Shown: positions 1 through 64,000 of the stretch, in pieces
Layout: the number at the start of each line of letters is the position of its first letter
How positions within the stretch are numbered: the first letter of the stretch is position 1
From: an uncultured Gemmatimonadota bacterium
Lineage (GTDB): Bacteria > JAAXHH01
Assembly (NCBI GenBank): GCA_951812955.1
Contig: OX638340.1
Span: 2,528,001-2,592,000 of the forward strand
Direction of reading: 5' to 3'
Length of the DNA stretch: 64,000 nucleotides
Made by a program: the position numbers and the translations under genes
The notes under the pieces: generated by a model
Told to the model about the DNA's origin: nothing
The model's database searches: none
What the model saw: only the letters and a program-made list of their open reading frames with translations

Positions 1-1
1 C

Positions 2-688
2 GCGCCGATCTTCGCCGAGACGATCAGGGCCATACGCCGCAGGTGCCCGGGCGTGGGCGTGGAAGTGCTCATCCCGGATTTCAAGGGATCGGAAGAAGCG
101 CTTCAGACCGTGCTCGACGCCCGTCCCGACCTGCTCAACCACAACCTGGAGACGGTGCCGGAGCTCTACCGGACGGTGCGGCCCCAGGCGCGGTACGACC
201 AGTCGCTCGAGTTGCTCGAGCGCGCGAAGGCCCGCGGCGCGAAGACCAAGACGGGCATCATGGTGGGCCTCGGCGAAACCGACGACGCCGTCCATGCCCT
301 CATGCGCGACGTGGCCGCGGTGCGCTGCGACATCCTGACGGTGGGGCAGTACCTGCAGCCGACGAAGAAGCATCTGCCGGTGCACAGGCACTACCACCCG
401 GACGAGTTCGCGCGTTTCAAGGAAGCTGGCGAGGCGTACGGCATTCCCCACGTGGAGTCCGGCCCCCTGGTCCGCAGTTCCTACCACGCGGCCGACCAGG
501 CGGACAGCGTCGGCGGCGCGGCCCCGGGCGGTGGAAACGGCGCGCATCCTACAAGCGGAAACGGCGGGCATAAAACGAACGAAATCGATGCGGCCCCGGG
601 CGGCGCGCACCCTGAAAACGGCAACGGATTGTTGTCTATCGAGCCGTTCGGAACCTCGCCCGGTGAGGACCTTACGACGCGGCCCTGA
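2..688 (+). CDS. lipA: lipoyl synthase (radical SAM), 5'-partial, with ~60-aa Gly/Asn-rich C-terminal extension
   Basis: The frame is open from the window start ([12 protein letters not shown]...). The translation matches the LipA C-terminal half ([38 protein letters not shown]). Stop TGA at 686-688. Confidence 0.85.
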
Positions 689-728
689 GCCGTATTTGGT
701 CAACAGGAATAAAAATAATAGAAACCTG

Positions 729-757
729 TTGACTTCGAGTACCCCGCTGTGTATCTT
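729..757 (+). promoter_or_regulatory. putative sigma70-type rRNA promoter (TTGACT-17 nt-TATCTT) preceded by an AT-rich UP-like element
   Basis: ttgact at 729-734 and tatctt at 752-757 with a 17-nt spacer. A-rich tract 709-727. About 130 nt upstream of 16S. Confidence 0.4.
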
Positions 758-889
758 GCGCGGGTTGCAGTAAGATTTAGCTCTTTGAAAACATGGCAGC
801 GTGCATGTCCTTAAGTCGTCTGACAAGGACTCTCCGGATTCATTCGGGGAGTTCACACAGATGTAAAATGTTAAGATCGAACTTTTCTT

Positions 890-2452
<1,563 letters not shown>

Positions 2453-2536
2453 AGTTATTGAAACTCGAGGTCGACTTGTCCGGCGCACGATGTGCACGCT
2501 GTCATGTTTTTAAAGTTGGGGGGCCTGTAGTACTGG

Positions 2537-2613
<77 letters not shown>

Positions 2614-2623
2614 TTGAAAGCCG

Positions 2624-2696
2624 GGGGATATAGCTCAGCTGGGAGAGCGCCGGCTTTGCAAGCCGGAGGTCACCGGTTCGATCCCGGTTATCTCCA
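2624..2696 (+). tRNA. tRNA-Ala: tRNA-Ala (anticodon TGC) in 16S-23S spacer
   Basis: ggggatatagctcagctgggagagcgc...ctttgcaag...ggttcgatcc...tatctcca. Has the G3:U70 identity pair. No encoded CCA. Confidence 0.95.
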
Positions 2697-2800
2697 CTGG
2701 GCACAGCAGACGAGTACAGGTGCCCGCTCTTTGACAATTACATAGGAATGACGGGAACGGCGTTGTAACATCGGAGCACTCAAGCACAGTAGCATTTTTT

Positions 2801-5866
<3,066 letters not shown>

Positions 5867-5921
5867 AATGCTCCAATTTATGTCGTCGTTCTCTCATTCC
5901 ATGTAATTGCCAACCCATTTC

Positions 5922-6040
5922 TTCCGGTGGCGATAGCGGAGGGGAAACACCTCTTCCCATTCCGAACAGAGTAGTTAAGCCCTCTTGCGCCGATGGTACT
6001 GCTTGGGTGACCTTGTGGGAGAGTAGGACGCTGCCGGGGG
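5922..6040 (+). rRNA. rrf: 5S ribosomal RNA
   Basis: tccggtggcgatagcggaggggaaacacc...ccgaacagagtagttaagcc...gcgccgatggtactg...gggagagtaggacgctgccggg. Confidence 0.9.
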
Positions 6041-6048
6041 ATGCATTG

Positions 6049-6082
6049 AAGGCGCTCGATTCATTTCGAGCGCCTTTTTTGT
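6049..6082 (+). terminator. rho-independent terminator after 5S, possibly bidirectional for the convergent ABC ATPase gene
   Basis: Stem ggcgctcga / tcgagcgcc with a 6-nt loop, followed by tttttt gttt. Confidence 0.6.
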
Positions 6083-6147
6083 TTGGGGCTAATGAAAGCT
6101 TTAGATCGCTAGCGTAGTCTGGTTGTCTGGCCAGGTCCGGTCGTCGT

Positions 6148-6822
6148 TTACGCGGCGGTGTTTACAATGCGTCCGTCGAAGAGGCGGATGATCCGGTGGG
6201 CGTGATCGGCCAGAACCTGGTCGTGGGTCACCATGATGATGGTCGTGCCCGCCTCGTTGAGGCCGTTTAGCAGTTCCATGACCTCCGAGCCGTTGGCAGA
6301 ATCCAGGTTACCCGTCGGCTCATCCGCCAGGATCAGCTTGGGATTGCCGATGACCGCCCGCGCCACGGCTACGCGCTGTTGCTGGCCGCCGGAAAGCTGC
6401 TGCGGGAAGTGATTACGCCGGTGGGGGATCTGCATGTGGTCCATCGCCGCATCCACCCGTTCCTTGCGCTCCTGCTTGGACGTGCCCAGGTAGATCAGCG
6501 GAAGCTCGATGTTCTCGTAGACGGTCAGTTCGTCGATCAGGTTGAAGCTCTGGAACACGAAGCCGATGTTGTTCTTGCGCAGATTGGCTCTTTGCCGCTC
6601 GGAGTGGCCGGACACTTCCTGGTCCAGGAAATGGTATTCCCCGCCCGTAGGGTTGTCGAGAAGGCCGAGGATGTTGAGCAAGGTGGACTTGCCGCAACCC
6701 GACGGCCCCATGACCGCCACGAACTCGCCCTGGTCCACGGCCATGCTCACGTCGTTCAACGCCGTCGTCTCCACCTCTTCGGTCGCATAGAGTTTCTGCA
6801 AGTTGCTGGTCGCTATCATCAC
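6148..6822 (-). CDS. ABC transporter ATP-binding protein, MacB/LolD family (copy A)
   Basis: Walker A GPSGCGKST, Q-loop, signature LSGGQQQRVAVARA, Walker B ILADEPTGNLD, H-loop VTHD. About 95% aa and ~92% nt identical to 13626-14297. Confidence 0.9.
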   Translation of the reverse strand: MMIATSNLQKLYATEEVETTALNDVSMAVDQGEFVAVMGPSGCGKSTLLNILGLLDNPTGGEYHFLDQEVSGHSERQRANLRKNNIGFVFQSFNLIDELTVYENIELPLIYLGTSKQERKERVDAAMDHMQIPHRRNHFPQQLSGGQQQRVAVARAVIGNPKLILADEPTGNLDSANGSEVMELLNGLNEAGTTIIMVTHDQVLADHAHRIIRLFDGRIVNTAA

Positions 6823-7014
6823 ACACCCCTTTTGCAGTTTATCGGTATGCGTCGCACCTTAATCATTCGACTTGTGTGCGATGCGCATTGTTTCGTCGCG
6901 ATGTTGTGCATGCTTGTAAATGCTCTGCTTCACTAAGTGTTCGAGTGAGGGCGAAGGCGATTCGTGGAAGGCGGTGCTCCAGGATCAACGCTCTCAATAC
7001 TGAAGTGAAGAAGT

Positions 7015-7521
7015 TCAATCCGTACTATCCGGCAAATTCACTCCAAATTCCTTGATAAACCGCTCAAAGAAACCGGCCGACCTGTATTCCAACAGCACGT
7101 TTACAGGTTCTCCATCCATGCCCGATATGCCGAGCGGCTTTTCTCCCAAGAAAAATTCCAACCCAAGACTATCCACTTCCGGGTAACCGGATGACCGAAT
7201 AATCCACGCCGTGTCGACGACACCAGTTGCGTTCGAATGGACTCGAAGCAATACTTCTCCTTCGTTGATGAACTCGGGCGGAAGCGCTACGGTTAATGGC
7301 ATTAATGGTATTTCCCCATTTGAGCTCTCATCCTTGGAACGGAGAGTGTCTGATTGTCCTGTGCTATCCTGTTCCAGGTCGGTCATCGTCGTATCTATTA
7401 CAGTTTCGCCTTCCCGGTTCACATCGTCCTTTCCTTCACATGCCGTGTGACTCAGGATGAGGAAAAGCGACACCAGCGCGCATAGACTGATCACAGTCTT
7501 TTTTACCATTTGTTGAGTCAT
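7015..7521 (-). CDS. secreted/anchored TonB C-terminal-domain protein (copy A)
   Basis: Start chosen at MTQQMVKK (ATG ends at 7521), with GGAGGA 7 nt upstream on the minus strand. N-terminal signal/anchor. C-terminal region PPEF..GEVLLRVHSNATGVVDTAWIIRSSGYPEVDSLGLEFF resembles the TonB_C fold. Paralog of 19516-19932. Confidence 0.55.
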   Translation of the reverse strand: MTQQMVKKTVISLCALVSLFLILSHTACEGKDDVNREGETVIDTTMTDLEQDSTGQSDTLRSKDESSNGEIPLMPLTVALPPEFINEGEVLLRVHSNATGVVDTAWIIRSSGYPEVDSLGLEFFLGEKPLGISGMDGEPVNVLLEYRSAGFFERFIKEFGVNLPDSTD

Positions 7522-7651
7522 CGACCTTGATCCTCCAGATTGCGACGTTTCCAGTCTATCGGTGGAATACCGGTTGTCCCGCTCAGAATCCATGGTCTTC
7601 GACGTATTTGGCATCAGACCGTAGCCCGGCACCGGCCGGCGTCTATATCGT

Positions 7652-8540
7652 CTACCGGCCCGTCACTTCGATTCGATTCCGGATGCCACGCGTGTAAGTC
7701 AGATGCCCGCGTCGGTCAATCCAGATCCCTTCGACGTGAGGCAAATCATCCAGTAACCGCTTTGAATTCTCGACTCCCATGACGTACGTCGCAGTCGCCA
7801 GGGCGTCCGCCGTCATGGCGTCCGGGGCGATGACCGTGGCGCTGAGCACGTGGTTCGATGAAACCCCCAGCCGTGGATTGAGAATGTGAGCGATACGAGG
7901 GCCCTGGTGCAGTCTATAGTTCTCATAGTCTCCTGCCTTCGCAATGGCCTCGTCTTCGAGTTCGACCATGGCGCATAGTGCATCCATCCGAGCGGTATGG
8001 TGAACGTATCCCGATGCGCCACAGGCGAGTAAGCTCGAGCCATCACAGGGCAAAGATGTCTCCTCCGGCCGAAACCAGGCCACATCGGACCCGGTGGTCC
8101 CGCAACGCCCCGACCGCCCGATCCACCATCTTGCCGATCTCCCTGATCCCGCCATCGGCTTCGAGGGCGACGAGCAATCGAACGTTGTTGCACACGGGAC
8201 AACGAAGATCCTCCTGTACCTCGTAAACGTACCCTACAGGATCGCCCTGTTCACCGAAAATCACGTAGCGGTCATATTCCCGAAAGTCCTCGTGCTTCCG
8301 GGATTCGGCCATGTGGAACGTAACCGAAACAAACTCCGAAACTGTCGGTTCATCGAGCGGTGGAAACAGGTTGGACATGCCGGCTAGCTCGTTTGACATC
8401 CTGTAAAGCGACGGGTCGGATCCGACTACATCGGTTCCGCCGGATCCCATGAGATAGATGAGATTCACGGCCACGACTACGGTGCCTGCTCCGGCGATCA
8501 ACACCACCGCCATTCGACTACGTTTCAAAAACTGCGCCAT
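7652..8540 (-). pseudogene. decayed fusion remnant: N-terminal part of FMN_bind-domain protein joined in frame to the C-terminal ~43% of ApbE, plus a frameshift
   Basis: ORF 8043-8540 aligns to the FMN_bind paralog (18779-19378) up to ...LLVALEADGGIREIG. It then continues directly as ApbE-like KMVDRAVGALRDHRVRCGLVSAGGD, matching ApbE residues ~170-195 of 17708-18709. The ITGATxSS flavinylation motif and the ApbE N-terminal half are missing. ORF 7652-8155 continues the ApbE C-terminus in another frame (frameshift near 8043-8070). Confidence 0.6.
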
Positions 8541-8582
8541 AGGTAAGTCACCCGAATGGACGTCTGAAGAACGTCGGAAACG

Positions 8583-11027
8583 CTACTCGTACCTCAACGC
8601 TTCAACAGGATTCGACCGCGCCGCTTTGAGGACGTGTAGGCCGACCGTGGAGGCCGCTACGGCAAGAATGGCCAGGCCCACCAGGACAAAGAGCGCCGGG
8701 TTGGGCGCAATGCGATAGGCGAAGTCACGCAGCCAACTTTCCATGACGAGGTAGGCGATCGGCCAGGCGATGACGCTCCCCGCAATGGCCATGATCACGA
8801 ACTCTTTCGACAGAAGCTGTACAAGTTGCGCCCTGGTCGCCCCCAAAATCTTGCGAACGCCGATTTCCTTCGTTCGCTGGTGCACGGTGAGGGAGACCAG
8901 GTTGAATAGCCCCAGGAAGGTCAGCACAATGGCAAGCAACGCGCATATTCCGAGGAGCGTGCCAAGGCGTTCTTCAGCCAAATACAGCTGGTCTATATCG
9001 TCTTCGAGAAAGGAATAGACGAGCGGGATTTCCGGGTAATGGGATCTCCAGACGCTATTGAGGTCCTCGAGCGCGGAGGCCGTACTCCCAGGTTGCAGTC
9101 GAACGCTCATGTGTTCGCCAAAGGAACTGCTTAAGAATACCATGGGCTCGACGGGCTGGTAAAGAGAACGAAAGTGGGTGTCTTGAATCACGCCGACGGC
9201 TCTGCCGCGCTGGACGTACTGCGGTAAGACGATTTCGATCGTCTTGTCCAGGGCCACTTCAGCGGAACTCCATCCCAGATGCCGGACGGCCGTTTCATTC
9301 AGGACTACCTCGAATACGGCGAACGGATTGAACATCCTCATATCTCTTGGCTTCAGATTCGAGCCCAGCACCAGGCTTATGTCCAGGGTCTCGAAAAAGT
9401 CGTGCTCCACGTTCACTATGCGGATAGACGAGGATACCGGCATATCGCTGTCGTCCCCGCGTCGAACCATGGTTTCCCCGATCATGCCCCTCCCCGGCGC
9501 GAGCCCGGGAACGTAATCCGACAGGGAGACGCCCTCGATGTACGGTGACCGCAGCAACTCGTTCTGGAATCCATCGGAGGATCTAGGATTAAACTGTTGG
9601 GAGCCTTCAGAAGAGCTTGATTCAATGGCCTCCACGAAGAATCCCGATATGAGGGGAACGACTATCACATTGGATTTTTCGAAGCCCGGAGGTTCGTTCA
9701 TCATGAACCGCAACTGGCTGTAGACCACACCCGTGCCGATGATCAGGATGGCGGAAAGGGCGAACTGGACCGTGATAAGAATACGCTTCACAAAGGGATA
9801 GTCGATCGCCTGGCTCAACCGGCGGCTAAGTGCGTCCATCGGCCGGTATCCAGACAGAACCATGGCCGGAAAACTCCCCGAGAATGCCCCCACGAGGACT
9901 GAAATGGCGATCAGACCAAGCCATATGTCGAGGTGTTGTATAAAACCCATGGACAGTGCCTTCCCAGTCACGGCGTTGAAGGCTGGAAGCGAAAGCCGGG
10001 CAAGCAGAACCGCCAGGACGAGTACCAGGCCTGAGATCATTACGGACCCGCTCAGATACTGCACGACAATACGTGAACGGTTCGCGCCGTACACTTTCAT
10101 TAGGCCCACTTCCTTCGCGCGGGCTGTCGACTGAACCATAGACAGATTGATGAAGTTGATGCAGGCGATCAGCAGCAGGAAAACGGCCCCCGTCATGAGG
10201 GTGTAGAGATAGGCCACACTGCTGTTCGCCTCGAGTTCGTTGAGTAGATTGGAACGCAGGTGAATCGCGGTCAGCGGTTGAAGGGAAAACCGGTAGTCCC
10301 GGATGCTCTCCCGGTTCACGGGCTTGATCTCGGTGTCGAAGTAAGCCTGGAACTTGGACGTCAGTTCCGGCACCAGGCTCTGATCGTGCAAACGCAGGTA
10401 CGTATAGTAGGTTGCGCTCCACCAGTTGTCCATGAACTGCAATTCCGTTCCGAAAGACAGGAACATGTCCGCGGTGAAATGCGTATGGCCCGGGAAGTCC
10501 TCCATGACGCCCGTGATGGTAAAGCTGTACGTGTTGTCCAGGCGCATCACCTCGCCCATGGGGTCCACTTCGCCGAAGTACTTCCTTGCCATCGATTCCG
10601 AGATGACCGCTTTGTTCTGCCCCTCCAATGCGGTGGCGGGATTCCCCTTGAGCAGGGGGATGGTGAAAACGTCGAATAGCGAAGGCTCGGTCCAGTAGAC
10701 CCGGTCTTCGTAGAACTCCCGGTCACCGAACCGTATAAGCCAAATGGCCCGAGTCGCCCGCATGCGGACAGCGCTTGCTACTTCCGGAAAGTTCTGTTTC
10801 AGCGTGGAAGCCGCTGCGCCCGGCGTGCGCGCGTTGTTGCCATTGATCAGCCGATAGACCTGCGGAGCGTACCTGTGGTGTGTATCGTAGGTCCATTCGT
10901 CCTTTATGTACAATAGCGTGAGTACGCACGCGGCCATGGCGATGGCCAGCCCCGTGACGTTGATGGTCGTATGGGATCTTTGCTTGAGCAGGGCTCTGAC
11001 GGCTATTCTGAGGTGGTGGGTGAACAT
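8583..11027 (-). CDS. ABC transporter permease, double FtsX-domain MacB-like (~814 aa, copy A)
   Basis: Start MFTHHLRIAVRALLKQ aligns with paralog start MELPHHLKISTRALLKQ. Two FtsX-like TM bundles with large periplasmic domains. Lies 13 nt downstream of the TPR gene. About 65% aa identity to 14447-16864. Confidence 0.85.
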   Translation of the reverse strand: MFTHHLRIAVRALLKQRSHTTINVTGLAIAMAACVLTLLYIKDEWTYDTHHRYAPQVYRLINGNNARTPGAAASTLKQNFPEVASAVRMRATRAIWLIRFGDREFYEDRVYWTEPSLFDVFTIPLLKGNPATALEGQNKAVISESMARKYFGEVDPMGEVMRLDNTYSFTITGVMEDFPGHTHFTADMFLSFGTELQFMDNWWSATYYTYLRLHDQSLVPELTSKFQAYFDTEIKPVNRESIRDYRFSLQPLTAIHLRSNLLNELEANSSVAYLYTLMTGAVFLLLIACINFINLSMVQSTARAKEVGLMKVYGANRSRIVVQYLSGSVMISGLVLVLAVLLARLSLPAFNAVTGKALSMGFIQHLDIWLGLIAISVLVGAFSGSFPAMVLSGYRPMDALSRRLSQAIDYPFVKRILITVQFALSAILIIGTGVVYSQLRFMMNEPPGFEKSNVIVVPLISGFFVEAIESSSSEGSQQFNPRSSDGFQNELLRSPYIEGVSLSDYVPGLAPGRGMIGETMVRRGDDSDMPVSSSIRIVNVEHDFFETLDISLVLGSNLKPRDMRMFNPFAVFEVVLNETAVRHLGWSSAEVALDKTIEIVLPQYVQRGRAVGVIQDTHFRSLYQPVEPMVFLSSSFGEHMSVRLQPGSTASALEDLNSVWRSHYPEIPLVYSFLEDDIDQLYLAEERLGTLLGICALLAIVLTFLGLFNLVSLTVHQRTKEIGVRKILGATRAQLVQLLSKEFVIMAIAGSVIAWPIAYLVMESWLRDFAYRIAPNPALFVLVGLAILAVAASTVGLHVLKAARSNPVEALRYE

Positions 11028-11040
11028 GATCGGGTGCTCC

Positions 11041-13503
11041 CTACGGTTCCAGGACAAGAAAGTTGACCGACTTGAAGACGCGCTGATCAGCGTGCCGGTC
11101 CGTCAGCGTCACGGTCAGCACATACTCCCCGGCTTCGAGATCCGTGGTGTCCATCGCGGTGTATTCAGCCTCTTCCGCTGAACTCCCCTCGCCTTCGAAG
11201 AAGGACATCACAGTCTGCATGTCGTCCGGCCTTCTGGCCCTGCGGTTCCTCAGTGCGGGCATGCCCAGGGGCGTGATTTCGTAAAGTGTCTCGTAGGAAG
11301 TGCGTCCGGCGTTGCCTAAATCCAGGTTGTACAATTCGTAGTAAACGTAAACGGGGTTTCCCCGAATGTAGAGCCGTCCCGGATTGGGCGTGATATTCAA
11401 CCCCTTGCGCACAAAGGGGCCCTGTACGCCTGACGGCGTGATGAGGGTGGCCAGCTTGAGATCGCTGATGAGCAGGTCGCGGCCGCGGTAGTCGGACAGC
11501 GTGACTGGCTTGCGATACACTCCGACCCGGCTCGTTGTCTCGTCCCGCACCTGGACTGCCAGCGTGAAACTACCCGACGGCGCGACAACGCTTTCAGGCA
11601 GGGTATACACCGGAACTTTCACGTTGCTTTCAGCCATCATACGCTTCGGCCTGTCGAAGGGACCGAAACCGAACTCGTGGGTGAACTGGGGGCTCATGGT
11701 CGAATCACGCAGGGTGACCAGGTGCGCGAGCCGGGTGCTGTTACCCCTGCCGTCCGAGACATCGCCGAACTGCCACACGGGGATGCTGTAGGACAGGTCC
11801 AGTTCCGTCGCGCCGTTGTCAGCCCTGTAGCTTACGGCGTCGAAGGCATATTCGAGTGGTTCTCCCCCGAAGTCGTGCAGGAATTCCTCGGGACTGCGCT
11901 TGATCAGGTTCTCGGCAACTCGTTGAGGATGATGGGTATCGTTTCGACGCATCAACTCGAAACCCGTGATGTCACCAAACGAATCCCCACCTTCATAGAT
12001 TGTCTGAAGTGGATAATCGAATTTCCCACCGCCCATCTGGTCCACGAAAAACAGTTCAAGATTATGCTGTACGTAAACCCAGCTTTCGACCTTGTACGAT
12101 TCTCCGACCAGACGTTTGAGTAACTCGAATGGATTGCTCTCCGACGAGCTCCCCCAGAGATCCACCGATCCCAAATCGAATCCCTGGAGCTGCATGATCT
12201 CCTCATCCAACAACGCCACCGGATCTCCCCTGCCCACCCGCAACACGTAGCCGGACTGCATATTCCGCACGCGTATTGCGTCCACGGCAGGAATCGCCGA
12301 CGGCTTGAAAACGGAAAAGGTGTTCCCATGCCTGCGCAGCAAGAAGTTGCTACGGTCATCCGGCGTACCGTATCGAACGTGAATCTCCCCGCGGCGGTCA
12401 AAGGGATACTGGCCCTCTGAGAAATGATTGCGGGCGTACAGTACGCGCCGGTAGTGTTCCACCAGGCGCTCGTTTTCGACGGTGGCCGGATTGGAATCCC
12501 GTGCGTTCCAGAAGGTCTGCCACAGCGCGTCGCGTTCCGGTCCTTCCACAGCCTCCCAGGTCTTCAATTCATCGGGAGGCGCGACATGTCGCAGGTCCCG
12601 GTACACCGCCTGCTCATCGGGATCGAGACCCGATATATAGGTCTCCAGGGCTTCCTGCAATCGATCGAACCCCCGTTCAGTCGAACCCGAAAGCATGCTG
12701 AACTGAAGCTGCAGGGTCCTGACCTCGTCCGCGACGGCATCTCCTGATTCTTCGACCAACTGTCCCAGGAGTTCAGCACCTATTTCGAACGCTTCGGCAC
12801 GAAGACACACATTGGTAAACCGCTCGAAGGCCCGACGGTGTTTGGGGTTTACCCGGTACTGGTTGAAATAGGCGGCTATCGCTTTTTCGTAGTCCGGCAA
12901 CGGGGGACTTTCATAACATCGTCCCAGTTGATAGTAGGCGTCCTCATGGGATGGATTCAGCTCTACGACCTTGAGGAAATACGTCCTGCCATCCCGGTCG
13001 CTGCCCACGATGGTATCTACTTTTTTATCATTCATGAAGGACATGCCCAGGTAGTACTGGGCGTCCGCGTTGTCCGGATCCAGGCGGATCGCGGTACGCA
13101 ACGCGTTGCGGGCATCCAGCTTTCTGTTTTGCAACTTCAGGTAGGTCTTCCCCAATCCGATGTGACCAGGCGCCCATTTTTTGTCCTGCCGCACTGCGCT
13201 CCTGAACGAACTCAACGCCTCACGGTAGTCGCCCAATTCATACCGCGCCATTCCGAGCCAGTAGTGGGCGGGCGCCGAATCCCCGTCAGCCTTGACGGCC
13301 ATTAGGAAGTACGGCAGCGCTTCCGCGTATCGTCCCTGTTGGTAAAGTGATTTGCCTTTTTCGTGGGCTGGCAGATCAATATCGGATACGGCCGATTGCG
13401 GCGGGGAAGTCCAGGTCTGGGAATGGCCGGGTAAACTCAGTGCAAGCGCGGCGATTGTAAGAAGCAGGCGGACGTACACGTAGTGCCTCTTTGGACGAAT
13501 CAA
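11041..13503 (-). CDS. secreted TPR-repeat protein with C-terminal GWxTD-like domain
   Basis: N-terminal signal peptide. Several TPR motifs (AHYWLGMARYELGDYREAL, AQYYLGMSF, AYYQLGRCY). The central segment RRGEIHVRYGTPDDRSNF resembles the GWxTD family. Abuts the permease gene. Confidence 0.6.
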   Translation of the reverse strand: MIRPKRHYVYVRLLLTIAALALSLPGHSQTWTSPPQSAVSDIDLPAHEKGKSLYQQGRYAEALPYFLMAVKADGDSAPAHYWLGMARYELGDYREALSSFRSAVRQDKKWAPGHIGLGKTYLKLQNRKLDARNALRTAIRLDPDNADAQYYLGMSFMNDKKVDTIVGSDRDGRTYFLKVVELNPSHEDAYYQLGRCYESPPLPDYEKAIAAYFNQYRVNPKHRRAFERFTNVCLRAEAFEIGAELLGQLVEESGDAVADEVRTLQLQFSMLSGSTERGFDRLQEALETYISGLDPDEQAVYRDLRHVAPPDELKTWEAVEGPERDALWQTFWNARDSNPATVENERLVEHYRRVLYARNHFSEGQYPFDRRGEIHVRYGTPDDRSNFLLRRHGNTFSVFKPSAIPAVDAIRVRNMQSGYVLRVGRGDPVALLDEEIMQLQGFDLGSVDLWGSSSESNPFELLKRLVGESYKVESWVYVQHNLELFFVDQMGGGKFDYPLQTIYEGGDSFGDITGFELMRRNDTHHPQRVAENLIKRSPEEFLHDFGGEPLEYAFDAVSYRADNGATELDLSYSIPVWQFGDVSDGRGNSTRLAHLVTLRDSTMSPQFTHEFGFGPFDRPKRMMAESNVKVPVYTLPESVVAPSGSFTLAVQVRDETTSRVGVYRKPVTLSDYRGRDLLISDLKLATLITPSGVQGPFVRKGLNITPNPGRLYIRGNPVYVYYELYNLDLGNAGRTSYETLYEITPLGMPALRNRRARRPDDMQTVMSFFEGEGSSAEEAEYTAMDTTDLEAGEYVLTVTLTDRHADQRVFKSVNFLVLEP

Positions 13504-13625
13504 GAAGTGGCATTGACGATTCGCGTTACCGAATCAAGGGGAGTTGCTTTCAAGGTATCCAATAGACCAGGAATCAACAACCGTCTATGCGACGCAGTTC
13601 CACAAGGTATCCCCATAGGTCGCGC

Positions 13626-14297
13626 TTACGCGGCCTCCGTCACGATCCGTCCGTCGAAGAGCCTGATGGTCCGGTGGGCGTGGTCGGCCAGCGCCTGGTC
13701 GTGGGTCACCATGATGATGGTCGTGCCCGCCTCGTTGAGGCCGTTGAGCAGTTCCATCACCTCGGCGCCGTTGGCCGAGTCCAGGTTACCCGTCGGCTCG
13801 TCCGCCAGGATCAGCCTGGGGTTGCCGATGACCGCCCGCGCCACGGCCACGCGCTGCTGCTGGCCGCCGGATAGCTGCTGCGGGAAGTGGTTCCGGCGGT
13901 GGGGGATCTGCATGTGCTCCATCGCCGCGTCCACCCGTTCCTTGCGCTCCTGCTTCGACGTGCCCAGGTAGATCAGCGGCAGTTCGATGTTCTCGTACAC
14001 GGTCAGCTCATCGATCAGGTTGAAGCTCTGGAAGACGAAGCCTATGTTGGCCTTGCGCAGGTTGGCGCGCTGCCGCTCGGAGTGGCCGGACACTTCCTGG
14101 TCCAGGAAATGGTACTCCCCGCCCGATGGATTGTCGAGGAGACCGAGGATGTTGAGCAGGGTGGACTTGCCGCAGCCCGAGGGTCCCATGACCGCCACGA
14201 ACTCGCCTTCGTCCACGGCCATGGTCACATCGTTCAGCGCCGTCGTCTCTACCTCTTCGGTCGCGTAGAGTTTCTTGAGATGTTCTGTCCTGATCAT
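13626..14297 (-). CDS. ABC transporter ATP-binding protein, MacB/LolD family (copy B)
   Basis: Start MIRTEHLKKLYATEEV (ATG ends at 14297) chosen by alignment with copy A. Same Walker A/B and signature motifs as copy A. Confidence 0.9.
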   Translation of the reverse strand: MIRTEHLKKLYATEEVETTALNDVTMAVDEGEFVAVMGPSGCGKSTLLNILGLLDNPSGGEYHFLDQEVSGHSERQRANLRKANIGFVFQSFNLIDELTVYENIELPLIYLGTSKQERKERVDAAMEHMQIPHRRNHFPQQLSGGQQQRVAVARAVIGNPRLILADEPTGNLDSANGAEVMELLNGLNEAGTTIIMVTHDQALADHAHRTIRLFDGRIVTEAA

Positions 14298-14446
14298 GGT
14301 GCGCTCCCGTAGTGTGGTAATACTCCGTATCCACGCATGCCATTTCGGAATCGTTCCTAATATCAAAGTAGCAAATGAAGAGGGTTGCAATTCCAGGTCG
14401 GAGAGATTAACTCCATAGATTGTGCGACTACGTTCATGCTGGAGAA

Positions 14447-16864
14447 TCACTCATACCTGAGCGCATCTACCGGGTTCAACGGTGCTTCTTTTGTAACATG
14501 GAAGGCAATCGTAGCGATGATTACTAACAGAATCCCCATGCTTACCAAGATGTAGAGGCTAAGGGGTGGAGAAACTCGATATGCGAAATCTTGTAACCAA
14601 ACGGCAGTAACCAAGTACGCCAACGGCCACGCTACCAGATTGGCGATCGCTGCCATAACTACAAACTGTCTAGACAGCAACTGAGTCAATTTCATAACTG
14701 TAGCACCCAGGGTCTTGCGTATGCCTAATTCCTTCGTTCTCTGTTTTGTGGTCAGGGAGACCAGGTTGAAAAGTCCCAGGAATGTCAAGATAGTAGCTAA
14801 GATGGTACAGACACCTATAAGCGAACCTAGACGTTTCTCCGGTACGTAAAGTCGATCAATATCGTCCTCCAAGAGGGAATAGATAAATGGAATTTCAGGA
14901 AAATAAGACTGCCAGGTAAGATCTAGGTAACTTAACGCAGATTCCATTTTCCCATCCTGAAAGCGCACCATCATGTGTTCGCCATTACCGTTCGTGAAAA
15001 CCATCGGTTCAACAGGCTGATAAGACGACCGGAAGTGGGCATCCGCAACGACACCTACAACCCTGCCTCGTTGGGTGATCTGAGGGTATACGATATCTAT
15101 CGTCTGGTCTACTGCTGACACTGGAGAAGTCCAACCTAGGTGGCGTACTGCCGTTTCGTTGAGAACAAGCTCGATTACGGGCAAAGGCCCAAAAGTCGAA
15201 TATGTAGCAAGACTCCTGTGCCTCAAAAAGCGTCCGTGTACCAGCTGTAAACCCAGTGTGTTTATGTAATCGTGCTCAACGCCCACAAATCGTACGGATC
15301 TGGAATTCCTCAGACTGTTTCCTGCCCGAGTTCGAACCATCCCATCACCCATTGTACCACGGGCAGGTTCAAGTGCCGGCACATAAGTTGAGAATGAAAC
15401 GCTGAGTACATCTGGCGATCTCAACATATCGTTTTTGAATCCGCTAGGTGGAACTAGTATTCCGCCTGGGAAGAAGCCTGTTATCAGGGGTACATTGACT
15501 ACATTTGATTCGTCAAAACCCTGGGGTTTGGTCAACATGTATTGAATCTGGATGTAGACCACGCAGGTGCTGATAATCAGAATAGTGGAGAGAGAAAACT
15601 GGATGATGATGAGCATCCGTTTCACCAGTGGAAAGTCCACTGAATGGCTGATTCTGTTTCCAAGAGAAAAGAGAGGGTGTACTCCTGACATAACCAAAGC
15701 CGGAAATCCTCCTGAAACGACTCCAACGATTATCGCAACGACAACTATCCCAAGCCAGATTCCAAAGTCTTCAGTAACGCCAAAAGAAAGCGTTTTACCT
15801 GTCAGCCAATTAAATGATGGCAGTGCAAGATAGGTCAAAATGAGAGCTAAAAACAAAACCAACATCACCATGGTTAAGGATGCAATCATATGCTGCCTGA
15901 TAATCTGAATTCGATCAGCACCGAAAATCTTAATCAAACCCACTTCCTTCATCTGATCAGCCGAATGAACCATAGACAGATTGACAAAATTGATTGAAGC
16001 GATGAGCAACAAGAAGATCGCACCTGAAATGAGCGCAAAGATGTAACTCACACTGCTATTCACCTCGAGTTCATTCAAAAGGCGGGAACGAAGGTGAATC
16101 TCCGTTAGTGGTTGAAGTATGAAACTATACTCCCGGATCCACGCGCTGTTGCTAGGTTTTACCGTTGATTCAAAATACCGCTGAAACTTGTCTTCGAGAA
16201 TTGAAGCCTGGTTACCTTCGTTCAACCGGACGTAGGTGTAATAGTCGGGACGCGACCAGTTGTCAATGTAGGATAGTTCATTGCCGAAACTCAGGAAGAA
16301 CCCAGCCTCGAAATGGGAGTTGACCGGGAAATCCTCCATTATCGCGGTAACGGTAAAATCCCATGTGTTGTCGGCTTGCAACACCTTACCGATGGGATCT
16401 TCCTCGCCAAAGTACTTTCTGGCGACTGACTCTGATATAACGACCTTGCCTATGCCATCCAACGCGTTGGTTTTGTTCCCCTTTACAAGTGGTATGGTAA
16501 AGACATCAAACAAGGAGGCTTCGGTCCAGTATACCTTATCTTCGTAAAAAGCACGATCACCGTACTGCATTAGCCAGATGGCCCTGGCCGCCCTTAAACG
16601 AACAGTACTTACAACTTCAGGAAAGTTCAGCTCAAGGGAACCTGAGGCGGCACCTGGAGTTCGGGCATTGGTGCCGTCAATCAATCGGAAGATCTCGTTG
16701 GCGTGTTCGTGGTGAGAATCGTATTTCAGTTCTTCCTGGATATACATCAGGGTTAAAATACACATAGCCATCCCGACAGTTATTCCGCTGATGTTTAATA
16801 TGGTATTGGATTTCTGCTTTAATAGTGCACGGGTGGAGATTTTCAGGTGGTGGGGTAGTTCCAT
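14447..16864 (-). CDS. ABC transporter permease, double FtsX-domain MacB-like (805 aa, copy B); low-GC
   Basis: Collinear with 8583-11027 over its whole length. About 47% GC, against ~62% for the flanks. Confidence 0.85.
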   Translation of the reverse strand: MELPHHLKISTRALLKQKSNTILNISGITVGMAMCILTLMYIQEELKYDSHHEHANEIFRLIDGTNARTPGAASGSLELNFPEVVSTVRLRAARAIWLMQYGDRAFYEDKVYWTEASLFDVFTIPLVKGNKTNALDGIGKVVISESVARKYFGEEDPIGKVLQADNTWDFTVTAIMEDFPVNSHFEAGFFLSFGNELSYIDNWSRPDYYTYVRLNEGNQASILEDKFQRYFESTVKPSNSAWIREYSFILQPLTEIHLRSRLLNELEVNSSVSYIFALISGAIFLLLIASINFVNLSMVHSADQMKEVGLIKIFGADRIQIIRQHMIASLTMVMLVLFLALILTYLALPSFNWLTGKTLSFGVTEDFGIWLGIVVVAIIVGVVSGGFPALVMSGVHPLFSLGNRISHSVDFPLVKRMLIIIQFSLSTILIISTCVVYIQIQYMLTKPQGFDESNVVNVPLITGFFPGGILVPPSGFKNDMLRSPDVLSVSFSTYVPALEPARGTMGDGMVRTRAGNSLRNSRSVRFVGVEHDYINTLGLQLVHGRFLRHRSLATYSTFGPLPVIELVLNETAVRHLGWTSPVSAVDQTIDIVYPQITQRGRVVGVVADAHFRSSYQPVEPMVFTNGNGEHMMVRFQDGKMESALSYLDLTWQSYFPEIPFIYSLLEDDIDRLYVPEKRLGSLIGVCTILATILTFLGLFNLVSLTTKQRTKELGIRKTLGATVMKLTQLLSRQFVVMAAIANLVAWPLAYLVTAVWLQDFAYRVSPPLSLYILVSMGILLVIIATIAFHVTKEAPLNPVDALRYE

Positions 16865-17226
16865 AACTGGCCTACAGATACTTAGTAAATGGTTCTAAGA
16901 GGGTTGTGATTAACGTCGAAGGGGCAGTTGAAAGTCTATAACTGCCTGTACGTTTAAACTCGTCCTCCGGTTTGATCAGCCCCAGACGTTCGCCGAGTGT
17001 TTTGGACTCGTCCACCACTGGCATTCAGCGAGGAGAGCATTTCCGTTGTCGGTGCGTGGAGCGTCGTTTGTTTTTTAACCTTGATGAATTCAATACCCAG
17101 ACGAAGTCGGTCAATCAACTCTTCCAACTGCTTGATTTGAATAGGCTAATAGAGGAAGTCACGGCGAAGGCTTCACTGGCAATATCGCGACTTTGATTCA
17201 GGTAGTTAATGTTGTCGTACGCATCT

Positions 17227-17400
17227 TAGTCTCCATGTGCGCTGTCAGGTTGGGTCTGTGACGGATTTTGTGTTACTGACTTTATCATGTTAAGGGCACT
17301 TTGTCTTCGTACATGATGATGAACTTGCTGGTGGCGGCCGTCCAGTTGGCGATGGGCCGTGTCTACCTTCGGGCCAGGTAGAGCAGTTTCCTGGCTACCC
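17227..17400 (-). mobile_element. IS256/mutator-family transposase C-terminal remnant (degraded, interrupted by stops)
   Basis: Minus-strand translation gives GVARKLLYLARR*TRPIANWTAATSKFIIMYEDKVPLN. This matches the conserved C-terminal LYLA.R....PI.NW..A.NqF.I.FedR block of IS256-family transposases. No intact ORF. Confidence 0.35.
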
Positions 17401-17707
17401 CGTCGGTGGGGAAGGCGCCGCCGCGCTATGGTCACCCCCAGTCTGCATGAGCACGTTCACCGCCCGTTACAATTCTGCTTCACATTGCATGGCGGCCAGC
17501 AATAGACTGGCAAAAGACGGTCAAAGGACAGGCGTAAACTTGTCGCTCTGAGTGCTATCCTTTACATAAACCTCTTCGACTCAGTCGTCTTCCACGGCTT
17601 CTTTATTCAGTCGACGTTTTCATCAAGCCCTTTAGATCCTCGTCGGTCTGTCTTGAAGCTACCGTGTATTTAACACCGCTCCCTTGTCATGAAGTACGAC
17701 CCACTCG

Positions 17708-18709
17708 TTAATTGACAATCTGCAATCTATTCTGGATCCCTCTTGTAAAAATAAACTGTCCATGCTGATCAATCCAGATCCCCTCGACGTATGGCATATC
17801 GTTCAGCAATCTCTGAGAACTTTCGATACCCATAACATAAGTCGCTGTGGCAAGCGCATCCGCTATCATTGCGTCGGGAGCGATAATCGTGGCGCTATGC
17901 ACGTGATCCGTCGAAGTCCCAAGTCGAGGATTGAGTATGTGTGTAATACGGCGACCTTGATTGATTTTGTAGTTTTCATAACCACCCGACGTCGCAACCG
18001 CCTCATCTTCGATTTCGACTGTGGCGCACAATGTATTGGGATGGTATGGAGACCGGATACCAATACGCCAAAGACGTTCAGGTTCTGGCCTTCCCATGGC
18101 AAGAACATCCCCACCTGCAGATATCAACCCGCATCTAATGTGGCGGTTTCGTAATACGTGAGCCATTCGATCCAATCCGTAACCTTTTGCTATTCCGCCA
18201 AAGTCTACCCCATAACCAGACGAAGCAATTCGTACTTTCTGTTCTTGCACTTGCAACTGATTAAAGTCTACCAGTTCGAGCATTTGCCGTAAGCTTCGAC
18301 TTGACGGATCACAATTATAAAATCCCCAGTGGTACATAATCGGTAGAATTGTCACATCGAAGGCACCATCTGTAATCTCGCCGATTCGTCTTGCTGTAGT
18401 CGCGACCTTGATAAAGTGGGGTGTTACGCCATGCCAAAGCCCATACATGTTGTTTACATGCGTAAGTTCACTGGTATTACGATAGAGGCTTAGCAGGCTG
18501 TCAATTTGAGCTAAAGCATCGAAGGCATCATAAATTGATTCTTTACTGTACTCGCATTCCTTGATTACAAGTTCTACTTTCGTCCCCATATGAATCTGAT
18601 GACGACGAACAAGCCTTTGCTTGTCTGACAATCCTGCGCCAAAATTGTATGGCACAAGTAACATTGCCGATGAAAGGCCGACCGATTTTATGAAATTGCG
18701 TCGCTTCAT
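17708..18709 (-). CDS. apbE: FAD:protein FMN transferase (ApbE family) with twin-arginine signal
   Basis: N-terminus MKRRNFIKSVGLSSAMLL has a Tat motif RRxFxK. ApbE-like blocks are present throughout (GIAKGYGLD, RCGLISAGGD, ADALATA). Low GC. Confidence 0.8.
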   Translation of the reverse strand: MKRRNFIKSVGLSSAMLLVPYNFGAGLSDKQRLVRRHQIHMGTKVELVIKECEYSKESIYDAFDALAQIDSLLSLYRNTSELTHVNNMYGLWHGVTPHFIKVATTARRIGEITDGAFDVTILPIMYHWGFYNCDPSSRSLRQMLELVDFNQLQVQEQKVRIASSGYGVDFGGIAKGYGLDRMAHVLRNRHIRCGLISAGGDVLAMGRPEPERLWRIGIRSPYHPNTLCATVEIEDEAVATSGGYENYKINQGRRITHILNPRLGTSTDHVHSATIIAPDAMIADALATATYVMGIESSQRLLNDMPYVEGIWIDQHGQFIFTRGIQNRLQIVN

Positions 18710-18778
18710 AGGGGCTATGCTATGATGGAATCTAGGACCATCTTTGTTTTCAAAAACAAGGCTACGTACAGAAAGCCC

Positions 18779-19378
18779 CTAACCTCGATGGATATGCCTA
18801 AGTCTATTGAGAGCATCAACAATATGAATCGAGCTTTTGGTAGCACCTGTGATTCCGTCGATATTTTCGCCTAATACGTAGAAATGTAGGTTCGGTTTCG
18901 ACTTAAATTGCCTCAGAAACCTCGTTTCATCCTCAACAGATAGTGGTTCACCGGAGAGTTCAAGGGGTTCAAGCACTCTGATATCATGGAGCCGACCCAA
19001 GTCATCGAGTGCGACGAGCATTCGGACGTTATTGCAAACAGGACATTTGAGATCCTCCTGTATTTCGTAGACGTAGCCAACAGTGTCGATTCGTTCGTCA
19101 AACACCACATATCGATCGTAACCTCTGAATTTCTCGTGTTTGCTAGAATAGCTTTCAGAGAAAGCGGATATAGTGAATTCCCTTAAGATACGATCGTCAA
19201 GTGGTGGGAATATGTCGGATGAAGTAATCGAACCACTTCCCGATCCCAAGTTCGACACGTGTGAGTAAATCACATCGTCATCACATGAATGTCCGGATAA
19301 GTAGACTATATTGACCACAGCAATTACTACTCCGGTTATAAGAAACATGGTTCTTTGAATGAGTTTGAAATTTCGCAT
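18779..19378 (-). CDS. membrane-anchored FMN-binding (FMN_bind) domain protein, predicted flavinylation substrate
   Basis: Start MRNFKLIQRTMFLITGVV (ATG ends at 19378) chosen by alignment to the copy-A paralog. N-terminal TM helix. C-terminal FMN_bind domain with flavinylation motif DGITGATKSS. CxxC (CPVCNN) within the domain. Confidence 0.7.
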   Translation of the reverse strand: MRNFKLIQRTMFLITGVVIAVVNIVYLSGHSCDDDVIYSHVSNLGSGSGSITSSDIFPPLDDRILREFTISAFSESYSSKHEKFRGYDRYVVFDERIDTVGYVYEIQEDLKCPVCNNVRMLVALDDLGRLHDIRVLEPLELSGEPLSVEDETRFLRQFKSKPNLHFYVLGENIDGITGATKSSIHIVDALNRLRHIHRG

Positions 19379-19515
19379 ACTACAACCGAACTCCATCTTC
19401 GTTTGAGCAGAAGAGGCCGAAGTTTGACTGGTTGTTCCTTGGGAGCCACGACATAGATTTGGGATTTCACTGACTGAACAGAATGTTGAGTTGAGGGGAG
19501 GCCGAGCCAATACAC

Positions 19516-19932
19516 TTATCTAAGGCGGAAGCTCATTGGAAAGTAGAATTGCGCAGATATAGGCTTTCCTTCCTTAGTCGCTGGCTTGAAAATCATCATT
19601 CGTGCTTGCGACAGTGCAAGACTATCTAGTTCTGGATGGGTCGACGATTCTATGATCGAAACAGATTCCACCGTGCCATCTGCCTTAGATCTTAAGAGAA
19701 GTACAACATCGCCTTCATTGCTGTACTTATCCTGTGGCGTGGGTCTAAACAATAGTCGTGGAGACGTATCCCAATCACCCACTTTAGCTATAACTTCAGT
19801 GTCAACTTGGGTTTCTTCCACCGGCACACTATCGTTCTCTACATTTCTGTCGTTACTGCAGGAGATGACTAACGAAAAGAGTACAATCTGGGACAGGCTG
19901 AATCGAAGCATTTGTGGAGCCCTTTCTGTCAT
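19516..19932 (-). CDS. TonB C-terminal-domain lipoprotein (copy B)
   Basis: Lipoprotein-type signal (..LFSLVISC, probable start at internal Met 19911). C-terminal segment GDVVLLLRSKADGTVESVSIIESSTHPELDSLALSQARMMIFKP is TonB_C-like. Paralog of 7015-7521. Confidence 0.6.
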   Translation of the reverse strand: MTERAPQMLRFSLSQIVLFSLVISCSNDRNVENDSVPVEETQVDTEVIAKVGDWDTSPRLLFRPTPQDKYSNEGDVVLLLRSKADGTVESVSIIESSTHPELDSLALSQARMMIFKPATKEGKPISAQFYFPMSFRLR

Positions 19933-20022
19933 ATGAGGTCGATTTCTGAACGCGAGGTAAATTCTGATTCATGTTCTAACTTTCAATGTGATTCAAAATC
20001 ACCAGTATAAGTTAAAACCTGA

Positions 20023-21735
20023 TCAATCGGGGCTATTGACCCGAGAAGTAAATCGAAAATTGTATTTAAATATCGTATTTTGGGGGACGATGAGTCGTGT
20101 TCCCATAGTGGGCATTAAACGAAACCTGCCTACAGACTCTAAGGCGATACTATCCAGTGCCGGATGTGCTGATGGTGTCTTTGTCCAAATCGAATCTACG
20201 ATACCATTTGAGTCGAAAAGTACGTTCACTGCAATTTCCATTTCGTCAAGATGACCGTACTCAAGAGGGAATGCACGACTCGTAGCCGTACCGAGGTGCA
20301 AGATTAGAGGTTCTTCATACGATGGCACAACATAGTCGTCAATGATCCCGTCGGTCACTAGTCGAATGTATTGGTCATATCCTTCCAAGGATCGCCAGGA
20401 ATCATCTTTTGTGAATCTGGCGATACTCTGTGCAAAAGATGTAAAAGGGAGGTCACCGATACGGCGAGGATGGGACATCATGTTGACGGATTGATTGTTG
20501 GCGTACGATCTGATAAAAAGACTCGATTCATCTATCGGCATGGAAGACACGTTATCGAAGTATCGTGTGAAAGTTGACCGGTCCGACCCGTTGGAATCAT
20601 GGGCTTCGGTGGACGGCATGTTAGTGAAGTATTGAGAGATATCAAATCGGTCTGACCCGCTGGATGCCTGCACTTCGCGATAGGTAGTTGTAGTCAGATA
20701 GTACTCCACATTTGAAACGTAGAATACGGAAATGGTCGCATCATGAGACCGGACGTAGTCTGATATACCACGCAAGGCTGTTTCACCGGCGAAATCACCT
20801 ACGACTGGAACGATCAAGTTCCTCCCGTGCAACTTCTTGACGACGTCAAATGCACTATCATCAGCAAGGAAGTTGGCTTGCTCCCCACTTATCGTTTCTG
20901 CAAGAATCAACTCCCGCAGACTCGGGAAATTAAAGGTTGCATCCCCCGGTGTTCCCAGATCGTACTGGATGTCTAACTGGCTCCTGAAGAAAGCCTGATA
21001 GACTCGTTCGACAGCTTTCATATCTTCCATCGAGTCTATGCCATACGAATGTAAATGGGACTTGATGACCCGGAGATTTCGCTCGTAGAGTTTTACATCG
21101 GGATCTATTCCGTCGAAATATGCGATCAGCGTTGCAACAGATGATTCACTTCGAGACCAGGGCCGGACCGGTCCTCCCTTAAATATCTCGGCCAGGTAGG
21201 AGAGATTCCGGTTCAATGGTTTGCTGAGCAGCCTAGACAGGAATTCAGCACTGTCGCTGGACTGAGCGAAGAGGGACTTGTAGATCAGGTGCAACAGCAT
21301 GTTATCGCGACGAATGTCAACCACGAAAGCCATGTGCGGCCTGGTCTCGGCGATGTAGGTAAAATTCTGTTCGGGGCCGACACCCACATAAACGCCACCG
21401 GAAACGTGCCGTTCGCGTAGTACGGCAAATGGATGCAGGTAAGAAGATTCGTTTGAGGTGAAATTGGTTGAATGAAAGGAGCCACCCGTCTCCGACAGTT
21501 CTCTAATCAGGTTCGAGAAGGCTGGCGTGGACAGTGAGTCCGGGAGGGCACCTGCTCTTGGATATGGCTTTACAGTCCTCTTGTTAGACCAATCAGAAGG
21601 ATTGTAACACTGGACTGCAAACAACATCACGACAACACCTGCCGTTATCCATGTTGTTGTTTTCCATATAACCATATCCGAGGATTTCCAAGCAGCTAAA
21701 GATTGACCTAAGTATTGTGAAAGTCTCTCAGCCAC
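20023..21735 (-). CDS. hypothetical membrane-anchored protein (570 aa) with C-terminal TonB_C-like domain
   Basis: N-terminal TM helix (WITAGVVVMLFAV). Large domain with a glycine-rich GVYVGVGPEQNFTYIA ... AFVVDIRRDNM segment. C-terminal ~80 aa (NGIVDSIWTKTPSAHPALDSIALESVGRFRLMP) resembles the TonB_C fold. Low GC. Confidence 0.5.
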   Translation of the reverse strand: MAERLSQYLGQSLAAWKSSDMVIWKTTTWITAGVVVMLFAVQCYNPSDWSNKRTVKPYPRAGALPDSLSTPAFSNLIRELSETGGSFHSTNFTSNESSYLHPFAVLRERHVSGGVYVGVGPEQNFTYIAETRPHMAFVVDIRRDNMLLHLIYKSLFAQSSDSAEFLSRLLSKPLNRNLSYLAEIFKGGPVRPWSRSESSVATLIAYFDGIDPDVKLYERNLRVIKSHLHSYGIDSMEDMKAVERVYQAFFRSQLDIQYDLGTPGDATFNFPSLRELILAETISGEQANFLADDSAFDVVKKLHGRNLIVPVVGDFAGETALRGISDYVRSHDATISVFYVSNVEYYLTTTTYREVQASSGSDRFDISQYFTNMPSTEAHDSNGSDRSTFTRYFDNVSSMPIDESSLFIRSYANNQSVNMMSHPRRIGDLPFTSFAQSIARFTKDDSWRSLEGYDQYIRLVTDGIIDDYVVPSYEEPLILHLGTATSRAFPLEYGHLDEMEIAVNVLFDSNGIVDSIWTKTPSAHPALDSIALESVGRFRLMPTMGTRLIVPQNTIFKYNFRFTSRVNSPD

Positions 21736-21771
21736 TTCTTTTGACTAAGAGACTCTCACGCCGGATCAGCC

Positions 21772-23055
21772 CTAACAACTTCTACCACCATTACAGTAAC
21801 AACCTACATAGCCCCACACATATGCATCCCCACAGTCATCATAATAACTACAATATACGCGATGGGCCAGGACCGCATAGGCAAAGGAGAAGGGCAACGC
21901 GCACTGCAACCCCACGTGGACGATTCGATCGAGCATCCAGACTATCACGGGTAGGGCTGGACCGGATGCCGGAACCAGACCCCAAGAGGACAGGAGCGTG
22001 CCGGGTTTCGTGATTGTCCACATCGGCGCGAGGATGAGGGCCAGGATGAATCCGGCCTCGATAATCTGGAGGCGTATGCGCTGTTGCTGGCTCGCCACGA
22101 AACGCTGGGCAATCAGTAGGCATCCTGTTAAGATAACAACGAGGAGAGGAAACATTGGAACGGGAATGGGCTCAACTATGCGGACGACGAACTGCGCAAT
22201 CTCATTATTCCAACCATGGGTGATGCTCAGTAAGTAGATCGAATGTAAGACTATCCACACAAAGAGAGGCGTCAGGATGAACAATGCTTTTTTTCGTAAC
22301 CATTCTCCAAAGACAGACGAACTTGGAAAAACAGTTAATATCTGAAAGATAAGAACAGTTTCCAGGATTGTTGCTAATACGACGATGTATATACTGAGCG
22401 ATAGTAACCAAACCGGCCATCCTGCGATCATGGGATGAAAGGCAGGAGACGATGTGAGCGCCGTAGCGAGGAAGAGCAACGCGCATCGAAAGGCGATGAC
22501 GTTTAGATGACTGCGGAATCCCATCCAAGTACCAAAACCTAACAGCACGATCGGGAAGATCAGAAAGGGTCCTCTTTGGAACCAGGTCATCTCCGCGACA
22601 CCCATCACAATCTCCTGCTGATCAACCTGTAGGGTGTAAGGTACCTCTTCGATCTCCTCAAGTGTCATGATACCGGTATGTATCCGATCTTCGCGAAGCC
22701 AGACGATTTCGATACGTTCTCCGGGTTGACTTTGCAAACGTGCCTGGAAATAGGCTTCTGGTCGTGATCTCAGGTCGATTCCATTTACCGATATGATCCG
22801 GTCGCCCGACTGTATTCCTGCCAGGTCGGCCGGACTTCCGTTCTCGATCTGTACTGCGATGATACCTTCGTCTTGGCGAATCCGGACGAGATGAAACCAC
22901 GTACCTTCCTGTAGATTGCTAACGGCGCTCTTCGTCAACCCCGGCGTTTGTATCATCTCGCTACCAAAAAATTGAATGCCGGGCGACCAGTGTTCGATCT
23001 GCGTGAATCGAACAAGTGTCCACGCCACCAGACCCAATTGCATGCATAGCAGCAA
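21772..23055 (-). CDS. PDZ-domain polytopic membrane protein with Cys-rich C-terminal tail
   Basis: N-terminal TM followed by a PDZ domain (GSPADLAGIQSGDRIISVNGIDL). About 8 predicted TM helices. Tail CSYYDDCGDAYVWGYVGCYCNGGRSC. Low GC. Confidence 0.5.
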   Translation of the reverse strand: MLLCMQLGLVAWTLVRFTQIEHWSPGIQFFGSEMIQTPGLTKSAVSNLQEGTWFHLVRIRQDEGIIAVQIENGSPADLAGIQSGDRIISVNGIDLRSRPEAYFQARLQSQPGERIEIVWLREDRIHTGIMTLEEIEEVPYTLQVDQQEIVMGVAEMTWFQRGPFLIFPIVLLGFGTWMGFRSHLNVIAFRCALLFLATALTSSPAFHPMIAGWPVWLLSLSIYIVVLATILETVLIFQILTVFPSSSVFGEWLRKKALFILTPLFVWIVLHSIYLLSITHGWNNEIAQFVVRIVEPIPVPMFPLLVVILTGCLLIAQRFVASQQQRIRLQIIEAGFILALILAPMWTITKPGTLLSSWGLVPASGPALPVIVWMLDRIVHVGLQCALPFSFAYAVLAHRVYCSYYDDCGDAYVWGYVGCYCNGGRSC

Positions 23056-23620
23056 GGCAAGTGTACAAACTATGAGATATCGATAGTTGAAAAACTTCAG
23101 TTGAGATCACCCCTGAGACTATGGACTGGATTCCGCAATACATGTTGCGTTGTGCCGACAATCGCCGTAAAGAGTTCAATTATAGACTATTCAGAGAAGA
23201 CGTGTCGGCAGCTTTGAAGAAATGTTACGAAACAGTAAGTGTCAAGAAAGTGCTGGTCACTGGTATTAGTCGTTACAAGGACCAGAACGAGGTCTTGTAG
23301 AAAATACTGGTCTAAACTAACACGGAATAGGAAAGGGAAGGTATTGCGAAACTATTGCTTGCGTTGTAGAACCGGCCATTCAACTCTGTGTGGTCGATTC
23401 AACCTGGCGGACCGCAGGTCGATTGGATTGTTCTTAAGGCTTTTTCAACTCGATTGTGTATCGTAGCCACGAGTTTTTAGCCGAAACAAAGCGACGCCCT
23501 TAAAACTTGACACCAGAAGCTGGATCGCAACATATTAGAGTTTTCCCGGTGAGTTGCCTTGTTTGAACTTTAAATGACTCGTAGAACGGAAGAGAGCGGT
23601 CCTGAAGAGGAGGAGTGTTC

Positions 23621-25696
23621 GTGAAGGAATATCGCATCGAAAACATCAGAAACATATGCCTCGCGGGCCACGGGGGGAGCGGCAAGACCTCCCTGGCGGA
23701 AGCCATGCTCTTCAACGCCGGCGCCACGAACCGCCTGGGCAGCGTGGACGATGGCAACACGGTTTCCGACTACCGCGAGGAAGAGATCGAGCACCGCATT
23801 TCGATGAACCTCACACCCCTTCACTTCGAGTGGAACGAACAGAACCTCCACGTGATCGACACCCCGGGATATTCCGATTTCACCAGCGAGGTGCACTGCG
23901 CGATGCGCGTCTCGGACAACGTGGCTATCGTGGTCAAGGCCATCGAAGGCATCGAGGTGGAGACCGAACGCGCCTGGGAATATACAGAACAGTACGGCCT
24001 GCCCCGCATGGTGGTGGTCAACCTGCTGGATAAGGAACACGCCGACTTCTACGACGTGCTGGGCCGCATCCAGGAACGGTTCGGCACGCAGGCCGTCCCC
24101 CTGCAAATCCCCATCGGCGAAGGCGAAGGCTTCGCGGGCGTTGTCGACCTGGTCGCCATGGAGGCGGTGACCTCTGAAGACGGCAAGGACAGCCGCGGCG
24201 AAATCCCCGGCGATCTCGCTGACCTGGCGGAGGAGTACCGTGAAAAGCTCATGGAGGCGGTGGCGGAATCCGACGATGGGCTGCTCGAGGTTTACTTCGA
24301 AGAAGGCGCATTGTCCGATGAGCAGCTCCTGGAAGGACTGCGAAAGGGTGTGCGGGAAGGCGCCATTTACCCCGTCATGGCGACATCGGCTACGCGGAAT
24401 ATCGGGGTCTCCGGCGTGATGGACGCGGTGGGAGCGTACCTGGCCTGCCCTGCGGACCGGCCGCCGGTTACGGTCACCCCTTCGGGAGGAGACGAAGAAA
24501 TCGCCCTGGATTCCGATCCATCCGGGCCCCTGGCGGCCCTTGTTTTCAAGACGGTTTCCGAAGCCCATATCGGAGAACTCACCTATTTCCGAGTGTATTC
24601 CGGCGAGATCAAGCACGGCGGCGACGTCTACAACTCGTCCAAGAACACGGCGGAGCGGTTCGGTCAGATCTACCAGACGAACGGCCACGAGCGGCATGAA
24701 CTGAACGTCATCCGCGCCGGCGAGATCGGGGCGACGGTCAAGCTGAAGGATACCCACACCGGCGACTCGCTCAGTACGAGACAGAAAACCTTCGACCTGG
24801 AGTGGGTGAACTTCTCCGAGCCCGTGGCGAACGTGGCCGTCCTGCCAAAGAGCAAGGAAGACGAGGAGAAGATCAGCACCGGCCTCTCCCGGCTGCACGA
24901 GGAAGATCCCTCCTTTACCTTCCAGTTCAACAGCGAGATCAAGCAGCTGATCCTGGCCGGGGCCGGCGAAATGCACCTGGACCTCATCGTCGAGCGGCTC
25001 AGCCGCCGTTTCGGCGTGGAAGTCGAGATGGTGCAGCCGCGCATTCCCTACCGCGAAGCAATCAAGGGCAAGTCCGAGGCCCAGGGCCGGTTCAAACGGC
25101 AGAGCGGAGGTCGCGGACAGTTCGGCGACGTCTGGCTGCGCGTGGAACCCAGGCATCGCGGCGACGGTTACGAATTCGACAACGGCATCGTCGGCGGAGC
25201 CGTCCCCAGCCGCTTCATTCCGGCGGTGGACAAGGGCATCCAGGAGGCCATGGTGGAGGGCGTGATGGCCAAGTATCCCGTGGTCGATCTGAAGGCCACG
25301 TTGTACGATGGCTCCTTCCACACGGTCGATTCATCCGAAATGGCCTTCAAGGTCGCCGCGTCCATGGGATTCAAGAAGGCCTTCATGGAAGCCCGGCCCG
25401 TCCTGCTCGAACCGATCTACGAAGTGGACGTGGTCGTCCCGGAAGACTATATGGGCGACGTCATGGGAGATCTTTCCAGCCGGCGCGGACGCATCCTGGG
25501 CATGTCGCCGCGGGGGAGCAACCAGGTGGTGCGGGCCGAAGTGCCCCTGGCCGAACTGTACAGGTACTCGACCGTGTTGCGATCGATAACGCACGGGCGC
25601 GGCAGCCACGCACGGAAATTCGTCCGCTACGAGGAAATACCGAAGGAAATCGAGAACAAGGTCATCGAAGAGGCCAAGACCCAGGAAGAGGACTGA
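23621..25696 (+). CDS. elongation factor G paralog (EF-G2-like translational GTPase)
   Basis: GTG start with GGAGGAG 6 nt upstream. G domain with divergent P-loop AGHGGSGKTS, DTPGYSDF, NLLD. EF-G domains II-V are conserved to the C-terminus. Not adjacent to rpsL/rpsG/tuf. Confidence 0.8.
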   Translation: MKEYRIENIRNICLAGHGGSGKTSLAEAMLFNAGATNRLGSVDDGNTVSDYREEEIEHRISMNLTPLHFEWNEQNLHVIDTPGYSDFTSEVHCAMRVSDNVAIVVKAIEGIEVETERAWEYTEQYGLPRMVVVNLLDKEHADFYDVLGRIQERFGTQAVPLQIPIGEGEGFAGVVDLVAMEAVTSEDGKDSRGEIPGDLADLAEEYREKLMEAVAESDDGLLEVYFEEGALSDEQLLEGLRKGVREGAIYPVMATSATRNIGVSGVMDAVGAYLACPADRPPVTVTPSGGDEEIALDSDPSGPLAALVFKTVSEAHIGELTYFRVYSGEIKHGGDVYNSSKNTAERFGQIYQTNGHERHELNVIRAGEIGATVKLKDTHTGDSLSTRQKTFDLEWVNFSEPVANVAVLPKSKEDEEKISTGLSRLHEEDPSFTFQFNSEIKQLILAGAGEMHLDLIVERLSRRFGVEVEMVQPRIPYREAIKGKSEAQGRFKRQSGGRGQFGDVWLRVEPRHRGDGYEFDNGIVGGAVPSRFIPAVDKGIQEAMVEGVMAKYPVVDLKATLYDGSFHTVDSSEMAFKVAASMGFKKAFMEARPVLLEPIYEVDVVVPEDYMGDVMGDLSSRRGRILGMSPRGSNQVVRAEVPLAELYRYSTVLRSITHGRGSHARKFVRYEEIPKEIENKVIEEAKTQEED

Positions 25697-25802
25697 CCGC
25701 CGGGCGTCGGTACGGAGTAATATAATAGGTAAGGCGGGCCGTTCGGGCCGGCCGGAGTGACCGAGGCGGGCTGTTCGGGTCGCCACAGGGAAGCATGGAT
25801 AC

Positions 25803-26783
25803 ATGGAACCCTTACTGAAAGTTGAGAACCTTTCGACCCACTTCTTGACCCGCAACGGCGCGGTGCGGGCCGTGGACGACGTCAGTTTCGACGTGGCGGA
25901 AGGGGAAACGGTGGGCATCGTGGGGGAGAGCGGATGCGGCAAGAGCGCCACCGTGCTGTCCATCATGCGGCTCATCCCGAGTCCTCCGGGCCGCATCGTC
26001 AACGGCAACATCCTGTTCAGGCCGGGGGCCGACGAACCAGCGGTCGACCTGCGCAACATTTCGGAACGCGAAATGCAGAAAATCCGGGGCAATATCGTCT
26101 CCATGGTGTTCCAGGATCCGATGACGTCCCTCAACCCGGTGCTGACCATAGGATGGCAGCTGCGGGAACCCCTCCAGCTGCATCTCGGCCTCGACAAGAA
26201 AGAGGCCACGGACCGCAGCATCGAACTGCTGCAGATGGTCAACATCCCGAGCCCGGAACAGCGCCTCAACGACTACCCCCACCAGTTCAGCGGGGGCATG
26301 AGGCAGCGCGTGATGATCGCCATGGCCATCGCGTGCAACCCGAAACTGCTTATCGCGGACGAGCCGACCACGGCGCTGGACGTCACCATCCAGGCGCAGA
26401 TCCTGGAGCTGATGATGAAGCTGCAGGAAGAACTGAACATGTCCGTCGTCATCATCACCCACGACCTCGGGGTCGTGGGCGAGGTGTGCGACCGGGTGAT
26501 CGTCATGTACGCCGGCCGGATCATCGAATCGGGCCCGGTGGATACGCTGCTCGACGATCCCAAGCATCCCTACACGCACGGACTGCTCCAGTCCGTTCCC
26601 AAGCTCGGCGCCACGGTGAAGGAGCGCATGGAACCCATCGACGGGCTGCCGCCGAACCTGATCAACCTGCCTGCCGGCTGCCGGTTTGCGCCGCGGTGCC
26701 CCAGCCGATTCGATCTGTGCGGCGACGATCCGGATTTGAAGGACGTGGCGCAGGGACACGACTGCGCCTGCTGGCTGTACTGA
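25803..26783 (+). CDS. ABC transporter ATP-binding protein, oligopeptide/dipeptide type (OppD/DppD-like)
   Basis: Walker A GESGCGKS, signature [14 protein letters not shown], Walker [14 protein letters not shown]-terminal oligopeptide-ABC extension. Confidence 0.85.
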
Positions 26784-26843
26784 CTCAGGCCGCACTAATG
26801 CCGGCTATACTGACTCAGACCGCATGCAATCCTGGAGGACGCG

Positions 26844-27812
26844 TTGAACGAGCCCCTGCTGCAACTGGATAACCTGGTCAAGCACTTCGAGCTGGAAGAA
26901 GGCCTGGGCCGCACGCAAGAAGGCGGCACCGTGCGGGCGCTGGACGGCGTTTCCTTCTCCATCGACCGGGGCGAAACTTTCGGACTGGTGGGAGAAAGCG
27001 GCTGCGGAAAATCCACCCTGGGCCTGACCTTGCTGCAGCTCTACCGGCCCACGGCGGGAAAAGTCCTCTTCGAAAGCAACGACCTGGCGGCCATGTCCGA
27101 AAACGAACTGAAGCCCGTCCGCAAGCGTCTGCAGATGATCTTCCAGGACCCCTACGCCTCCCTGGACCCGCGCATGACGGTGGGGAATATCGTGCAGGAA
27201 CCCCTCGACATCCATCGCGTGGGCAACCGGGAAGAACGGAAGGCGAGACTCGTCAGCCTGCTCGATATGGTCGGACTGAGCGAAGCCTACGTGGACCGCT
27301 ATCCCCATGAGTTCAGCGGTGGCCAGCGGCAACGCATCGGAATCGCCCGGGCGATCGCGCTGAACCCGAGCCTCATTATCTGCGACGAGCCCGTATCCGC
27401 ACTGGACGTGTCTATACAGGTCCAGATCCTGAACCTGCTCCAGGACTTGCAGACCGAGCTGAACCTGACCTACTTGTTCATCGCCCACAACCTGGCCGTC
27501 GTCGCCCACATCAGCGATCGCATCGGGGTCATGTACCTCGGCAAGCTCATCGAGTCGGGACGGACCTCCGATGTGACGGACAACGCCCAGCACCCCTATA
27601 CGCAGAGCCTGCTGTCCGCCGTGCCGGAAATCAGCAAACGTCGCCAGAAGCAGCGCATCCAACTGACAGGAGACGTTCCCAGTCCGGTCAACCCGCCTTC
27701 GGGCTGCCGTTTTCATCCCCGCTGCCCCATCGCGAAGGCCGATTGCGCCGAGCACGAACCGGAACTCAAACAGAATGACAGCGGCCACTGGGTGGCCTGT
27801 CATTACGCCTGA
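26844..27812 (+). CDS. ABC transporter ATP-binding protein, oligopeptide/dipeptide type (OppF/DppF-like)
   Basis: Walker [10 protein letters not shown], signature FSGGQRQRIGIARA, Walker B LIICDEPVSALD. Confidence 0.85.
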   Translation: MNEPLLQLDNLVKHFELEEGLGRTQEGGTVRALDGVSFSIDRGETFGLVGESGCGKSTLGLTLLQLYRPTAGKVLFESNDLAAMSENELKPVRKRLQMIFQDPYASLDPRMTVGNIVQEPLDIHRVGNREERKARLVSLLDMVGLSEAYVDRYPHEFSGGQRQRIGIARAIALNPSLIICDEPVSALDVSIQVQILNLLQDLQTELNLTYLFIAHNLAVVAHISDRIGVMYLGKLIESGRTSDVTDNAQHPYTQSLLSAVPEISKRRQKQRIQLTGDVPSPVNPPSGCRFHPRCPIAKADCAEHEPELKQNDSGHWVACHYA

Positions 27813-27841
27813 AGCGCCACGCCTGACCCATTAATCCGAAC

Positions 27842-28936
27842 ATGTCTTCTTCCCTTTCCGGCGAGTCGAACCGAATGCGTTACGATGTCATTACATTCGG
27901 CGAGACCATGATCCGGTATTCGCCGGTGGACGGCCAGATGCTGGAACAGGCCGATTACCTGCGGGCCGATCCGGCGGGCACGGAATCCAACATGGCCGTG
28001 GCCCTGGCCAGGATGGGCGCCGACGTGGCCTGGGTCTCCGCCCTCCCGGATCATCCCGCGGGGCGGTGGATCGCCTCCCGCCTGGCCCTTCACGGCGTGG
28101 ACACGTCCCACGTGGCGTGGTCGGATGGGCGGGCCGATCGGAACGGGCAGACTAGCGGGGCAGGGCAGACTGGCGGGGCCGGGCAGGCCTTAGGACCCAT
28201 GGATTCCACGCGGCCCGAGCGGGCCATGCGGACCGGCGTATTCTTTCTCGAACCCGGCACACCGCCGAGAGGCAGCCGGGTCGTCTACGACCGAGCCGGT
28301 TCCGCCGCAACCAGAATGACGAGCGAGATGGTGGAACGGGCGCTGCGGTCCGGCGCCCGAATCGTGCATACGTCCGGCATCACGGCTTCCCTGGGCCCGG
28401 CGTGCCTCGAAACCGTCACCCGGATCCTGGAAAAACGGTCGGAGGGCGGATACCGGACGTCCTTCGACATCAACTACCGGGCCAAGCTGTGGTCGCCCGA
28501 GCAGGCACGCGAGGTCCTGGACACCTTGCTGGCCCAGGTCGACATCCTGGTGTCGACGTCCGACGACGCAGCGTTGATCTTCGGGCTGGACGGCGCGCCG
28601 GAGGCAACCATCGACGCCTTCCACGCGCGGTTCGGGAACGAAATTATCGTGCTGACGCTGGCCGAGGGCGGGGCCGTAGGCTGGTCCGCGGAGACCGGCT
28701 TTCTCTACACGAAGCCCTACGTGGTGGAACCGGTCGACCGGCTTGGCGCCGGGGATGCCTTCGATGCCGGTCTGCTGTACGGCCTGCTGCGGAAAGATCT
28801 CCCGACCGGGCTTTCCTACGGCACCGCGCTGTCCGCGCTGTCCTTTTCGGAACGGGGCGACGTGACGTGGGCTACGCTGGAGGAAGTGAAGGGGATGGCC
28901 CGTCCGGTCGGTCGCACGCGGTCCGCTGGATCATGA
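27842..28936 (+). CDS. PfkB-family sugar kinase (2-keto-3-deoxygluconate kinase-like) with a repeat-encoded low-complexity insertion
   Basis: N-terminal motif after MRYDVITFGETM. C-terminal PfkB signature LGAGDAFDAGLLYGL. An 18-bp tandem repeat at ~28145-28180 encodes GQTSGAGQTGGAGQ. The start may be the internal Met at ~27875. Confidence 0.75.
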   Translation: MSSSLSGESNRMRYDVITFGETMIRYSPVDGQMLEQADYLRADPAGTESNMAVALARMGADVAWVSALPDHPAGRWIASRLALHGVDTSHVAWSDGRADRNGQTSGAGQTGGAGQALGPMDSTRPERAMRTGVFFLEPGTPPRGSRVVYDRAGSAATRMTSEMVERALRSGARIVHTSGITASLGPACLETVTRILEKRSEGGYRTSFDINYRAKLWSPEQAREVLDTLLAQVDILVSTSDDAALIFGLDGAPEATIDAFHARFGNEIIVLTLAEGGAVGWSAETGFLYTKPYVVEPVDRLGAGDAFDAGLLYGLLRKDLPTGLSYGTALSALSFSERGDVTWATLEEVKGMARPVGRTRSAGS

Positions 28937-30120
28937 AGACGAAAGCAACTCCCAACACGCCCATCCGGAAGCCGGTCATGACGACCGTGGGTATACTGAG
29001 CCGCCGCGCACCCAATGAAGCAGGCCGCCCCTTCGGTCCACCCACGGGGTTTTTCGTGGAGTGCTGCCAGGCCGCTGCGAAGCTCGACCTGCGCGCGGTG
29101 GTATTCGACGCGTTGGACGTGGATCCCGGGAAAGGCACGATAAAGCCGGCCACGGTCGTGGACGGCAGGTGGGTCGAATGCGGCCTTGAACCTTTTCCGA
29201 CGGTCATATACGACCGCGCGCCCGTGGTCGATCCGGCCGGTTCAGCCGCGGCGGAGCCGGTGCGGAGTCTGTTCGACCGGGCCGGTATCTCTTTCGTGAA
29301 TCCCCTCCCGTTCATCCGCCTGGCCGCCGACAAGCTGGAAACGTACCGGCGCATGTCGGACGGCGGTCTCCCCGTGGCGCATACCGCCCCGCTCGATGAG
29401 CAGTCTCTGCGGACTTTTCTGTCCCGCTACGATCATGTGTACGTCAAGCCGAGGGCGGGGTCCCAGGGAACGGGCGTCATCGAAGTCGTACGGACCGGGG
29501 ATGGGTGCCATGTCATACGGACGCTGGCCGCTACCTACGAGTTACGAGGCGCGCAACCGGCGAGGGACCGGATCATGGACCTGGCCGGCCACGGCCCAAC
29601 AGGAGCTCTCGACTGCCTGGTGCAGCAGGGGATATCGGCCGAACCCCCGGGCGAAAGGCGCTTCCCTCGGTTCGACCTGCGGTTGCTGATGCAGAAGAAC
29701 GGCCATGCACGGTGTATACTGACCGGCCTGGTTGCCCGTATCAGCCAGACAAGCGGTCCTACGACCAACCTGAGCAACGGCGCCCGCTCAGAAGAGGCGG
29801 AACCCCTGCTCGACGCGCTTTATGGCCGGTCTATGCGTAAGGAGGTCCTGCGCCGCGCCGCGAAGGCGTCTCACGCGACGTGCGGGTTGATGGAGTCGGA
29901 GCTGGGACCCATCGGGGAAGTGGGACTCGATATCGTGCCGGACGCCGCCGGCATGCCCTGGATTATCGAAGTCAACGCCCGCCCCGGCAGGAACGTGTTC
30001 AAGCGCATTGCCGACAGCGCGGACGTTTCTGCACCGGCGCGCCGGCGTTTCGGCGCGATACGGCGCAGCGCCGTGTCCCGCCCCTTCGAGTATGCGAAGA
30101 CCCTGGCCAGCACGGGATGA
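28933..30120 (+). CDS. ATP-grasp domain protein, YheC/YheD-like
   Basis: ATG overlaps the kinase stop (ATGA). Motifs HVYVKPRAGSQGTGV and GEVGLDIVPDAAGMPWIIEVNARPG are typical of ATP-grasp ligases. The long ORF 28402-30120 upstream of 28933 is read-through in another frame of the kinase. Confidence 0.65.
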   Translation: MKTKATPNTPIRKPVMTTVGILSRRAPNEAGRPFGPPTGFFVECCQAAAKLDLRAVVFDALDVDPGKGTIKPATVVDGRWVECGLEPFPTVIYDRAPVVDPAGSAAAEPVRSLFDRAGISFVNPLPFIRLAADKLETYRRMSDGGLPVAHTAPLDEQSLRTFLSRYDHVYVKPRAGSQGTGVIEVVRTGDGCHVIRTLAATYELRGAQPARDRIMDLAGHGPTGALDCLVQQGISAEPPGERRFPRFDLRLLMQKNGHARCILTGLVARISQTSGPTTNLSNGARSEEAEPLLDALYGRSMRKEVLRRAAKASHATCGLMESELGPIGEVGLDIVPDAAGMPWIIEVNARPGRNVFKRIADSADVSAPARRRFGAIRRSAVSRPFEYAKTLASTG

Positions 30121-30124
30121 GCGT

Positions 30125-31468
30125 ATGACCTTCAAAGAGGCGCTGGACTATCTCTACGACTTCGTGGATTTCGAAAAGATGCCGGGCGCCGCGCCTGAAC
30201 GCATGGACCTGGCGGGCATCACTTCGCTGACGGAAGCCCTGGGCCATCCCGAAATGCATTGGAAATCGGTACACGTGGCGGGGACCAAGGGGAAGGGATC
30301 CACCGCCGTCATGATCGCGTCCATCGTCCGCGAGAGCGGTCACCGCGTCGGTCTGTACACGTCTCCGCACCTGGTGTCGCTGCGCGAACGCATCCAGGTC
30401 GACGGCGAGCCGATCTCCGAGCGCGAATTCGCCGATCTCACGGAACGAACGCGTCCTGTGATCGAAGGGATCAGGCTGCGGCCGGAAGGGATGGGCTCGT
30501 TTTTTGATATACTCACGGCCATGGCCTTTGTGTATTTTAAGGAACGAAGCGTAGACTTGGCGGTGGTCGAATGCGGTCTCGGCGGACGACTTGACTCGAC
30601 CAACGTGATCCAGCCGATGGTCTGTGCGATTACGCCCGTCGGGCTGGACCACACGGACCGCCTCGGAGAGACGATCGCGGAGATCGCCCGCGAAAAAGCA
30701 GGAATCGTAAAAGAAAGCGCCTGTACCGTTACCGCCGTCCAGTCGCGGCAGGCGTCGAAGGTGATCCGGGAGGCCTGCCGGCTTCGGTCGAGTCCCATGG
30801 TGGAAGCGGGCGTCGACGTGCGGTACGCGCTCCGGGAAGAATCGGTGGGGCGGCAGGTGGTCGATATCGAGACCGCCGGCGGGGTGTATGAAGGGGTAAC
30901 GCTCCCGTTGTCCGGGGCGTTCCAGGCCGGTAACGCGGCCGTGGCGGTGGGCGTGGCGGAGGCGCTGGCGAAGCAGGGCATGGAAGTAACGCGACAAGCC
31001 GTGCGCCGCGGCCTCTCGAAGGTGCGGTTGCCGGGACGCATGGAGGTATTCCAGCGCCGGCCGTGGCTGGTACTGGACGTGGCCCACAACGTGCTGGCGG
31101 CGGAGAACCTGACGGCCAGCCTGCGCCGGCTGTTCCCGGCCCGACGCGTAATCGTCGTGTTGTCCGCGCACCGCGACAAGGCGGTCGGGGCGCTTTGCGA
31201 GGTCATTGCGCGTTACGCCGACGAAATCCTCGTTCCCGAGCGGCGGGTACTTAGAAACAGGCAGGCCGATCCCGGGGAAGTGGCCGATGCCTGCACAGGT
31301 CTTGGAACGCCGTCACGGACGGCGACGTCGGTGGCGGACGCCATCGCGGAGGCGAGGACCCTGGCGCAACCGGACGACCTGATCCTAGTGACAGGGTGTT
31401 TCGCGCTGGTGGGAGAAGCCATCGAGATACTGCGCGGGATGGAGCCGGAAGAAACGCGCAGCCGTTGA
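30125..31468 (+). CDS. folC: dihydrofolate synthase / folylpolyglutamate synthase (Mur ligase family)
   Basis: VAGTKGKGST P-loop, Mur-ligase middle and C-terminal domains. Start 4 nt after the ATP-grasp stop. Confidence 0.85.
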   Translation: MTFKEALDYLYDFVDFEKMPGAAPERMDLAGITSLTEALGHPEMHWKSVHVAGTKGKGSTAVMIASIVRESGHRVGLYTSPHLVSLRERIQVDGEPISEREFADLTERTRPVIEGIRLRPEGMGSFFDILTAMAFVYFKERSVDLAVVECGLGGRLDSTNVIQPMVCAITPVGLDHTDRLGETIAEIAREKAGIVKESACTVTAVQSRQASKVIREACRLRSSPMVEAGVDVRYALREESVGRQVVDIETAGGVYEGVTLPLSGAFQAGNAAVAVGVAEALAKQGMEVTRQAVRRGLSKVRLPGRMEVFQRRPWLVLDVAHNVLAAENLTASLRRLFPARRVIVVLSAHRDKAVGALCEVIARYADEILVPERRVLRNRQADPGEVADACTGLGTPSRTATSVADAIAEARTLAQPDDLILVTGCFALVGEAIEILRGMEPEETRSR

Positions 31469-31522
31469 AGAGATTCATACTTGAAGGCGGTTGAAGAGAA
31501 CCATACCGGAAGGCGGTAGTGA

Positions 31523-33061
31523 ATGAGCGAAAGAAACCAGACATCGGGAATCGATCCGTTGCGTACGGTCCTGGCGACCGCCCTGTGCGTCCTTTACCTT
31601 TACGCTCTCGGGACCACCGCGGCCGCGCCGCAGTCGTCCACCGCGGCGTCACAGCAGTCGTCCACCGCGGGATCACAGCAGCCGGCTGAATCGGCCGCCG
31701 GGACGGTCCAGCCGCCCGCGCCCGCCCAGGAAGACGCGGCCCCGGACACCTCCCTGACGCTCGAACAACGGCAGCAGGCGGCGGTACAGCAGTTTCTTAC
31801 CAACGTCGCCCTCGCGAAGAACAACCTGGGCGCCGTTTATTACGCGCAGGGACAGTTCGACAGCGCACAGGTACATCTCGAACACGCCCTGGAGGTCGCT
31901 CCGGGCTTCGCCGCCGCTTACCTCACACTGGGGTTGATCCACCACGCCAGGGGGGACATGGCCGCGGCGCTGGAGGCGTTCAAGAAGACCGTAGAGGGCG
32001 ATACACTAAGCATCGCGCGGATGAGTATCGTTCCATCCGATACCGTCTATGCCTGGGCCAGCAGCCAGTACGCGAATATGATGGAGGGGACGCCGAATCT
32101 GGCCGCCGCCCATACCGCCATGGCGATCGTGTACAACCAGGGCGGGTACCTCGACGAAGCGGTCCACCATTACCGGCAGGCTATTGAGGACGATTCCTCC
32201 TACGTCGACGCCTATACCAATCTCGGCAAGGTCTATTCAGATACCGAAGAATACGAAATGGCGGCCGATGCCTACGAGAAGGTGCTCACCCTGTCTCCCC
32301 CAGAGGACCAGTTGCCCAGGATCCATCTCAATCTTGGCGTCTCATACATGGGCATGGACCGCGTCGACGACGCGATCAGGGAATGGAAACGGGCCGTCGA
32401 TCTTCAGCCGGACTACGTGGACGCCTACATGAACCTGGGAACCGCATTCCAGAATAAGAATCTGCCGGACAGCACGCGCGTCGTCTGGGAAAGAGCCCTG
32501 GAGGTCGGCGGGCAGTCGGTCGTGCCTCGTATCGCATTGGGCCGCCTGGCGTTCGCCGAGGACCGCCTGTCAGATGCCCTGAGCTACTACGGGCAAGTAC
32601 TCGAGCTGGGCGCGAGAGATCCCCGCATTTTCGTGGAAATCGCCATGGTACATGAACGGAGTGAAGACTTCGACCAGGCGATTGTCCAATACGAACAGGC
32701 GCTCGCCCTGGCGCCGGACAACGCTCAGCTGAAAGCCGCGTTGAACCGTGTCAGGCGGATCGTGGAGGAACGGACGACGGCCATCGAGTCAAACAAGATC
32801 CGCGTTCGCCAGATCGTCGTCGCCACGCAGGCGGAAGCGCAGGCGGCGATGAATCGGTTGCAGGCAGGCGCCGATTTCGTCGAACTGGCCCGGGAATTAT
32901 CCATCGATTCGAGCAGGGACAGCGGGGGTGACCTCGGGTTCTTCGGCCCGGGAGAGATGATCCCGGAATTCGAGCAGGCCGCGATGGAGCTGAAGGTCGG
33001 TGAGTTAAGCGGGGTCGTTCAAACGCCCATGGGTTTTCACATCATCAGGCGAATCGAGTAG
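31523..33061 (+). CDS. secreted TPR-repeat protein with C-terminal PpiC/parvulin peptidyl-prolyl isomerase domain
   Basis: Signal peptide. Repeat-encoded QSSTAASQQSSTAGSQQ segment. Several TPRs (AAAYLTLGLIHHARGDMAAAL, AYTNLGKVY, AYMNLGTAF). C-terminus FFGPGEMIPEFEQAAMELKVGELSGVVQTPMGFHIIRR is parvulin-like. Confidence 0.75.
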   Translation: MSERNQTSGIDPLRTVLATALCVLYLYALGTTAAAPQSSTAASQQSSTAGSQQPAESAAGTVQPPAPAQEDAAPDTSLTLEQRQQAAVQQFLTNVALAKNNLGAVYYAQGQFDSAQVHLEHALEVAPGFAAAYLTLGLIHHARGDMAAALEAFKKTVEGDTLSIARMSIVPSDTVYAWASSQYANMMEGTPNLAAAHTAMAIVYNQGGYLDEAVHHYRQAIEDDSSYVDAYTNLGKVYSDTEEYEMAADAYEKVLTLSPPEDQLPRIHLNLGVSYMGMDRVDDAIREWKRAVDLQPDYVDAYMNLGTAFQNKNLPDSTRVVWERALEVGGQSVVPRIALGRLAFAEDRLSDALSYYGQVLELGARDPRIFVEIAMVHERSEDFDQAIVQYEQALALAPDNAQLKAALNRVRRIVEERTTAIESNKIRVRQIVVATQAEAQAAMNRLQAGADFVELARELSIDSSRDSGGDLGFFGPGEMIPEFEQAAMELKVGELSGVVQTPMGFHIIRRIE

Positions 33062-33110
33062 CGCGCCGCCGCGGGCAGCCGGTCGCGTCCACGGCATTGA
33101 AGGGAAACAG

Positions 33111-34055
33111 ATGGACAAGGAATCCGCTGAAACGAAACAGGTCGTCGTCATCGGCGGGGGGCCGGCGGGTTACACGGCGGCCCTGTATGCGGCCCGGGCG
33201 AACCTTTCCCCCGTCGTATTGACGGGCAGCACGGTCGGCGGACAGTTGTCGCTTACCAGCGAGATCGAGAACTTCCCGGGATTCCCCGAAAGCCTGGGAG
33301 GCATGGATCTCATGGACCGCATGAGGGAACAGGCCGAGCGTTTCGGCGCCGAGATGAAGTACGAGGAAGTCGTCTCGGTGGATTTTGAACCGGGAGCCCA
33401 CCGGATACGCACGGACCGGAGCGAATACACGGCGAAAACCGCGGTGATCAGTACCGGTTCGTCGCCCAGACTGCTCAACGTGCCTGGCGAGGATACCTTC
33501 TTCGGCCGGGGCGTTTCCACCTGCGCGACCTGCGACGGCGCCTTCTACCGGGACCGGAAGGTCGCCGTGGTGGGCGGAGGCGACAGCGCCATGGAGGAGG
33601 GACTCTTCCTGACGCGGTTCGCAAGCCAGGTCTGGATCATTCACCGCCGCAACGAACTGAGAGCGAGCCGGATCATGCAGGAACGGGCCCTGGAACATCC
33701 AAAGATAGCGTTCCAGTGGGGATCCGTGGTCGACGAGGTGCTGGGTGATGAAACCGCGGGCGTGACCGGGGTGCGCGTGCAGGAACTGGAAACGGACCGG
33801 GTACGGGTGCTGGACGCCGAGGGCCTCTTCATCGCTATCGGGCATACGCCCAATACCGGACTCTTCAGAGACAAGATCGACCTGGACGAACAGGGCTACA
33901 TCCTGACCGACAGGAGGCAGCGCACCAGCGTGCCCGGCGTGTTCGCGGGCGGGGACGTGCAGGACCACGTCTATCGCCAGGCGATTACGGCGGCGGGAAC
34001 GGGATGCGCCGCCGCCATGGAGGCGGAGAAGTATATCGCGGGGAACGGGGGCTAG
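33111..34055 (+). CDS. trxB: thioredoxin-disulfide reductase
   Basis: FAD site GGGPAGYTAALYAAR, redox-active CATC, NADPH site VVGGGDSAMEE. Confidence 0.9.
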   Translation: MDKESAETKQVVVIGGGPAGYTAALYAARANLSPVVLTGSTVGGQLSLTSEIENFPGFPESLGGMDLMDRMREQAERFGAEMKYEEVVSVDFEPGAHRIRTDRSEYTAKTAVISTGSSPRLLNVPGEDTFFGRGVSTCATCDGAFYRDRKVAVVGGGDSAMEEGLFLTRFASQVWIIHRRNELRASRIMQERALEHPKIAFQWGSVVDEVLGDETAGVTGVRVQELETDRVRVLDAEGLFIAIGHTPNTGLFRDKIDLDEQGYILTDRRQRTSVPGVFAGGDVQDHVYRQAITAAGTGCAAAMEAEKYIAGNGG

Positions 34056-34061
34056 GCCGCC

Positions 34062-34186
34062 GGGTCAGGGCGTTCGATCAGGTCGTTCGGGTCAGGGCGT
34101 TCGATCAGGTCGTTCGGGTCAGGGCGTTCGATCAGGGCGTGCGGGCGTCGTTCAGGGCGTTCGTTCAGGCCGTTCGGGCGTCGTGC
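34062..34186. repeat. 27-bp tandem repeat (2 perfect + ~2-3 degenerate copies) between convergent trxB and cysE
   Basis: gggtcagggcgttcgatcaggtcgttc x2 perfect (34062-34115), then degenerate copies that overlap the 3' end of cysE. Confidence 0.8.
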
Positions 34187-35085
34187 TTTACCACGTCCAG
34201 CTTCGGGTTTCCGATGGTAACCTTGGAATGGGGCGGCACCGGTTCCGTCAGCCAGACGTTGGCACCGATCACGGAATCGTGTCCTATGGTCGTTCCGCCA
34301 CCCAGGATCGTCGCACCCGAATAAATGACCACGTCGTCTTCAATGGTGGGGTGGCGCTTGCCGCCCTTAACGAGACGTCCGCCCTCATCCTTCCTGAAAC
34401 TCAGCGCGCCCAGCGTTACGCCCTGGTATAACTTGACGTTGGCGCCGATCAGCGCGGTCTCCCCGATGACAACGCCCGTGCCGTGGTCGATGAAGAAGCG
34501 GGTGCCGATGGTCGCGCCGGGGTGGATGTCGATACCGGTGCGGCTGTGGGCGTGTTCGGACATGATCCGCGGGATGAGCGGCGTATTCCTCAGATAAAGT
34601 TCATGGGCGAGCCGGTATGTGGCGATGGCTGCCATGCACGGGTAGCTGAGTATGATCTCGTCATGACTTTTGGCCGCGGGATCCCCGTCGTAGGCCGCTT
34701 CCACGTCGCCCATGAGCAGCTTTCGGATCCCGGGAATCGTCTCCAGGAGTTCGAGGGTGATCCCGTCGGCGATTTCCTGGCAGGCCGCCGGATCCTCCTC
34801 CCGGCACGGGGCGTCGTGCATCAGGCTTCGGGCGATTTCCTCCCGCAGCCTGATATAGATGGCGTCCACCAGCCCGTCGACGAAAAAGGCCACGTTCTTC
34901 GTCATGAGCGGTTCGTTCCCGAAATACCCCGGGAAACAAAGGACCAGCAGGTCCCTCAGGATGCCGTAAATCCGTTCCCGCGAAGGCAGGTTATTTCCAT
35001 CTTTGCGGTTCAGGCCACCGACCGAGTCGTAGGATCGTACGATCTGGGATGCCAGCGCGCCGAGCTGGCTGCGCGTCTCCGACAT
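34165..35085 (-). CDS. cysE: serine O-acetyltransferase
   Basis: SATase N-terminal helical domain plus hexapeptide-repeat LbH domain (GIDIHPGATIG..FIDHGTGVVIGETALIG). Probable start at MSETRSQL. Confidence 0.85.
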   Translation of the reverse strand: MSETRSQLGALASQIVRSYDSVGGLNRKDGNNLPSRERIYGILRDLLVLCFPGYFGNEPLMTKNVAFFVDGLVDAIYIRLREEIARSLMHDAPCREEDPAACQEIADGITLELLETIPGIRKLLMGDVEAAYDGDPAAKSHDEIILSYPCMAAIATYRLAHELYLRNTPLIPRIMSEHAHSRTGIDIHPGATIGTRFFIDHGTGVVIGETALIGANVKLYQGVTLGALSFRKDEGGRLVKGGKRHPTIEDDVVIYSGATILGGGTTIGHDSVIGANVWLTEPVPPHSKVTIGNPKLDVVKHDARTA

Positions 35086-35405
35086 GGTGAGATTGCAGAT
35101 CGGCACCACCTTCTCACCCGAAGTCTCATCGCGCCTGGAACGTTTCATGATGCTCCGCATCGGTTTTCAGATACCGGTTTCCGCACAGGTCAGAATCGGT
35201 GCCGGGCTTCTCTTCCCGGCCCTTTCGCCGCTGTCTGAATTTCGAGGAACCATCGCGGTAAGTCAAGCGATTTCTTTTGTTAACGGCTGTGCCATGATCG
35301 TTCGGCAGACGCTACAAAGCAGTTGCCTGAGGAAGCGGTACGGCCTTATATTGCAGTAATTTCGCGTCGCGTTTCGATCCCCGGTACACCAGGCAGCGGT
35401 CCCCT

Positions 35406-37364
35406 ATGGATATCAAACGAACGCTCGTCGTTCTTTCCCTCTTTCCATGCCTGCTTGCAACCGGCTTGCCGGTCGCGGGCCAGTCTGCCGGCGGGTACAT
35501 GGCTATCACCGAGGTGCAACCGGGCATGCGCGGATACGGCCTCACAGTTTTTCAGGATGCCCGGATCGATACCTTCGAGATCGAAGTGCTGGGCGTCATG
35601 AAGAACATTTTCTACGCGAAACACGATATCATCATGGTTGGAGTTTCGGGTCCCTACGTCGACGATGCGGGTGTAATCGCGGGGATGAGCGGCAGCCCCG
35701 TGTACATAGACGGAAAGCTCGTCGGCGCGTTGGCGTACCGCTTCGGGACGTTTCCGATGAAACCCATCGGCGGCGTCACGCCAATCGGCCATATGCTGGC
35801 CATACGCGATGCCCTGGAGACCGAACCGGCGCGGGACCGCAGTGCGCCCGGAGGAAACCTGGGAGGGCAGGGCGAGTTCCGGGGTGAAACCGGACCGGGT
35901 GAACTGGGTGGAACGGGCGGACCGGACGGTCCGGACGAAGCATCCGCGGATCCGGTATTCCCCGGTTCGCTTTGGCCGGGTGAAGACGGCATCGAAACGG
36001 AGTACTCCGGGCAGCCGGGTATCCCTTCTGGTCCGTCCAACCTCAAACCCATCGCCGTGCCGATGGTGTTTTCGGGTTTCCATCCCATGACGGTCAGTCT
36101 GTTCGAAAACGACCTGCGCCGTCGCGGACTCGTACCCCTGGCCGGGGGCGCTTCCAGCGGGACGTCCGGCACGGTTCCAGCCGGCGACGACTCGGTTACG
36201 GAACAGGCCGGTCCGGCGTCCAGCGGTGGGAGATCCTCCCTGGAACCCGGCGCCGCCGTGAGCGCGCAGCTCATACGGGGCGATTACAATCTTTCGGGTA
36301 CCGGTACGGTCACCTGGCGCGATGAAGACGCCATACTTGCCTTCGGGCATCCCTTTCTGTGGACGGGCGCCCTGAACATACCGATGAACCGGGCCGATAT
36401 CATTACGGTCATTCCGGACCAGATCGGATCCACGAAAATCAGCAGCGTGGCGGATGAAGTCGGTTCGGTCCTGTGGGACCACACAAACGGGATTTACGGC
36501 CAACTTGGCGATACGGCGCGCATGATACCGGTGGAACTCTCCTACGACGATGCCACCGGCACGCCCCGTACCTACCTGTTCGACGTGATGATGGCGAACG
36601 GCTGGACGCCTCTGCTGGTAAACATGGCGGTGGCGAATACGATTATCGCGAACGGCAGGGCGGCCGGCGAGCGAACGATAACACTCGGCGGACGGATCGA
36701 GCTGCGGGGCCATCCGGATGTCGTCTTCGAAGACCAGTTTTCCGGACAGGGGTCCCTCTCGGCATTGGCCAGAGATGTGAACGGCGTGCTCGACTTCGTG
36801 CTCGACAACCGCTTCGTGACCCCGATGATCGAGTCACTGAGTATCGAGATACAATCGTCGAACGAGCGCAGGACGGCCGTCATCGAAGACGTCTGGTTCG
36901 GATCGGAAACCGTGAAGCCGGGCGACACGCTGGAGGTCAGGGTATTCCTTCGGCCCTACCGAGGCGACCGCGTGGTCAAGCGGCTCGACGTGACGATCCC
37001 CAAGACCATATCCAACGGACCGGTACAGGTACTTGTCGGTTCCTCCCAGGCCGTTCTCCGCCACGACCTGAATGCCGTTCCCCAGCGGTACAGGCCCACG
37101 GACGGTCCCCGGCTGATTGAACTGCTCAACAACCGCCGTACCGGAAACCGGGTATATCTGAAGATGTTCCAGGGCGGCGCGGGGGGCATGGTGAAGGGCA
37201 GGGAGATGCCCGGACTGCCTCCATCGGTCCTCGCCGTCATGAATTCAGAGCGGACGAAGGGCAGTTTCCTGCCGATCCGCGAGAAGGTGGTCGCCGAGGA
37301 AACGGTCCGAACGGACTATGTCATCGCCGGGCAGAACTGGAGCCGGCTGACCGCAAAGCGATAG
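35406..37364 (+). CDS. secreted SpoIVB-like peptidase S55 domain protein
   Basis: Signal peptide. GMSGSPVYIDGKLVGALAYRFG matches the S55 catalytic-serine block. Gly/Pro-rich linker. Long C-terminal domain. Confidence 0.65.
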   Translation: MDIKRTLVVLSLFPCLLATGLPVAGQSAGGYMAITEVQPGMRGYGLTVFQDARIDTFEIEVLGVMKNIFYAKHDIIMVGVSGPYVDDAGVIAGMSGSPVYIDGKLVGALAYRFGTFPMKPIGGVTPIGHMLAIRDALETEPARDRSAPGGNLGGQGEFRGETGPGELGGTGGPDGPDEASADPVFPGSLWPGEDGIETEYSGQPGIPSGPSNLKPIAVPMVFSGFHPMTVSLFENDLRRRGLVPLAGGASSGTSGTVPAGDDSVTEQAGPASSGGRSSLEPGAAVSAQLIRGDYNLSGTGTVTWRDEDAILAFGHPFLWTGALNIPMNRADIITVIPDQIGSTKISSVADEVGSVLWDHTNGIYGQLGDTARMIPVELSYDDATGTPRTYLFDVMMANGWTPLLVNMAVANTIIANGRAAGERTITLGGRIELRGHPDVVFEDQFSGQGSLSALARDVNGVLDFVLDNRFVTPMIESLSIEIQSSNERRTAVIEDVWFGSETVKPGDTLEVRVFLRPYRGDRVVKRLDVTIPKTISNGPVQVLVGSSQAVLRHDLNAVPQRYRPTDGPRLIELLNNRRTGNRVYLKMFQGGAGGMVKGREMPGLPPSVLAVMNSERTKGSFLPIREKVVAEETVRTDYVIAGQNWSRLTAKR

Positions 37365-37373
37365 GAGCGACTC

Positions 37374-39674
37374 TTGAACCAGGTCACGGGATGGCGCGTA
37401 CCACTCTTGGCTTCGGTCCTTCTGATGGCCGCGTTCGGCGCCCTCGCGTCGACGCCGGTAATCTGGAAACAGGCCGGACACGGGGACTTTCTCAGAGGAG
37501 AAACCCGCGGCGTTTCCATAACCGGAAAGGGCCGCCTGACCCTGTCACCGGTCCTGGATCCCGTTTTCGAGAGCGACGAACCGCTGATATGGAGTATCGC
37601 GACCGATTCCAGCGGTAATATCTACGCGGGTACGGGAAATGACGGCAGGCTGTACCGTGTGGATTCCTCGGGCCAGACCGAAGTGTTTTTCGACGCGGAA
37701 GAGCTTGAAATCCGCAGTGTCGCGATTGATGGCGACGACAGGATCTACGCAGCCACCTTCCCCGACGGCCGGATCTACCGGATCGACCCGGACGGGACCC
37801 ATACAGTGTTTTTCGATCCAGCGCGCGATGGCGGCTCGGACGACGGGAATGGCGGCTCGGACGACGGGAATGGCGGCTCGGACGACGGGAATGGCGGCTC
37901 GGACGACGGGACGGGCTACATCTGGTCGCTGGCGCTGGACGGGGAGGGCGGGCTTTACGCGGGAACGGGTGATCAGGGAAGGATATATCGTATCGACGAG
38001 CATGGCGACGCACACCTGCTGGCCGAGCTGGAGGAGGCCCATGTCATGGCCCTGGCCGTGGATGGATCGGGCCGACTGATCGCCGGCACCGAGCCGGGCG
38101 GAAGAGTCTACCGCATGGAATGGACCACGCCCGACGGCCCCCTTTCCCTTTCGGTCCTCCACGATTCTCCCTACGGCGAAATCAACGCCCTTCAGGTTGA
38201 CGCGGAGGGCGCCGTGTTCGCCTGCGCGCTGAGTGGACCGCGCCGGGGCGGCCGGGGCGGGGGAGCGATGTCTCCGCCATCCCGGAGCACTCCCGACGAG
38301 CCTGGCGGCGAATCCGCACGCAACACGGTCGAAGTGACGGCATCGGCGGATGGCGCGGACCGGCCGACAGTCCGCAGTTTCGCCGCGGGGGGCAGTGTGG
38401 TCTTACGGATAGATCCGGATGGACGGGTGGAAGAATGGTGGCGATCCCAGGCGGACGTATGCCTGTCTCTGGCGGTTCGAGGAGAAAAAGAACTGCTCAT
38501 TGGCACCGGGCAGCGCGGCCGGCTGTACAGCGTCCGGGAACGGGGCCGGGGCACGCTGCTGAACGAATTGCGGGATTCGCAGATCACGGCGCTGATGCCT
38601 GTCGCAACGGACGGGGTTTTGGTGGCGACGAGTAATCGCGGCAACCTGTACCGTCTGCTTTCCCGGCCCGTGCGCGAGGGCGAATACGAATCCGATGTCC
38701 GGGATACCCGGGGCATCGCGCGGTGGGGCCGTATACGATGGGAAAACGAGCAGCCCGCGGGGACGACGGTCCGCCTGTATGCGCGGTCGGGCAATACGGA
38801 TGCTCCCGACCAGACCTGGAGCGAATGGACCGGTCCCTACACCGACCCGGAAGGAGAAGCCCTGGCATGCCCGCCCGCCCGCTATCTGCAGTGGAAGGCG
38901 GTGCTGAACACGCGGAACGAGCAAACCCCCTCGGTCTCTTCCGTTTCGGCCTCGTACCTGACGCGAAACAATCCGCCCAGGGTGCACTCGGTCACGGTAT
39001 ACGAGCCGGGCGTCCAATTGCGGGACGCCGCGCCAGGTTCAGGCTTACAGACCGATCTTCCCCCGGGCATCGCAGCGCAGGTCGGTGGCCGTGGCAACGG
39101 CCGCGGCCAGAACGCATCGGCCGGCTCCCCCACCTACCGGAAGGGCATGCGGGCCATCGCGGTCCAGGCGAGCGATCCTGACGGGGACGGACTGTCCTTC
39201 GAAATCTATTTCCGGGGCGCGGCTGAAGAAACCTGGAAACTCCTGGAGTCGGAACGGCGCACCCCTTCCTATTCCTGGGATTCCGAGACTTTCCCGGATG
39301 GAGAATACGTCATACGCGTCGTGGTCAGCGACGCGTCGTCGAACCCGCCTGACCAGGCACTGGAGTCGGATCACCTCACCGAACCTTTTCTGGTGGACAA
39401 TACCGGTCCGCTGGTAACCCGGATCAACATATCAGACGGACTGTTGTCCTTTCTTGTCCAGGATAACGCCAGTCCCCTTTTTCGCGTGGAATACGCCATA
39501 GACGGGCGCGATTGGCGGGTGGTTCACCCCGTGGACGGCGTTACGGATTCGAAGACGGAGTCATTCGAGATCACCCTGGACGGACTGGAACCCGGCGAAC
39601 ACACCCTCGCCGTTCGCGCCAGGGACACATCAAATAACACGGGTACGGGGAAACGGGTCGTCAGGATCCCCTGA
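37374..39674 (+). CDS. secreted beta-propeller repeat protein with C-terminal Ig/Fn-like region; contains a perfect 21-bp in-frame tandem repeat
   Basis: Signal peptide. Repeated GxxG(R/L)(I/L)YR(I/V)D blades. GGSDDGN x4 encoded by 21-bp repeats at 37830-37913. Confidence 0.6.
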   Translation: MNQVTGWRVPLLASVLLMAAFGALASTPVIWKQAGHGDFLRGETRGVSITGKGRLTLSPVLDPVFESDEPLIWSIATDSSGNIYAGTGNDGRLYRVDSSGQTEVFFDAEELEIRSVAIDGDDRIYAATFPDGRIYRIDPDGTHTVFFDPARDGGSDDGNGGSDDGNGGSDDGNGGSDDGTGYIWSLALDGEGGLYAGTGDQGRIYRIDEHGDAHLLAELEEAHVMALAVDGSGRLIAGTEPGGRVYRMEWTTPDGPLSLSVLHDSPYGEINALQVDAEGAVFACALSGPRRGGRGGGAMSPPSRSTPDEPGGESARNTVEVTASADGADRPTVRSFAAGGSVVLRIDPDGRVEEWWRSQADVCLSLAVRGEKELLIGTGQRGRLYSVRERGRGTLLNELRDSQITALMPVATDGVLVATSNRGNLYRLLSRPVREGEYESDVRDTRGIARWGRIRWENEQPAGTTVRLYARSGNTDAPDQTWSEWTGPYTDPEGEALACPPARYLQWKAVLNTRNEQTPSVSSVSASYLTRNNPPRVHSVTVYEPGVQLRDAAPGSGLQTDLPPGIAAQVGGRGNGRGQNASAGSPTYRKGMRAIAVQASDPDGDGLSFEIYFRGAAEETWKLLESERRTPSYSWDSETFPDGEYVIRVVVSDASSNPPDQALESDHLTEPFLVDNTGPLVTRINISDGLLSFLVQDNASPLFRVEYAIDGRDWRVVHPVDGVTDSKTESFEITLDGLEPGEHTLAVRARDTSNNTGTGKRVVRIP

Positions 39675-39683
39675 GGAGGCAAG

Positions 39684-40433
39684 GTGTCCGGGCATTCCAA
39701 GTGGAGCACGATCAAGCGGAAGAAGGAACAGAAAGACGCCGCTCGCGGGAAGATCTTCACCCGCGTCATCAAGGAGATCACCATCGCCGCGCGGCAGGGC
39801 GGCGGTTCGGTGAACGTCAACCCTCGGCTCAGGACGGCCATACTGGCCGCCAAGACGGAAAACGTGCCGCAGGCCAACATCGACCGGGCCATCGCGCGAG
39901 GCACGGGCGAACTGGACGGCGTTCATTACGAGGAACTGGTCTACGAGGGATACGGGCCATCGGGCGTTGCGTTGATGGTGGAAGCGGTGACGGACAACAA
40001 GAACCGCACCACCTCCGAGATGCGCCATGCCTTCACTAAGAACGGCGGCAACATGGGGGAGGCGGGCTGCGTGGCCTGGATGTTCGACCAGAAGGGCACG
40101 ATCGTCGTGGACAAGAATGGGGTCGACGAGGACGAGGTCATGATGATCGCCCTCGAAGCCGGCGCGGAAGACATCCTGGACGAAGGAGATACCCTGGACG
40201 TATACACCGCCGTTTCCGATTACGAATCGGTGCGGGCCCAGCTCGAGGAAAACGGGTTCGCCCCCCTGCGGGCTGAAATAGGCCGCATTCCGCAGTCGAC
40301 CGTGGCGGTCGAGGGCAAGGACGCGGAGCAGCTTCTCCGGTTGATGGAGGTTCTCGAGGACCACGACGACGTCCAGCACGTCTACGCTAATTTCGACGTG
40401 GACGACGGGATGCTGGAGAAGATGAACGGGTAG
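39684..40433 (+). CDS. yebC: YebC/PmpR family DNA-binding transcriptional regulator
   Basis: MSGHSKWSTIKRKK... Canonical YebC N-terminus and full-length conservation. Confidence 0.9.
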   Translation: MSGHSKWSTIKRKKEQKDAARGKIFTRVIKEITIAARQGGGSVNVNPRLRTAILAAKTENVPQANIDRAIARGTGELDGVHYEELVYEGYGPSGVALMVEAVTDNKNRTTSEMRHAFTKNGGNMGEAGCVAWMFDQKGTIVVDKNGVDEDEVMMIALEAGAEDILDEGDTLDVYTAVSDYESVRAQLEENGFAPLRAEIGRIPQSTVAVEGKDAEQLLRLMEVLEDHDDVQHVYANFDVDDGMLEKMNG

Positions 40434-40442
40434 CGGGTATAC

Positions 40443-40961
40443 ATGATCATCCTCGGAATCGACCCGGGCAGCGTAATTACGGGATACGGCGTGATCGACA
40501 CCCGGGGCAGGAACACTCGGCTATTGGACTGCGGCGTGGTGCGGACGGGGTCGCGCAAGGCCCTTCCGGATCGGCTGAAGTTAATCTACGACGGCCTGTG
40601 CGAAGTAATCGACCGAAACCACCCGGAACTGGTGGCCGTCGAGTCCACCTTCGGCGGGCGGTTTCCCAAAGCGGCCCTCGTACTGGGACACGCCCGGGGG
40701 GTCGCCCTCCTGGCCGCGGCGAACCGGGGACTGCAGGTCTGGGAATACGCCCCGCGCGATGTGAAAATGGCCATTACCCGCGCGGGTGGCGCGTCGAAAC
40801 AGCAGGTTCAGTACCTGGTGCGCGCCATGCTGAACCTCGACCGGGACCCCGACCGAAAGCCCATGCCGGAAGACGCGTCGGACGCGCTGGCGGTCGCTAT
40901 CTGTCACTTTCACAGGATAACCGGAGGGATCCAGGCGGTTGATCGCATTCGTCGAAGGTGA
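40443..40961 (+). CDS. ruvC: crossover junction endodeoxyribonuclease RuvC
   Basis: ILGIDPGSVITGYGV catalytic N-terminus. RNase H-like fold signature. Confidence 0.9.
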   Translation: MIILGIDPGSVITGYGVIDTRGRNTRLLDCGVVRTGSRKALPDRLKLIYDGLCEVIDRNHPELVAVESTFGGRFPKAALVLGHARGVALLAAANRGLQVWEYAPRDVKMAITRAGGASKQQVQYLVRAMLNLDRDPDRKPMPEDASDALAVAICHFHRITGGIQAVDRIRRR

Positions 40962-41547
40962 ATTGGTCGACAAGCAACCCGACGGCATCACGGTGTCCGT
41001 CGGCGGGATCGGCCTTTACATGGACGTCCCCCTCTCCACGGTCCAGGCCCTCGGTGCCCAGGGTTCGCGCGTGCGCGTGGAAACGGTGCTCCACAGCCGG
41101 GAGGACGGCATGCAGCTCTATGGTTTCGCAACCGTGGACGAGAAGCGCCTCTTCGAAGTGCTGATCACGCTGCCTGGCATAGGGCCCGGCGTGGCCCTGA
41201 ACATCCTGTCCGGCGCGACGGTCGCCGAGTTTACCGCCGCGATCATTAACGAAGACGTGGGCAAGCTGGTCTCACTGCCGAAGATCGGCCGGAAGACCGC
41301 GCAGCGGTTAATCATGGAGCTACGCGACAAGCTCGCCTCCATGGATACCGGCAAGGGGGAAGCGCTGCCCGTGGCGCCTTCGGGAGAGGCCCCCGAAGTG
41401 GACGATGCGATCATGGGCCTGGTGGCATTGGGCTACGACCAGCCTGAAGCCCGTAAGCAGGTCATCCGGGTGATGTCCGATAGCGCGGAAACCCCTGCGG
41501 CGGAGGAGATCATTCGATTGGTGCTGCGGAACCAGGGAGGGCGGTAG
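40939..41547 (+). CDS. ruvA: Holliday junction branch migration protein RuvA
   Basis: MIAFVEGELV..., HhH motifs LPGIG / LPKIG. Overlaps the ruvC 3' end. Confidence 0.9.
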   Translation: MIAFVEGELVDKQPDGITVSVGGIGLYMDVPLSTVQALGAQGSRVRVETVLHSREDGMQLYGFATVDEKRLFEVLITLPGIGPGVALNILSGATVAEFTAAIINEDVGKLVSLPKIGRKTAQRLIMELRDKLASMDTGKGEALPVAPSGEAPEVDDAIMGLVALGYDQPEARKQVIRVMSDSAETPAAEEIIRLVLRNQGGR

Positions 41548-42582
41548 ATGGACGAACGGGACTACCCGTTGTCCGACCCGGACCGGTTCGACGAGGATAA
41601 CGAGTTCGACCGCGTGCTGCGGCCGGGCCGTTTCGATGAATTCCCCGGCCAGGAAAAGGCCAAGGCGGAGCTGCAGCTGTATATCGAGGCAGCGAAGACC
41701 CGCGGAGAGAACCACATCGACCACGTGTTGCTCCACGGACCGCCCGGATTGGGCAAGACTACGCTGGCCACCATTCTCGCCAACGAAATGGGCGTGGAGA
41801 TCCGTCAGACCGCCGGGCCCGTGCTGGACAAACCGGCCGACCTGGCGGGCCTGTTGACCAACCTGCAGCCGGGAGACGTGTTCTTCATCGACGAGATCCA
41901 CCGCCTGAACCACGTGGTGGAGGAACACATGTACGCCGCCATGGAGGACTTCAAGATCGACATCCTGGTCGACCGGGGGCCGAGCGCCCGTTCGCTCTCC
42001 CTTAACCTGGATCACTTCACGCTGGTAGGCGCGACGACGCGCACGGGCCTGCTTACGGCGCCGCTCCTGGCGCGTTTCGGCATCCCCATCCGCCTCGATT
42101 TCTACACGCCGGAAGAACTCTTCCTGATCGTAACGCGGGCGGCCGAAATCATTGGCGTGGAGACCGATAAAGGCGGGGCGATGGAGATCGCCCGGCGGTC
42201 ACGGGGTACGCCCCGAATCGCCAACCGGTACCTGAAGCGGGTGCGGGACTACGCCCAGGTCAAGCGCGACGGCCGTATTACCGGGGAGACCGCGACGGCC
42301 GCGTTCGACATGCTGGGCGTGGATCACATGGGTCTGGACGACATGAACCGCCTGATCCTCACGGCCATCATCGAGAAGTACGAGGGCGGTCCCGTGGGCC
42401 TGAACACGCTGGCCGTGGCCGTAGGTGAGGAGAGCGGGACGCTCGAGGAAGTATACGAGCCATATCTCATCGTCCAGGGCCTGATCAAGCGCACGCCCCG
42501 GGGCAGGGTGGCCACCGAGCTGGCATACGGGCACCTGGGATTCGACGCGAACAAGAGGCCGCGGCCCGGACTGTTCGACTGA
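41548..42582 (+). CDS. ruvB: Holliday junction branch migration DNA helicase RuvB
   Basis: LRP..FDEF.GQE, Walker [12 protein letters not shown], Walker [10 protein letters not shown], sensor regions. Confidence 0.95.
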
Positions 42583-42709
42583 CGGCCTGCAGGCTTGCTA
42601 CCGGCGCGGCCGGCGGTCCCCTTAGCCAGCGCGGTCGGCGCAGCGCTTCAGTTTCGTCGCCCGCTCGGCACGGCGGACCCTGAATCCCACTCGGCCGGCG
42701 CGAAAGATC

Positions 42710-43921
42710 TTGCGAGCATCCGTGAATCTAGCCGCATACGATTTTAACCTGCCGGAAGACCTGATCGCCCAGCATCCGGCCGAACACCGCGACGCGTCCC
42801 GATTGATGGTGGTGCACAGGCGCGGCGGTATGATCGAACACCGAGCATTCCGGGACATTGTAGAATACCTGGCCCCGGCCGACGCGCTGGTGCTCAACCG
42901 GACGAAAGTGATGCCGGCGAGGCTGCTGGGGACGCGGCCGGAGACCGGCGGAAAGGTCGAAGTCGTGCTGGTCCGCCAGGTCCGCGAGTCCGCGCCCGCC
43001 CTCTGGGAAGCCCTGCTGAAGCCCGGCGCCCGGCTCGCGAGAGGGACGCGCTTGGATCTGGAGGGCGGCGTACTTACTGCCACGGTGGAGGACGACCCCG
43101 GTCCGGACATACGCCATGTTCGATTCGGCGGGAACGAGGACGTTACGCGGGTCATAGAGCAGGTTGGCCGCACGCCGCTGCCCCCCTACATACGCCGTTC
43201 GCCGGACGCGACCGACAGGGATCGGTACCAGACGGTCTACGCGGAGGAATACGGCGCCGTGGCCGCTCCCACGGCCGGGCTGCACTTCACGGCCCCCCTG
43301 CTGGACCGCATCCGGTCGCGGGGAACGGCCGTGGTGCCGATCCTGCTCCACGTCGGGCCGGGTACGTTCCAGCCGATCCGCTCTGCCGCCGTGGAAGACC
43401 ACGAAATGGACGCGGAATACTACCGTATGGAGGCGCACGAAGCGGAAGCGATCCTGAAAAAGCGTGGCGAGGGCCGCGTGGTCGCCGTGGGAACCACGGT
43501 CGTGCGCGCCCTGGAAACGATCGCGGCCGGGTCCTCCGCCGTCGACGCAGGATCCGGGCCCGATAGAGCATCCGCGGACGCAGGATCAGGGCCCGATAGA
43601 GCATCCGCGGCCGGTGGCGCGTCCGAAGGCGGAGGTGGGTTCGGCCCAGGCGGTCCACGCGATCCAGGCGGTCCAGGCGACCCAGGCGGACATGGACTCG
43701 TTCCGCGCCGGTACGAGGGGCGCACCCGGTGTTTCATCTATCCCCCCTACAATTTCCGGCTGGTCGACGCGCTGCTGACTAATTTCCATCTGCCGAAGTC
43801 GACGCTCCTCTTGCTGGTCAGCGCCTTCGCCGGAAGGGAACGGATCCTTTCCGCTTACGAGGAGGCGGTCAGGGAGAAATACCGGTTCTACAGCTATGGC
43901 GACGCCATGCTGATCGTATGA
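42710..43921 (+). CDS. queA: S-adenosylmethionine:tRNA ribosyltransferase-isomerase, with a repeat-encoded low-complexity insertion
   Basis: YDFNLPEDLIAQHP, VLNRTKV, TPLPPYI blocks. A 33-bp tandem repeat at 43545-43610 encodes DAGSGPDRASA x2 within a ~55-aa Gly/Pro-rich insertion. Confidence 0.85.
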   Translation: MRASVNLAAYDFNLPEDLIAQHPAEHRDASRLMVVHRRGGMIEHRAFRDIVEYLAPADALVLNRTKVMPARLLGTRPETGGKVEVVLVRQVRESAPALWEALLKPGARLARGTRLDLEGGVLTATVEDDPGPDIRHVRFGGNEDVTRVIEQVGRTPLPPYIRRSPDATDRDRYQTVYAEEYGAVAAPTAGLHFTAPLLDRIRSRGTAVVPILLHVGPGTFQPIRSAAVEDHEMDAEYYRMEAHEAEAILKKRGEGRVVAVGTTVVRALETIAAGSSAVDAGSGPDRASADAGSGPDRASAAGGASEGGGGFGPGGPRDPGGPGDPGGHGLVPRRYEGRTRCFIYPPYNFRLVDALLTNFHLPKSTLLLLVSAFAGRERILSAYEEAVREKYRFYSYGDAMLIV

Positions 43922-44661
43922 GGAGGACAAAGGCCGTGAAATCCGCTATGGGCATCATCCCCGCGGCCGGTCTCGGCCAGCGTATGCGGTCGGATGAGGA
44001 GAAACCATACATCACGATCGGCGGAAGGTCGATCCTGGCCCACACCCTTTCGGCCTTCGAGGCGTGTCAGGCCGTGGAGGGTTACGTGCTGGTGGTAGAG
44101 CCGTCGCGCGTGCAATTCTGCAAGGCGCAGCTGACCGGGCCGTTCGGGCCGTCCGAGCCGTCCGGTCCGGGTGTTGCATATCCGAAGCTTGCCAAAGTGG
44201 TCGCCGGTGGAAGCACGCGCCAGGAGTCTGTATACCGCGGCCTGATGGCCCTGGACGACGAGACCGGGTACGTGCTGGTCCATGACGCGGCGCGCCCCTG
44301 CGTCGAGCCCGGCGCGCTCGAAGCTTCCGTCCTCGGTTGCGCCAGGCACGGCGCCGTGATCGCGGCCACCCCGTCGACGGATACGATGAAGATCATCCGC
44401 GACGGCGTGGTCGAGGCGACACCGGACCGATCGACGATCTGGCGGGCGCAGACGCCCCAGACGTTCGCGTACGGGATGCTCCGGACGGCACACGAACGGG
44501 CGCGGGAACAGGGATACGTCGGGACCGACGACGCCGAACTGGTGGAACGGGCCGGTTACGTGGTTCGGGTCCTGGAAGGCGCCCCAGACAACATCAAGGT
44601 GACCACGGCCGAGGACCTGGAAACCGCGGAGCGCATCTTGCGGCGGCAGGGGCGGATCTGA
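43918..44661 (+). CDS. ispD: 2-C-methyl-D-erythritol 4-phosphate cytidylyltransferase
   Basis: IIPAAGLGQRM, VAGGSTRQESV, VLVHDAARP motifs. Start overlaps the queA stop. Confidence 0.85.
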   Translation: MRRTKAVKSAMGIIPAAGLGQRMRSDEEKPYITIGGRSILAHTLSAFEACQAVEGYVLVVEPSRVQFCKAQLTGPFGPSEPSGPGVAYPKLAKVVAGGSTRQESVYRGLMALDDETGYVLVHDAARPCVEPGALEASVLGCARHGAVIAATPSTDTMKIIRDGVVEATPDRSTIWRAQTPQTFAYGMLRTAHERAREQGYVGTDDAELVERAGYVVRVLEGAPDNIKVTTAEDLETAERILRRQGRI

Positions 44662-44702
44662 CAGCGGATTAACCTGAGATTACATCATGAGGCTTTCTTG
44701 CC

Positions 44703-45194
44703 ATGGATGACATACGCGTAGGAACCGGCTACGACGTGCACGCCTTCGCGGACGACAGGCCCTGTGTACTGGGCGGCGTGACCGTTCCCCACGAACGCGG
44801 GCTGCAGGGCCACTCGGACGCGGACGTGCTTTCGCACGCCATCGGCGACGCCCTCCTGGGCGCAGCCGCGCTGGGCGATATCGGGATTCACTTCCCCGAT
44901 AACGAGTCCCGTTACCGTGGGATTTCCAGTCTCGTCCTGCTCCAACGGATTGTTGACGCACTGGGCGAATCCGGTTATACTGTATCGAATGTGGACGCCA
45001 CCGTCGTCGCGGAACGTCCGAAACTGTCGCCATTCGTGCCGCTGATGCGCCGCCGGATCGGCAAAGCCCTCGGACTGCCGGAAGACCGCGTGTCGATCAA
45101 GGCCACAACTTCAGAAAGACTCGGATTCACGGGACGGGAAGAAGGCATCGCGGCCCATGCCGTGGTATTGATCCGTTCCGATGGCGGCGGGTGA
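44703..45194 (+). CDS. ispF: 2-C-methyl-D-erythritol 2,4-cyclodiphosphate synthase
   Basis: RVGTGYDVHAF, GHSDADVLSHAIGDALLGA motifs. Confidence 0.9.
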   Translation: MDDIRVGTGYDVHAFADDRPCVLGGVTVPHERGLQGHSDADVLSHAIGDALLGAAALGDIGIHFPDNESRYRGISSLVLLQRIVDALGESGYTVSNVDATVVAERPKLSPFVPLMRRRIGKALGLPEDRVSIKATTSERLGFTGREEGIAAHAVVLIRSDGGG

Positions 45195-45249
45195 GTTACG
45201 TTCCCGCGCGCGCACCGATTCTGCTTATGCGCGTCGTAGTGGGGTATTT

Positions 45250-46053
45250 ATGGGCAAGGTCATTTCGATCGCGAATCAGAAGGGCGGGGTGGGCAAGACG
45301 ACCACGTCCGTCAACCTGTCGGCCTGCCTTGGCGTCGCTGAGAAGAAGACGCTGCTGATCGACCTGGATCCGCAGTCGAACGCCACGTCGGGACTCGGCC
45401 TGCAGGACCGCACGCTGGACGTGACGATATACGAAGTCCTGCTGGACGAACGCAACATCGAGGAAGCCGTTCAGCAGACCGAGATCCCCGCGCTTCACGC
45501 AGTTCCGGCCCATCGGCGGCTGGTGGGCGCCGAAATCGAACTGGTATCGGCCATCGCCCGGGAACGGAAACTGGAAGAGGCAATCAAGCCCATACGCGAC
45601 GAGTACGATTACATCCTGATCGACTGCCCGCCTTCCCTGAGCCTGCTCACCCTGAACGCCCTCACGGCGGCCGACTCGGTGTTGATTCCCATACAGTGCG
45701 AGTATTATGCCCTCGAGGGACTCGGGCAACTGCTCAGTTCGATCCGGAAGATCCAGAAGCATCTGAACCGCAGCCTGAAGATTGAAGGCATCCTCCTGAC
45801 GATGTACGACAAGCGGCTCAATCTCACGAGACAGATCGAGGTGGAAGCCAAACAGTATTTCGCGGACAAAGTCTATCAGACTACCATCCCGAGAAACGTT
45901 CGTCTGAGCGAAGCGCCGAGCTTCGGCAGTCCGATCATACTGTATGATATTCTCTCGTCGGGAGCGGAAAGCTATATGAATCTAGCCAGAGAGGTAATTG
46001 CCAATGGCAGCCAGGAAAGTGCTGGGACGGGGGCTCGAAGCGCTGATTCCTGA
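45250..46053 (+). CDS. parA: chromosome partitioning ATPase ParA/Soj
   Basis: Deviant Walker A IANQKGGVGKTTTSVNL. Start at MGKVISI. Confidence 0.9.
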   Translation: MGKVISIANQKGGVGKTTTSVNLSACLGVAEKKTLLIDLDPQSNATSGLGLQDRTLDVTIYEVLLDERNIEEAVQQTEIPALHAVPAHRRLVGAEIELVSAIARERKLEEAIKPIRDEYDYILIDCPPSLSLLTLNALTAADSVLIPIQCEYYALEGLGQLLSSIRKIQKHLNRSLKIEGILLTMYDKRLNLTRQIEVEAKQYFADKVYQTTIPRNVRLSEAPSFGSPIILYDILSSGAESYMNLAREVIANGSQESAGTGARSADS

Positions 46054-46864
46054 TCTTCCGGAAGATCAGGAAGACCGGCAAAGCGTGCTCCAGGTGCCGA
46101 TAGACCGGATTTCGGCCAATCCCTACCAACCACGGCAGTCGTTCGACCAGGCCAGGCTCGATGAACTGGCCCGGTCCATCCTCGAAAAGGGCGTTATTCA
46201 GCCGATCGCCGTCCGAAGGAAAAACGAAAAGGATGAATACGAACTGATCGCCGGGGAGCGAAGGCTCCGGGCCGCCCGTCAAACAGGCTACCAGACCATA
46301 CCGGCCATCGTCATGGCGGTTTCATCCCCCGAAGAAATGATGGAACTGTCGCTGATCGAGAACATCCAGCGGGACGATCTGAATCCGATCCACGAAGCCC
46401 GTGCATACCTTCGGTTGCAGGAAGAATGCCACCTCACGCAGGAAGAGGTCGCAACCCGCGTGGGAAAAAACAGGACGACGGTAGCCAACACGCTCCGGCT
46501 GTTGAAACTGCCGGCCGAAGTCCAGAAGTGCCTCCTGGCAGATGAGATCACCATGGGCCACGCGCGAGCGCTGCTCGGACTCGAAAACCGCGCGGAACAG
46601 GCCGATTTGTCCAAACAGATCGTAAAGAAGGGCCTGTCGGTGCGCAAAGTGGAAGAACTCGTGAAGAAACGCTACCAGGAGAAGCGGGAAAGCGCGCCGG
46701 CACACAAGCCTCACGACCTCTCGGCCGCCGAGACCATCATGCAGCGCATACTGGGAACGAAGGTGAACATCAACCGCAGGCAGCACAAGGGGAAGATCGA
46801 AATCGAGTTCTATTCCACCGATGACCTGAACCGCATCCTCGAACTGCTGAAAGTCCGGCTGTGA
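46004..46864 (+). CDS. parB: chromosome partitioning protein ParB/Spo0J
   Basis: GRGLEALIP box, ParB box II GERRLRAA, HTH TQEEVATRVGKNRTTVAN. Confidence 0.9.
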   Translation: MAARKVLGRGLEALIPDLPEDQEDRQSVLQVPIDRISANPYQPRQSFDQARLDELARSILEKGVIQPIAVRRKNEKDEYELIAGERRLRAARQTGYQTIPAIVMAVSSPEEMMELSLIENIQRDDLNPIHEARAYLRLQEECHLTQEEVATRVGKNRTTVANTLRLLKLPAEVQKCLLADEITMGHARALLGLENRAEQADLSKQIVKKGLSVRKVEELVKKRYQEKRESAPAHKPHDLSAAETIMQRILGTKVNINRRQHKGKIEIEFYSTDDLNRILELLKVRL

Positions 46865-46985
46865 AGCCCGCCGAACCCCGTACACGTCCCTCGCCCGTCC
46901 AACCCCCGTTATTTTAACCGATATCCTTTGACATTTCGGCCCGGCGGCCTATATTTATGCCGTCGCGCCGATTCCGTCACGAGAC

Positions 46986-47891
46986 GTGACGGAACAAGGA
47001 CGGATGTACGAATCCGGGGTGGTATCGGTCATGCCCAGAATGCACTGGATGTCACTGGTTTTCGTCTCTGACCGATCGGGCCGGGCGCACGAGTTGCGCA
47101 TGCCGAGGTTCCTGTTTGTCGCACTCGTCTCGATGTTGGGACTCGGCTTGCTCGCGCCGGTGGTTGCCCTGGTCCTCCCGGCGGGTATAGCCGAGGTTTC
47201 TTTCGGCCAAACCTGGAAAACACAGATAAAGTCGGTAGAGGAAAAGTCCATGGAGCTGACCCGGCAACTGGAGGAACTGAAGGACACCGCCAGGTCGATA
47301 CGCAGGCTGGCGGGCGTCGAGCGGTTCGATTCCGAATCCCCGGTACGCGTGGACGATGAAAACGGCCTCCTGTCCGCCAACCGGGACGGGTTGCCTTTTC
47401 TGACGGACGACGGCCTTCCGGCGAGGGTGGAAGCCGCCGCCGGGGAAAGCGCGGCGCTGTTACGATACGTGCCGTCCATATGGCCGGTCGCCGGCTGGGT
47501 GACGCGGGAGTACGAACATGGGGACGATCCCATCACCGGGACTCATTTCGGCCTGGACGTCGCCGCCCGTGAAAGCGCGCCGGTCAGGTCCGCCGCCGAT
47601 GGGACCGTGACCTTCGCGGACTGGGATCAGAACCTGGGCTGGCTGGTCGAGATAGACCACGGATACGATATGTCGACGCGTTACGGTCACAACGCCATGC
47701 TGCGGGTCGACCGCGGACAGACGGTCCGTCGCGGGCAGATCGTCGCCCTGGTCGGGAATACGGGCCGCAGCACGGCGCCGCATCTGCATTACGAGGTCTG
47801 GAAAGACGGCGTCCCCGTCGATCCTCGCGGCTACCTGCCCGAGGTCATCCACTGGGATGATCTGCTGTTGAGCCTGCGAACGCAGCGCTGA
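46986..47891 (+). CDS. M23 family metallopeptidase (LytM/EnvC-like) with coiled-coil N-terminal region
   Basis: HxxxD ...GTHFGLDVAA..., HLH in GRSTAPHLHYEV. M23 catalytic motifs. Confidence 0.85.
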   Translation: MTEQGRMYESGVVSVMPRMHWMSLVFVSDRSGRAHELRMPRFLFVALVSMLGLGLLAPVVALVLPAGIAEVSFGQTWKTQIKSVEEKSMELTRQLEELKDTARSIRRLAGVERFDSESPVRVDDENGLLSANRDGLPFLTDDGLPARVEAAAGESAALLRYVPSIWPVAGWVTREYEHGDDPITGTHFGLDVAARESAPVRSAADGTVTFADWDQNLGWLVEIDHGYDMSTRYGHNAMLRVDRGQTVRRGQIVALVGNTGRSTAPHLHYEVWKDGVPVDPRGYLPEVIHWDDLLLSLRTQR

Positions 47892-47892
47892 C

Positions 47893-48300
47893 ATGTTCGG
47901 ATCATCAGGTGCAGGACGTTTTCGGGAGCTCGGTATGACGATCATCGCCAAGGGCACTGAACTGAACGGATCGGTGGACGTTGAAGGCAATATCCGGGTA
48001 GACGGCACCGTGAACGGCGATGTCAAAGCCACCGACGGTGTAGAGGTCGGAAAGTCCGGCCGGATCGTAGGGTCGTCCATTGAGTCCAAGACGGCGGTCA
48101 TTCATGGTTACGTGGAGAGTCAGCTTATTGTATCGCAACACGTACTCCTGGGCGGCAAATCCATTCTGGTCGGTGACTTGAAGACCAAGTCCCTCGTCAT
48201 CGAAGAAGGGGCTGTCTTCCACGGGAATTCGTCCATGTCCGAAGAATACGCCGGAACGGACCGTGTGATGGGCGGAGACGACCGTACGGATGGGGCTTAA
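47893..48300 (+). CDS. bactofilin family cytoskeletal protein
   Basis: DUF583-like beta-helical repeats (IEGNIRVDGTVNGDVKA.., GKSGRIVGSSIESKTAVIHGYVES). Possible start at internal Met 47935. Confidence 0.75.
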   Translation: MFGSSGAGRFRELGMTIIAKGTELNGSVDVEGNIRVDGTVNGDVKATDGVEVGKSGRIVGSSIESKTAVIHGYVESQLIVSQHVLLGGKSILVGDLKTKSLVIEEGAVFHGNSSMSEEYAGTDRVMGGDDRTDGA

Positions 48301-48339
48301 AACCCGAACGAGCGTTGATTGAGCGTTGACTGATGGTAT

Positions 48340-48609
48340 ATGGCACGGGATACGCAGGGCAAATGGCAGTACATGAGGGAAGCCGGAGAGCTTGCCGTAA
48401 TCGGCCTGACCCTGGTTTTCGCCACGGCGATAGGATACTTTCTGGGTCACCAAGTCGAACTGGCCTGGCCTGAGTGGAATCCCTGGGGCGGCGTCGTCGG
48501 CGCCATGCTCGGCGTCGTGGCCGGGTTCCTGGAAATGGCGAGGACGCTGAAACGTCTGAACAGAAAGCTGGAAGCGGCGGAGCGGGAGAGCAATGGCACA
48601 AAGCACTGA
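48340..48609 (+). CDS. AtpZ/AtpI-family small membrane protein preceding the ATP synthase operon
   Basis: Two TM helices. The position and size are typical of AtpZ. Confidence 0.5.
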   Translation: MARDTQGKWQYMREAGELAVIGLTLVFATAIGYFLGHQVELAWPEWNPWGGVVGAMLGVVAGFLEMARTLKRLNRKLEAAERESNGTKH

Positions 48610-49126
48610 GCGTGACGGCGAAACATTGATCGGCGGCATGTCGACGGCCGGAACGGCGACGGACGCGGAATCTCCGTCCGGAAACAACGATGAACCGTTG
48701 CGGCGGTTCCTGCCCCGAGTCTACCGGATAAGCGCCGTGCTGACCGTGGTCGGCACCATCGCGTCGCGCGTAGCGGGCGCGGACCTGCTTGCCGTCAATT
48801 TCTTCACCGGATCGTTTATCGGACTGTTGCTGCTGTATGTCACGGCCTGGCTGGTCCGCCGTTACATGACGCCCGTCGCGCACATCAAGCGGAACCGCAA
48901 CCGGTTGTTCCTGCTTCTGATGGCCAAGCTGCCGCTGCTGGGAATCGTGTTGTATTTCGTGACTTCGGGGGACTGGTTCCACCCGATCGGGTTTTTGATG
49001 GGTGTGTCCTTGACGCCATTCACGCTGACCCTGTGCGGATTGATCCTGCTCACGAGGCAGGGCTCGGGGGATGGGCGGCCCGACTGGACCGCCGTACTGG
49101 ACAAGACGAAGCGGTCGTACCGGTAA
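48593..49126 (+). CDS. ATP synthase protein I-like membrane protein
   Basis: Four predicted TM helices. Located directly upstream of atpB. Confidence 0.45.
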   Translation: MAQSTERDGETLIGGMSTAGTATDAESPSGNNDEPLRRFLPRVYRISAVLTVVGTIASRVAGADLLAVNFFTGSFIGLLLLYVTAWLVRRYMTPVAHIKRNRNRLFLLLMAKLPLLGIVLYFVTSGDWFHPIGFLMGVSLTPFTLTLCGLILLTRQGSGDGRPDWTAVLDKTKRSYR

Positions 49127-49138
49127 GGAGGTTTTCCT

Positions 49139-49951
49139 TTGACTACTCCGTGGTCGAGTGTCCTCTCTCTGAAGATGGCGTCGGAGGGAGGAAGCGGTGA
49201 AGCGCACTACTCGATACTACATGGGTTGTTTCTATTGCTGGGCCCGCTGGCCGAATGGATTCCCAGGCCGGTCAGGCAGCCGGATCTCCTGCTGAACACC
49301 CTGCTCGTCTTCGTAATCGTCCTCGTTCTCGTAACCATCGCGGTAAGAACGCTCAAGCGTATTCCCGAAGGCTCGATCCAGGCCCTTTTCGAAATGGCCG
49401 TCGAAGGGCTGACCGATTTCTTCCTCAATATCGTAGGGGAGCGCGGCAGGAAGTACATTCCCTTTTTCGCCTCCTTTTTCATCTACATCTGGTTCATGAA
49501 CATGCTGGGCGTCATACCCGGCATGCAGTCGCCCACCGCCGATCTGAACACCACGCTCGGATTCGCCCTCATCTCCGTCGTCGCGGCCCATCTCATCGGC
49601 CTGCGCGAGATAGGGATCAAGGCCTATCTCTGGCATTTCTGGGGTGAGCCCAGGTGGATGGGCGTGCTCATGTGCCCGCTCCATATAATCGGCGAGTTCG
49701 CCAAGGTCGTCTCGCTTTCGATACGGCTTTTCGGGAATGTGTTCGGGGAGGAAATGATCCTCCTCGTGCTGGCCGGCCTGTCCCCGGTGCTGCTTTTAGG
49801 CGCCCTGGAAGTGCCCTTCGTGCCGCTGCAGGTCCCGATGTTGATGTTCGCGGTGTTTTCCGGGACGATTCAGGCGATGATCTTCTCGGTGCTCAGCGCC
49901 GTGTACGTAGCCCAGTTCCTGGATCATGGTCACGGGGAAGAAGACCACTGA
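49139..49951 (+). CDS. atpB: F0F1 ATP synthase subunit a
   Basis: Conserved SLSIRLFGNVFGEE block with the essential Arg. 5-6 TM helices. Confidence 0.9.
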   Translation: MTTPWSSVLSLKMASEGGSGEAHYSILHGLFLLLGPLAEWIPRPVRQPDLLLNTLLVFVIVLVLVTIAVRTLKRIPEGSIQALFEMAVEGLTDFFLNIVGERGRKYIPFFASFFIYIWFMNMLGVIPGMQSPTADLNTTLGFALISVVAAHLIGLREIGIKAYLWHFWGEPRWMGVLMCPLHIIGEFAKVVSLSIRLFGNVFGEEMILLVLAGLSPVLLLGALEVPFVPLQVPMLMFAVFSGTIQAMIFSVLSAVYVAQFLDHGHGEEDH

Positions 49952-49975
49952 CGTGCTGTAGGTGCGTATGCTGTG

Positions 49976-50019
49976 TAACGAGTTCAGAATGTTTCAAAAC
50001 GAGTTCAGAATGTTTCAAT
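49976..50019. repeat. perfect 21-bp direct repeat (aacgagttcagaatgtttcaa x2, 2-nt spacer) in the AT-rich atpB-atpE spacer
   Basis: Seen directly at 49976-49996 and 49999-50019. About 60 nt upstream of the atpE start. Confidence 0.85.
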
Positions 50020-50073
50020 ATGACGTTATGATGCTGCTGTAATTCGTTCTCCATTCCGAAAGGAGTTTGCTTC

Positions 50074-50346
50074 ATGCTGTACTATATGGGTTTGGGACTA
50101 GGCGTGGCCCTTGCTGTTTCCGTCGCCGCCATCGGCGCCGGCGTTGGACAGGGTATCGCCACCGGTCTGGCCTGCCAGGGCATTTCCCGTCAGCCCGAAG
50201 CCGCCGGCCGCATTCAGCTGGTGATGATCATCGGCCTGGCGTTCATGGAATCGCTGGCTATCTACGGCCTGCTGGTTTTCTTCATGCTCCAGGGCCGGTT
50301 GCCTTCATTCGAGCAGGTCATGCAACTGACTCAGGTCGGACAGTAG
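50074..50346 (+). CDS. atpE: F0F1 ATP synthase subunit c
   Basis: Hairpin with GxGxGxG helix 1, loop RQPEA, and ion-binding Glu in [11 protein letters not shown]. Confidence 0.9.
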
Positions 50347-50421
50347 GATGCAAACGGACTGCATGGCTTGCGGCGCGCGTCCATCCGGCGCGTGTTGCCG
50401 GCGTTCGAAGGAGCATAGCGC

Positions 50422-50931
50422 GTGTTAGATATCTTGCACGATCTTGGCATTGACCTGAGCACCCTGATCATCCAGATGATCGGGTTCGCCATCCTGTTCT
50501 TCGTCCTGAAGAAGTACGTTTTCGGCATGATCGCCCAGGCCATCGAGGACAGGAAACGGGATATCCGCGACCGCATGGCCGGACTGGACGCGGACCGGGC
50601 GGAACTGGACCGTCTCCACGATGAAGCCAGGCGGCGGCTCGAGGAAATAGAGGCCGAGGCCCGTGAGAAGGTGCAGGCCGCGGTCGACCAGGCCAACGCG
50701 GAGCGCGGCCGGATCCTCGAGCTGACCCAGCAGGACACGGAACGCGAACTGGAGAAGGCGCGCAACACCATCCGGCGCGAGAAGGAACACGCGGTGGCCG
50801 AACTGCGCGCGCAGGTGGGCGACCTGGCGGTGGAGATCGCGGGCAAAGTCCTGAACAGCACACTGGACGCGGCGGAACATCGTAAGGTCGTGGACGAATT
50901 CATCGCACAGATACCCTCTGCGAAGGAATAG
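50422..50931 (+). CDS. atpF: F0F1 ATP synthase subunit b
   Basis: Single N-terminal TM followed by a long charged coiled coil. Confidence 0.85.
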   Translation: MLDILHDLGIDLSTLIIQMIGFAILFFVLKKYVFGMIAQAIEDRKRDIRDRMAGLDADRAELDRLHDEARRRLEEIEAEAREKVQAAVDQANAERGRILELTQQDTERELEKARNTIRREKEHAVAELRAQVGDLAVEIAGKVLNSTLDAAEHRKVVDEFIAQIPSAKE

Positions 50932-50940
50932 CGGGGAACC

Positions 50941-51480
50941 ATGGCCAGTATGAAAGACATCGCACACAGGTATGCCGGGGCGTGGCTGGAAGCCGCGGCG
51001 GAAAGGGAATTGCTGGAACCGGTCCGCGGCGAAATCGCGGCGTTCGAGCAGCTGTGCCGGGATTCCGAACCCTTTGTGGAATTCATCACGGACAAGGTCA
51101 TACCGGCTGACGTAAAGCAGCGCATTCTGGGCGAATTGTTCGAAGGCAAAGTCCAGGACATCACCCTCAATTTCCTATACCTGCTGGCTACCAGGCGGCG
51201 GGCACGCCTCATGCCGGAGATCCTGGAATCGTGTCGGGAGATCCTGGATGAGTGGGACGGAATCGTAAACGCGGACGTCTCGAGCGCGGTATCGCTTTCA
51301 GAGACGCAGGAGAGCGGCCTGAGGTCGAGCCTTGAAGCGCTTACGGGCAAGCGGATACGGATGAAGACTGGCGTGAACCCGGAACTGATCGGCGGTTTCG
51401 TGGTCCGCGTGGGCGACCAGGTCTTTGACAGCAGCCTGGCCACCCAGCTCCAGCGGGTTCGCCAGTCGCTTGCTTCATAA
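50941..51480 (+). CDS. atpH: F0F1 ATP synthase subunit delta
   Basis: OSCP/delta family conservation. Operon position. Confidence 0.85.
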   Translation: MASMKDIAHRYAGAWLEAAAERELLEPVRGEIAAFEQLCRDSEPFVEFITDKVIPADVKQRILGELFEGKVQDITLNFLYLLATRRRARLMPEILESCREILDEWDGIVNADVSSAVSLSETQESGLRSSLEALTGKRIRMKTGVNPELIGGFVVRVGDQVFDSSLATQLQRVRQSLAS

Positions 51481-51489
51481 TGAGCATCG

Positions 51490-53034
51490 ATGGAGAAGAC
51501 AATGGCGTTTGATGAAATAGCAATTCGTGCGGACGAGGTCTCCGAACTCCTGAAGCAGCAGGTCCTGGACTTCAAGAGAGAGGTCGACATCTACGAAACG
51601 GGTACCGTGCTCCAGGTGGGCGACGGGATCGCCCGGGTGCAGGGCCTTTCCAACGTGATGGCGAACGAGCTCGTCGAGTTTCCCAATGACGTGGTGGGCA
51701 TGGTGCTCAACCTGGAAGAAGACAACGTCGGATGCATTCTCTTCGGGGACGACCAGTTGATCAAGGAAGGCGATCAGGTCAAACGGACGCAGCGGATCGT
51801 CGAGTGCGCCGTGGGCGACGGCATGCTGGGCCGCGTGGTGGACTCCCTGGGCCGGCCTATCGACGGCAAGGGGTCCGTCATCGGAACGGAGTCGCGCCCG
51901 ATTGAGACGAAGGCGCCCGGCGTGGTGCAGCGACAGCCCGTAAATGAACCCATGTATACCGGTCTCAAGGTGATCGACAGCATGTTCCCCATCGGAAGGG
52001 GACAGCGCGAGCTGATCATCGGCGACCGGCAGACCGGTAAGACGGCCGTGGCCCTGGACGCGATCATCAACCAGAAGGGCCAGGACGTGGCCTGCATCTA
52101 CGTGGCCATCGGACAGAAGGGTTCGACGATCGCCAAGACGGTCGCGATTTTGGAAGAACACGGCGCCATGGAATACACCACGGTGGTCGTGGCCGCGGCC
52201 AGCGCGCCGGCGCCCATGCAGTTCCTGGCCCCTTACGGCGGGGCGACTATGGGTGAATTCTACCGCGACAATGGCAAGCACGCCCTGGTCATCTACGACG
52301 ACCTGACCAAGCACGCGGTGGCCTACCGTCAGTTGTCGCTGAACCTGCGGCGTCCGCCCGGCCGCGAGGCCTACCCCGGGGACGTGTTCTACCTGCATTC
52401 CCGGCTCCTGGAACGTGCAGCCAAGATGAGCGACGAATACGGCGCCGGCTCGCTGACCGCGCTGCCTGTCATCGAAACCCAGTTCGGCGACGTGTCTACG
52501 TACATCCCGACCAACGTGATATCCATCACCGACGGCCAGATCTACCTGGAGTCCAACCTGTTCTTCGCGGGACAGCGGCCGGCCGTCAACGTGGGCCTGT
52601 CGGTATCCCGCGTGGGTGGCGCCGCGCAGATCAAGGCGATGAAGTCGCGCCAGGTGGCCGGTCTGCTCAGAACGTCGCTCGCCCGCTACCGGGAGCTGGA
52701 AGCCTTTGCCCGGTTCGGCACTTCGGGCCTGGACCAGACCACGCAGCGGGAACTTCACTTGGGCGAAAGGCTGGTCGAACTGATCAAGCAGCCGCAGTAC
52801 CGGCCCATGGCGGTCGAAGAGCAGATCATTTCGCTGTATGTGGGCGTCAACGGCATGTTGAACGACCTGTCCGTGGACCAGGTGCAGCCCTTCGTGGCGG
52901 CCTTTCTCCAACACATGGAGACACATCATTCGGACGTGGGCCGTGAAATCAGGGAAACCGAACAGTTGTCCGAGGATGCGGAACAGCATATCCGGGACGC
53001 GGCCAAGGAATTCAGCAAGACGTTCAACGGTTAG
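51490..53034 (+). CDS. atpA: F0F1 ATP synthase subunit alpha
   Basis: P-loop GDRQTGKT. Full-length alpha conservation. Confidence 0.95.
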
Positions 53035-53044
53035 AAAGGGTACC

Positions 53045-55334
<2,290 letters not shown>

Positions 55335-55337
55335 ATC

Positions 55338-55739
55338 ATGGCGGGCGAATTTCCTTTAGTCATCGTTACGCCTTCCTGCATGGCCTATGAAGGCGAAGTG
55401 CGCAACGTGCTGGCGCCGGGCACCGATGGATACTTCGAGGTGCTGATCGGCCATGTGCCCATGCTCACCTCACTGCGGCCCGGAATCCTCTCCATCCGGA
55501 ACGAAGACGGCCGTACCAGGTACGCCGTGTCCGGCGGATTCGTCGAAGTGCTGCGGTCCCAGGTTACCATCCTGGCCGAAACCATCGAAGCGGAAGGCGA
55601 CATCGACGTGGAGCGTGCGCAACGGGCCGAGAAACGGGCGCGCCAGCGCCTGGAATCGGATGAAGACGGCGTCGACGTCGAACGGGCCATGTCCTCGCTG
55701 GACCGGGCGCTCAACCGCATCAAGGCGAGCCAGCAGTAG
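55338..55739 (+). CDS. atpC: F0F1 ATP synthase subunit epsilon
   Basis: Epsilon beta-sandwich plus C-terminal helical hairpin. Operon position. Confidence 0.85.
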   Translation: MAGEFPLVIVTPSCMAYEGEVRNVLAPGTDGYFEVLIGHVPMLTSLRPGILSIRNEDGRTRYAVSGGFVEVLRSQVTILAETIEAEGDIDVERAQRAEKRARQRLESDEDGVDVERAMSSLDRALNRIKASQQ

Positions 55740-55745
55740 GACTCT

Positions 55746-55850
55746 CTGCGGCGAGTCCCTCTGCCGCGAGCTCCTATTCGGCGTGTCCCACTGTCGTGAG
55801 TCCCACTGCGGCGAGTCCCTCTACTGCGGGTTCCTCTGTCTCGAGTCCCT
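55746..55850. repeat. degenerate 15-bp tandem repeat (~7 copies, consensus ctgcggcgagtccct) immediately after atpC
   Basis: Seven consecutive 15-mers from 55746, two of them identical (55746-55760 and 55806-55820). Lies between the atpC stop and the methyltransferase start. Confidence 0.8.
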
Positions 55851-55874
55851 TCGCTGCACCAGGCTTAACTTCTC

Positions 55875-56870
55875 ATGAATCCCAAAGGCAGCGGTGTCGA
55901 ACTTGACCTGATTCCAGTCGCATGCGCAATGTGCGGAAGCGCGGAGACCGAACCGCGTCCTGTGTTCGAGGGATACGACTACGAGTACCGGTCCTGCGAA
56001 AACAGGTTCAGGTTCGTCGCGTGCTCGGATTGCGGACACGTGTATCTGTCGCCGAGGGTTCGGCTGGAGGACATCGATCGCATCTATCCGAGCAACTACA
56101 CGCTTCGCATCACGGAAACCGAGTACCCCACCTTTGCTCCGTTCAGGTGGCTGAAGCTTAACATACTCGACCGGGGATGGAACAGGAAAGTGATCTCGAA
56201 TCTCCGGCCCGGTGCCCGGGTGCTCGATATCGGCGCGGGATTCGGAGGGAATCTGACCTTCCTGGCAGAACTGGCGCCTTTTCCGCTCAAACTCTTCGCC
56301 AATGACTTGAAATTCGAGCCTGAAGCCCGGTCATACCTTTCCGATCGCGGCGTAACCCTAATCGAAGGCCCTGTCGAAGACGTCGCATGCGGAGAACGGT
56401 TCGATGCCATCATCTGCCAACAGGTTATCGAACACGTACCCGATCCCGGACGGATGATCCAATGGATTTCGGATCATCTCGCGCCGGGAGGCGTCGTATA
56501 TCTCGAAACGCCCGATCTGAGCGGGCTTTCCCGTTACTTCTTCAAGAACCACTGGCTTGCCTTAAGTATCCCTCGACACTTCCATATGTTCTCTCGAAAG
56601 GCGTTTGCGGCCTGCGTCGGTAAAGTCGACCTGGAGATCGAGTTCCACGGTGCCATCGTCGAAGCGAGTCATTGGCCTGCAAGCCTCCGGATCAAACTGG
56701 GCATGGATCCGCACGCACCCCGCTCGGCCGGTTTCATGTACAGCCTGATCAGCTACGAAAACTTTCTTATCAAGTCGATTAGCTGCATGATCGATCTGTC
56801 GGCCATCCTGCTGGGAATGTCCACGGTGAGCCAGGCGTTGATTGCGCGGAAACCGGACGCTTCAGCTTAA
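55875..56870 (+). CDS. class I SAM-dependent methyltransferase with N-terminal Cys4 zinc-ribbon
   Basis: CAMCGS...CSDCGH zinc ribbon. Motif I VLDIGAGFGGNL. Typical of MTases in glycan clusters. Confidence 0.7.
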   Translation: MNPKGSGVELDLIPVACAMCGSAETEPRPVFEGYDYEYRSCENRFRFVACSDCGHVYLSPRVRLEDIDRIYPSNYTLRITETEYPTFAPFRWLKLNILDRGWNRKVISNLRPGARVLDIGAGFGGNLTFLAELAPFPLKLFANDLKFEPEARSYLSDRGVTLIEGPVEDVACGERFDAIICQQVIEHVPDPGRMIQWISDHLAPGGVVYLETPDLSGLSRYFFKNHWLALSIPRHFHMFSRKAFAACVGKVDLEIEFHGAIVEASHWPASLRIKLGMDPHAPRSAGFMYSLISYENFLIKSISCMIDLSAILLGMSTVSQALIARKPDASA

Positions 56871-56926
56871 TTTCTACTACGGCCGACGATCGCGAATGAC
56901 TGTATGAATCGATAGGCCGGATTGGC

Positions 56927-57712
56927 CTATCGGTCCTTCCGCAGGAATCCAAGTTCTTGCACCGCCCGCCGAAACCCGTCCTTCAAGACCGGCTCATCGC
57001 CGCCAACGAGAAGCAGACGCACACCTTCTTCTATCTGGCGGCGAACGTTCTCCTCGTCATCTGGTGAGCCGAGCAGGGGGTGTCCCACGGGCTTTCCCGT
57101 TCGCTGGCCGGCTTCCCGCACGCGGCGGAGCGCGTCGAGGTACTTTGGATGGTCGAACCGGAATGGAACTCCGAGGGAAATACACAGGTCCACCGGACCC
57201 ACGATACAGCCATCCACCCCCTCCACGGCCATGATGTCGTCGATGCGCTCGACGGCTTCGGCCGACTCGATTATCGGGAGATAGACCACGACGTCATCGA
57301 TCCCGGCGGTGTATTCCTCTTCAAACAACCCGTATCCCGCGGCTCGGTGCGGTCCCCACCCCCGCGTGCCCCGCGGAGGATAGCGGCAGGCGTCCGCCCC
57401 CAGCTTCGCCTCTTCCGGGGTGTTCACGAAGGGGACGACAATTCCCACTGCGCCCATGTCGAGGTATAATTTGATCAGGTCGGGATCGGTACGGGTAATC
57501 CGAACTATCGGCGCGGCTGGCGTACAGCCCGCCGCCTGGATCTGGGCCTGCACGGTAACCGGCGTTTGCGGCGCGTGCTCCGTGTCGATCAGGATCCAGT
57601 CGAAACCGGCCAGTCCGGCCAGTTCCGCGATGGCGGGGGATCCGAATCGAAGCTGTATGCCGAAGGCGGGCTTGCCTTCGGCCATCAGGTTCTTGAGGTG
57701 GCTGTGAATCAT
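56927..57712 (-). CDS. HpcH/HpaI family aldolase (class II, divalent-metal dependent)
   Basis: GFDWILIDTEHAP, GIVVPFVNTPEEA, IESAEAV, DGCIVGPVDL blocks, as in HpcH/HpaI/citrate-lyase beta family. Confidence 0.75.
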   Translation of the reverse strand: MIHSHLKNLMAEGKPAFGIQLRFGSPAIAELAGLAGFDWILIDTEHAPQTPVTVQAQIQAAGCTPAAPIVRITRTDPDLIKLYLDMGAVGIVVPFVNTPEEAKLGADACRYPPRGTRGWGPHRAAGYGLFEEEYTAGIDDVVVYLPIIESAEAVERIDDIMAVEGVDGCIVGPVDLCISLGVPFRFDHPKYLDALRRVREAGQRTGKPVGHPLLGSPDDEENVRRQIEEGVRLLLVGGDEPVLKDGFRRAVQELGFLRKDR

Positions 57713-57725
57713 GGATCGTCTGCGG

Positions 57726-58520
57726 TCATGTCCTGGTCACGTCCTGGTAGAATCCCAGCTCGAAGAGGCGGTCGAGCCATCGCTGCCGTTTTGGCCTGCC
57801 ATCGGGATTGGCAAGCCAGTACGGATCGACCAGGGGATCGCCGGGTCGGTTGTACTTGGCTGTGGCCTTGCCGTTGTTCGCCCCCTGCTCGCGCGTGGTC
57901 TCGACTTCCTCCGGCGTCCTCGGATTGTTGTAGTACACGCAAGTGCACATGCGCCGGTCGCTGGATCCTCCGTAACTCGCATGCCACAACCGGAGGTCGA
58001 ATCCCACTACGTCGCCCGGTTCCGATACGCAGACATGTGACGGCACTTCCGCGACGGACAGGCCCAGACCGGGCATCACCTTTCTCAGTTCGCCATGGTA
58101 AGGATTTTGGTGCGAACCCGGGATGACGCGCAGCGCGCCGGTCTCCGGTCCCACGGGTTGGAGGTAGAAGGCGAACTTGATGCCGTACTGGTGGATACTG
58201 TGTGTATCCGGATGCCATCCCGTGTTGCCGACGTAACGGTTGGCGTCGGTCGCGATCCCCAGCGCATCTTCGCCGTAGAGCTGTTCGGCGACACCACATA
58301 ACCGGGGATCTTCCATGAGACTCGCGAAGAAGGGCGTGGATTTCCCCATCATCGTGACCCAGTGCCGGACCGAGCCGTCGAAAGGCAGGTGACGGTAAGC
58401 CATTTCCAGCCCGTGGTCGAACTCCCCGTTGATCTGGTCCAGTTCGTCCGGCGTGAAGACCTGGCGCAAGACGACAAAACCAAATGTCTTATAGTGTTGA
58501 TATTGTTGTTCGGTCAACAT
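57726..58520 (-). CDS. phytanoyl-CoA dioxygenase (PhyH) family Fe(II)/2-oxoglutarate oxygenase
   Basis: HxD in GWHPDTHS, distal His in LRLWHAS. PhyH-like N-terminus YKTFGFVVL. Confidence 0.7.
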   Translation of the reverse strand: MLTEQQYQHYKTFGFVVLRQVFTPDELDQINGEFDHGLEMAYRHLPFDGSVRHWVTMMGKSTPFFASLMEDPRLCGVAEQLYGEDALGIATDANRYVGNTGWHPDTHSIHQYGIKFAFYLQPVGPETGALRVIPGSHQNPYHGELRKVMPGLGLSVAEVPSHVCVSEPGDVVGFDLRLWHASYGGSSDRRMCTCVYYNNPRTPEEVETTREQGANNGKATAKYNRPGDPLVDPYWLANPDGRPKRQRWLDRLFELGFYQDVTRT

Positions 58521-58554
58521 GCCGGGCTCCCCTCCATCTCCAGGTTGAAGCGTG

Positions 58555-59271
58555 TCATATGCGGCGCAGCAGGCGCTGCAGGCGCAGCCACCAGACGATC
58601 CATACCGCCTCGTTGATCACGCCCTGGGAGAGTTTCGATGTGCCTGATCGCCGGTCTACGAAGATAATGGGGATTTCACGCAGGCGATATCCCTTTCGCC
58701 AGCACCGGAAATTCATCTCGATCTGGAAGGCGTATCCGTCGGACCGGACTTCATCCAGCTCGATGTGTTCCAATACTTCGCGGCGGAAGCACTTGTATCC
58801 GCTGGTGGTGTCCCGGATCGTCATCCCCGTGACCAGTCGAGTGTAAATGTTGGCGAAGTAGCTGAGCAGTAACCGGGACATGGGCCAGTTTACCACGTTG
58901 ATGCCGCTGATGTACCGGGATCCGATCACCACGTCGCAGGACGCGATCTCTTCGATGAACCGCGGAACCATGGCGGGATCGTGGGAAAAGTCCGCGTCCA
59001 TCTCGAATACGCAGTCCACGTCCTGTTGGATAGCGTACCTGAAACCCGCAACGTAAGCCGATCCGAGTCCGAGTTTGCCGGGTCGATGCAGGACGCTGAT
59101 CCGTTCATTCTCCGCGGCAAGTTCATCGGCCAGTTTCCCCGTCCCGTCCGGCGAGTTGTCATCCACCACGAGCACGCGGATATCCGGACTCAATGCCATT
59201 AACTCGGGCAAAAGCCGGCGGATGTTCTCGAGCTCGTTGTAGGTGGGGACGATGATCAGGGTTTTCATCAT
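58555..59271 (-). CDS. polyprenol-phosphate glycosyltransferase, GT2 (DPM1/GtrB/CsbB-like)
   Basis: IIVPTYNE, VVDDNSPDGT, DADFSHDP, SGYKCFRREVL blocks. C-terminal membrane segment. Confidence 0.85.
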   Translation of the reverse strand: MMKTLIIVPTYNELENIRRLLPELMALSPDIRVLVVDDNSPDGTGKLADELAAENERISVLHRPGKLGLGSAYVAGFRYAIQQDVDCVFEMDADFSHDPAMVPRFIEEIASCDVVIGSRYISGINVVNWPMSRLLLSYFANIYTRLVTGMTIRDTTSGYKCFRREVLEHIELDEVRSDGYAFQIEMNFRCWRKGYRLREIPIIFVDRRSGTSKLSQGVINEAVWIVWWLRLQRLLRRI

Positions 59272-59286
59272 TTTACGGTTCCGGTG

Positions 59287-61746
59287 TCAGGCCCGGGCCT
59301 TCAGGCGTTTTCTGATGTGCATCGCACCCGCTGAAATCAACCCGGCGAGGATCAGTGCGCTGGCGATCCGGCTTATCAGGAGGCCCGTGGCGAAGGAAGC
59401 GGGGGCGAAAGTCATCACCACGTCATGACGGCCTTCGGGTACGGCCACGGAGCGAAGGACGTAGTTGGTCTTGTGTATTTCCGCCGGCTGGCCGTCAATC
59501 TCGGCGCTCCATCCTGCCGGATAATAGATCTCGCTGAGCACCAGCAAACAAGATGAGGCCGCATCCACTGCCATCTCGATACGGTGCGGTGAGTGCAGGG
59601 TGATCTCCACGGACGAGTCGCCCGCCGGACCGAGCCGTTCCTGGAGAGGTTCTTCCACGATTGCGTATTTGCCGGGATTGAACCCCGGGTCGCTCAGCGC
59701 TTCGAAGATGGCGTCCTTCCCGGCAATGACGCGCACACTGTCCACCAGGAAGGCCCGCGGCAGCGCGTCGTCGTTCCGATACAGGTATCCACCGTCGGTT
59801 TCGGCCACGGGTGCGAGCGCGGCTTCAGGGAGCGGCTGTCGAGACACCAGGTAACGGGTATTCAGCATGTTCAGAACCGGAAAGGAACTGAGTCCCACCT
59901 GGTCCATGAGTTCCTGGTAGATGCCCAACTTGGCGGCGTGGTAGCCGCCAATACTGGATATCCCGAAGTATCCGTATTCATTCGAAGAGAACTCGGAGAG
60001 CGGCAGGATGCGGTACAGGCTTGTGTCGTCTTCCAGGGCTTTCACAATTTCGTTGTCTCGGGCGGTGTAATAGGCTTCGATCCGCGCGGGATCATCTTGG
60101 GGGTTCACGATCCGCGAGGCCACGAGCGATAGATCGATGGAGACGAGTATGCATACGCCCGCGGCAAACAGTGACGGGCTCATCTTTCGGGTGGCGAAAA
60201 GCAGCGCCGCAGCCGCGCAGAGGAACAATGCCATGGTCCACAGATCGCCCATGAACAGGTCGAATCGCATGGCGTTGAGCCTGGCATGGTAGTCCACGTT
60301 GTCCAGGAGGGCCGCGCGCGAACCATGGGCCGCATCCGCCTGCGAATAGACGCCCGTCATGAAGGACTGGAAGGAGGACTCGAATACGGTCAGTACCAGG
60401 ACCAGCAGGAGGACTCCGCCGGCTACGCAGCACAGTTTTTTCGCGAAGCTCCCCAGGCTGTCCCGGCCGGCACGTATCCGTTCGATCACCGCGTGCACGC
60501 CGTATCCCGCCAGCAGGGCTGCCGCGAACTGCAGGATCACCAGGATCATGACCGGCGCGCGGAACTTGCCGAAGAAGGGGACGAAGTGGAGCATGACGTA
60601 GGACAGGGGAGGCAGGTGCCGTCCGAAGGAGACCAGAAGGGCCAGCACGGCCGCCAGGACGAGAAACAGGGTCATGCGCGAACTTCGCAGCAAGAAGCCC
60701 GCCAGGGCCAGGACAACGACGACGACGCCCAGGTAGTTCGGGAAATCCGTGAAGGGCATTTCTCCCCAGTAGAAGAGACCGCCGAACCCGGCGAAGGAAG
60801 GGATGATGAAGGTCAGTACTTCGATGGGAGGGAACGACCAGCTCGTGGCGAAGGGGACGTTGACGCCGCTACCGCCGACTGAGAGGCCCCGAGCGGAATA
60901 CTGCGCGTATTCCTGCATGGGAAAGACCAGCACCGCCGCGACGGCGACGGCCAGGACGATACCGCCCACAAAGAGACCGGATTTTCGCAGTATCTCGCGT
61001 GCAGGAGTCCTGTCCCTCCATTCATTGATTACGGCGTATGCGGCGTACAGGCCGATCAGCATGGCCGTGTAGAAGGCGATCTGGGGATGAAAGGAACACA
61101 ACTGCGAGCCGAACGCGCCTCCGAGCAATACCATGTCGAACACCCCGCCGCGATCAAATACGCGGTAGGCTGCCAGGAAGACGAGGGGGACATGCATGAA
61201 GCAGATGAACCGGTTCGCGTGTTCCGTGGCCATCATGTGGGTGGAAAACACGAAGGCCGCCGCCGCGACGAAAGACGCGGGCCTGGAGAGCGACAAGGTT
61301 CGCGCCAGAAGAAACATGGAAACCGCGCCGAGGAGCAGGTGGAAGAAGAAACGGCCGTGCAGCGCGCTGACGAGCCGGTCCGGCAGGACGGCATTGACCA
61401 GGGCTTCGTAGCTGTATTGTAGATGGTGGTACGTGCCGCTGGCCTGGAAGGGCATGCCGCCGAAGATGTGGGGGTACCAGAGGGGCGTTTCGCCGGATCC
61501 GCTTTTAAAGTCCTGCGCGAAGCGGTCGAAGGGAATGGCCTGGCCAATGAAATCGGGCCTGATGTCCATCTTCCCGTCGATGATATAGCCGCGGTACACG
61601 AATACGGCCAGCACCGCGATGATCAGGCAGAACAGGGCGTCCTGGACCAACGGATGCAGGCTTCGGTCCGCGCGCTCCCGACGGCTATCGTCCCGTCCGC
61701 GGATTCGGCGCTGTTCAGATCGTGGTGGGTTTCGCTGCTTCGCCAT
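59287..61746 (-). CDS. YfhO-like polytopic membrane glycosyltransferase (GT-C fold candidate)
   Basis: ~819 aa. More than 12 N-terminal TM helices followed by a large C-terminal extracytoplasmic domain. YfhO-like architecture. Adjacent to the GT2 polyprenol-P glycosyltransferase. Confidence 0.6.
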   Translation of the reverse strand: MAKQRNPPRSEQRRIRGRDDSRRERADRSLHPLVQDALFCLIIAVLAVFVYRGYIIDGKMDIRPDFIGQAIPFDRFAQDFKSGSGETPLWYPHIFGGMPFQASGTYHHLQYSYEALVNAVLPDRLVSALHGRFFFHLLLGAVSMFLLARTLSLSRPASFVAAAAFVFSTHMMATEHANRFICFMHVPLVFLAAYRVFDRGGVFDMVLLGGAFGSQLCSFHPQIAFYTAMLIGLYAAYAVINEWRDRTPAREILRKSGLFVGGIVLAVAVAAVLVFPMQEYAQYSARGLSVGGSGVNVPFATSWSFPPIEVLTFIIPSFAGFGGLFYWGEMPFTDFPNYLGVVVVVLALAGFLLRSSRMTLFLVLAAVLALLVSFGRHLPPLSYVMLHFVPFFGKFRAPVMILVILQFAAALLAGYGVHAVIERIRAGRDSLGSFAKKLCCVAGGVLLLVLVLTVFESSFQSFMTGVYSQADAAHGSRAALLDNVDYHARLNAMRFDLFMGDLWTMALFLCAAAALLFATRKMSPSLFAAGVCILVSIDLSLVASRIVNPQDDPARIEAYYTARDNEIVKALEDDTSLYRILPLSEFSSNEYGYFGISSIGGYHAAKLGIYQELMDQVGLSSFPVLNMLNTRYLVSRQPLPEAALAPVAETDGGYLYRNDDALPRAFLVDSVRVIAGKDAIFEALSDPGFNPGKYAIVEEPLQERLGPAGDSSVEITLHSPHRIEMAVDAASSCLLVLSEIYYPAGWSAEIDGQPAEIHKTNYVLRSVAVPEGRHDVVMTFAPASFATGLLISRIASALILAGLISAGAMHIRKRLKARA

Positions 61747-61878
61747 GAATATCCTTTAGCGGACTGTTTCTGCGCTTCGCAATGAATACCCTATAACGGC
61801 CTGTTGCTGCGATATGAATGGCGGGAACATCCGATTAAATCAATCGATTAAAGCAAACGGTAAATTCTGCTGGTTAAA

Positions 61879-62802
61879 TCAACGAGTATTCGAGGTGATC
61901 GGGGTAGCGAAGCCTTCCCAAATCCCTCGATGGAGCGCGCCCAGGTGGCCCCACCTGCGACGGATGACCAAGATAGCCGCCGACCGAAGATAACGATACA
62001 GAAAAAGGTAAGGCAGGAACGCGAACAGAAACTGCGGAAGCGGCACGTGTTTTCTCGCAAACAGAATCCTGCTGCGTATCATGTGACGCATATAGAATGG
62101 ACTGTTGAAACCGGCCGTCCGTGACCCCTTGTGGTGGACAACGGCCTTTGGCTCCAAAAGCAATCTATATCCGGCTTCCCGCACCTTCATTCCCCAGTCG
62201 AAGTCGTCGAAATAGCAAAAATAATCTTCGTCCATCAGTCCGACCTTCTCCAGGACAGCGCGCTTGACGAGGAGTGCAGTTCCCGTGATGTACGGCATCT
62301 CGGTCGAGGAATCGAACTGCCCCCTGTCCTCTTCCCCGTGACCCAGAAGAAACCCCTGCGCCAGCCACGGGATGGTGCGTGTACCTGCCGAGTCGAGCAC
62401 GCGTTCCTCTCCATACTTGTAGATCTTCGGTCCGGCCATGCCTATATCGCTGGAGCGTTCCGCCGCTCGAACAAGGTTGGCCAATACGTCTGGCTCCACG
62501 ACGGTGTCGTTGTTCAGCAGGAACACGTAATCGGCGTCTTTTGAAAGGGCATGGCGCATGCCCTGGTTGCTACCACGGACGAATCCCCTGTTTTCGGCGT
62601 TACGAATCAGCGTCAAAGGGAGGTTTTCACGCCCCCACCGCTCGATGGCATCAGGCGAGCCGTCTGTCGATCCATTGTCCACAACAATGACCGAAAAGGA
62701 CGGGTAGTCTATACGCGCCAGTGATTCGAGGCACTCCAGCGTATCCGCTTCCCGGTTCCAGTTGAGTATGACGATGGCGACGTGGGGAAGTGATAGACTC
62801 AT
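61879..62802 (-). CDS. GT2 family glycosyltransferase
   Basis: VAIVILNWNREADTLECLESL, VVDNGSTDGS, NRGFVRGSNQG, DxD-like region. Confidence 0.8.
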   Translation of the reverse strand: MSLSLPHVAIVILNWNREADTLECLESLARIDYPSFSVIVVDNGSTDGSPDAIERWGRENLPLTLIRNAENRGFVRGSNQGMRHALSKDADYVFLLNNDTVVEPDVLANLVRAAERSSDIGMAGPKIYKYGEERVLDSAGTRTIPWLAQGFLLGHGEEDRGQFDSSTEMPYITGTALLVKRAVLEKVGLMDEDYFCYFDDFDWGMKVREAGYRLLLEPKAVVHHKGSRTAGFNSPFYMRHMIRSRILFARKHVPLPQFLFAFLPYLFLYRYLRSAAILVIRRRWGHLGALHRGIWEGFATPITSNTR

Positions 62803-62811
62803 AATCCAGGT

Positions 62812-64000
62812 TCAATCCGATGATTGGTGCGGAATGCCCAACTTCCTAATCCAGCCGCGAACGTATTCCTTCTCCGGCTGATCCAGCAACCGGAACGCGT
62901 ACCAGAGGTAGAGCGCCATACCCAGAATCACCAGGGCGACGCTGACCTCGATCCGATCGAAGGTCCACCTGGCCGCGCCGAAGGAGGCTGCTGAAAGGAC
63001 GATCAGGAGAATGTAGGGTTTCCAGGGGAAAAGCCGTCCTACGGTCGTGTCGAGCAGCCGGGCGTACCGGCCCAGATAGTAGATCCATCCGGCGGCGGTT
63101 CCGCACAGGGTGGCGAGTGCCGCGCCCCAGAGGCCGAAGGCCTTGATGAAGACCAGGTTGCCCGCGACGTTGACGATCAGCATGGCGGTCGCTGCCTGGA
63201 CGATGATCGCGTTGCGGTTCAGGGCCCTCGCGAGGACGTCCGGACTGTTGAAGCGGAGCAGGAGGAGCAGCGCGTAGATGCCCAGGACCCGGTGGCCCTC
63301 GAAGTAGGCGTCGGGCAGGATGATGCGGTACAGCACGTCGGAGAAGAGAAAGACGAAGATCCCCGCCGGTATGATGGCGATCATGCCGCAGGTCGAGCAC
63401 TTGTGCCACAGGGCCGCCATGGACGGATGGTCGCCGCCTTCGGCGTACCCCACGTAGGTGGAAAAGAGCACCGACCCGAACACGCTCATCAGGATGCCGG
63501 CGATGGGCAGTTCGATGGCCGATACGCTGTAGATCGCGAAGCTGGATGCGCCCAGGAAGGCGCTGATCATGATCTTGTCCAGGCTCCCGTTGACGAACGG
63601 AATGAACCCGGCGATACCCAGTCCCAGGGCGTAACGGTACTGGCCCTTGTTGTCGATACTCCGCACCCGGAAGGACAGCAGCTTCCTGTTGAGCAGGACG
63701 AGTCCGTAGAGTAGGGACTGAAAGGCCTCCAGGAGCACGATCAGGACGATGAGTTCGAAAACGGCCGTAATCAGCCCCGAAAACAGCGCGCCGGCGATGG
63801 CCGCGATGCGCAGCAGGTACTGAAACACGCGAAGACCGCTGGCCGCGGCGGTGTGTTCAGTCCCCACCAGGGCGTTGTGTGCGGCCATGTTTACGAATAA
63901 AAACAGGGCGATCAGGAGATAGGCGCCGATCTCCCGTAGATAGGGTCCCAGTTCCGTGTGAACGAGCAGGTAGGGCTTGATGAGAAGATGGAACAGCAGG
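62812..64000 (-). CDS. Wzx/PST-family polysaccharide flippase, 5'-partial (N-terminus beyond window end)
   Basis: The minus-strand frame has no stop between the ATG at 63888 and position 64000. Multi-TM protein with PST-family character. Confidence 0.65.
   Translation of the reverse strand, partial: LLFHLLIKPYLLVHTELGPYLREIGAYLLIALFLFVNMAAHNALVGTEHTAAASGLRVFQYLLRIAAIAGALFSGLITAVFELIVLIVLLEAFQSLLYGLVLLNRKLLSFRVRSIDNKGQYRYALGLGIAGFIPFVNGSLDKIMISAFLGASSFAIYSVSAIELPIAGILMSVFGSVLFSTYVGYAEGGDHPSMAALWHKCSTCGMIAIIPAGIFVFLFSDVLYRIILPDAYFEGHRVLGIYALLLLLRFNSPDVLARALNRNAIIVQAATAMLIVNVAGNLVFIKAFGLWGAALATLCGTAAGWIYYLGRYARLLDTTVGRLFPWKPYILLIVLSAASFGAARWTFDRIEVSVALVILGMALYLWYAFRLLDQPEKEYVRGWIRKLGIPHQSSD

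What the first reader, a model, noticed from the sequence alone, without database searches (positions are those of the whole stretch)
6148..19932. Two paralogous cassettes linking a MacB-type ABC exporter to an extracytoplasmic flavinylation pair (Tat-ApbE + FMN_bind protein) and TonB-C-like lipoproteins
**What the sequence shows.**
- Two copies of a LolD/MacB-like ATPase plus a ~810-aa double-FtsX permease lie on the minus strand.
- Each copy is associated with a membrane-anchored FMN_bind-domain protein (flavinylation motif DGITGATKSS in the intact copy), an ApbE flavin transferase with a Tat signal (RRNFIK), and a small TonB_C-fold (lipo)protein.
- Copy A reads TPR/GWxTD - permease - FMN_bind::ApbE remnant - TonB-C - ATPase.
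- Copy B reads TonB-C - FMN_bind - ApbE - (IS remnant) - permease - ATPase.

**Established background.** ApbE enzymes flavinylate extracytoplasmic FMN_bind domains, as in NqrC, RnfG and the Listeria PplA extracellular electron-transfer system, which uses a dedicated FAD exporter.

**Inference.** Here a MacB-type exporter may supply flavin, or cooperate in a periplasmic redox or export function, with a flavinylated anchor protein and TonB-C-like partners. I do not know of this pairing being described. It recurs twice in one locus, which argues for functional linkage rather than chance adjacency.
Basis: partly seen in the sequence, partly recalled or inferred. Interest (0 to 1): 0.8.

Follow-up and report, generated by a model that had tools for sequence, protein, structure and literature searches.

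The report
Flavin–thiol module for exported cysteine-rich peptides
The genes are real and their linkage is conserved, but the flavin-attachment pair most likely helps fold or modify small secreted cysteine-rich peptides that the ABC pump then expels, and in this window the system is partly broken.

Summary
The gene calls hold up under profile searches. Two points need correction. The "IS remnant" is a decayed MacA-like adaptor gene. The copy-A "TonB-C" call is only weakly supported.

The linkage is not chance. All ten distinct related loci keep the FMN_bind protein next to ApbE. Nine that extend far enough also keep a double-FtsX permease.

Intact relatives show what this window lost by deletion:
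- a membrane-anchored thioredoxin-like CxxC protein;
- one or two 79–97-aa secreted precursors, with a conserved leader and a hypervariable core of 6–8 cysteines;
- a PDZ histidine kinase with two response regulators.

The FMN_bind protein carries an invariant CxxC where RnfG has G-Y-x-G. Distant homologues lack any MacB pump. They still sit beside a thioredoxin-like protein (five of five loci), and ApbE and a Cys-rich peptide follow where sequence allows. Others are fused to Redoxin domains.

Best reading: an ApbE-flavinylated flavin–dithiol relay matures Cys-rich peptides, and a MacB-type pump exports them. Flavin supply by the pump is unsupported. I rate it a new variant of known kinds, untested biochemically. 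In this window copy A is dead, and copy B lacks its peptide, thioredoxin-like and regulator genes.

The parts
6148..6822 (-). ABC ATPase, cassette A (224 aa)
   Evidence: ABC_tran 5e-36. It is 90-94% identical in protein to ATPases of other cassettes and genomes.
7015..7632 (-). 205-aa predicted membrane or lipoprotein with a weak, partial TonB_C-like region (cassette A)
   Evidence: No Pfam hit. NCBIfam tonB_Cterm E 1.4e-4, below the cut-off. It is 88% identical to a protein at the same position in L008.
7652..8540 (-). Pseudogene: N-terminal part of a CxxC-FMN_bind gene fused by deletion to the C-terminal part of apbE, plus a frameshift near 7985
   Evidence: tblastn places FMN_bind residues 6-123 at 8486-8136 and ApbE residues 171-225 and 225-332 at 8153-7661 in two frames. 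The ApbE C-terminus matches Pfam at 5e-21. Intact versions exist in L008 and L013.
8583..11027 (-). Fused double MacB_PCD/FtsX permease, cassette A (about 814 aa; the ORF extends to 11057)
   Evidence: MacB_PCD 3e-34 and FtsX 2e-22, two stretches each. It is 84% identical to the L003 permease.
11041..13503 (-). TPR + GWxTD-domain protein (820 aa), a recurrent neighbour of A-type cassettes
   Evidence: TPR families. GWxTD_dom 2.6e-13, above the cut-off. Homologues lie next to cassettes in L004 and L008.
13626..14300 (-). ABC ATPase, cassette B (224 aa; the listed ORF with a GTG start at 14450 is probably over-extended)
   Evidence: ABC_tran 6e-35. The homologue in L001 is 224 aa.
14447..16864 (-). 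Fused double MacB_PCD/FtsX permease, cassette B (805 aa)
   Evidence: MacB_PCD 5e-29 and FtsX 6e-18. It is 86% identical to the L001 permease. Closest named families for the L001 orthologue are ADOP and the darobactin exporter DarB, both below cut-off.
16953..17601 (-).
   Evidence: Three tblastn fragments in different frames match residues 105-158 and 224-297 of the 444-aa L003 adaptor. That adaptor matches DarC at 2e-50 and RND_mfp at 1e-35.
17708..18709 (-). ApbE flavin transferase with a Tat-like signal (MKRRNFIK)
   Evidence: ApbE 7e-72, covering profile positions 1-263 of 266.
18779..19378 (-). Membrane-anchored RnfG-like FMN_bind protein (199 aa). It has an invariant CPVC at 19034-19045 and the flavinylation motif DGITGATKSS at 18830-18859 (predicted FMN-bearing Thr180 at 18839-18841).
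   Evidence: PF04205 1e-4, 23.3 bits against a 22-bit cut-off. Alignments A1 and A2 show both Cys invariant. Foldseek top hit is RnfG 7zc6_G, probability 1.0. CxxC aligns with G-Y-A-G of RnfG.
19516..19932 (-). Small TonB_C-domain lipoprotein
   Evidence: TonB_C 1.4e-10. The sequence has a lipobox-like VISC. The gene is conserved in L001, L003 and L008.
20023..21735 (-). DUF7790 (LIC_10091-like) protein with a C-terminal TonB_C domain.
   Evidence: DUF7790 2e-30. The model has pLDDT 80. Its best PDB match is 6ulo, and its C-terminus matches the TonB CTD at probability 0.99. It is present in nine related loci (all except the short contig L013).
21772..23100 (-). Deletion product: the N-terminal 416 residues of a PDZ-HisKA_3 sensor kinase fused in frame to the last ~25 residues of a Cys-rich precursor peptide
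   Evidence: tblastn places kinase residues 1-416 at 23100-21853 and precursor residues 57-77 at 21852-21790. The ORF tail reads CSYYDDCGDAYVWGYVGCYCNGGRSC. Strain L012 keeps an intact thioredoxin-like gene and precursor gene at this position.

Best explanation
The two cassettes are copies of a conserved envelope gene cluster. Its labelled relatives are Candidatus Latescibacterota.

**Gene content of an intact cluster**
- a PDZ sensor kinase and two GerE-type response regulators;
- a 173-aa protein of unknown role;
- a membrane-anchored thioredoxin-like CxxC protein;
- one or two secreted precursor peptides, each with a conserved signal-like leader ending in A-x-A and a hypervariable 36-47-aa core with 6 or 8 cysteines;
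- a DUF7790 protein and a TonB_C lipoprotein;
- the CxxC-FMN_bind protein and ApbE;
- a fused double-FtsX permease, and in some loci a MacA-like adaptor and an ABC ATPase.

**Proposed mechanism (inferred)**
1. The precursor is exported by Sec and its leader is cleaved.
2. ApbE, exported by Tat, attaches FMN to Thr180 of the anchored FMN_bind protein.
3. That flavin, the adjacent CxxC and the CxxC of the thioredoxin-like protein form a thiol-disulfide relay.
4. The relay forms, or proofreads, the 3-4 disulfides of the peptide. I favour the oxidative direction, with flavin passing electrons to O2 or another acceptor. I hold this only weakly.
5. The folded peptide is taken up in the periplasm by the MacB-type pump and expelled across the outer membrane.
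6. The kinase and regulators control the cluster.

**What is shown and what is inferred**
- Shown: the domain identities, the conserved neighbourhood, the invariant CxxC motifs, the leader/core pattern of the peptides, and the Redoxin fusions.
- Inferred: flavinylation, the relay and its direction, and the pump's substrate.

**State in this window**
- Cassette A has lost its flavinylation pair.
- Cassette B has lost its adaptor, peptide, thioredoxin-like and regulator genes.
- The local system is therefore probably defective, or it depends on other loci.
For: **Conserved neighbourhood**
- All ten distinct related loci (L001, L003, L004-L008, L010, L012, L013) have ApbE next to the FMN_bind gene. 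Nine also have the permease; L013 is a 2.7-kb contig that ends after ApbE. Two gene orders occur.
- All eight loci whose sequence reaches that side (L001, L003, L004-L008, L012) have a thioredoxin-like gene. They also have 1-2 Cys-rich precursor ORFs directly upstream of DUF7790.
- Leaders are 88% identical and cores 43% identical within the L004-L007 group. Every core has 6 or 8 cysteines.

**Invariant redox motifs**
- The CxxC of the FMN_bind protein is invariant across a 22-38%-identity family, as is the G-A of the flavinylation motif. It replaces the G-Y-x-G motif of RnfG.
- The CxxC and the putative cis-Pro of the thioredoxin-like protein are invariant. This protein gives weak AhpC-TSA and Redoxin hits.

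**Distant homologues**
- Five distant loci (L018, L020-L023) have the CxxC-FMN_bind gene followed directly by a thioredoxin-like gene, and none has a MacB pump.
- A 76-80-aa signal-peptide protein with 7 or more cysteines follows in L018, L020 and L022.
- ApbE follows in L018, L020, L021 and L022.
- Domain fusion: 7 of 10 longer CxxC-FMN_bind proteins scanned carry AhpC-TSA/Redoxin domains.

**Pump**
- The closest named families are the darobactin peptide exporter subunits DarC (2e-50) and DarB (6e-32).
- The MacB review states that STII needs Sec, DsbA and MacAB-TolC. [quoted passage not shown]
Against: - There is no biochemical evidence. Flavinylation, disulfide content and export are all untested.
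- The spatial proximity of the CxxC to the flavin could not be measured. The model has low confidence (pLDDT below 50) at residues 162-179, the loop that contains most of the flavinylation motif (D174-A179) and ends one residue before Thr180, and no coordinates were available.
- No electron acceptor or donor for the flavin is encoded in the cluster, so the direction of the relay is a guess.
- No outer-membrane channel gene was seen in the cluster.
- The adaptor is intact in only one surveyed genome (L003). Five loci lack an ATPase gene in the sequence held.
- DUF7790, the TonB_C proteins, the 173-aa protein and the TPR/GWxTD protein have no assigned role.
- Distant clusters contain radical SAM and FGE-sulfatase genes. 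The cysteines might therefore undergo chemistry other than disulfide formation.
- In this window the peptide and thioredoxin-like genes are absent.
Confidence: 0.5

Rival explanations
1. One reading: the MacB-type ABC transporter exports FAD or flavin to the periplasm, so that ApbE can flavinylate the FMN_bind protein.
For: The transporter genes co-localise with ApbE and FMN_bind in nine related loci. Listeria uses a dedicated transporter for extracytosolic flavin trafficking (PMC9973259, abstract listed).
Against: - MacB-type pumps lack a transmembrane substrate path and are described as taking substrates from the periplasm (PMC5985334).
- The Listeria transporter is an ECF type, not a MacB type.
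- Five related loci have no ATPase gene in the sequence held.
- Five distant CxxC-FMN_bind loci, four of them with ApbE, have no ABC transporter.
- The permease and adaptor are most similar to peptide-exporter subunits.
Confidence: 0.03
2. A reductive metal (iron) acquisition system like the P19/Ftr1 clusters. The flavoprotein would reduce a metal or a siderophore complex, the FtsX-type ABC would assist uptake, and the TonB_C proteins would couple to outer-membrane receptors.
For: P19 clusters contain either FMN-binding or thioredoxin-like proteins (PMC8238504). From my own knowledge, they also contain FtsX-type ABC components in Campylobacter. TonB_C domains are present here.
Against: - No P19, FTR1, TonB-dependent receptor or ExbBD gene appears among the called genes of L001, L003 or L004, or in the window region.
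- The TonB_C proteins are small lipoproteins without a TonB N-terminal region.
- Hypervariable Cys-rich peptides with conserved leaders are not expected in a metal-uptake operon.
Confidence: 0.06
3. A sensing and self-protection module. The two-component system and MacB-type pump would detect and expel Cys-rich peptides made by the cell or by competitors, as YknWXYZ does for SDP and BceAB-type systems do. The flavin/thiol proteins would inactivate the peptides by reducing their disulfides.
For: MacB homologues protect against disulfide-containing peptides such as SDP (PMC5985334). A kinase and regulators are encoded in the cluster. The flavin-dithiol relay could run in the reductive direction.
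Against: The peptides are encoded inside the cluster with signal-like leaders, which fits production at least as well. Distant clusters keep the redox core and peptide without any pump. Production and immunity are not mutually exclusive.
Confidence: 0.12
4. The flavoprotein performs a different cysteine-directed modification of the peptides, not disulfide formation. Examples are oxidative chemistry at the C-terminal Cys, thioether or other crosslinks, or formylglycine-type oxidation. DUF7790 or the propeller proteins would act as co-factors.
For: Nine of ten listed cores end in Cys. All five distant loci have a radical SAM gene directly upstream, and two have an FGE-sulfatase gene. The role of DUF7790 is unknown.
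Against: - Redoxin-domain fusions and an invariant CxxC point to dithiol-disulfide exchange.
- Even cysteine counts (6 or 8) fit complete disulfide pairing.
- The clusters related to this window have no radical SAM or FGE gene.
Confidence: 0.12
5. There is no functional link. The pair sits next to the permease only because the surveyed genomes are related and share synteny.
For: All loci with the MacB association come from one clade. The whole FMN_bind clade collapses into one 50%-identity cluster.
Against: - The genes stay together through rearrangement into two gene orders, at 50-58% protein identity.
- They co-diverge as a block, while the flanking regulators (81-87%) and the ATPase (90-97%) do not.
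- Cassettes occur in several copies per genome and move between strains as units.
Confidence: 0.05

Closest known systems
MacAB-TolC export of heat-stable enterotoxin STII, and the related peptide pumps DarBCD (darobactin) and YknWXYZ (SDP)
   Same: All use a MacB-type permease with periplasmic domains, a cytoplasmic ABC ATPase and a MacA-like adaptor. The substrate is a small Sec-exported peptide that acquires disulfides in the periplasm before expulsion (PMC5985334). The adaptor and permease here score best against DarC and DarB.
   Different: - The permease here is a single fused double-FtsX chain of about 805-814 aa.
- The DarB, DarC and ADOP cut-offs are not reached.
- The redox machinery is cluster-encoded and flavin-based rather than the general DsbA.
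- The adaptor is often decayed, and no outer-membrane channel is encoded nearby.
Hybrid thioredoxin-like/flavinylation clusters: DsbD, ApbE, DUF3570, a thioredoxin-like protein and DUF4266 with a CXC motif (Méheust et al. 2021, PMC8238504)
   Same: [quoted passage not shown] The authors proposed a mixed flavin/thiol electron path.
   Different: - The flavinylated protein there is DUF3570, not an RnfG-like FMN_bind domain with its own CxxC.
- DsbD supplies electrons there.
- DUF4266 is a conserved protein, not a hypervariable multi-Cys peptide.
- That paper mentions no ABC exporter.
P19/FTR1 iron-uptake clusters that carry either an FMN-binding or a thioredoxin-like protein
   Same: An extracytosolic FMN_bind protein appears interchangeable with, or next to, thioredoxin-like proteins (PMC8238504). 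From my own knowledge, the Campylobacter version also has FtsX-type ABC genes.
   Different: No P19 or FTR1 gene is present here or in related loci. The cluster instead contains peptides, DUF7790 and a two-component system.
RnfG / NqrC subunits of Rnf and Nqr respiratory complexes
   Same: They share the architecture and fold: an N-terminal membrane helix plus an FMN_bind domain, with an ApbE-type flavinylation motif.
   Different: No Rnf or Nqr partner subunits are encoded. G-Y-x-G is replaced by an invariant C-x-x-C. All NCBIfam RnfG scores are far below cut-off.
Flavin-dependent sulfhydryl oxidases (Erv/ALR, QSOX, Ero1), and dedicated bacteriocin thiol-disulfide oxidoreductases such as BdbA/BdbB of the sublancin operon (own knowledge)
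   Same: The logic is the same. A flavin next to a CxxC generates disulfides and hands them to a thioredoxin-fold partner. Oxidoreductases are encoded inside a peptide-production operon together with an ABC exporter.
   Different: The folds are unrelated, so there is no homology. The flavin here is covalently attached FMN placed by ApbE outside the cytoplasm. Oxidase activity is entirely hypothetical.

Membership tests
FMN_bind (PF04205) ApbE substrates | Profile match at or above the Pfam gathering score | tested here: met
   23.3 bits against a 22-bit cut-off, E 1e-4. This is marginal. Most clade members also carry the precomputed PF04205 hit.
FMN_bind (PF04205) ApbE substrates | Flavinylation motif [S/T]GA[S/T] preceded by Asp | tested here: met
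   DGITGATKSS is present. The G-A of the motif is invariant across the wide alignment A2. The motif is deleted in the cassette A remnant.
FMN_bind (PF04205) ApbE substrates | RnfG/NqrC-like fold with an N-terminal membrane anchor | tested here: met
   In the AF2 model the core has pLDDT 84-92 and a helix spans residues 2-28. Foldseek top hits are RnfG chains at probability 1.0, TM 0.5.
FMN_bind (PF04205) ApbE substrates | Covalently bound FMN | not testable with these tools
   This needs in-gel UV fluorescence or mass spectrometry of the expressed protein.
ApbE flavin transferase (PF02424) | Full-length profile match and an export signal | tested here: met
   242.5 bits over profile positions 1-263 of 266. 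The N-terminus MKRRNFIK is a twin-arginine-type signal read from the sequence. Transferase activity was not tested.
MacB-type (type VII) ABC tripartite pump | Permease with MacB_PCD periplasmic domain(s) and FtsX transmembrane domain(s), plus a cognate ABC ATPase | tested here: met
   Both permeases have two MacB_PCD and two FtsX stretches. Two ABC_tran ATPase genes are present.
MacB-type (type VII) ABC tripartite pump | MacA-like periplasmic adaptor and an outer-membrane channel | tested here: not met
   In the window the adaptor is a pseudogene at 16953-17601. Cassette A has none. An intact adaptor exists in L003. No outer-membrane factor appears among the called neighbours.
ADOP duplicated permease (TIGR03434) / DarB darobactin exporter (NF038008) | Score above the NCBIfam curated cut-off | tested here: not met
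   ADOP scores 220.7 against 622.3, and DarB 110.4 against 700 (tested on the L001 orthologue, which is 86% identical). It is related to these families but is not a member.
TonB_C domain (PF03544) | Profile match above cut-off | tested here: met
   The cassette B lipoprotein scores 42 bits against 24.6. The C-terminus of the DUF7790 protein matches TonB CTD structures at probability 0.99. The cassette A 205-aa protein does not meet it (no Pfam hit; NCBIfam 22.1 against 27.1).
P19/FTR1 iron-uptake cluster | Presence of P19 (PF10634) and FTR1 (PF03239) genes | tested here: not met
   Neither family appears among the Pfam hits of the window genes or the called genes of L001, L003 and L004.
DsbD-DUF3570 hybrid flavinylation system | DsbD, DUF3570 and DUF4266 genes next to ApbE | tested here: not met
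   None of these families appears in the window or in related loci.
Ribosomal peptide (bacteriocin/RiPP-like) production cluster | Precursor gene(s) with a conserved leader and variable core, next to export and processing genes | tested here: inconclusive
   The feature is met in relatives: leaders are 88% identical against 43% for cores, and the ORFs are duplicated in L003 and L005. It is not met in the window, where only the last ~25 codons survive as a fusion. No mature product is known.
Thioredoxin-fold oxidoreductase partner | CxxC active site and cis-Pro loop in a thioredoxin-like fold | tested here: inconclusive
   CxxC and F-P are invariant. Pfam AhpC-TSA is below the cut-off in the L001 and L003 proteins. 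It is a listed hit, with no weak or faint mark, in the distant loci. The gene is absent from the window.

The most novel reading that the evidence does not exclude
The CxxC-FMN_bind proteins would be a new class of bacterial extracytoplasmic disulfide-generating flavoenzymes. Covalent FMN installed by ApbE would oxidise the adjacent CxxC and pass electrons to O2 or another acceptor. The resulting disulfide would be relayed through a dedicated thioredoxin-like partner, encoded next to it or fused to it, into hypervariable Cys-rich secreted peptides. This would be a DsbB-independent, Erv/QSOX-like oxidative folding pathway. In the clade related to this window it would be wired to a MacB-type export pump and a PDZ-kinase circuit.
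Probability: 0.3. Interest if true: 0.85.

Novelty: new variant of a known kind. Interest (0 to 1): 0.66.

Why it matters
- **A new role for flavinylation.** Extracytosolic flavinylation has been catalogued mainly as an electron-transfer device for respiration and iron reduction. None of the three flavinylation papers checked here mentions ABC transporters, and only the 2021 survey mentions thioredoxin-like proteins, in different systems. None was seen to describe a CxxC-bearing FMN_bind subfamily.
- **If the relay is real.** It would add thiol-disulfide chemistry on secreted peptides to the roles of ApbE substrates. It would suggest a bacterial counterpart of flavin sulfhydryl oxidases. It would also define a family of hypervariable disulfide-rich peptides, candidate toxins or signals, in a poorly known phylum.
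- **Easy to test.** The proteins are small and the assays are simple.
- **Caveat for this window.** The region shows the system in decay and in flux between strains.

Tried and rejected
- **IS remnant at 16865-17707.** Rejected. It matches a MacA-like adaptor in three frames.
- **DUF7790 as a marker of the system.** Rejected. Three DUF7790 homologues at 37-39% identity sit in unrelated neighbourhoods. The family has more than 3,400 members.
- **Function of DUF7790.** Only an uncharacterised Leptospira structure (6ulo) and weak methyltransferase-like similarity were found, so no role was assigned. The literature search found only Leptospira surface-protein papers.
- **Metagenome scan for more loci.** It gave only three loci. 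One of them, L012, proved useful as a near-identical strain.
- **Other copies in the window.** A motif search of all six frames for other precursor or thioredoxin-like genes found none.
- **Distance from CxxC to flavin.** This was not possible. The tool returns no coordinates, and the motif loop is modelled with low confidence.
- **Within-genome gene conversion as the cause of ATPase similarity.** Not supported. ATPases of different genomes and cassette types are equally or more similar.
- **Literature search combining ApbE with RiPP or precursor-peptide terms.** None of the ten listed papers mentions ApbE.
- **Organism names for distant homologues.** The cluster look-up carried no names.

Full report

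ORF listing and Pfam/NCBIfam scans confirm almost every gene call on the minus strand.

| Window coordinates | Gene | Evidence |
|---|---|---|
| 6148-6822 | ABC ATPase A | ABC_tran 5e-36 |
| 13626-14300 | ABC ATPase B | ABC_tran 6e-35 |
| 8583-11027 | Permease A | two MacB_PCD and two FtsX stretches |
| 14447-16864 | Permease B | two MacB_PCD and two FtsX stretches |
| 17708-18709 | ApbE | 7e-72, full length, N-terminus MKRRNFIK |
| 18779-19378 | FMN_bind protein | 23.3 bits against a 22-bit cut-off, motif DGITGATKSS |
| 19516-19932 | TonB_C lipoprotein | 1.4e-10 |
| 11041-13503 | TPR + GWxTD protein | TPR families; GWxTD_dom 2.6e-13 |

- The cassette A "FMN_bind::ApbE remnant" (7652-8540) is a true deletion fusion. 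FMN_bind residues up to about 123 are joined to ApbE from about residue 171, followed by a frameshift.
- Identity between cassettes is 93% for the ATPases, 57% for the permeases, 58% for ApbE and 50% for FMN_bind.

Three details are wrong or weak.
- The 843-bp gap between apbE and permease B is not an IS remnant. It is a decayed MacA/DarC-like adaptor gene.
- The 205-aa protein of cassette A has no Pfam hit and only a sub-threshold partial TonB_C match.
- The two cassettes are old, distinct types rather than a local duplication (section 2).

**2. Relatives and what they reveal**

*Distribution of the FMN_bind protein.*
- It has 39 homologue clusters at 50-99% identity.
- In the species-representative genome set the full-length hits are MAGs. 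Three are labelled Candidatus Latescibacterota, and the rest are unlabelled bacteria.

*Conserved gene content.* Gene tables and a tblastn synteny map cover ten distinct loci.
- ApbE is adjacent to FMN_bind in all ten.
- The double-FtsX permease and DUF7790 are present in the nine loci that extend beyond ApbE.
- Two gene orders occur.
  - B-type (L001, L012, window B): DUF7790, TonB_C, FMN_bind, ApbE, permease, ATPase. In the window and L012 an adaptor remnant lies between ApbE and the permease.
  - A-type (L003-L008, L010, window A): DUF7790, TonB_C in some loci, TPR in some loci, permease, FMN_bind, ApbE. An adaptor or 205-aa protein follows in some loci, and the ATPase ends the cassette in some loci.

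*Genes upstream in intact loci.*
- A PDZ-HisKA_3 kinase and two GerE-type regulators.
- A 173-aa protein.
- A ~198-aa membrane-anchored protein with an invariant CxxC and an F-P (cis-Pro-like) motif, with weak AhpC-TSA and Redoxin hits.
- One or two ORFs of 79-97 aa.

*The small ORFs.*
- Each has a hydrophobic leader ending in a conserved W-[DN]-V-[PL]-x-[IL]-G-[IV]-[QE]-x-A-x-A.
- The core is 36-47 aa with 6 or 8 cysteines and many aromatic and glycine residues.
- Leaders are 88% identical and cores 43% identical in the L004-L007 group.

*The window is a damaged example.*
- ORF 21772-23055 is the first 416 residues of the kinase, fused in frame to the last ~25 residues of a precursor peptide.
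- About 4.5 kb is therefore missing: the kinase C-terminus, both regulators, the 173-aa gene, the thioredoxin-like gene and most of the precursor.
- An independent metagenome contig (L012) is 99.4% identical over window 13326-21858. It has the thioredoxin-like and precursor genes intact.
- L012 lacks cassette A altogether. There ATPase B is followed by a different TPR paralogue and then the rRNA operon.
- Cassette A's closest intact relatives are L008 and L013.

**3. The FMN_bind protein is a distinct CxxC subfamily tied to thioredoxin-like proteins**

- Within the clade, C112-P-V-C115 is invariant.
- A profile search of 1.84 billion representatives found further ~175-200-aa members at 22-38% identity. 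The only invariant residues include both cysteines and the G-A of the flavinylation motif.
- Against RnfG, the CxxC aligns exactly with the G-Y-A-G motif. The predicted fold is RnfG-like.
- All five distant loci (L018, L020-L023) have a radical SAM gene, then CxxC-FMN_bind, then a thioredoxin-like protein.
- A 76-80-aa signal-peptide protein with 7 or more cysteines follows in L018, L020 and L022. A ~350-aa protein follows in L018, L020 and L022 (279 aa in L021). ApbE follows in all four of L018 and L020-L022. An FGE-sulfatase gene follows in L018 and L021.
- L023 is interrupted by an IS after the thioredoxin-like gene. None of the five has a MacB pump.
- Among the 150 best profile hits, 30 longer proteins have a CxxC 40-85 residues upstream of the flavinylation motif. 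Seven of the ten scanned carry AhpC-TSA/Redoxin domains in the same chain.
- Neighbourhood and fusion evidence therefore agree. The conserved partners of this flavinylation pair are a thioredoxin-fold protein and Cys-rich secreted peptides. The MacB pump is a clade-specific addition.

**4. Mechanism**

- Shown: domain identities, conserved linkage, invariant redox motifs, the peptide leader/core pattern and the fusions.
- Inferred steps:
  1. Sec exports the precursor and its leader is cleaved at A-x-A.
  2. ApbE flavinylates Thr180.
  3. A relay runs from FMN through the CxxC of the FMN_bind protein and the CxxC of the thioredoxin-like protein to the peptide cysteines.
  4. The MacB-type pump exports the folded peptide from the periplasm.
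- The pump step rests on two points. The closest named families are the darobactin peptide exporter subunits. [quoted passage not shown]
- The direction of the relay is open. I lean to oxidation because no membrane electron donor is encoded.
- DUF7790 has a 6ulo-like fold of unknown function, here with a C-terminal TonB CTD. It has no assigned role. Neither do the TonB_C lipoproteins, the TPR/GWxTD protein or the 173-aa protein.

**5. Rivals**

- Flavin supply by the pump is unlikely, given the MacB mechanism, the loci without an ATPase gene and the distant clusters without any ABC transporter.
- A P19-like iron system is unlikely, because no P19 or FTR1 gene is present.
- A protective or sensing role for the pump cannot be excluded, and it may coexist with production.
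- Non-disulfide cysteine chemistry cannot be excluded either.

**6. Comparison with known systems and novelty**

- The main survey of flavinylation clusters does not mention MacB, FtsX or ABC transporters. It does describe a DsbD/DUF3570/thioredoxin-like/DUF4266 hybrid, and P19 clusters with FMN-binding or thioredoxin-like proteins (PMC8238504).
- A 2024 study and a 2025 ApbE review mention neither thioredoxin nor ABC transporters.
- I file this as a new variant of known kinds: an ApbE substrate module combined with MacB peptide export.
- The CxxC-FMN_bind/thioredoxin pairing appears undescribed in the literature I could search.

**7. Verdict**

- The real interest lies in the flavin-dithiol-peptide module, which this window shows only in a degraded state.
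- Interest is 0.66.

Noticed in passing
window 890-6039 (+): A complete rRNA operon (16S, two tRNAs, 23S, 5S) abuts ATPase A. The many small ORFs listed at 3000-6100 are spurious.
   Followed up: yes
window 21772-23100 (-): An in-frame fusion joins the first 416 residues of a PDZ-HisKA_3 kinase to the last ~25 residues of a Cys-rich precursor. This marks a ~4.5-kb deletion relative to L001. The 99.4%-identical strain L012 keeps the thioredoxin-like and precursor genes that the deletion removed.
   Followed up: yes
window 6148-6822 and 13626-14300; L001 14714-15388; L003 13014-13688: The ATPase genes are 87-93% identical in DNA and 90-97% in protein across cassette types and genomes, with GC3 of 0.84-0.90. 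The neighbouring permease, FMN_bind and ApbE genes are only 50-65% identical, and permease and ApbE GC3 is 0.41-0.73. Window ATPase B is closer to the L003 ATPase (a different cassette type) than to L001. The cause is unexplained. It could be a shared ATPase serving orphan permeases, or recombination at the ATPase.
   Followed up: partly
window ~14400-23100: A low-GC block (0.43-0.50) sits in a ~0.60 GC genome and covers cassette B except its ATPase. The same pattern occurs in L001.
   Followed up: partly
window 6092-13326 vs L012 9680-11991: Structural polymorphism between near-identical strains. L012 has a different TPR/GWxTD paralogue (59% identical) followed directly by the rRNA operon. 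The window instead carries its own TPR gene plus the whole of cassette A.
   Followed up: partly
L001 vs L004 and L008: Conservation is mosaic. The kinase, regulators and 173-aa protein are 81-87% identical between loci whose thioredoxin-like, DUF7790, permease, FMN_bind and ApbE genes are only 39-66% identical. This suggests alternative cassettes exchanged between conserved flanks.
   Followed up: no
L003 4544-4789 and 5205-5453; L005 4708-4947 and 5088-5327: Precursor genes are tandemly duplicated, with nearly identical leaders and diverged cores. L003 also has a duplicated fragment of the DUF7790 start at 4814-5053.
   Followed up: partly
L018, L020, L021, L022, L023: The distant CxxC-FMN_bind clusters all have a radical SAM gene directly upstream, with a PqqD domain in L020. 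An FGE-sulfatase gene lies downstream in L018 and L021. A giant Ser/Thr-kinase/sigma-54-activator regulator lies upstream in L018, L020 and L022.
   Followed up: partly
P0201, P0207, P0213, P0186, P0244, P0197, P0266: Proteins of 247-549 aa fuse one or two AhpC-TSA/Redoxin domains to a C-terminal CxxC-FMN_bind domain. Their organisms and genomic contexts were not examined.
   Followed up: partly
window 20023-21735 (-): The DUF7790 protein's closest solved structure is an uncharacterised Leptospira protein (6ulo), with weak methyltransferase-like similarity. In the window and in L001 it carries a C-terminal TonB CTD-like domain that the A-type homologues lack.
   Followed up: partly
L003 14887-19305; L023 3698-4833: Transposase genes (DDE_3, rve) lie next to or inside the clusters in other genomes, so these loci are plastic.
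   Followed up: no

Follow-up and report, generated by a model that had tools for sequence, protein, structure and literature searches.

Highly similar ATPases beside strongly diverged permeases at two MacB-type loci of a Gemmatimonadota genome: a probable case of old modular reassortment

Two ABC transporter loci in a 64,000-nt stretch of the genome of an uncultured Gemmatimonadota bacterium (contig OX638340.1, positions 2,528,001 to 2,592,000; hereafter the window) encode ATPases that are highly similar and permeases that are much more strongly diverged. Since the common ancestor of the ATPase copies dates back to roughly the radiation of the clade, the mismatch probably results from an old modular reassortment, in which a clade-wide ATPase unit was duplicated or recombined beside much older permease modules. 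Both loci represent an ordinary MacB-type (type VII ABC) system with a modular history. All window genes considered here (the ATPases, the permeases, ApbE, FMN_bind and others), and all features given with coordinates below, are located on the minus strand.

ATPase A (6148..6819, with an alternative GTG start at 6822) adjoins an rRNA operon, while ATPase B (13626..14297) borders a low-GC segment. Both are intact proteins of 223 aa with Pfam matches to ABC_tran (5e-36 and 6e-35, respectively), and their translations contain Walker A (GPSGCGKST), the signature motif (LSGGQQQR), Walker B (ILADEPT) and the H-loop (VTHD). A blastn comparison including ~250-300 nt of flanking sequence produced a single match, 6139-6797 against 13618-14275, with 595/659 identical positions (90.3%) and one gap; no further significant match was detected in these flanks. 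The shared stretch begins at about codon 8-9 and stops 9-10 nt beyond the stop codon, so that the homology tract of copy A (6139..6797), the part alignable with B, runs from codon ~9 through the stop codon and another 9 nt. This agrees well with the preliminary description, which had reported unrelated flanks and near-identity from about codon 10 to a few nucleotides past the stop; its figures of ~95% (protein) and ~92% (nucleotide) were somewhat too high, as the codon alignment yields 208/223 identical residues (93.3%). Over the entire CDS the nucleotide identity is 88.9%, with pS 0.313, dS 0.405, dN 0.048 and dN/dS 0.12, where dS is estimated from only ~160 synonymous sites (SE ~0.06) and is lowered by strong codon bias. 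The GC content is 61% in both genes (GC3 0.84 in A and 0.815 in B). The pS expected at saturation under the ATPase's own codon usage is 0.545 +/- 0.043 (minimum 0.406 in 300 draws), i.e. the observed value lies 5 SD below this expectation, which indicates that the contrast of the two pairs is more than codon bias.

The permeases permA (8583..11027, 814 aa) and permB (14447..16864, 805 aa) each contain two stretches of PF12704 (MacB_PCD) and two of PF02687 (FtsX), according to Pfam. They are collinear, as had been noted previously, but share only 454/801 residues (56.7%, instead of the ~65% estimated by eye) and 61.4% of nucleotides; the codon alignment gives a saturated pS of 0.76 and dN of 0.33. 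The identity profile is fairly even, at 40-77% per 30-aa block, with no better-conserved loop that would suggest a contact with the ATPase. The GC contents, 56.8% for permA and 46.4% for permB (GC3 0.735 and 0.51), are close to the 58% and 47% given before. Thus, the claimed mismatch between ATPase and permease divergence is real (dN 0.048 vs 0.33), and the synonymous sites tell the same story, with the ATPase pair unsaturated at dS 0.40 and the permease pair saturated. The duplication is also wider than originally recognized, because ApbE and FMN_bind genes are present in both loci as well, and exhibit a permease-like divergence (57% and 45% aa identity; dN 0.35 for ApbE): synonymous sites are saturated in all three pairs (permease, ApbE, FMN_bind), with dN 7-fold above that of the ATPase pair.

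To place these values, we used ATPase/permease loci of related, mostly host-associated Gemmatimonadota MAGs (L-numbers), compared over +/-10 kb around each locus. permA has orthologs with 84-85% aa identity in L005 and L090 (dS 0.63 and dN 0.084 to that of L005), while the closest homolog of permB, in L081, shows 86% aa identity (dS 0.40, dN 0.071), followed by 70% in L084 and L087. By comparison with the permA-L005 and permB-L081 values, the divergence of the ATPase pair is ortholog-level, and that of the permease pair is 4-5 times as deep. Altogether we distinguished three permease lineages, 55-65% identical to one another, and in L004, L008 and L011 the same ATPase type is found beside permeases only 25-38% identical to permA or permB. 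Several permB-type and third-type modules (e.g. L086, L087, L089) comprise orphan permeases without an adjacent ATPase, and we found no ATPase remnants in these three loci.

In locus A, the ATPase is preceded by an A-type 5' leader (6820..6913), delineated by blastn and alignments; it is what remains of the spacer between the MFP and ATPase genes, is unrelated to the B leader and is common to L042, L004 and L091, with blastn matches that span window positions 6083-6913 (L042) and 6164-6914 (L004). In all, 1.76 kb separate ATPase A from permA and contain a small ORF and a dead FMN_bind/ApbE remnant. The ORF (7015..7632, 205 aa, GC 50%) sits where the adaptor (MFP) gene would be; it has no match in Pfam or NCBIfam and weakly resembles small TonB_C-like proteins encoded in related modules (tblastn gives 33% across 150 aa for an ORF of L086, and short matches to the TonB_C region of L081). 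In the remnant (7652..8540), a deletion of ~840 nt joins an FMN_bind-like gene to the C-terminal half of ApbE: the Pfam ApbE match is limited to profile positions 180-265, the translations align to the ORFs 18779-19510 and 17708-18709 of module B, and an intact orthologous pair is present in L005. Both modules are separated by a gene for a TPR protein (11041..13503, Pfam TPR families), whose 80% ortholog adjoins the rRNA operon in L011.

ATPase B is preceded by a leader of 30 nt (14298..14327) that carries a ribosome-binding site, is reached by blastn up to 14327, and is common to L001-L003, L005, L007, L081 and L084 according to alignments. Beyond it the GC content changes abruptly within ~150 nt (14300-14450) to the low-GC permB module. 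Apart from the permease, this module contains a pseudogene of a HlyD-type adaptor (16953..17601) with in-frame stops and frameshifts, in which tblastn with the L003 MFP detects about residues 105-297, an intact gene of the ApbE (FAD:protein FMN transferase) family (17708..18709, Pfam ApbE 7e-72, 89.5% aa identity to L081), and a gene for an FMN_bind-domain protein (18779..19510, Pfam FMN_bind 1e-4, 23.3 bits vs a cut-off of 22), whose true start is probably internal, the L081 ortholog having 189 aa. L081 derives from an independent Tara assembly and exhibits the same arrangement, with an ATPase of GC3 0.90 coming after a low-GC permB (GC3 0.48), among genes of GC3 0.41-0.53. Between the window and L081 permB, ApbE, FMN_bind and the ATPase are equally diverged (dS 0.20-0.49; 0.34 for ATPase B), and since the junction recurs there at ortholog-level divergence, it predates the split from the L081 genome. 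permB-type permeases keep a GC3 of 0.48-0.52 in four genomes regardless of their flanks, and other window genes have GC3 of 0.66-0.86, so the GC3 of the ATPases, including that of copy B, is host-typical.

Analysis of the ATPase relatives reveals that at least 12 loci from ~11 species encode proteins 91-98% identical, the next best among the matches listed being at 77%. ATPases A and B fall into different 90%-identity clusters, with 97 and 109 members. B is 93% identical at the nucleotide level to the genes of L001-L005, L009 and L011 (dS 0.26-0.30), the nearest being L002, L003 and L005 (0.26-0.29), while the closest relative of A is L042 (92%, dS 0.34). In neighbor-joining analysis the A+L042 grouping has 92% bootstrap, and A and B appear as sisters in 0/500 replicates; A shares 18 nearly private sites with L042 vs 1 with B (rank 61 of 105 pairs). 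The tree as a whole is almost star-like, with most pairs at dS 0.3-0.5. Between species the ATPase dS ranges from 0.20 to 0.57 (median between genomes 0.43), and by that scale the A-B value is ordinary. Other pairs from a single genome, L003/L011 (dS 0.34) and L081/L091 (0.35), are no closer than pairs from different genomes. The comparison with relatives that the preliminary description had proposed therefore upholds the mismatch and speaks against a recent exchange between A and B, each copy being nearer to the ATPases of other species. As a side observation, L091, the positional ortholog of A beside the rRNA operon, is no closer to it (dS 0.49) than the paralogs are to each other (0.35-0.40), which would also fit a slow clade-wide homogenization.

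In the relatives, an intact HlyD-family adaptor is encoded beside the ATPase in all related loci, and the ATPase gene normally comes just after it. The ATPase itself is found beside a wide variety of duplicated FtsX/MacB_PCD permeases, or with no permease as neighbor. Locus A has no adaptor gene and locus B has only the pseudogene, which is also decayed in L081; its evolution fits neutrality, as it shows 70-79% identity between the window and L081 vs 87% for neighboring genes. An intact adaptor (P0206) is encoded elsewhere on the same contig of 3,813,436 bp.

Several relatives carry apparent recombination scars. In L084, compared with L003, a low-GC DUF7790-permease insertion of 4.3 kb follows the ATPase within a 65%-GC locus; the insertion is followed by a leader and a 42-nt 5' ATPase stub fused to a 3' end, and the flank is duplicated. 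L090 contains a C-terminal ATPase stub and L004 a 5'-truncated ATPase copy. The stubs suggest that the ATPase gene has recombined repeatedly. Moreover, synteny ends at the ATPase edges in the comparisons of the window with L081 and with L042.

The preliminary description had proposed that the ATPase alone was duplicated recently or was homogenized by gene conversion. Some duplication or recombination of the ATPase unit alone (from ~30 nt upstream of the CDS through the stop) is indeed needed; the recent or ongoing character of the exchange is not supported (dS 0.40, 0/500 bootstraps). We therefore consider recent or ongoing conversion between A and B within this genome, limited to the ATPase CDS, very unlikely, even though the tract is sharp, the flanks are unrelated, and the copies lie in direct orientation, 7.5 kb apart, with a longest exact run of 52 nt in common, enough for RecA-type recombination. 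A run test at variable sites was marginal (P = 0.028, uncorrected) and is not taken as evidence. Against conversion speak the age of the divergence, the affinity of both copies to other species and their single private site, the two different leaders, each common to other genomes, the conservation of the permB-ATPase junction in L081, and the lack of particular closeness in other within-genome pairs. Mosaic analysis revealed no clear breakpoint inside the ATPase CDS; 9 of the 21 sites that part A/L042 from B/L002/L003/L005 fall in the first 22 nt, beside the distinct leader. It is improbable, too, that no recombination occurred, i.e. that ATPases and permeases are of the same age and the former remain similar only through extreme purifying selection and GC-ending codon bias. 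In ABC transporters the nucleotide-binding domains are as a rule much better conserved than the membrane domains, an ATPase GC3 of 0.81-0.91 leaves fewer synonymous states, dN/dS is low, and the star-like tree could hint at a plateau. However, pS is well below the saturation expectation, and the ATPase dS tracks that of the adaptor (rho 0.57), distinguishes close pairs at 0.20-0.22 and rises to 1.5-3 for the outgroup L012 (77% aa identity); in addition, the non-coding 30-nt B leader is itself common to other species, and the L081 ATPase retains its high GC3 among AT-richer neighbors.

A horizontal import of the whole low-GC permB cassette beside a resident native ATPase, without any copying of the latter, would account for the constant GC3 of permB-type genes in four genomes, the insertion in L084, the host-typical GC3 of the ATPase and the existence of several permB-type or third-type modules without an ATPase. 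This seems unlikely to us, although less so than the preceding proposals, because the low-GC module has its own decayed adaptor and an ATPase stub comes after the cassette permease in L084, which suggests that the cassettes travel with an ATPase or recombine through it; in the window we also found no flanking direct repeats, integrase or transposase of note around the low-GC segment. This proposal overlaps with modular reassortment and differs only in which partner moved. Finally, the abrupt GC shift at 14300-14450 could arise from an assembly or binning artefact, a low-GC segment being misjoined to a high-GC ATPase; we give this almost no credence, since the junction recurs in an independent Tara assembly and in two from Logan (L081-L083), and the protein set of the window lies on one 3.81-Mb contig.

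We thus favor modular reassortment, which may have proceeded as follows. The ATPase unit would consist of a short leader (~30 nt) and the CDS of a very conserved, clade-wide MacB/LolD-type ATPase, and would have been duplicated, or pasted by homologous recombination, beside older permease modules; equivalently, permease modules may have moved next to resident ATPase copies. Copy A is the rRNA-adjacent copy, whose adaptor gene was lost, and copy B the one attached to the low-GC permB module, whose own adaptor became a pseudogene, with locus B assembled before the split from the L081 genome. permA and permB represent separate permease lineages of old age, both with orthologs of their own in other species. 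The comparative data suggest recombination at the ATPase gene as the mechanism, and they are consistent with one ATPase type that, with an adaptor acting in trans, may energize several permeases. A bolder possibility, to which we assign a rather low probability, is that the conserved ATPase gene acts as a landing pad, a transferable patch of homology through which homologous recombination captures and duplicates low-GC cassettes and passes them between genomes, much like integron-style cassette capture but without an integrase. If true, this would explain the uniformity of the ATPase across loci and species, the synteny breaks at its edges, and the stubs and duplicated flanks in L084, L090 and L004. 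The cassettes in question consist of a DUF7790-permease pair, frequently accompanied by genes for a sensor kinase, two response regulators, FMN_bind and ApbE.

Among known systems, these loci resemble MacAB, LolCDE, FtsEX and DarBCD in the ATPase motifs and best matches, in the MacB_PCD+FtsX permeases, and in the HlyD adaptor encoded beside the ATPase in relatives. The best NCBIfam matches of the ATPases all remain under the curated cut-offs (bits/cut-off: DarD 277/375, FtsE 222/265, LolD 219/308, MacB 227/966). Unlike MacB, the window permeases are fused double units of ~810 aa without the MacB NBD fusion, and unlike the tripartite MacAB pump, neither window locus has a working adaptor gene. 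The darobactin exporter DarBCD also differs: besides DarD, DarB (119/700) and DarC (174/450) fall short of their cut-offs, darA and darE (radical SAM) are absent from the window, and Pfam detects no radical SAM gene in the 6-24 kb segment. The best NCBIfam match for both permeases is ADOP (TIGR03434), with 284 bits for permA and 207 for permB vs a cut-off of 622. ADOP are duplicated orphan permeases of Acidobacteria, "orphan" meaning that no gene for an ATP-binding protein is adjacent. Common features are a polypeptide of ~800 aa that contains two FtsX units, the presence of many divergent paralogs in a genome and the lack of an ATPase beside some related copies; the differences are that each window permease clusters with an ATPase gene, that the lineage is Gemmatimonadota, and that the scores are far under the cut-off. 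Shared ("multitask") ATPases are known from MsiK of Streptomyces, MsmX of Bacillus subtilis and the energizing module of group II ECF transporters, and one ATPase type beside permeases 25-57% identical to one another is reminiscent of these, here as co-occurrence only; however, these systems belong to other ABC classes, work as importers and have a single ATPase gene, whereas at least two diverged ATPase copies are present here. In bacterial gene conversion between paralogs, such as tufA/tufB in Salmonella or rRNA operons, the copies are ~99% identical and cluster by genome. The similarity to these cases is a discrete tract of high identity between unrelated flanks, with a divergence that disagrees with that of neighboring duplicated genes, but A and B differ by 10% and each groups with genes of other species. 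Our literature search on ADOP and on gene conversion in ABC ATPase paralogs returned nothing relevant.

A large identity gap between ATPases and permeases in paralogous ABC systems does not by itself indicate recent gene conversion, and comparison across species is needed. For the poorly known host-associated Gemmatimonadota, our results suggest one conserved ATPase and adaptor that work together with a variable repertoire of duplicated FtsX-type permeases. We know of no energy source for the related "orphan" ADOP-type permeases, and the one-ATPase architecture offers a testable lead on what energizes them. The practical consequences are modest, as what we describe is a pattern of genome evolution within a known exporter class and no new molecular system.

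The window also encodes a DUF7790 protein (20023..21735, Pfam DUF7790 2e-30), a regular upstream partner of these permeases, with such pairs in L081, L084, L086, L087 and L090. We also considered an allelic replacement of the low-GC segment bounded at 23.5 kb and rejected it, as the conserved flank there is EF-G, whose 90.6% identity is due to constraint. The window has no counterpart of L081 597-5362 (blastn), and its sensor kinase (21772..23055) is truncated to the PDZ and membrane part, with Pfam detecting PDZ alone; it lacks the HisKA_3/HATPase part, and neither response regulator is present, while the intact orthologs in L081, L087 and L089 are PDZ-HisKA_3-HATPase_c proteins of 888 aa accompanied by two GerE response regulators.

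The genes considered here all lie on the minus strand of the window, beyond a plus-strand rRNA operon at its start (16S 890-2447, tRNA-Ile, tRNA-Ala, 23S 2801-5868, 5S 5923-6039). In transcription order they are a truncated PDZ sensor kinase (23055-21772) with only the PDZ/membrane part left, a DUF7790 protein (21735-20023), the FMN_bind protein and ApbE of module B (19510-18779 and 18709-17708), an HlyD-type adaptor pseudogene disrupted by frameshifts and in-frame stop codons (17601-16953), the duplicated permease permB (16864-14447), ATPase B (14297-13626), a TPR protein (13503-11041), the second duplicated permease, permA (11027-8583), a non-functional fusion of what is left of FMN_bind and ApbE (8540-7652), a small ORF of 205 aa and 50% GC (7632-7015), and ATPase A (6819-6148), whose end is separated from the 5S gene by about 110 nt. 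From this gene order it follows that the duplication involved a whole module rather than an ATPase-permease pair only: the module comprises permease, FMN_bind, ApbE, adaptor and ATPase, and its two versions are permuted and have decayed differently. Both ATPases and both permeases are intact; a working adaptor is absent from both loci. The sensor kinase has in relatives the form of an 888-aa PDZ-HisKA_3-HATPase_c protein, with genes for two GerE-type response regulators and three small ORFs after it; the HisKA_3/HATPase_c part, both regulators and the three ORFs are all missing from the window. Downstream of EF-G, the plus strand encodes two more ABC ATPase domains (25812-27551), which share 31-34% identity with ATPase B and belong to an unrelated ABC system.

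Comparison of the two ATPase regions by blastn yields a single match (6139-6797 vs 13618-14275; 90.3% identity over 659 nt, one gap), with unrelated flanks, as the preliminary description had stated. In codon alignments the ATPases share 93.3% of amino acids and 88.9% of nucleotides (pS 0.313, dS 0.405, dN 0.048), and the permeases 56.7% and 61.4%, with saturated synonymous sites (pS 0.76, dS not computable, dN 0.33). The remaining partners resemble the permeases: the ApbE fragment and ApbE are 57% identical in protein and 60.4% in nucleotides (pS 0.76, dN 0.35), the FMN_bind fragment and FMN_bind 45% and 51.1% (pS 0.845, dN 0.53), again with dS not computable. The contrast between ATPases and permeases described earlier is real, although the identities estimated there were somewhat optimistic. 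Nor is it an artefact of codon bias, because full randomisation of synonymous sites under the ATPase's own codon usage gives pS 0.545 +/- 0.043. The different GC backgrounds of the permeases are also borne out, with GC3 of 0.735 in permA and 0.51 in permB; the values are 0.84 and 0.815 in ATPases A and B, 0.43 in ApbE and FMN_bind of module B, and 0.66-0.86 in other genes of the window. A low-GC segment (45-50%) spans approximately 14.3-23.5 kb, the rest of the window having about 62% GC. This segment (14300-23500), between ATPase B and the plus-strand EF-G gene (23615-25696), contains an accessory module in decay; in three related loci (L042, L004, L011) the corresponding region also has lower GC and carries different permeases.

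A scan of species-representative genomes returned at least 12 loci from about 11 MAGs (whose labels read Gemmatimonadetes, Latescibacterota or just "bacterium") with an ATPase 91-98% protein-identical to A and B, the next best among the matches listed being 77%. A and B fall into different 90%-identity clusters (97 and 109 members), whose named members are Gemmatimonadota proteins. The 23S rRNA of the window is 97.6-97.9% identical to those of L004 and L011, and its whole rRNA operon 95.1% identical to that of L091. The preliminary description explained the contrast either by a recent duplication of the ATPase alone or by concerted evolution through gene conversion confined to the ATPase. Yet closer relatives exist elsewhere: dS is 0.40 for A-B in the pairwise analysis, 0.26-0.30 (93% nt) for B vs L001-L005, L009 and L011, and 0.34 (92% nt) for A vs L042. 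In neighbor-joining bootstraps A and B are sisters in 0 of 500 replicates, and A groups with L042 in 92%; nearly private shared sites number one for A and B (rank 61 of 105 pairs) and 18 for A and L042. The leaders differ as well, one of about 90 nt being common to A, L042, L004 and L091, and another of about 30 nt to B, L081, L084, L001-L003, L005 and L007. In the two other genomes with two sampled copies, within-genome dS (0.34 for L003/L011, 0.35 for L081/L091) is no lower than between genomes (median 0.43, range 0.20-0.57). None of these observations fits recent or ongoing conversion, so that of the earlier reading the discordant histories of ATPases and permeases stand and the recent conversion does not.

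Orthologous genes provide a time scale. In all related loci the gene immediately before that of the ATPase encodes an HlyD-type adaptor of 444 aa, which is 83-97% identical between species, with dS of 0.21-0.81 (mean 0.52) that correlates with ATPase dS (rho 0.57); the permA ortholog in L005 is 84% identical in amino acids (dS 0.63, dN 0.084), and the permB ortholog in L081 86% (dS 0.40, dN 0.071). ATPases A and B have therefore diverged about as much as orthologs; judged by dN, the permease pair is four to five times deeper. There are at least three permease lineages, 55-65% identical to each other: the permA type (814 aa, 81-85% identity within the type), the permB type (805 aa, 70-86%, GC3 0.48-0.52 in four genomes), and a third type (803-804 aa).

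The history of locus B can be followed in L081, a locus from an independent Tara assembly that is also present in two Logan assemblies. Its order is DUF7790, TonB_C, FMN_bind, ApbE, decayed adaptor, permB, ATPase, and it has the composition jump of the window (GC3 0.48 in permB, 0.90 in the ATPase). Since the junction is the same and dS values are similar (permB 0.40, ApbE 0.31, FMN_bind 0.20, DUF7790 0.49, ATPase 0.34), co-inheritance of ATPase and low-GC module goes back to before the window and L081 split, and the permB-ATPase junction is older than that split. The adaptor remnants are 70-79% identical, against 87% for neighboring genes, as expected if the gene was already dead before the split and decayed neutrally. 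L091, on the same contig, has the order adaptor (intact), ATPase, rRNA operon, and its ATPase is the positional counterpart of A. At locus A the intact form is found in L005 (DUF7790, permA ortholog, FMN_bind, ApbE, adaptor, ATPase), relative to which the window has a deletion of about 840 nt that fuses FMN_bind to the C-terminal half of ApbE, leaving two overlapping ORFs (7652-8540). The ORF at 7015-7632, without a family match in Pfam and NCBIfam profile searches, stands in place of the adaptor gene and is weakly similar to small TonB_C-like proteins encoded close to DUF7790/TonB_C genes of L086 and L081; of the spacer between adaptor and ATPase, about 90 nt are left. L090 decayed by another route, retaining a permA-type permease, FMN_bind, ApbE and only the last 36 ATPase codons.

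We conclude that A and B are two copies of an ATPase unit conserved throughout the clade. Before the split of the present species this unit was probably brought into new combinations with permease modules of much greater age, either by copying of the ATPase onto them (an old conversion or duplication) or by movement of modules beside ATPase copies. Homologous recombination within the ATPase gene could accomplish both, as the structure of L084 suggests. Compared with L003, this locus has a 4.3 kb low-GC insertion (DUF7790 and a permB-type permease) directly after the ATPase, preceded by a second copy of roughly 200 nt from the downstream flank and followed by the leader and first 42 nt of the ATPase fused to its last codons. 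This structure resembles the product of a single crossover that integrated circular DNA. The insertion is bracketed by the duplicated flank, including the 3' end of a SBP_bac_5 neighbor (L084 8372-8575), and the internally deleted ATPase stub (12558-12720). Furthermore, L004 contains a 5'-truncated ATPase between two permeases, synteny of the window with L081, L042 and L005 stops at the edges of the ATPase unit, and in L004, L008 and L011 the same ATPase type is flanked by permeases that share only 25-38% identity with permA/permB, three or four of them for each ATPase; some other permease modules lack an ATPase altogether. A role of the ATPase as a landing pad through which permease cassettes are exchanged we regard as unlikely. 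The arrays of three to four double permeases per single ATPase extend over L008 400-9924 and L004 6044-17285; one permease copy in L008 and one in L042 are apparently split into two pieces.

The system has the components of MacB-type (type VII) ABC exporters. Among curated models, the darobactin exporter DarB/C/D and the ADOP duplicated permeases come closest, but all scores are clearly below the cut-off and none of the window genes was assigned to a named equivalog. Its mode of action is probably that of a MacAB-type exporter whose permease is a fused double unit. The same 3.81-Mb contig carries, at another place, an intact adaptor gene (P0206) with 87% identity to the L003 adaptor; the two loci could plausibly draw on a common source of adaptor, and their ATPases may well be interchangeable. 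The regular partners, i.e. sensor kinase, two response regulators, DUF7790, FMN_bind and ApbE, hint, speculatively, at a role in the envelope that is regulated and involves a flavinylated protein. A DUF7790 gene lies almost always just upstream of double permeases of any lineage (L081, L084, L086, L087, L090, and 20023-21735 in the window), and this arrangement suggests that the two may form a functional pair. Between the ATPase copies of L081 and L091 (L081 13495-22418 and L091 1-7865, on one contig) there is what looks like a peptide-product cluster, with radical SAM, a pentapeptide-repeat protein, S8 and S41 peptidases, a glycosyltransferase, an ABC_membrane exporter, a BtrH_N protein and another double permease.

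Follow-up and report, generated by a model that had tools for sequence, protein, structure and literature searches.

ApbE transferases move FMN from FAD onto the threonine or serine of a [S/T]GA[S/T] motif in an extracytosolic FMN_bind domain (PMC8238504, from which the motif definition used here is taken). An ApbE/Ftp gene (PF02424) and an adjacent FMN_bind gene (PF04205) form the standard substrate-transferase pair, and the intact genes considered below, both the orthologues in other genomes and a second copy (copy B) in the same DNA, are pairs of this kind with a TGAT that fits the motif. By homology, the ApbE of the intact pair would flavinylate a small, membrane-anchored, CPVCNN-bearing FMN_bind protein. 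The locus at positions 7652–8540 of the window (by which is meant the whole 64,000-nt stretch that was analysed) differs from such pairs in having no flavinylation site, in lacking most of FMN_bind and ApbE profile positions 1 to ∼145, and in being interrupted twice. It is very probably a unitary pseudogene, the remnant of the native A-type FMN_bind-ApbE pair of a conserved Latescibacterota ABC-transporter cluster. It resembles ordinary bacterial pseudogenes in its independent lesions, its intact syntenic orthologues and its excess of changes at conserved sites, and nothing essential sets it apart from them.

The cluster that houses the pair differs from the standard arrangement in adding a duplicated MacB/FtsX permease, an ABC ATPase, TonB_C, DUF7790 and a GWxTD/TPR protein. 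In the main flavinylation-cluster survey (PMC8238504), a search by term turned up neither FtsX nor MacB nor ABC transporters. The module permease falls below the cut-off for the ADOP family and gives a weaker match to the darobactin exporter DarB. RnfG/NqrC-type subunits offer another comparison: the FMN_bind protein of copy B matches the RnfG family weakly (E ∼3e-4, far below cut-offs), but the Rnf/Nqr partner genes are absent and the FMN_bind family here has an N-terminal CPVCNN region of its own. Throughout the FMN_bind family of these clusters (18779–19378 in the window; P0002–P0037) CPVCNN is invariant and lies just before the FMN_bind domain. The N-terminus of ApbE B, MKRRNFIK, is twin-arginine-like.

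Composition of the remnant

The remnant lies on the minus strand and consists of parts of an FMN_bind gene and of the ApbE gene downstream of it, where two minus-strand ORFs, 8043–8540 (165 aa) and 7652–8155 (167 aa), overlap in different frames. The intact paralogous pair, FMN_bind B (ORF 18779–19510) and ApbE B (17708–18709), which together span 17708–19510 on the minus strand, provided the tblastn queries against window 7400–8800. FMN_bind B residues 60–177 matched ORF 8043–8540 (50% identity, E 4e-36), ApbE B residues 171–222 matched next and in the same frame (57% identity, E 4e-15), and ApbE B residues ∼227–331 matched in the other frame, inside ORF 7652–8155 (E 2e-53). The initial annotation, made by inspection of the letters, had described a residue-by-residue alignment of the FMN_bind paralog with ORF 8043–8540, an uninterrupted switch to ApbE sequence at ∼8130, and a continuation of the ApbE C-terminus in a different frame (ORF 7652–8155). 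Formal alignment agrees in each respect and recovers the breakpoints, with the junction at 8126–8137.

Exact lesion coordinates were set by DNA alignment with the intact orthologues in L002 and L003. The A-type FMN_bind remnant occupies 8137–8540 (minus strand), as judged from the copy-B match, from 74–87% identity to intact PF04205 orthologues of 183–205 aa and from DNA alignment. It retains the ATG at 8540, a hydrophobic N-terminal segment, the CPVCNN-bearing N-terminal region and the first ∼17 residues of the FMN_bind domain, ending in ...EADGGIREI. Homology to FMN_bind stops at 8137 (...GGGATCAGGGAGAT) in DNA alignments with L002, L003 and L006, and homology to ApbE restarts at 8126 (GTGGATCGG...) in those with L002 and L003; the 10 nt between them, CGGCAAGATG (8127–8136, minus strand), can be assigned to neither gene. 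The sequence missing from the relic is 844 nt long in L002 and in L003, which the 10-nt filler reduces to a net loss of 834 nt; copy B as the reference puts the missing stretch at about 804 nt. A deletion of ∼0.75 kb had been proposed initially; the deletion itself stands, with its size corrected to these values. Its content was named correctly, as the flavinylation motif, the spacer and the N-terminal half of ApbE all lie inside the 844-nt interval, which in the orthologues comprises the rest of FMN_bind with its DGITGAT flavinylation site, a ∼120-nt spacer and ApbE codons 1 to ∼178. The putative N-terminal export region of ApbE (MKRRNFIK... in copy B, MNRRAFIK... in L002 and L003) falls within the deleted interval as well. 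Because the net loss is 834 nt, the FMN_bind-ApbE junction is in frame; such in-frame joining of two adjacent genes is a one-in-three coincidence.

The deletion would have been illegitimate, with one or possibly two events taking 844 nt and leaving the 10-nt filler. The best match of the filler within the deleted interval is 9/10 (11/12 when extended), at ATCGGCGAGATG in the ApbE N-terminal half of L002. Random 10-mers match as well, with at most one mismatch, in 8% of trials (P∼0.08), and the match in L003 is poorer. The match is not significant, and a two-deletion origin of CGGCAAGATG is no more than a possibility. Microhomology junctions at GAGATA/GGGATA and at GATCGG were also considered, and with the alignment checked by eye none of them yields the actual junction. 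A 35-mer across the junction had no match in JGI metagenome contigs; a 21-mer had six, which have only the seed in common, so no further carriers were found there.

Downstream of the junction, ApbE sequence fused in frame to the FMN_bind remnant runs through 8046–8126 (minus strand; VDRAVGALRDHRVRCGLVSAGGDIFAL; tblastn and DNA alignment) to a TGA at 8043–8045 (minus strand) that closes the 165-aa ORF. The aligned codon is GGA (Gly) in every intact relative, which makes this a nonsense substitution, and the change from GGA to TGA would have been a point mutation. Past the stop, ApbE sequence stays in the same frame for 17 codons (7990–8042, minus strand; WLELTRLWRIGIRSPYR; tblastn and DNA alignment), with unusual divergence from the orthologues over the first 18 nt. 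At 7982–7989 (minus strand) the DNA alignment shows GGATGGAT against a single GGAT in L003; this 4-bp tandem duplication, which replication slippage would have produced, moves the remainder into the frame of ORF 7652–8155. The frameshift had first been placed near 8043–8070, but the lesion at that site is the nonsense codon, and the true frameshift is ∼55 nt further on. The C-terminal remnant of ApbE, identified by tblastn, Pfam and alignment, then continues through 7652–7981 (minus strand) in the shifted frame to the native stop (DALCAMVELEDE...ADALATATYVMG...EVTGR), and is 91% identical to L003 at the nucleotide level. TGA is a normal stop codon in the window, where it terminates several long intact genes, and a reading of it as glycine (genetic code 25) was dropped for that reason.

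ORF 8043–8540 matched no Pfam family, the FMN_bind domain included, whereas copy B and the orthologues do match; an exact sequence look-up with its 165-aa product found no record. In ORF 7652–8155 the Pfam match is limited to ApbE profile positions 180–265 of 266. A full-length ApbE domain is absent from any single ORF, residues 1 to ∼178 being deleted and the rest split by the TGA and the 4-bp duplication, and all six frames of 7600–8600 are free of a [S/T]GA[S/T] motif. The remnant would encode neither a flavinylation substrate nor a flavin transferase, and its maximal product is at most a 165-aa membrane-anchored stub.

Orthologues, decay and alternative explanations

A protein search with the 165-aa ORF found ∼35 intact FMN_bind orthologues of 183–206 aa (63–87% identity), together with one near-identical fusion, P0001 (98%). 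The relatives are Candidatus Latescibacterota MAGs, in which the gene order is DUF7790, TonB_C, (TPR/GWxTD), permease (814 aa), FMN_bind, ApbE, a 168-aa TonB_C-like protein and ABC ATPase; in L002, L003, L004 and L005 the intact pair, FMN_bind (183–196 aa) and ApbE (325–326 aa), lies between the permease and the 168-aa gene. Module A of the window has the identical order, so copy A is a vertically inherited orthologue, conserved in synteny across Latescibacterota. Directly upstream of the relic is the duplicated MacB/FtsX-type permease of module A (8583–11057, minus strand), and downstream are a TonB_C-like gene (7015–7632, minus strand) and ABC ATPase A (6148–6822, minus strand), both of which are probably in the same operon as the relic. 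All three are intact, as had been noted for the flanking transporter genes from the start, and the 75 synonymous versus 35 non-synonymous changes of the permease on the window branch point to purifying selection. Lying between the intact co-oriented permease and the downstream operon genes, the remnant is probably still transcribed passively, and it would persist because it is flanked by co-oriented intact genes. A promoter and terminator scan of 6000–11200 gave counts equal to the shuffle expectation.

In L003 (12620–13150) and L004 (6140–6670) the ABC ATPase of module A has a frameshift at about residue 100 and is cut short at about residue 179 of 224, and the lineage with this broken ATPase has intact FMN_bind and ApbE genes. 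The presence of the lesion in two assemblies indicates that another component of the module is decaying in another lineage. A 229-aa gene call in L019 hinted that ApbE decay had recurred there, which tblastn refuted by finding a full-length ApbE in a single frame.

In an alignment of the ApbE C-terminal half (42 in-group sequences) the relic has seven unique replacements at columns that are at least 95% conserved (R>W, P>L, T>K, G>D, R>P, D>N and I>V), in addition to the stop; intact homologues average 1.9 unique replacements at such columns. In an NJ tree of the same region the relic falls inside the A clade and its branch is long. Parsimony counts with L002 as outgroup gave, for the ApbE part, 6 synonymous and 8 non-synonymous changes on the window branch versus 17 and 5 on the L003 branch (Fisher P=0.07). 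Relaxed selection on the relic is suggested, though not proven, by these patterns. The remnant protein is still ∼85% identical to its closest intact relative, and the closest intact sequences, those of L003 and L006, are ∼91% identical to it in DNA. The weak signal of relaxation would fit a fairly recent inactivation, and the lesions appear to postdate the split from the lineages that have intact copies (L003 and L006).

The counts for the N-terminal part of FMN_bind show no comparable shift, being similar on the window branch (8 synonymous/6 non-synonymous) and on the intact L003 branch (7/10), and in the 165-aa ORF the ATG, the frame and the 42-nt spacing after the permease are all preserved. 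These features speak for a fusion ORF retained as a functional truncated protein, whose membrane anchor and CxxC region work without flavin while the ApbE part alone is dead. Such a role is nevertheless improbable. The stub has no Pfam domain, most of the FMN_bind fold and the flavin site are gone, and its architecture is unique among 5.8 billion proteins apart from that of P0001. Moreover, in a second assembly, L001, the CPVC motif, elsewhere invariant, has Phe in place of its first Cys, and there is one further amino-acid change.

L001 is a 173.7-kb SPAdes contig (ENA assembly ERZ15614337) that is 98–100% identical to the window over ∼6.9–11.2 kb, with ∼2% divergence in the permease. It represents a distinct genome, with a different upstream gene set and an identity of 55–70% inside the TPR gene. 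Within the relic (∼0.9 kb) the two sequences have just two differences, both of which change an amino acid, and in L001 gene callers split the relic into products of 152 and 133 aa. A collapsed or chimeric join between the two genes, or indel errors, would have some basis in the setting of the locus, which is highly mosaic and adjoins an rRNA operon and paralogous modules; regions of this kind are prone to misassembly. However, this independent contig, which differs from the window elsewhere, has the identical junction, TGA and GGAT duplication. The common occurrence of the three lesions means that they are not assembly or sequencing errors, leaving an artefact very unlikely, and that they arose before the window and L001 lineages split. 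A check of the frameshift in other assemblies had been proposed in the initial annotation, and L001 supplies it for the deletion junction and the TGA as well. Least credible is a natural FMN_bind-ApbE fusion expressed by recoding (TGA read-through plus a programmed frameshift). Two features would favour it, the in-frame junction and the position of the TGA opposite a Gly codon. Against it, the DNA itself has neither the flavinylation motif nor the ApbE N-terminal half, TGA terminates other window genes, all relatives have two separate intact genes, and the sequence after the stop is locally scrambled. The three independent disabling lesions, found in both assemblies, bear out the early view of the locus as a non-functional relic; it is a real, reproducible and ordinary pseudogene.

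Module B and the mosaic surroundings

The relic was at first taken for the decaying copy of a duplicated module, the other copy being the B pair, whose FMN_bind protein has its TGAT at residue 221. The genes of module B are ordered DUF7790, TonB_C, FMN_bind, ApbE, an 842-nt gap, permease and ATPase, which differs from the order in module A. Copy A is 50–64% identical to copy B, with 50–58% in one comparison, and 70–87% identical in amino acids to its orthologues in other genomes. The GC content of the B pair is 44–46% versus 57–60% for the relic, and that of the modules as a whole is 44–48% (B) and 57–61% (A), the backbone having 60–65%. A search with ApbE B found just two B-type clusters (100% and 90% identity); the A-type orthologues are all at 60–65%, and the next families at ∼42%. 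In the NJ tree of the ApbE C-terminal half the B pair falls outside the whole A clade, relic included (bootstrap 73/100), with A plus B separated from the outgroups at 100/100. Module B would then be an anciently diverged paralogous cluster rather than the sister in a recent duplication. The part of the original reading that called the locus a non-functional relic holds, with three lesions common to L001. The part that made it the decaying copy of a duplication is not supported if a recent duplication is meant, as B is divergent, differs in gene order and GC content, and lies outside the A clade.

The distribution of the two modules varies. L001 has the A relic and lacks module B here, which means that the decay of A cannot be put down to B at this locus; L017, a TARA contig, has B and no A module at this position; and the join between ATPase B and the TPR gene in the window is found in L012 at 96% identity. 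A and B appear to be old paralogous modules, occurring in combinations that vary from genome to genome.

Module B forms a low-GC block (44–50%) at window 14400–23400 in the 60–65% GC backbone. The B modules of L012 and L017 are equally low in GC, which shows that this composition is intrinsic to the module and does not mark a chimera. The 842 nt between ApbE B and permease B (16865–17707) contain no convincing ORF; in the corresponding interval L012 has 844 nt and L017 has 467 nt. The stretch was considered as a decayed form of the 168-aa gene of module A and rejected, as tblastn gave no similarity.

Several other features of the surroundings are mosaic. A complete rRNA operon (16S, tRNA-Ile, tRNA-Ala, 23S and 5S; 890–6039) directly adjoins module A, and the end of the L001 contig falls inside this operon. 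In the TPR/GWxTD gene (11041–13503) identity to L001 falls from ∼98% to 55–70% upstream of ∼11340, which indicates a recombination breakpoint within the gene; the version in the window recurs in L012 at 96% identity. The ABC ATPases at 6148–6822 and 13626–14300 are 93% identical in amino acids and 88.6% in nucleotides, with GC3 of 0.82–0.84, and their partner permeases are 57% identical in protein. The likeness of the ATPases suggests gene conversion or unusually strong constraint.

The PDZ sensor histidine kinase at 21772–23055 is truncated, with 416 of 888 residues left in comparison with L012 and L017 and a breakpoint at ∼21854–21857. A 4.7-kb deletion there took the HisKA/HATPase half, two response regulators and two small ORFs, and in L013 an IS (DDE_Tnp_1) lies upstream of the same breakpoint. 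Sets of a PDZ kinase and two response regulators (629–4757 in L001; 821–4982 and 14963–19112 in L017) are of at least three paralogous types, ∼55% identical in amino acids. Their occurrence beside transporter modules suggests a family of repeated "supermodules" in these genomes.

Consequences for the cluster family

In module A of the window the role of the flavinylation pair is lost. On one tentative reading the module belongs to an undescribed Latescibacterota cluster family, made up of a PDZ sensor kinase with two response regulators, DUF7790 and TonB_C, a duplicated MacB/FtsX permease and an ABC ATPase, ApbE, and an FMN_bind protein that bears a CxxC. The relic would then be a natural knock-out in this family, in which either the redox pair and the transporter are independent of one another or paralogous modules such as B complement the loss in trans. 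As part of that reading, the window, where the permease and ATPase would still be under selection and the flavinylation pair is dead, may be the reverse of L003, where the ATPase is dead and the pair intact.

For annotation, the relic should be flagged as a pseudogene and not called as two short hypothetical proteins. The locus is plastic, with paralogous transporter/flavinylation modules gained, recombined and lost among close Latescibacterota relatives, and it points to a conserved, uncharacterised link of the ApbE/FMN_bind pair with a MacB-type ABC transporter.

Follow-up and report, generated by a model that had tools for sequence, protein, structure and literature searches.

A low-GC stretch between an rRNA operon and an EF-G-like gene as the probable interior of an exchangeable, predicted exporter cassette

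Classical horizontally acquired genomic islands have atypical GC, lie next to tRNA genes and carry an integrase and direct repeats. The duplicated tuf genes are an example of bacterial paralogues that undergo gene conversion and evolve in concert. Replacement flexible genomic islands of aquatic bacteria, a concept of Rodriguez-Valera and Lopez-Perez, are defined in PMC10872708. The locus described here, in a window of 64,000 nucleotides (the whole stretch of DNA analysed), resembles the replacement islands in several ways. Divergent gene sets with equivalent roles occupy one chromosomal position across related strains, exchange would proceed by homologous recombination through conserved flanks, divergence is raised at the border (94% identity in ATPase A, 99.5% in the genes next to it), mobile-element machinery is absent and GC is below that of the core genome. 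It differs from them in content, a predicted two-component-regulated MacB-type exporter cassette and not surface-glycan genes; in additive growth, two cassettes standing in tandem; and in a conserved GC-rich internal gene, the ATPase, which appears to serve as an internal recombination site. With the classical island it shares atypical GC and k-mers, sporadic occurrence among relatives, an IS fragment inside and, for the larger region, contact with an rRNA operon with tRNA-Ile and tRNA-Ala. Unlike the classical island it has no integrase and no flanking repeats, its boundaries fall inside homologous genes and its donors are drawn from within the lineage. We consider it likely (probability about 0.75) that this is a replacement-type flexible island at an rrn/EF-G-like hotspot, and that a modular cassette swapped by homologous recombination has this low-GC stretch as its interior.

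The variable region and its edges

Features of the region are listed in Table 1. In L009, L011, L012, L013 and L015, relatives at species level, and in the distant relative L016, similarity to the window ends at ~6084-6087 and restarts at 23595-23609, with 138-1333 bp between. Since the 5S rRNA abuts the EF-G-like gene in these six, the entire 6088-23594 is inserted relative to the other species, and the low-GC stretch is one module of a larger variable region. A single unrelated ORF is present at the locus in L009 and L013. In L010 and L014 a kinase adjoins EF-G and no rRNA operon lies within 10 kb, which complicates the history of the hotspot.

Table 1. Features of the variable region (window coordinates)
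Feature	Coordinates	Strand	Details
Whole variable region, 5S rRNA end to EF-G-like gene	6088..23594	.	17.5 kb; GC 0.519; cassettes A and B
ABC ATPase A	6148..6822	-	GC3 0.84; rRNA-side end of region; ABC_tran family via similarity to ATPase B
TonB_C-like protein A (weak)	7015..7632	-	49% over 39 aa to cassette B TonB_C protein; without Pfam match
Degraded FMN_bind/ApbE pair, cassette A	7652..8540	-	Pfam match to ApbE C-terminal part only
MacB/FtsX duplicated permease A	8583..11027	-	814 aa as called in databases; GC3 0.74
TPR + GWxTD-domain protein	11041..13503	-	TPR families; GWxTD 50.4 bits (cut-off 28)
Near-identical block (ATPase B, permease B, IS remnant, ApbE, FMN_bind, TonB_C, DUF7790)	13332..21854	-	compared with independent metagenome contigs L005-L008
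ABC ATPase B	13626..14297	-	223 aa; GC3 ~0.82; ABC_tran E 6e-35; in exchanged block
Gene-conversion tract in ATPase B	13956..14265	-	310 bp; B-type in window, A-like in L005, L006, L008
Spacer permease B/ATPase B	14298..14446	.	149 bp; GC 0.47; GC step, inside exchanged unit
MacB/FtsX duplicated permease B	14447..16864	-	805 aa; GC 0.464; MacB_PCD and FtsX, each twice
IS256-family remnant	17093..17441	-	last ~46 transposase codons, one internal stop, plus 3' end
ApbE-family FAD:protein FMN transferase, intact	17708..18709	-	Pfam ApbE E 7e-72
FMN_bind-domain protein	18779..19510	-	FMN_bind 23.3 bits (cut-off 22); span is maximal ORF
TonB_C-domain protein	19516..19932	-	Pfam TonB_C E 1.4e-10
DUF7790 protein	20023..21735	-	570 aa; Pfam DUF7790 E 2e-30
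Truncated PDZ sensor histidine kinase	21772..23055	-	PDZ domains only; N-terminal ~397 aa kept
Island-side spacer 5' of kinase gene	23056..23379	.	GC 0.43; unalignable to L004; colinear with conspecific L097, L098
Native EF-G-like upstream region, outside island	23380..23614	+	92-96% identical to L004 from 23380 on

The closest relative, L004 (EF-G region 98% identical), carries cassette A and lacks cassette B, in the order EF-G / HK_A-RR-RR-TPR-permA...ATPase / contig end. The segment replaced relative to L004 spans ~11300-23379, with the left breakpoint at ~11300 in the TPR gene and the right one within 23056-23379; around the breakpoints the flanks are 97-100% identical, whereas the replaced sequences are only 61-68% identical. 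Both ATPase B, with its high GC, and the TPR gene belong to the exchanged segment, so the step in GC at 14298-14446, where the sequence-only reading had placed an island edge, is internal and no boundary: the exchanged unit reaches through ATPase B into the TPR gene. On the other side, the 550-bp AT-rich spacer before EF-G had been assigned to the island, and its right 235 bp (23380-23614) prove to be native sequence common to L004. The conspecific contigs L097 and L098 have EF-G (98% aa) followed by an intact B-type kinase-RR-RR-173 aa; L101 has EF-G / HK-RR-RR-other permease-ATPase / 5S. Differing PDZ-kinase/regulator/permease sets are found at this one locus in conspecific contigs.

Direct repeats, which had been proposed as a thing to look for at the island edges, did not exceed chance in the island-edge search. 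No integrase was found among the Pfam-annotated ORFs of the segment, where the IS256 remnant is the sole mobile-element trace. The relatives are known only as contig fragments, so homologous recombination is the mechanism that we infer from the breakpoints and the missing mobility signatures.

It is unlikely that the cassette was inherited vertically from an ancestor and repeatedly lost, its low GC arising locally as fast-evolving accessory genes, under weak selection or recombining little, took up AT-biased mutations. Kinase-regulator modules do adjoin EF-G in L004, L010, L014, L097 and L101, which favours this reading, but rrn directly adjoins EF-G in the distant L016 and in the five species-level relatives, and the difference from L004 is a replacement and no deletion. 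The claim of horizontal acquisition stands in part: the segment is missing at the locus in six relatives and cassette B is missing in L004, so it is not ancestral here, and a block has moved recently (see below); the proposed boundaries and a foreign low-GC donor were not supported.

Composition and source of the low GC

The low GC noticed from ~14447 to ~23610 was confirmed by measurement, 14447-23614 having a GC of 0.471 (47.1%) against 0.606 for the remaining window. Against 38 background 3-kb windows (23615-64000), island 3-kb windows lie 6-8 sd lower in GC and 18-26 sd off in tetranucleotide distance. The shift in codon usage is likewise real, GC3 being 0.43-0.56 in island genes and 0.81-0.86 in the EF-G-like gene, oppD, oppF and both ATPases. 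The rest of the window had been put at 60-65% GC, which fits the overall 60.6% and fails for the left flank 1-14446, at only 56.4% (rRNA operon 54%, cassette A 55-59%). The left GC step coincides with the ATPase B start codon (14297), adjoining the spacer; the right step lies at ~23600.

Homologues were compared at six further loci in other contexts (L001, L005, L089, L091, L094, L096), with permease identity down to ~57% aa. There the cassette homologues have GC3 of 0.41-0.68, the core flanking genes, where in view (L089, L091, L094, L096), 0.65-0.91, and the ATPase beside the cassette, wherever present, 0.82-0.91. Every close homologue of the cassette comes from the same lineage, and in those homologues, too, the cassette genes have low GC. 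MAGs of this lineage have been deposited as Ca. Latescibacterota or Gemmatimonadota. Low GC thus appears to be no marker of a foreign donor. As to the reason for the GC contrast between the ATPase and the other cassette genes, we infer that, within the lineage, the permease and accessory genes of such cassettes have long had low GC; the ATPase is highly conserved, host-like and GC-rich, and would travel with the cassette and undergo occasional gene conversion with its paralogue. A family-wide low GC, lasting over cassette versions with permeases 57-70% aa identical, would also suit vertical inheritance; against this, family cassettes occupy unrelated chromosomal sites in L089, L091, L094 and L096.

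Recent exchange and conversion at the ATPase and TPR genes

Outside the conversion tract, the block 13332..21854 differs from the sister contigs by 9-10 mismatches (9 in 7.9 kb). In L005 and L008 this near-identical block adjoins a TPR allele ~35% different, which indicates that the block moved recently and again argues against vertical inheritance. The TPR gene shows 62-78% DNA identity to L005 and L008, and its protein 59% aa identity to L004 with the final ~85 aa almost identical; the allele is hypervariable among strains. At the rRNA-side end, identity to L004 is 94% in ATPase A, against 98-100% over the 4 kb next to it, a probable recombination patch.

ATPases A and B share 93% aa and 89-90% DNA identity, and the ATPase B protein family is 90-97% identical over about 45 clusters. 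Permease A has 56% aa identity to permease B (~64% in DNA) and 97% aa to L004. All 28 differences between the window and L008 in ATPase B fall inside 13956..14265; at these sites L008 equals ATPase A at 25/28, and the window copy equals the B-type copy of L001 at 14/28. In the sister contigs L005, L006 and L008 the 8.5-kb block, otherwise identical, thus carries a conversion tract that resembles ATPase A. As with tuf, a tract (here 310 bp) was copied between paralogues within otherwise identical DNA; unlike tuf, ATPases A and B are not homogenised (89% identical), and conversion is patchy and strain-dependent.

The sequence-only reading had explained the GC step by insertion of 14298-23614 from a foreign low-GC donor in a recent transfer, after which the ATPase that came with it was overwritten from ATPase A. 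The strong compositional deviation, the greater DNA identity of the ATPases than of the permeases and the occurrence of A/B conversion in the population would fit. We nevertheless regard it as improbable. The high-GC ATPase adjoins a low-GC permease in L001, L005 and L089 as well, in other genomic contexts, so no local event is called for, and the step with its gene arrangement at 14298..14446 recurs in L001 and L005. ATPase B in this genome keeps B-type states, the A-like tract sitting in the sister contigs; together with the recurrent GC contrast this already contradicts the overwriting step. The exchanged unit also takes in ATPase B and the first part of the TPR gene, and the close homologues are all same-lineage.

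A joining of foreign low-GC sequence to a high-GC genome in assembly or binning is very improbable. The exact window proteins were not located on contigs in the look-up index, and one deletion junction (see below) is without independent support. However, independent contigs from other samples (L005, L008) span permease B-ATPase B-TPR, independent L097 and L098 span kinase-spacer-EF-G-oppD, and the permease and PDZ protein are recorded together on one 3.81-Mb contig.

Predicted function and decay of the cassette

The exchanged cassette comprises a sensor kinase with PDZ domains, a pair of LuxR-type regulators, small accessory genes, the DUF7790, TonB_C, FMN_bind and ApbE proteins, a duplicated permease of MacB/FtsX type and, with it, a conserved ABC ATPase; from domain content, it is predicted to be a two-component-regulated MacB-type exporter. 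Like MacB-type (type VII) ABC exporters, ADOP (TIGR03434) and the darobactin exporter DarBD, it has two MacB_PCD and FtsX units in one 805-aa polypeptide and a separate ATPase of MacB/LolD/DarD type. Unlike curated ADOP, DarB and DarD, its proteins score below the cut-offs: permease B is ADOP-like at 206.8 bits (cut-off 622.3), its PDB relatives including MacB, and for ATPase B the nearest NCBIfam models, DarD, MacB and LolD, are all under cut-off. A membrane-fusion protein, in which it differs from MacB-type exporters, is absent from this window and present in L089.

The FMN_bind protein, whose true start is probably near 19378, has DGITGAT at residue 218 of the maximal ORF; the flavinylation motif is defined as D-x-x-[S/T]-G-A-[S/T] (PMC12052999). 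The flavinylation survey text, searched for FtsX, MacB and ABC transporter, did not contain the associated DUF7790, TonB_C and FMN_bind/ApbE genes. In cassette A, 7716-8086 matches B 17769-18135 and 8161-8297 matches B 19005-19141, with 75 bp between the matches in A against 870 bp in B. A deletion of ~800 bp has stripped the cassette A pair of its flavinylation motif and of the N-terminal part of ApbE, and L004 has the same degraded state. Two membrane proteins had been said to have no counterpart in cassette A. Both exist (20023-21735, 21772-23055); the DUF7790 gene recurs next to permeases of this family (L001, L089, L091, L094, L096), whereas the PDZ protein has a counterpart beside cassette A in L004.

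Cassette B itself would have decayed in this genome. Between ApbE and the permease lies the old IS256 remnant, detected earlier at ~17.2-17.4 kb and borne out at 17093-17441. Its minus strand encodes RGGAFPTDGVARKLLYLARR, a stop and TRPIANWTAATSKFIIMYEDKVP; with the stop replaced by W, the peptide has IS256-family transposase matches in 1,956 plasmid records (tblastn, best E 5e-7). The remnant is absent from the orthologous cassette in L001 and identical in L005-L008, and a repeat search found no inverted or direct repeats left. It shows past mobile-element activity within the cassette.

At 21854-21857 the kinase gene is joined to what is left of a Cys-rich peptide gene, its final 27 codons, as read against L005, L006 and L002; every alignment to L005-L007, L097 or L098 is interrupted there. 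Relatives have kinases of 884-888 aa (PDZ-HisKA_3-HATPase_c) followed by two LuxR-type regulators. A recent 4.7-kb deletion would have cost this strain the catalytic half of the kinase, the two regulators, a pair of small genes and the greater part of the Cys-rich peptide gene. No independent contig carries the junction, which could therefore reflect a rare variant or a misassembly.

These results suggest that strains and species of the lineage hold nothing, one unrelated gene or different cassette versions at the locus. The versions would be swapped by homologous recombination via the ATPase genes, TPR gene ends, kinase and EF-G upstream region, site-specific integration playing no part. The region would then be a flexible genomic island of the ordinary kind, unusual in some details of its composition.

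Composition and gene content of the low-GC stretch

GC content was 47.1% in 14447-23614 as against 60.6% in the remainder of the window. In a 1-kb sliding profile it went from 0.59-0.60 at 13-14.5 kb to 0.43-0.50 at 14.5-23.5 kb and to 0.60-0.68 beyond, with steps at the start of ATPase B (14297) and at ~23600. Using 38 background windows of 3 kb from 23615-64000 as the compositional reference, the 3-kb windows of the island deviated (GC z -6 to -8; tetranucleotide-distance z 18-26), and cassette A (6-14 kb) was mildly atypical, at 2.5-6 sd from the background windows. GC3 of the six island genes was 0.43-0.56, compared with 0.81-0.86 for the EF-G-like, oppD, oppF and both ATPase genes; cassette A and the TPR gene gave 0.54-0.74. 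The drop in GC over ~14447-23610 (6-8 sd below background) and the altered codon usage described in the sequence-only reading are therefore confirmed by computation. Its value of ~60-65% GC for the rest of the window holds for the right part (62.1%) but not for the left part, 1-14446 (56.4%). Deviating base composition, one mark of a classical integrative genomic island, is present. Two milder dips (0.56-0.59 vs ~0.62) are seen further to the right, at 45000-47000 and 61500-63000.

Features of the rRNA operon to EF-G interval in the window
Feature	Coordinates	Strand
rRNA operon: 16S, tRNA-Ile, tRNA-Ala, 23S, 5S	16S 890-2447; 5S to 6039	plus
ATPase A	6822-6148	minus
Weak TonB_C-like protein	7632-7015	minus
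Degraded FMN_bind/ApbE pair	8540-7652	minus
Permease A	11027-8583	minus
TPR + GWxTD protein	13503-11041	minus
ATPase B	14297-13626	minus
MacB_PCD/FtsX duplicated permease B	16864-14447	minus
Gap between ApbE and permease B, 843 bp	17707-16865	
ApbE	18709-17708	minus
FMN_bind protein, DGITGAT flavinylation motif	19510-18779	minus
TonB_C protein	19932-19516	minus
DUF7790 protein	21735-20023	minus
PDZ membrane protein, 427 aa	23055-21772	minus
EF-G-like gene	start 23615	plus

Permease B contains the duplicated MacB periplasmic core and FtsX transmembrane domain characteristic of MacB-type exporters and ADOPs, each in two stretches and above its Pfam cut-off (MacB_PCD 102.5 bits; FtsX 65.5 bits); at 206.8 bits it falls short of the curated NCBIfam cut-off for ADOP (TIGR03434, 622.3). 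ApbE was identified with a Pfam E of 7e-72, and FMN_bind, at 23.3 bits, exceeds its cut-off of 22. The motif of the FMN_bind protein, at residue 218, corresponds to the flavinylation target D-x-x-[S/T]-G-A-[S/T] (PMC12052999). The pairing expected of an ApbE-dependent extracytosolic flavinylation system, ApbE and a motif-bearing target, is present. The cassette A pair (7652-8540) lacks ~800 bp that would encode the C-terminal part of FMN_bind, flavinylation motif included, and the first ~190 aa of ApbE; the closest relative, L004 (12527-13376), shows this loss too.

The IS256-family transposase fragment reported for the island was located at 17093-17441. The minus strand of this segment encodes RGGAFPTDGVARKLLYLARR*TRPIANWTAATSKFIIMYEDKVP and, with the stop read as W, matches IS256-family transposases in 1,956 plasmid records (tblastn, 45-51% identity, best E 5e-7). 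What survives of the transposase is its C-terminal ~46 codons, too short a fragment for a Pfam match. Neither terminal inverted repeats nor a target-site duplication were detected around 17093-17441, no second copy occurs within the window, and the ApbE-permease B gap gave no plasmid match by blastn. The segment is a probable IS256 remnant and not an element. L001, a Tara Oceans scaffold, lacks it in the orthologous cassette. In L005-L008, contigs from four other samples, it is identical, so the remnant predates the latest spread of the 8.5-kb block that they share with the window.

Occupancy of the rRNA-EF-G locus and limits of the exchanged segments

Relatives were collected with the EF-G-like protein as query, one genome per species. 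Seven had 88-91% aa identity and are deposited as Ca. Latescibacterota or "bacterium" MAGs; other matches are labelled Gemmatimonadota. In L009, L011, L012, L013 and L015, and in the distant L016 (68%), lipA-16S-23S-5S is followed directly by EF-G-oppD-oppF, with a 5S-to-EF-G spacing of 138-273 bp in four and 1.3 kb in two. All of 6088-23594, both cassettes included, is thus inserted relative to those species. L009 (8649-9935) and L013 carry one unrelated 428-aa ORF between 5S rRNA and EF-G, indicating that the site takes other inserts too. In L010 and L014 a PDZ kinase with two regulators lies beside EF-G. Cassette B is absent from this place in L004 and in the six genomes with directly adjoining genes, the sporadic presence expected of a classical island. 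The low-GC island does exist, and it is not an ancestral feature of the locus, in agreement with the view that it was acquired.

Just past the 5S rRNA, at 6049-6080, a GC-rich hairpin is followed by a T-run (GAAGGCGCTCGATTCATTTCGAGCGCCTTTTTTGTTT), which is probably the terminator of the rRNA operon; similarity to relatives stops a few bases beyond it. A promoter and terminator scan of the island gave counts not above those of shuffles.

L004, a 173.7-kb contig, is 98.1% identical to the window in the EF-G region and 97-100% in cassette A. Its order is EF-G, a PDZ-HisKA_3-HATPase_c kinase (884 aa), two regulators, TPR, permease A, degraded FMN_bind/ApbE, a small ORF, ATPase A and the contig end, with no cassette B. 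Identity to the window falls at ~11300, corresponding to residue ~735 of the TPR protein (~59% before this residue, nearly identical after), and returns at 23380. The TPR values come from a BLAST-based profile and BLASTP, as the global MAFFT profile is misleading owing to indels. Between these points the L004 kinase and TPR genes have just 61-68% DNA identity to those of the window. The breakpoints lie within the TPR 3' end (~11300) and in the spacer 23056-23379, the flanks being 97-100% identical; divergence is raised at the borders, in ATPase A (94% identical) and upstream of EF-G (92-96%). Conserved flanks, breakpoints in homologous sequence and raised border divergence are features of a replacement island. 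A simple insertion or a simple deletion is ruled out by the 61-68% identical counterparts inside 97-100% identical flanks; the difference from L004 is a replacement, in which the flanks are conserved and one gene set gives way to another that is longer, divergent and similar in function. A 22-mer from the island-side spacer had no exact match in JGI metagenomes. The TPR + GWxTD gene (11300-13331) exists in at least three alleles (window, L004, L005/L008) of 60-78% DNA identity, beside DNA that is 97-100% identical.

From EF-G to the rRNA side, the window, L004, L097/L098 and L101 all carry PDZ-kinase/regulator/permease/ATPase sets, in which the kinases are 54-81% identical and the permeases at most 56%. 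Divergent sets of similar function at the same locus are likewise typical of a replacement flexible genomic island. The smallest version found at this hotspot is that of L101 (1-9260), with EF-G, kinase, two regulators, a different 815-aa permease, ATPase and 5S rRNA. In L094 (7533-12754), from a 3.9-Mb relative genome, a permease of the cassette family is fragmented over three ORFs, as is the PDZ kinase over two (613 + 244 aa), and DUF7790-TonB_C is followed directly by TPR-permease. The L094 arrangement shows further module shuffling and decay.

Over ~13332-21854, which spans ATPase B to DUF7790, L005-L008 differ from the window by 9-10 mismatches per 7.9-8.5 kb compared, one tract excepted. 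Left of 13332 their TPR genes are only 62-78% identical to that of the window. A near-identical block adjoining differing TPR alleles is direct evidence that the 8.5-kb block moved recently. The moved unit takes in the high-GC ATPase B, and the GC step at 14298-14446, which had been taken as an insertion boundary, is internal to it.

On the right, the oppF-oppD-EF-G products of L097 (MKWU01008521.1) and L098 (Ga0209021_1003837) have 98% aa identity, and past EF-G both contigs carry a B-type kinase of full length, a pair of regulators and a 173-aa gene. Their colinearity with the window starts at 21857 and reaches 27012 and 29856, which validates the position of a B-type kinase beside EF-G. Alignments to L005, L006, L007, L097 and L098 all stop at window 21854-21857. 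At this junction kinase sequence ...CATCGCGT is joined to ...ATTGTAGTTATTATGATGAC, which belongs to a gene of 82 aa lying upstream of DUF7790. Compared with L005, the window lacks ~4.7 kb: the catalytic half of the kinase, both LuxR-type regulators, the 173-aa gene, the gene of a 198-aa membrane protein that has a CxxC motif, and codons 1-55 of the 82-aa gene. What was described as a "PDZ membrane protein" (427 aa) is therefore a truncated kinase that ends in the final 27 codons of this small gene. The 64-kb window has no further kinase or regulator of that type. As no independent contig shows the deletion junction, the deletion is either specific to this strain or, with lower probability, an error of assembly. 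A homologue search with the kinase N-terminus returned just 11 proteins, with none of the full-length kinases among them.

Between contigs that share a 98% identical EF-G-like protein, the PDZ/membrane sensor half at the kinase N-terminus (window 21865-23055; L097 3967-5169; L098 6793-7995) has only 81% aa identity; the sensor domain, too, is strain-variable. The 82-aa gene is found at 5197-5445 in L001, 188-436 in L006 and 3-251 in L007, and only as its last 27 codons in the window (21772-21854). Its product has a signal peptide and a ~42-aa peptide with 8 cysteines (SGTCIHNALVCCPRGPGNCSYYDDCRDAYVWGYVGCTCNGGRSC), and the 198-aa membrane protein (CxxC in FFKPGDCNNC) adjoins it. Neither protein has a Pfam or NCBIfam match; judged from these features the pair could be a secreted disulfide-rich peptide and its oxidoreductase.

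ATPase genes and the origin of the low GC

ATPases A and B are 89-90% identical in DNA and 93% in aa, as against ~64% and ~56-57% for the permeases. Identity to ATPase B is 90-97% in about 45 database clusters, and the A/B identical-codon frequency, 0.78, compares with 0.58 expected at saturation with GC3 near 0.85. Much of the similarity can thus be attributed to constraint. For the same reason, raw dS was down-weighted as proof of old A/B homogenisation, 0.58 of codons being identical already at saturation. Strict concerted evolution of both ATPases in this genome was rejected, A/B identity (89%) being lower than that of orthologues elsewhere (95%).

Overwriting of ATPase B from copy A had been proposed for this genome. 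All 28 differences between the B genes of the window and L008 fall at gene positions 33-342 (window 13956-14265), with none elsewhere in the gene. At 25 of the 28 sites L008 has the ATPase A base, and at 14 of the 28 the base in window B is that of the L001 B-type copy. Within the tract, window B and A differ at 31/310 sites; the A-like tract, with 8 differences from A, is common to L005, L006 and L008. This pattern indicates that a ~310-bp A-to-B conversion happened in the sister strains and that the window keeps the older B sequence, so the proposed overwriting is not supported for this genome. It is likely that A and B have an older common origin, which would postdate the divergence of the permeases. 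In ATPase A a second recombination patch (window 6000-6750) is 94% identical to L004 vs 99-100% in the next 2 kb, and the L101 ATPase visibly combines A-like with L089-like stretches in a mosaic. The ATPase genes are hotspots of recombination.

A search for homologues of permease B recovered the source genome's own copy on its 3.81-Mb contig, one homologue at 86% (L001), two at 70% (L089, L091) and many at 54-58%, among them permease A-type proteins. The few named matches at 54% aa or above are Gemmatimonadetes, and the search, in which most matches are unnamed, gave no sign of a distant donor. Low GC recurs in the homologous loci. In L001 the cassette genes have GC3 0.41-0.54, the ATPase 0.90 and the flanks 0.55-0.67. 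In L089 the DUF7790 and permease genes have GC 0.41-0.46 and GC3 0.42-0.50, with 0.91 for the ATPase, 0.86 for the fusion-protein gene beside it and 0.79-0.86 for other flanks. L091, L094 and L096 follow the same pattern, with reduced values in the cassette genes, no ATPase in the locus and core flanks at 0.65-0.89. These cassettes sit at unrelated chromosomal sites, and wherever an ATPase neighbours a cassette it is GC-rich. Low GC is thus a stable feature of the family's permease and accessory genes throughout the lineage. The pattern is unlike that of a recent arrival from a ~45% GC donor, and is what a lineage-wide flexible pool AT-richer than the core would predict. A foreign low-GC donor is accordingly unlikely: low GC is a property of the cassette family.

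Class of island and the predicted exporter cassette

No direct or inverted repeats above chance, as flanking att sites would give, were found at the boundaries first suggested (14298-14446 and 23056-23614) or at the revised ones; the longest exact words shared between candidate boundaries were 8 nt, a length reached in 168-285 of 300 shuffles. No tRNA lies at the low-GC edges. Pfam detected no integrase, recombinase or transfer gene in the ORFs scanned, namely two ORFs of cassette A, the TPR gene and, within 13626-23055, seven large ORFs; ATPase A and permease A were assigned solely through their resemblance to the B copies. The ~46-codon IS256 transposase remnant is the sole mobile-element trace in the scanned ORFs and segment. 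The locus resembles replacement flexible genomic islands (described in PMC10872708) in its breakpoints within homologous genes, its conserved flanks, its alternative sets at one place in conspecific contigs (window, L004, L097/L098, L101) and its raised border divergence. There is an additive element too, as two cassettes now stand in tandem. The island is a module of a larger flexible island driven by recombination, a process that we infer. The kind of feature is already known and the example is new; the stable GC contrast within one operon and the uncharacterised exporter cassette are modest additions.

From its domains, the cassette appears to encode a two-component-regulated MacB-type (type VII ABC) exporter with a periplasmic accessory set of DUF7790, TonB_C and a predicted ApbE-flavinylated FMN_bind protein. 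Intact copies also encode the predicted secreted 8-cysteine peptide and the CxxC membrane protein. The text of a flavinylation gene-cluster survey makes no mention of FtsX, MacB or ABC transporters. In this genome cassette B is without regulators and cassette A without the flavoprotein pair; both look partly decayed.

The locus may be a cassette-exchange system with anchors, a GC3 contrast held by recombination and an undescribed exporter module, a reading to which we give a probability of about one in five. The recombination anchors would be the PDZ-kinase/regulator genes and the almost invariant, GC-rich ATPase gene, and low-GC permease/accessory modules would be swapped between them lineage-wide. 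Differing recombination regimes could keep the GC3 contrast (0.82-0.91 vs 0.41-0.68) over the long term, with GC-biased conversion acting on the anchors while the interior, which seldom recombines, undergoes AT-biased decay. An intact module would combine the 8-cysteine peptide and CxxC membrane protein, the ApbE-flavinylated periplasmic protein and the MacB-type exporter.

At face value this is an ordinary genomic island, to which the follow-up adds a caution: low GC had been taken as proof of a foreign donor, and the GC step as a boundary with local conversion, and comparison with relatives says otherwise. The locus is a well-defined natural case in which a conserved ATPase and its fast-diverging permease and sensor partners evolve under differing regimes in one operon, and it indicates that this uncultured marine lineage has an exporter cassette not characterised so far.
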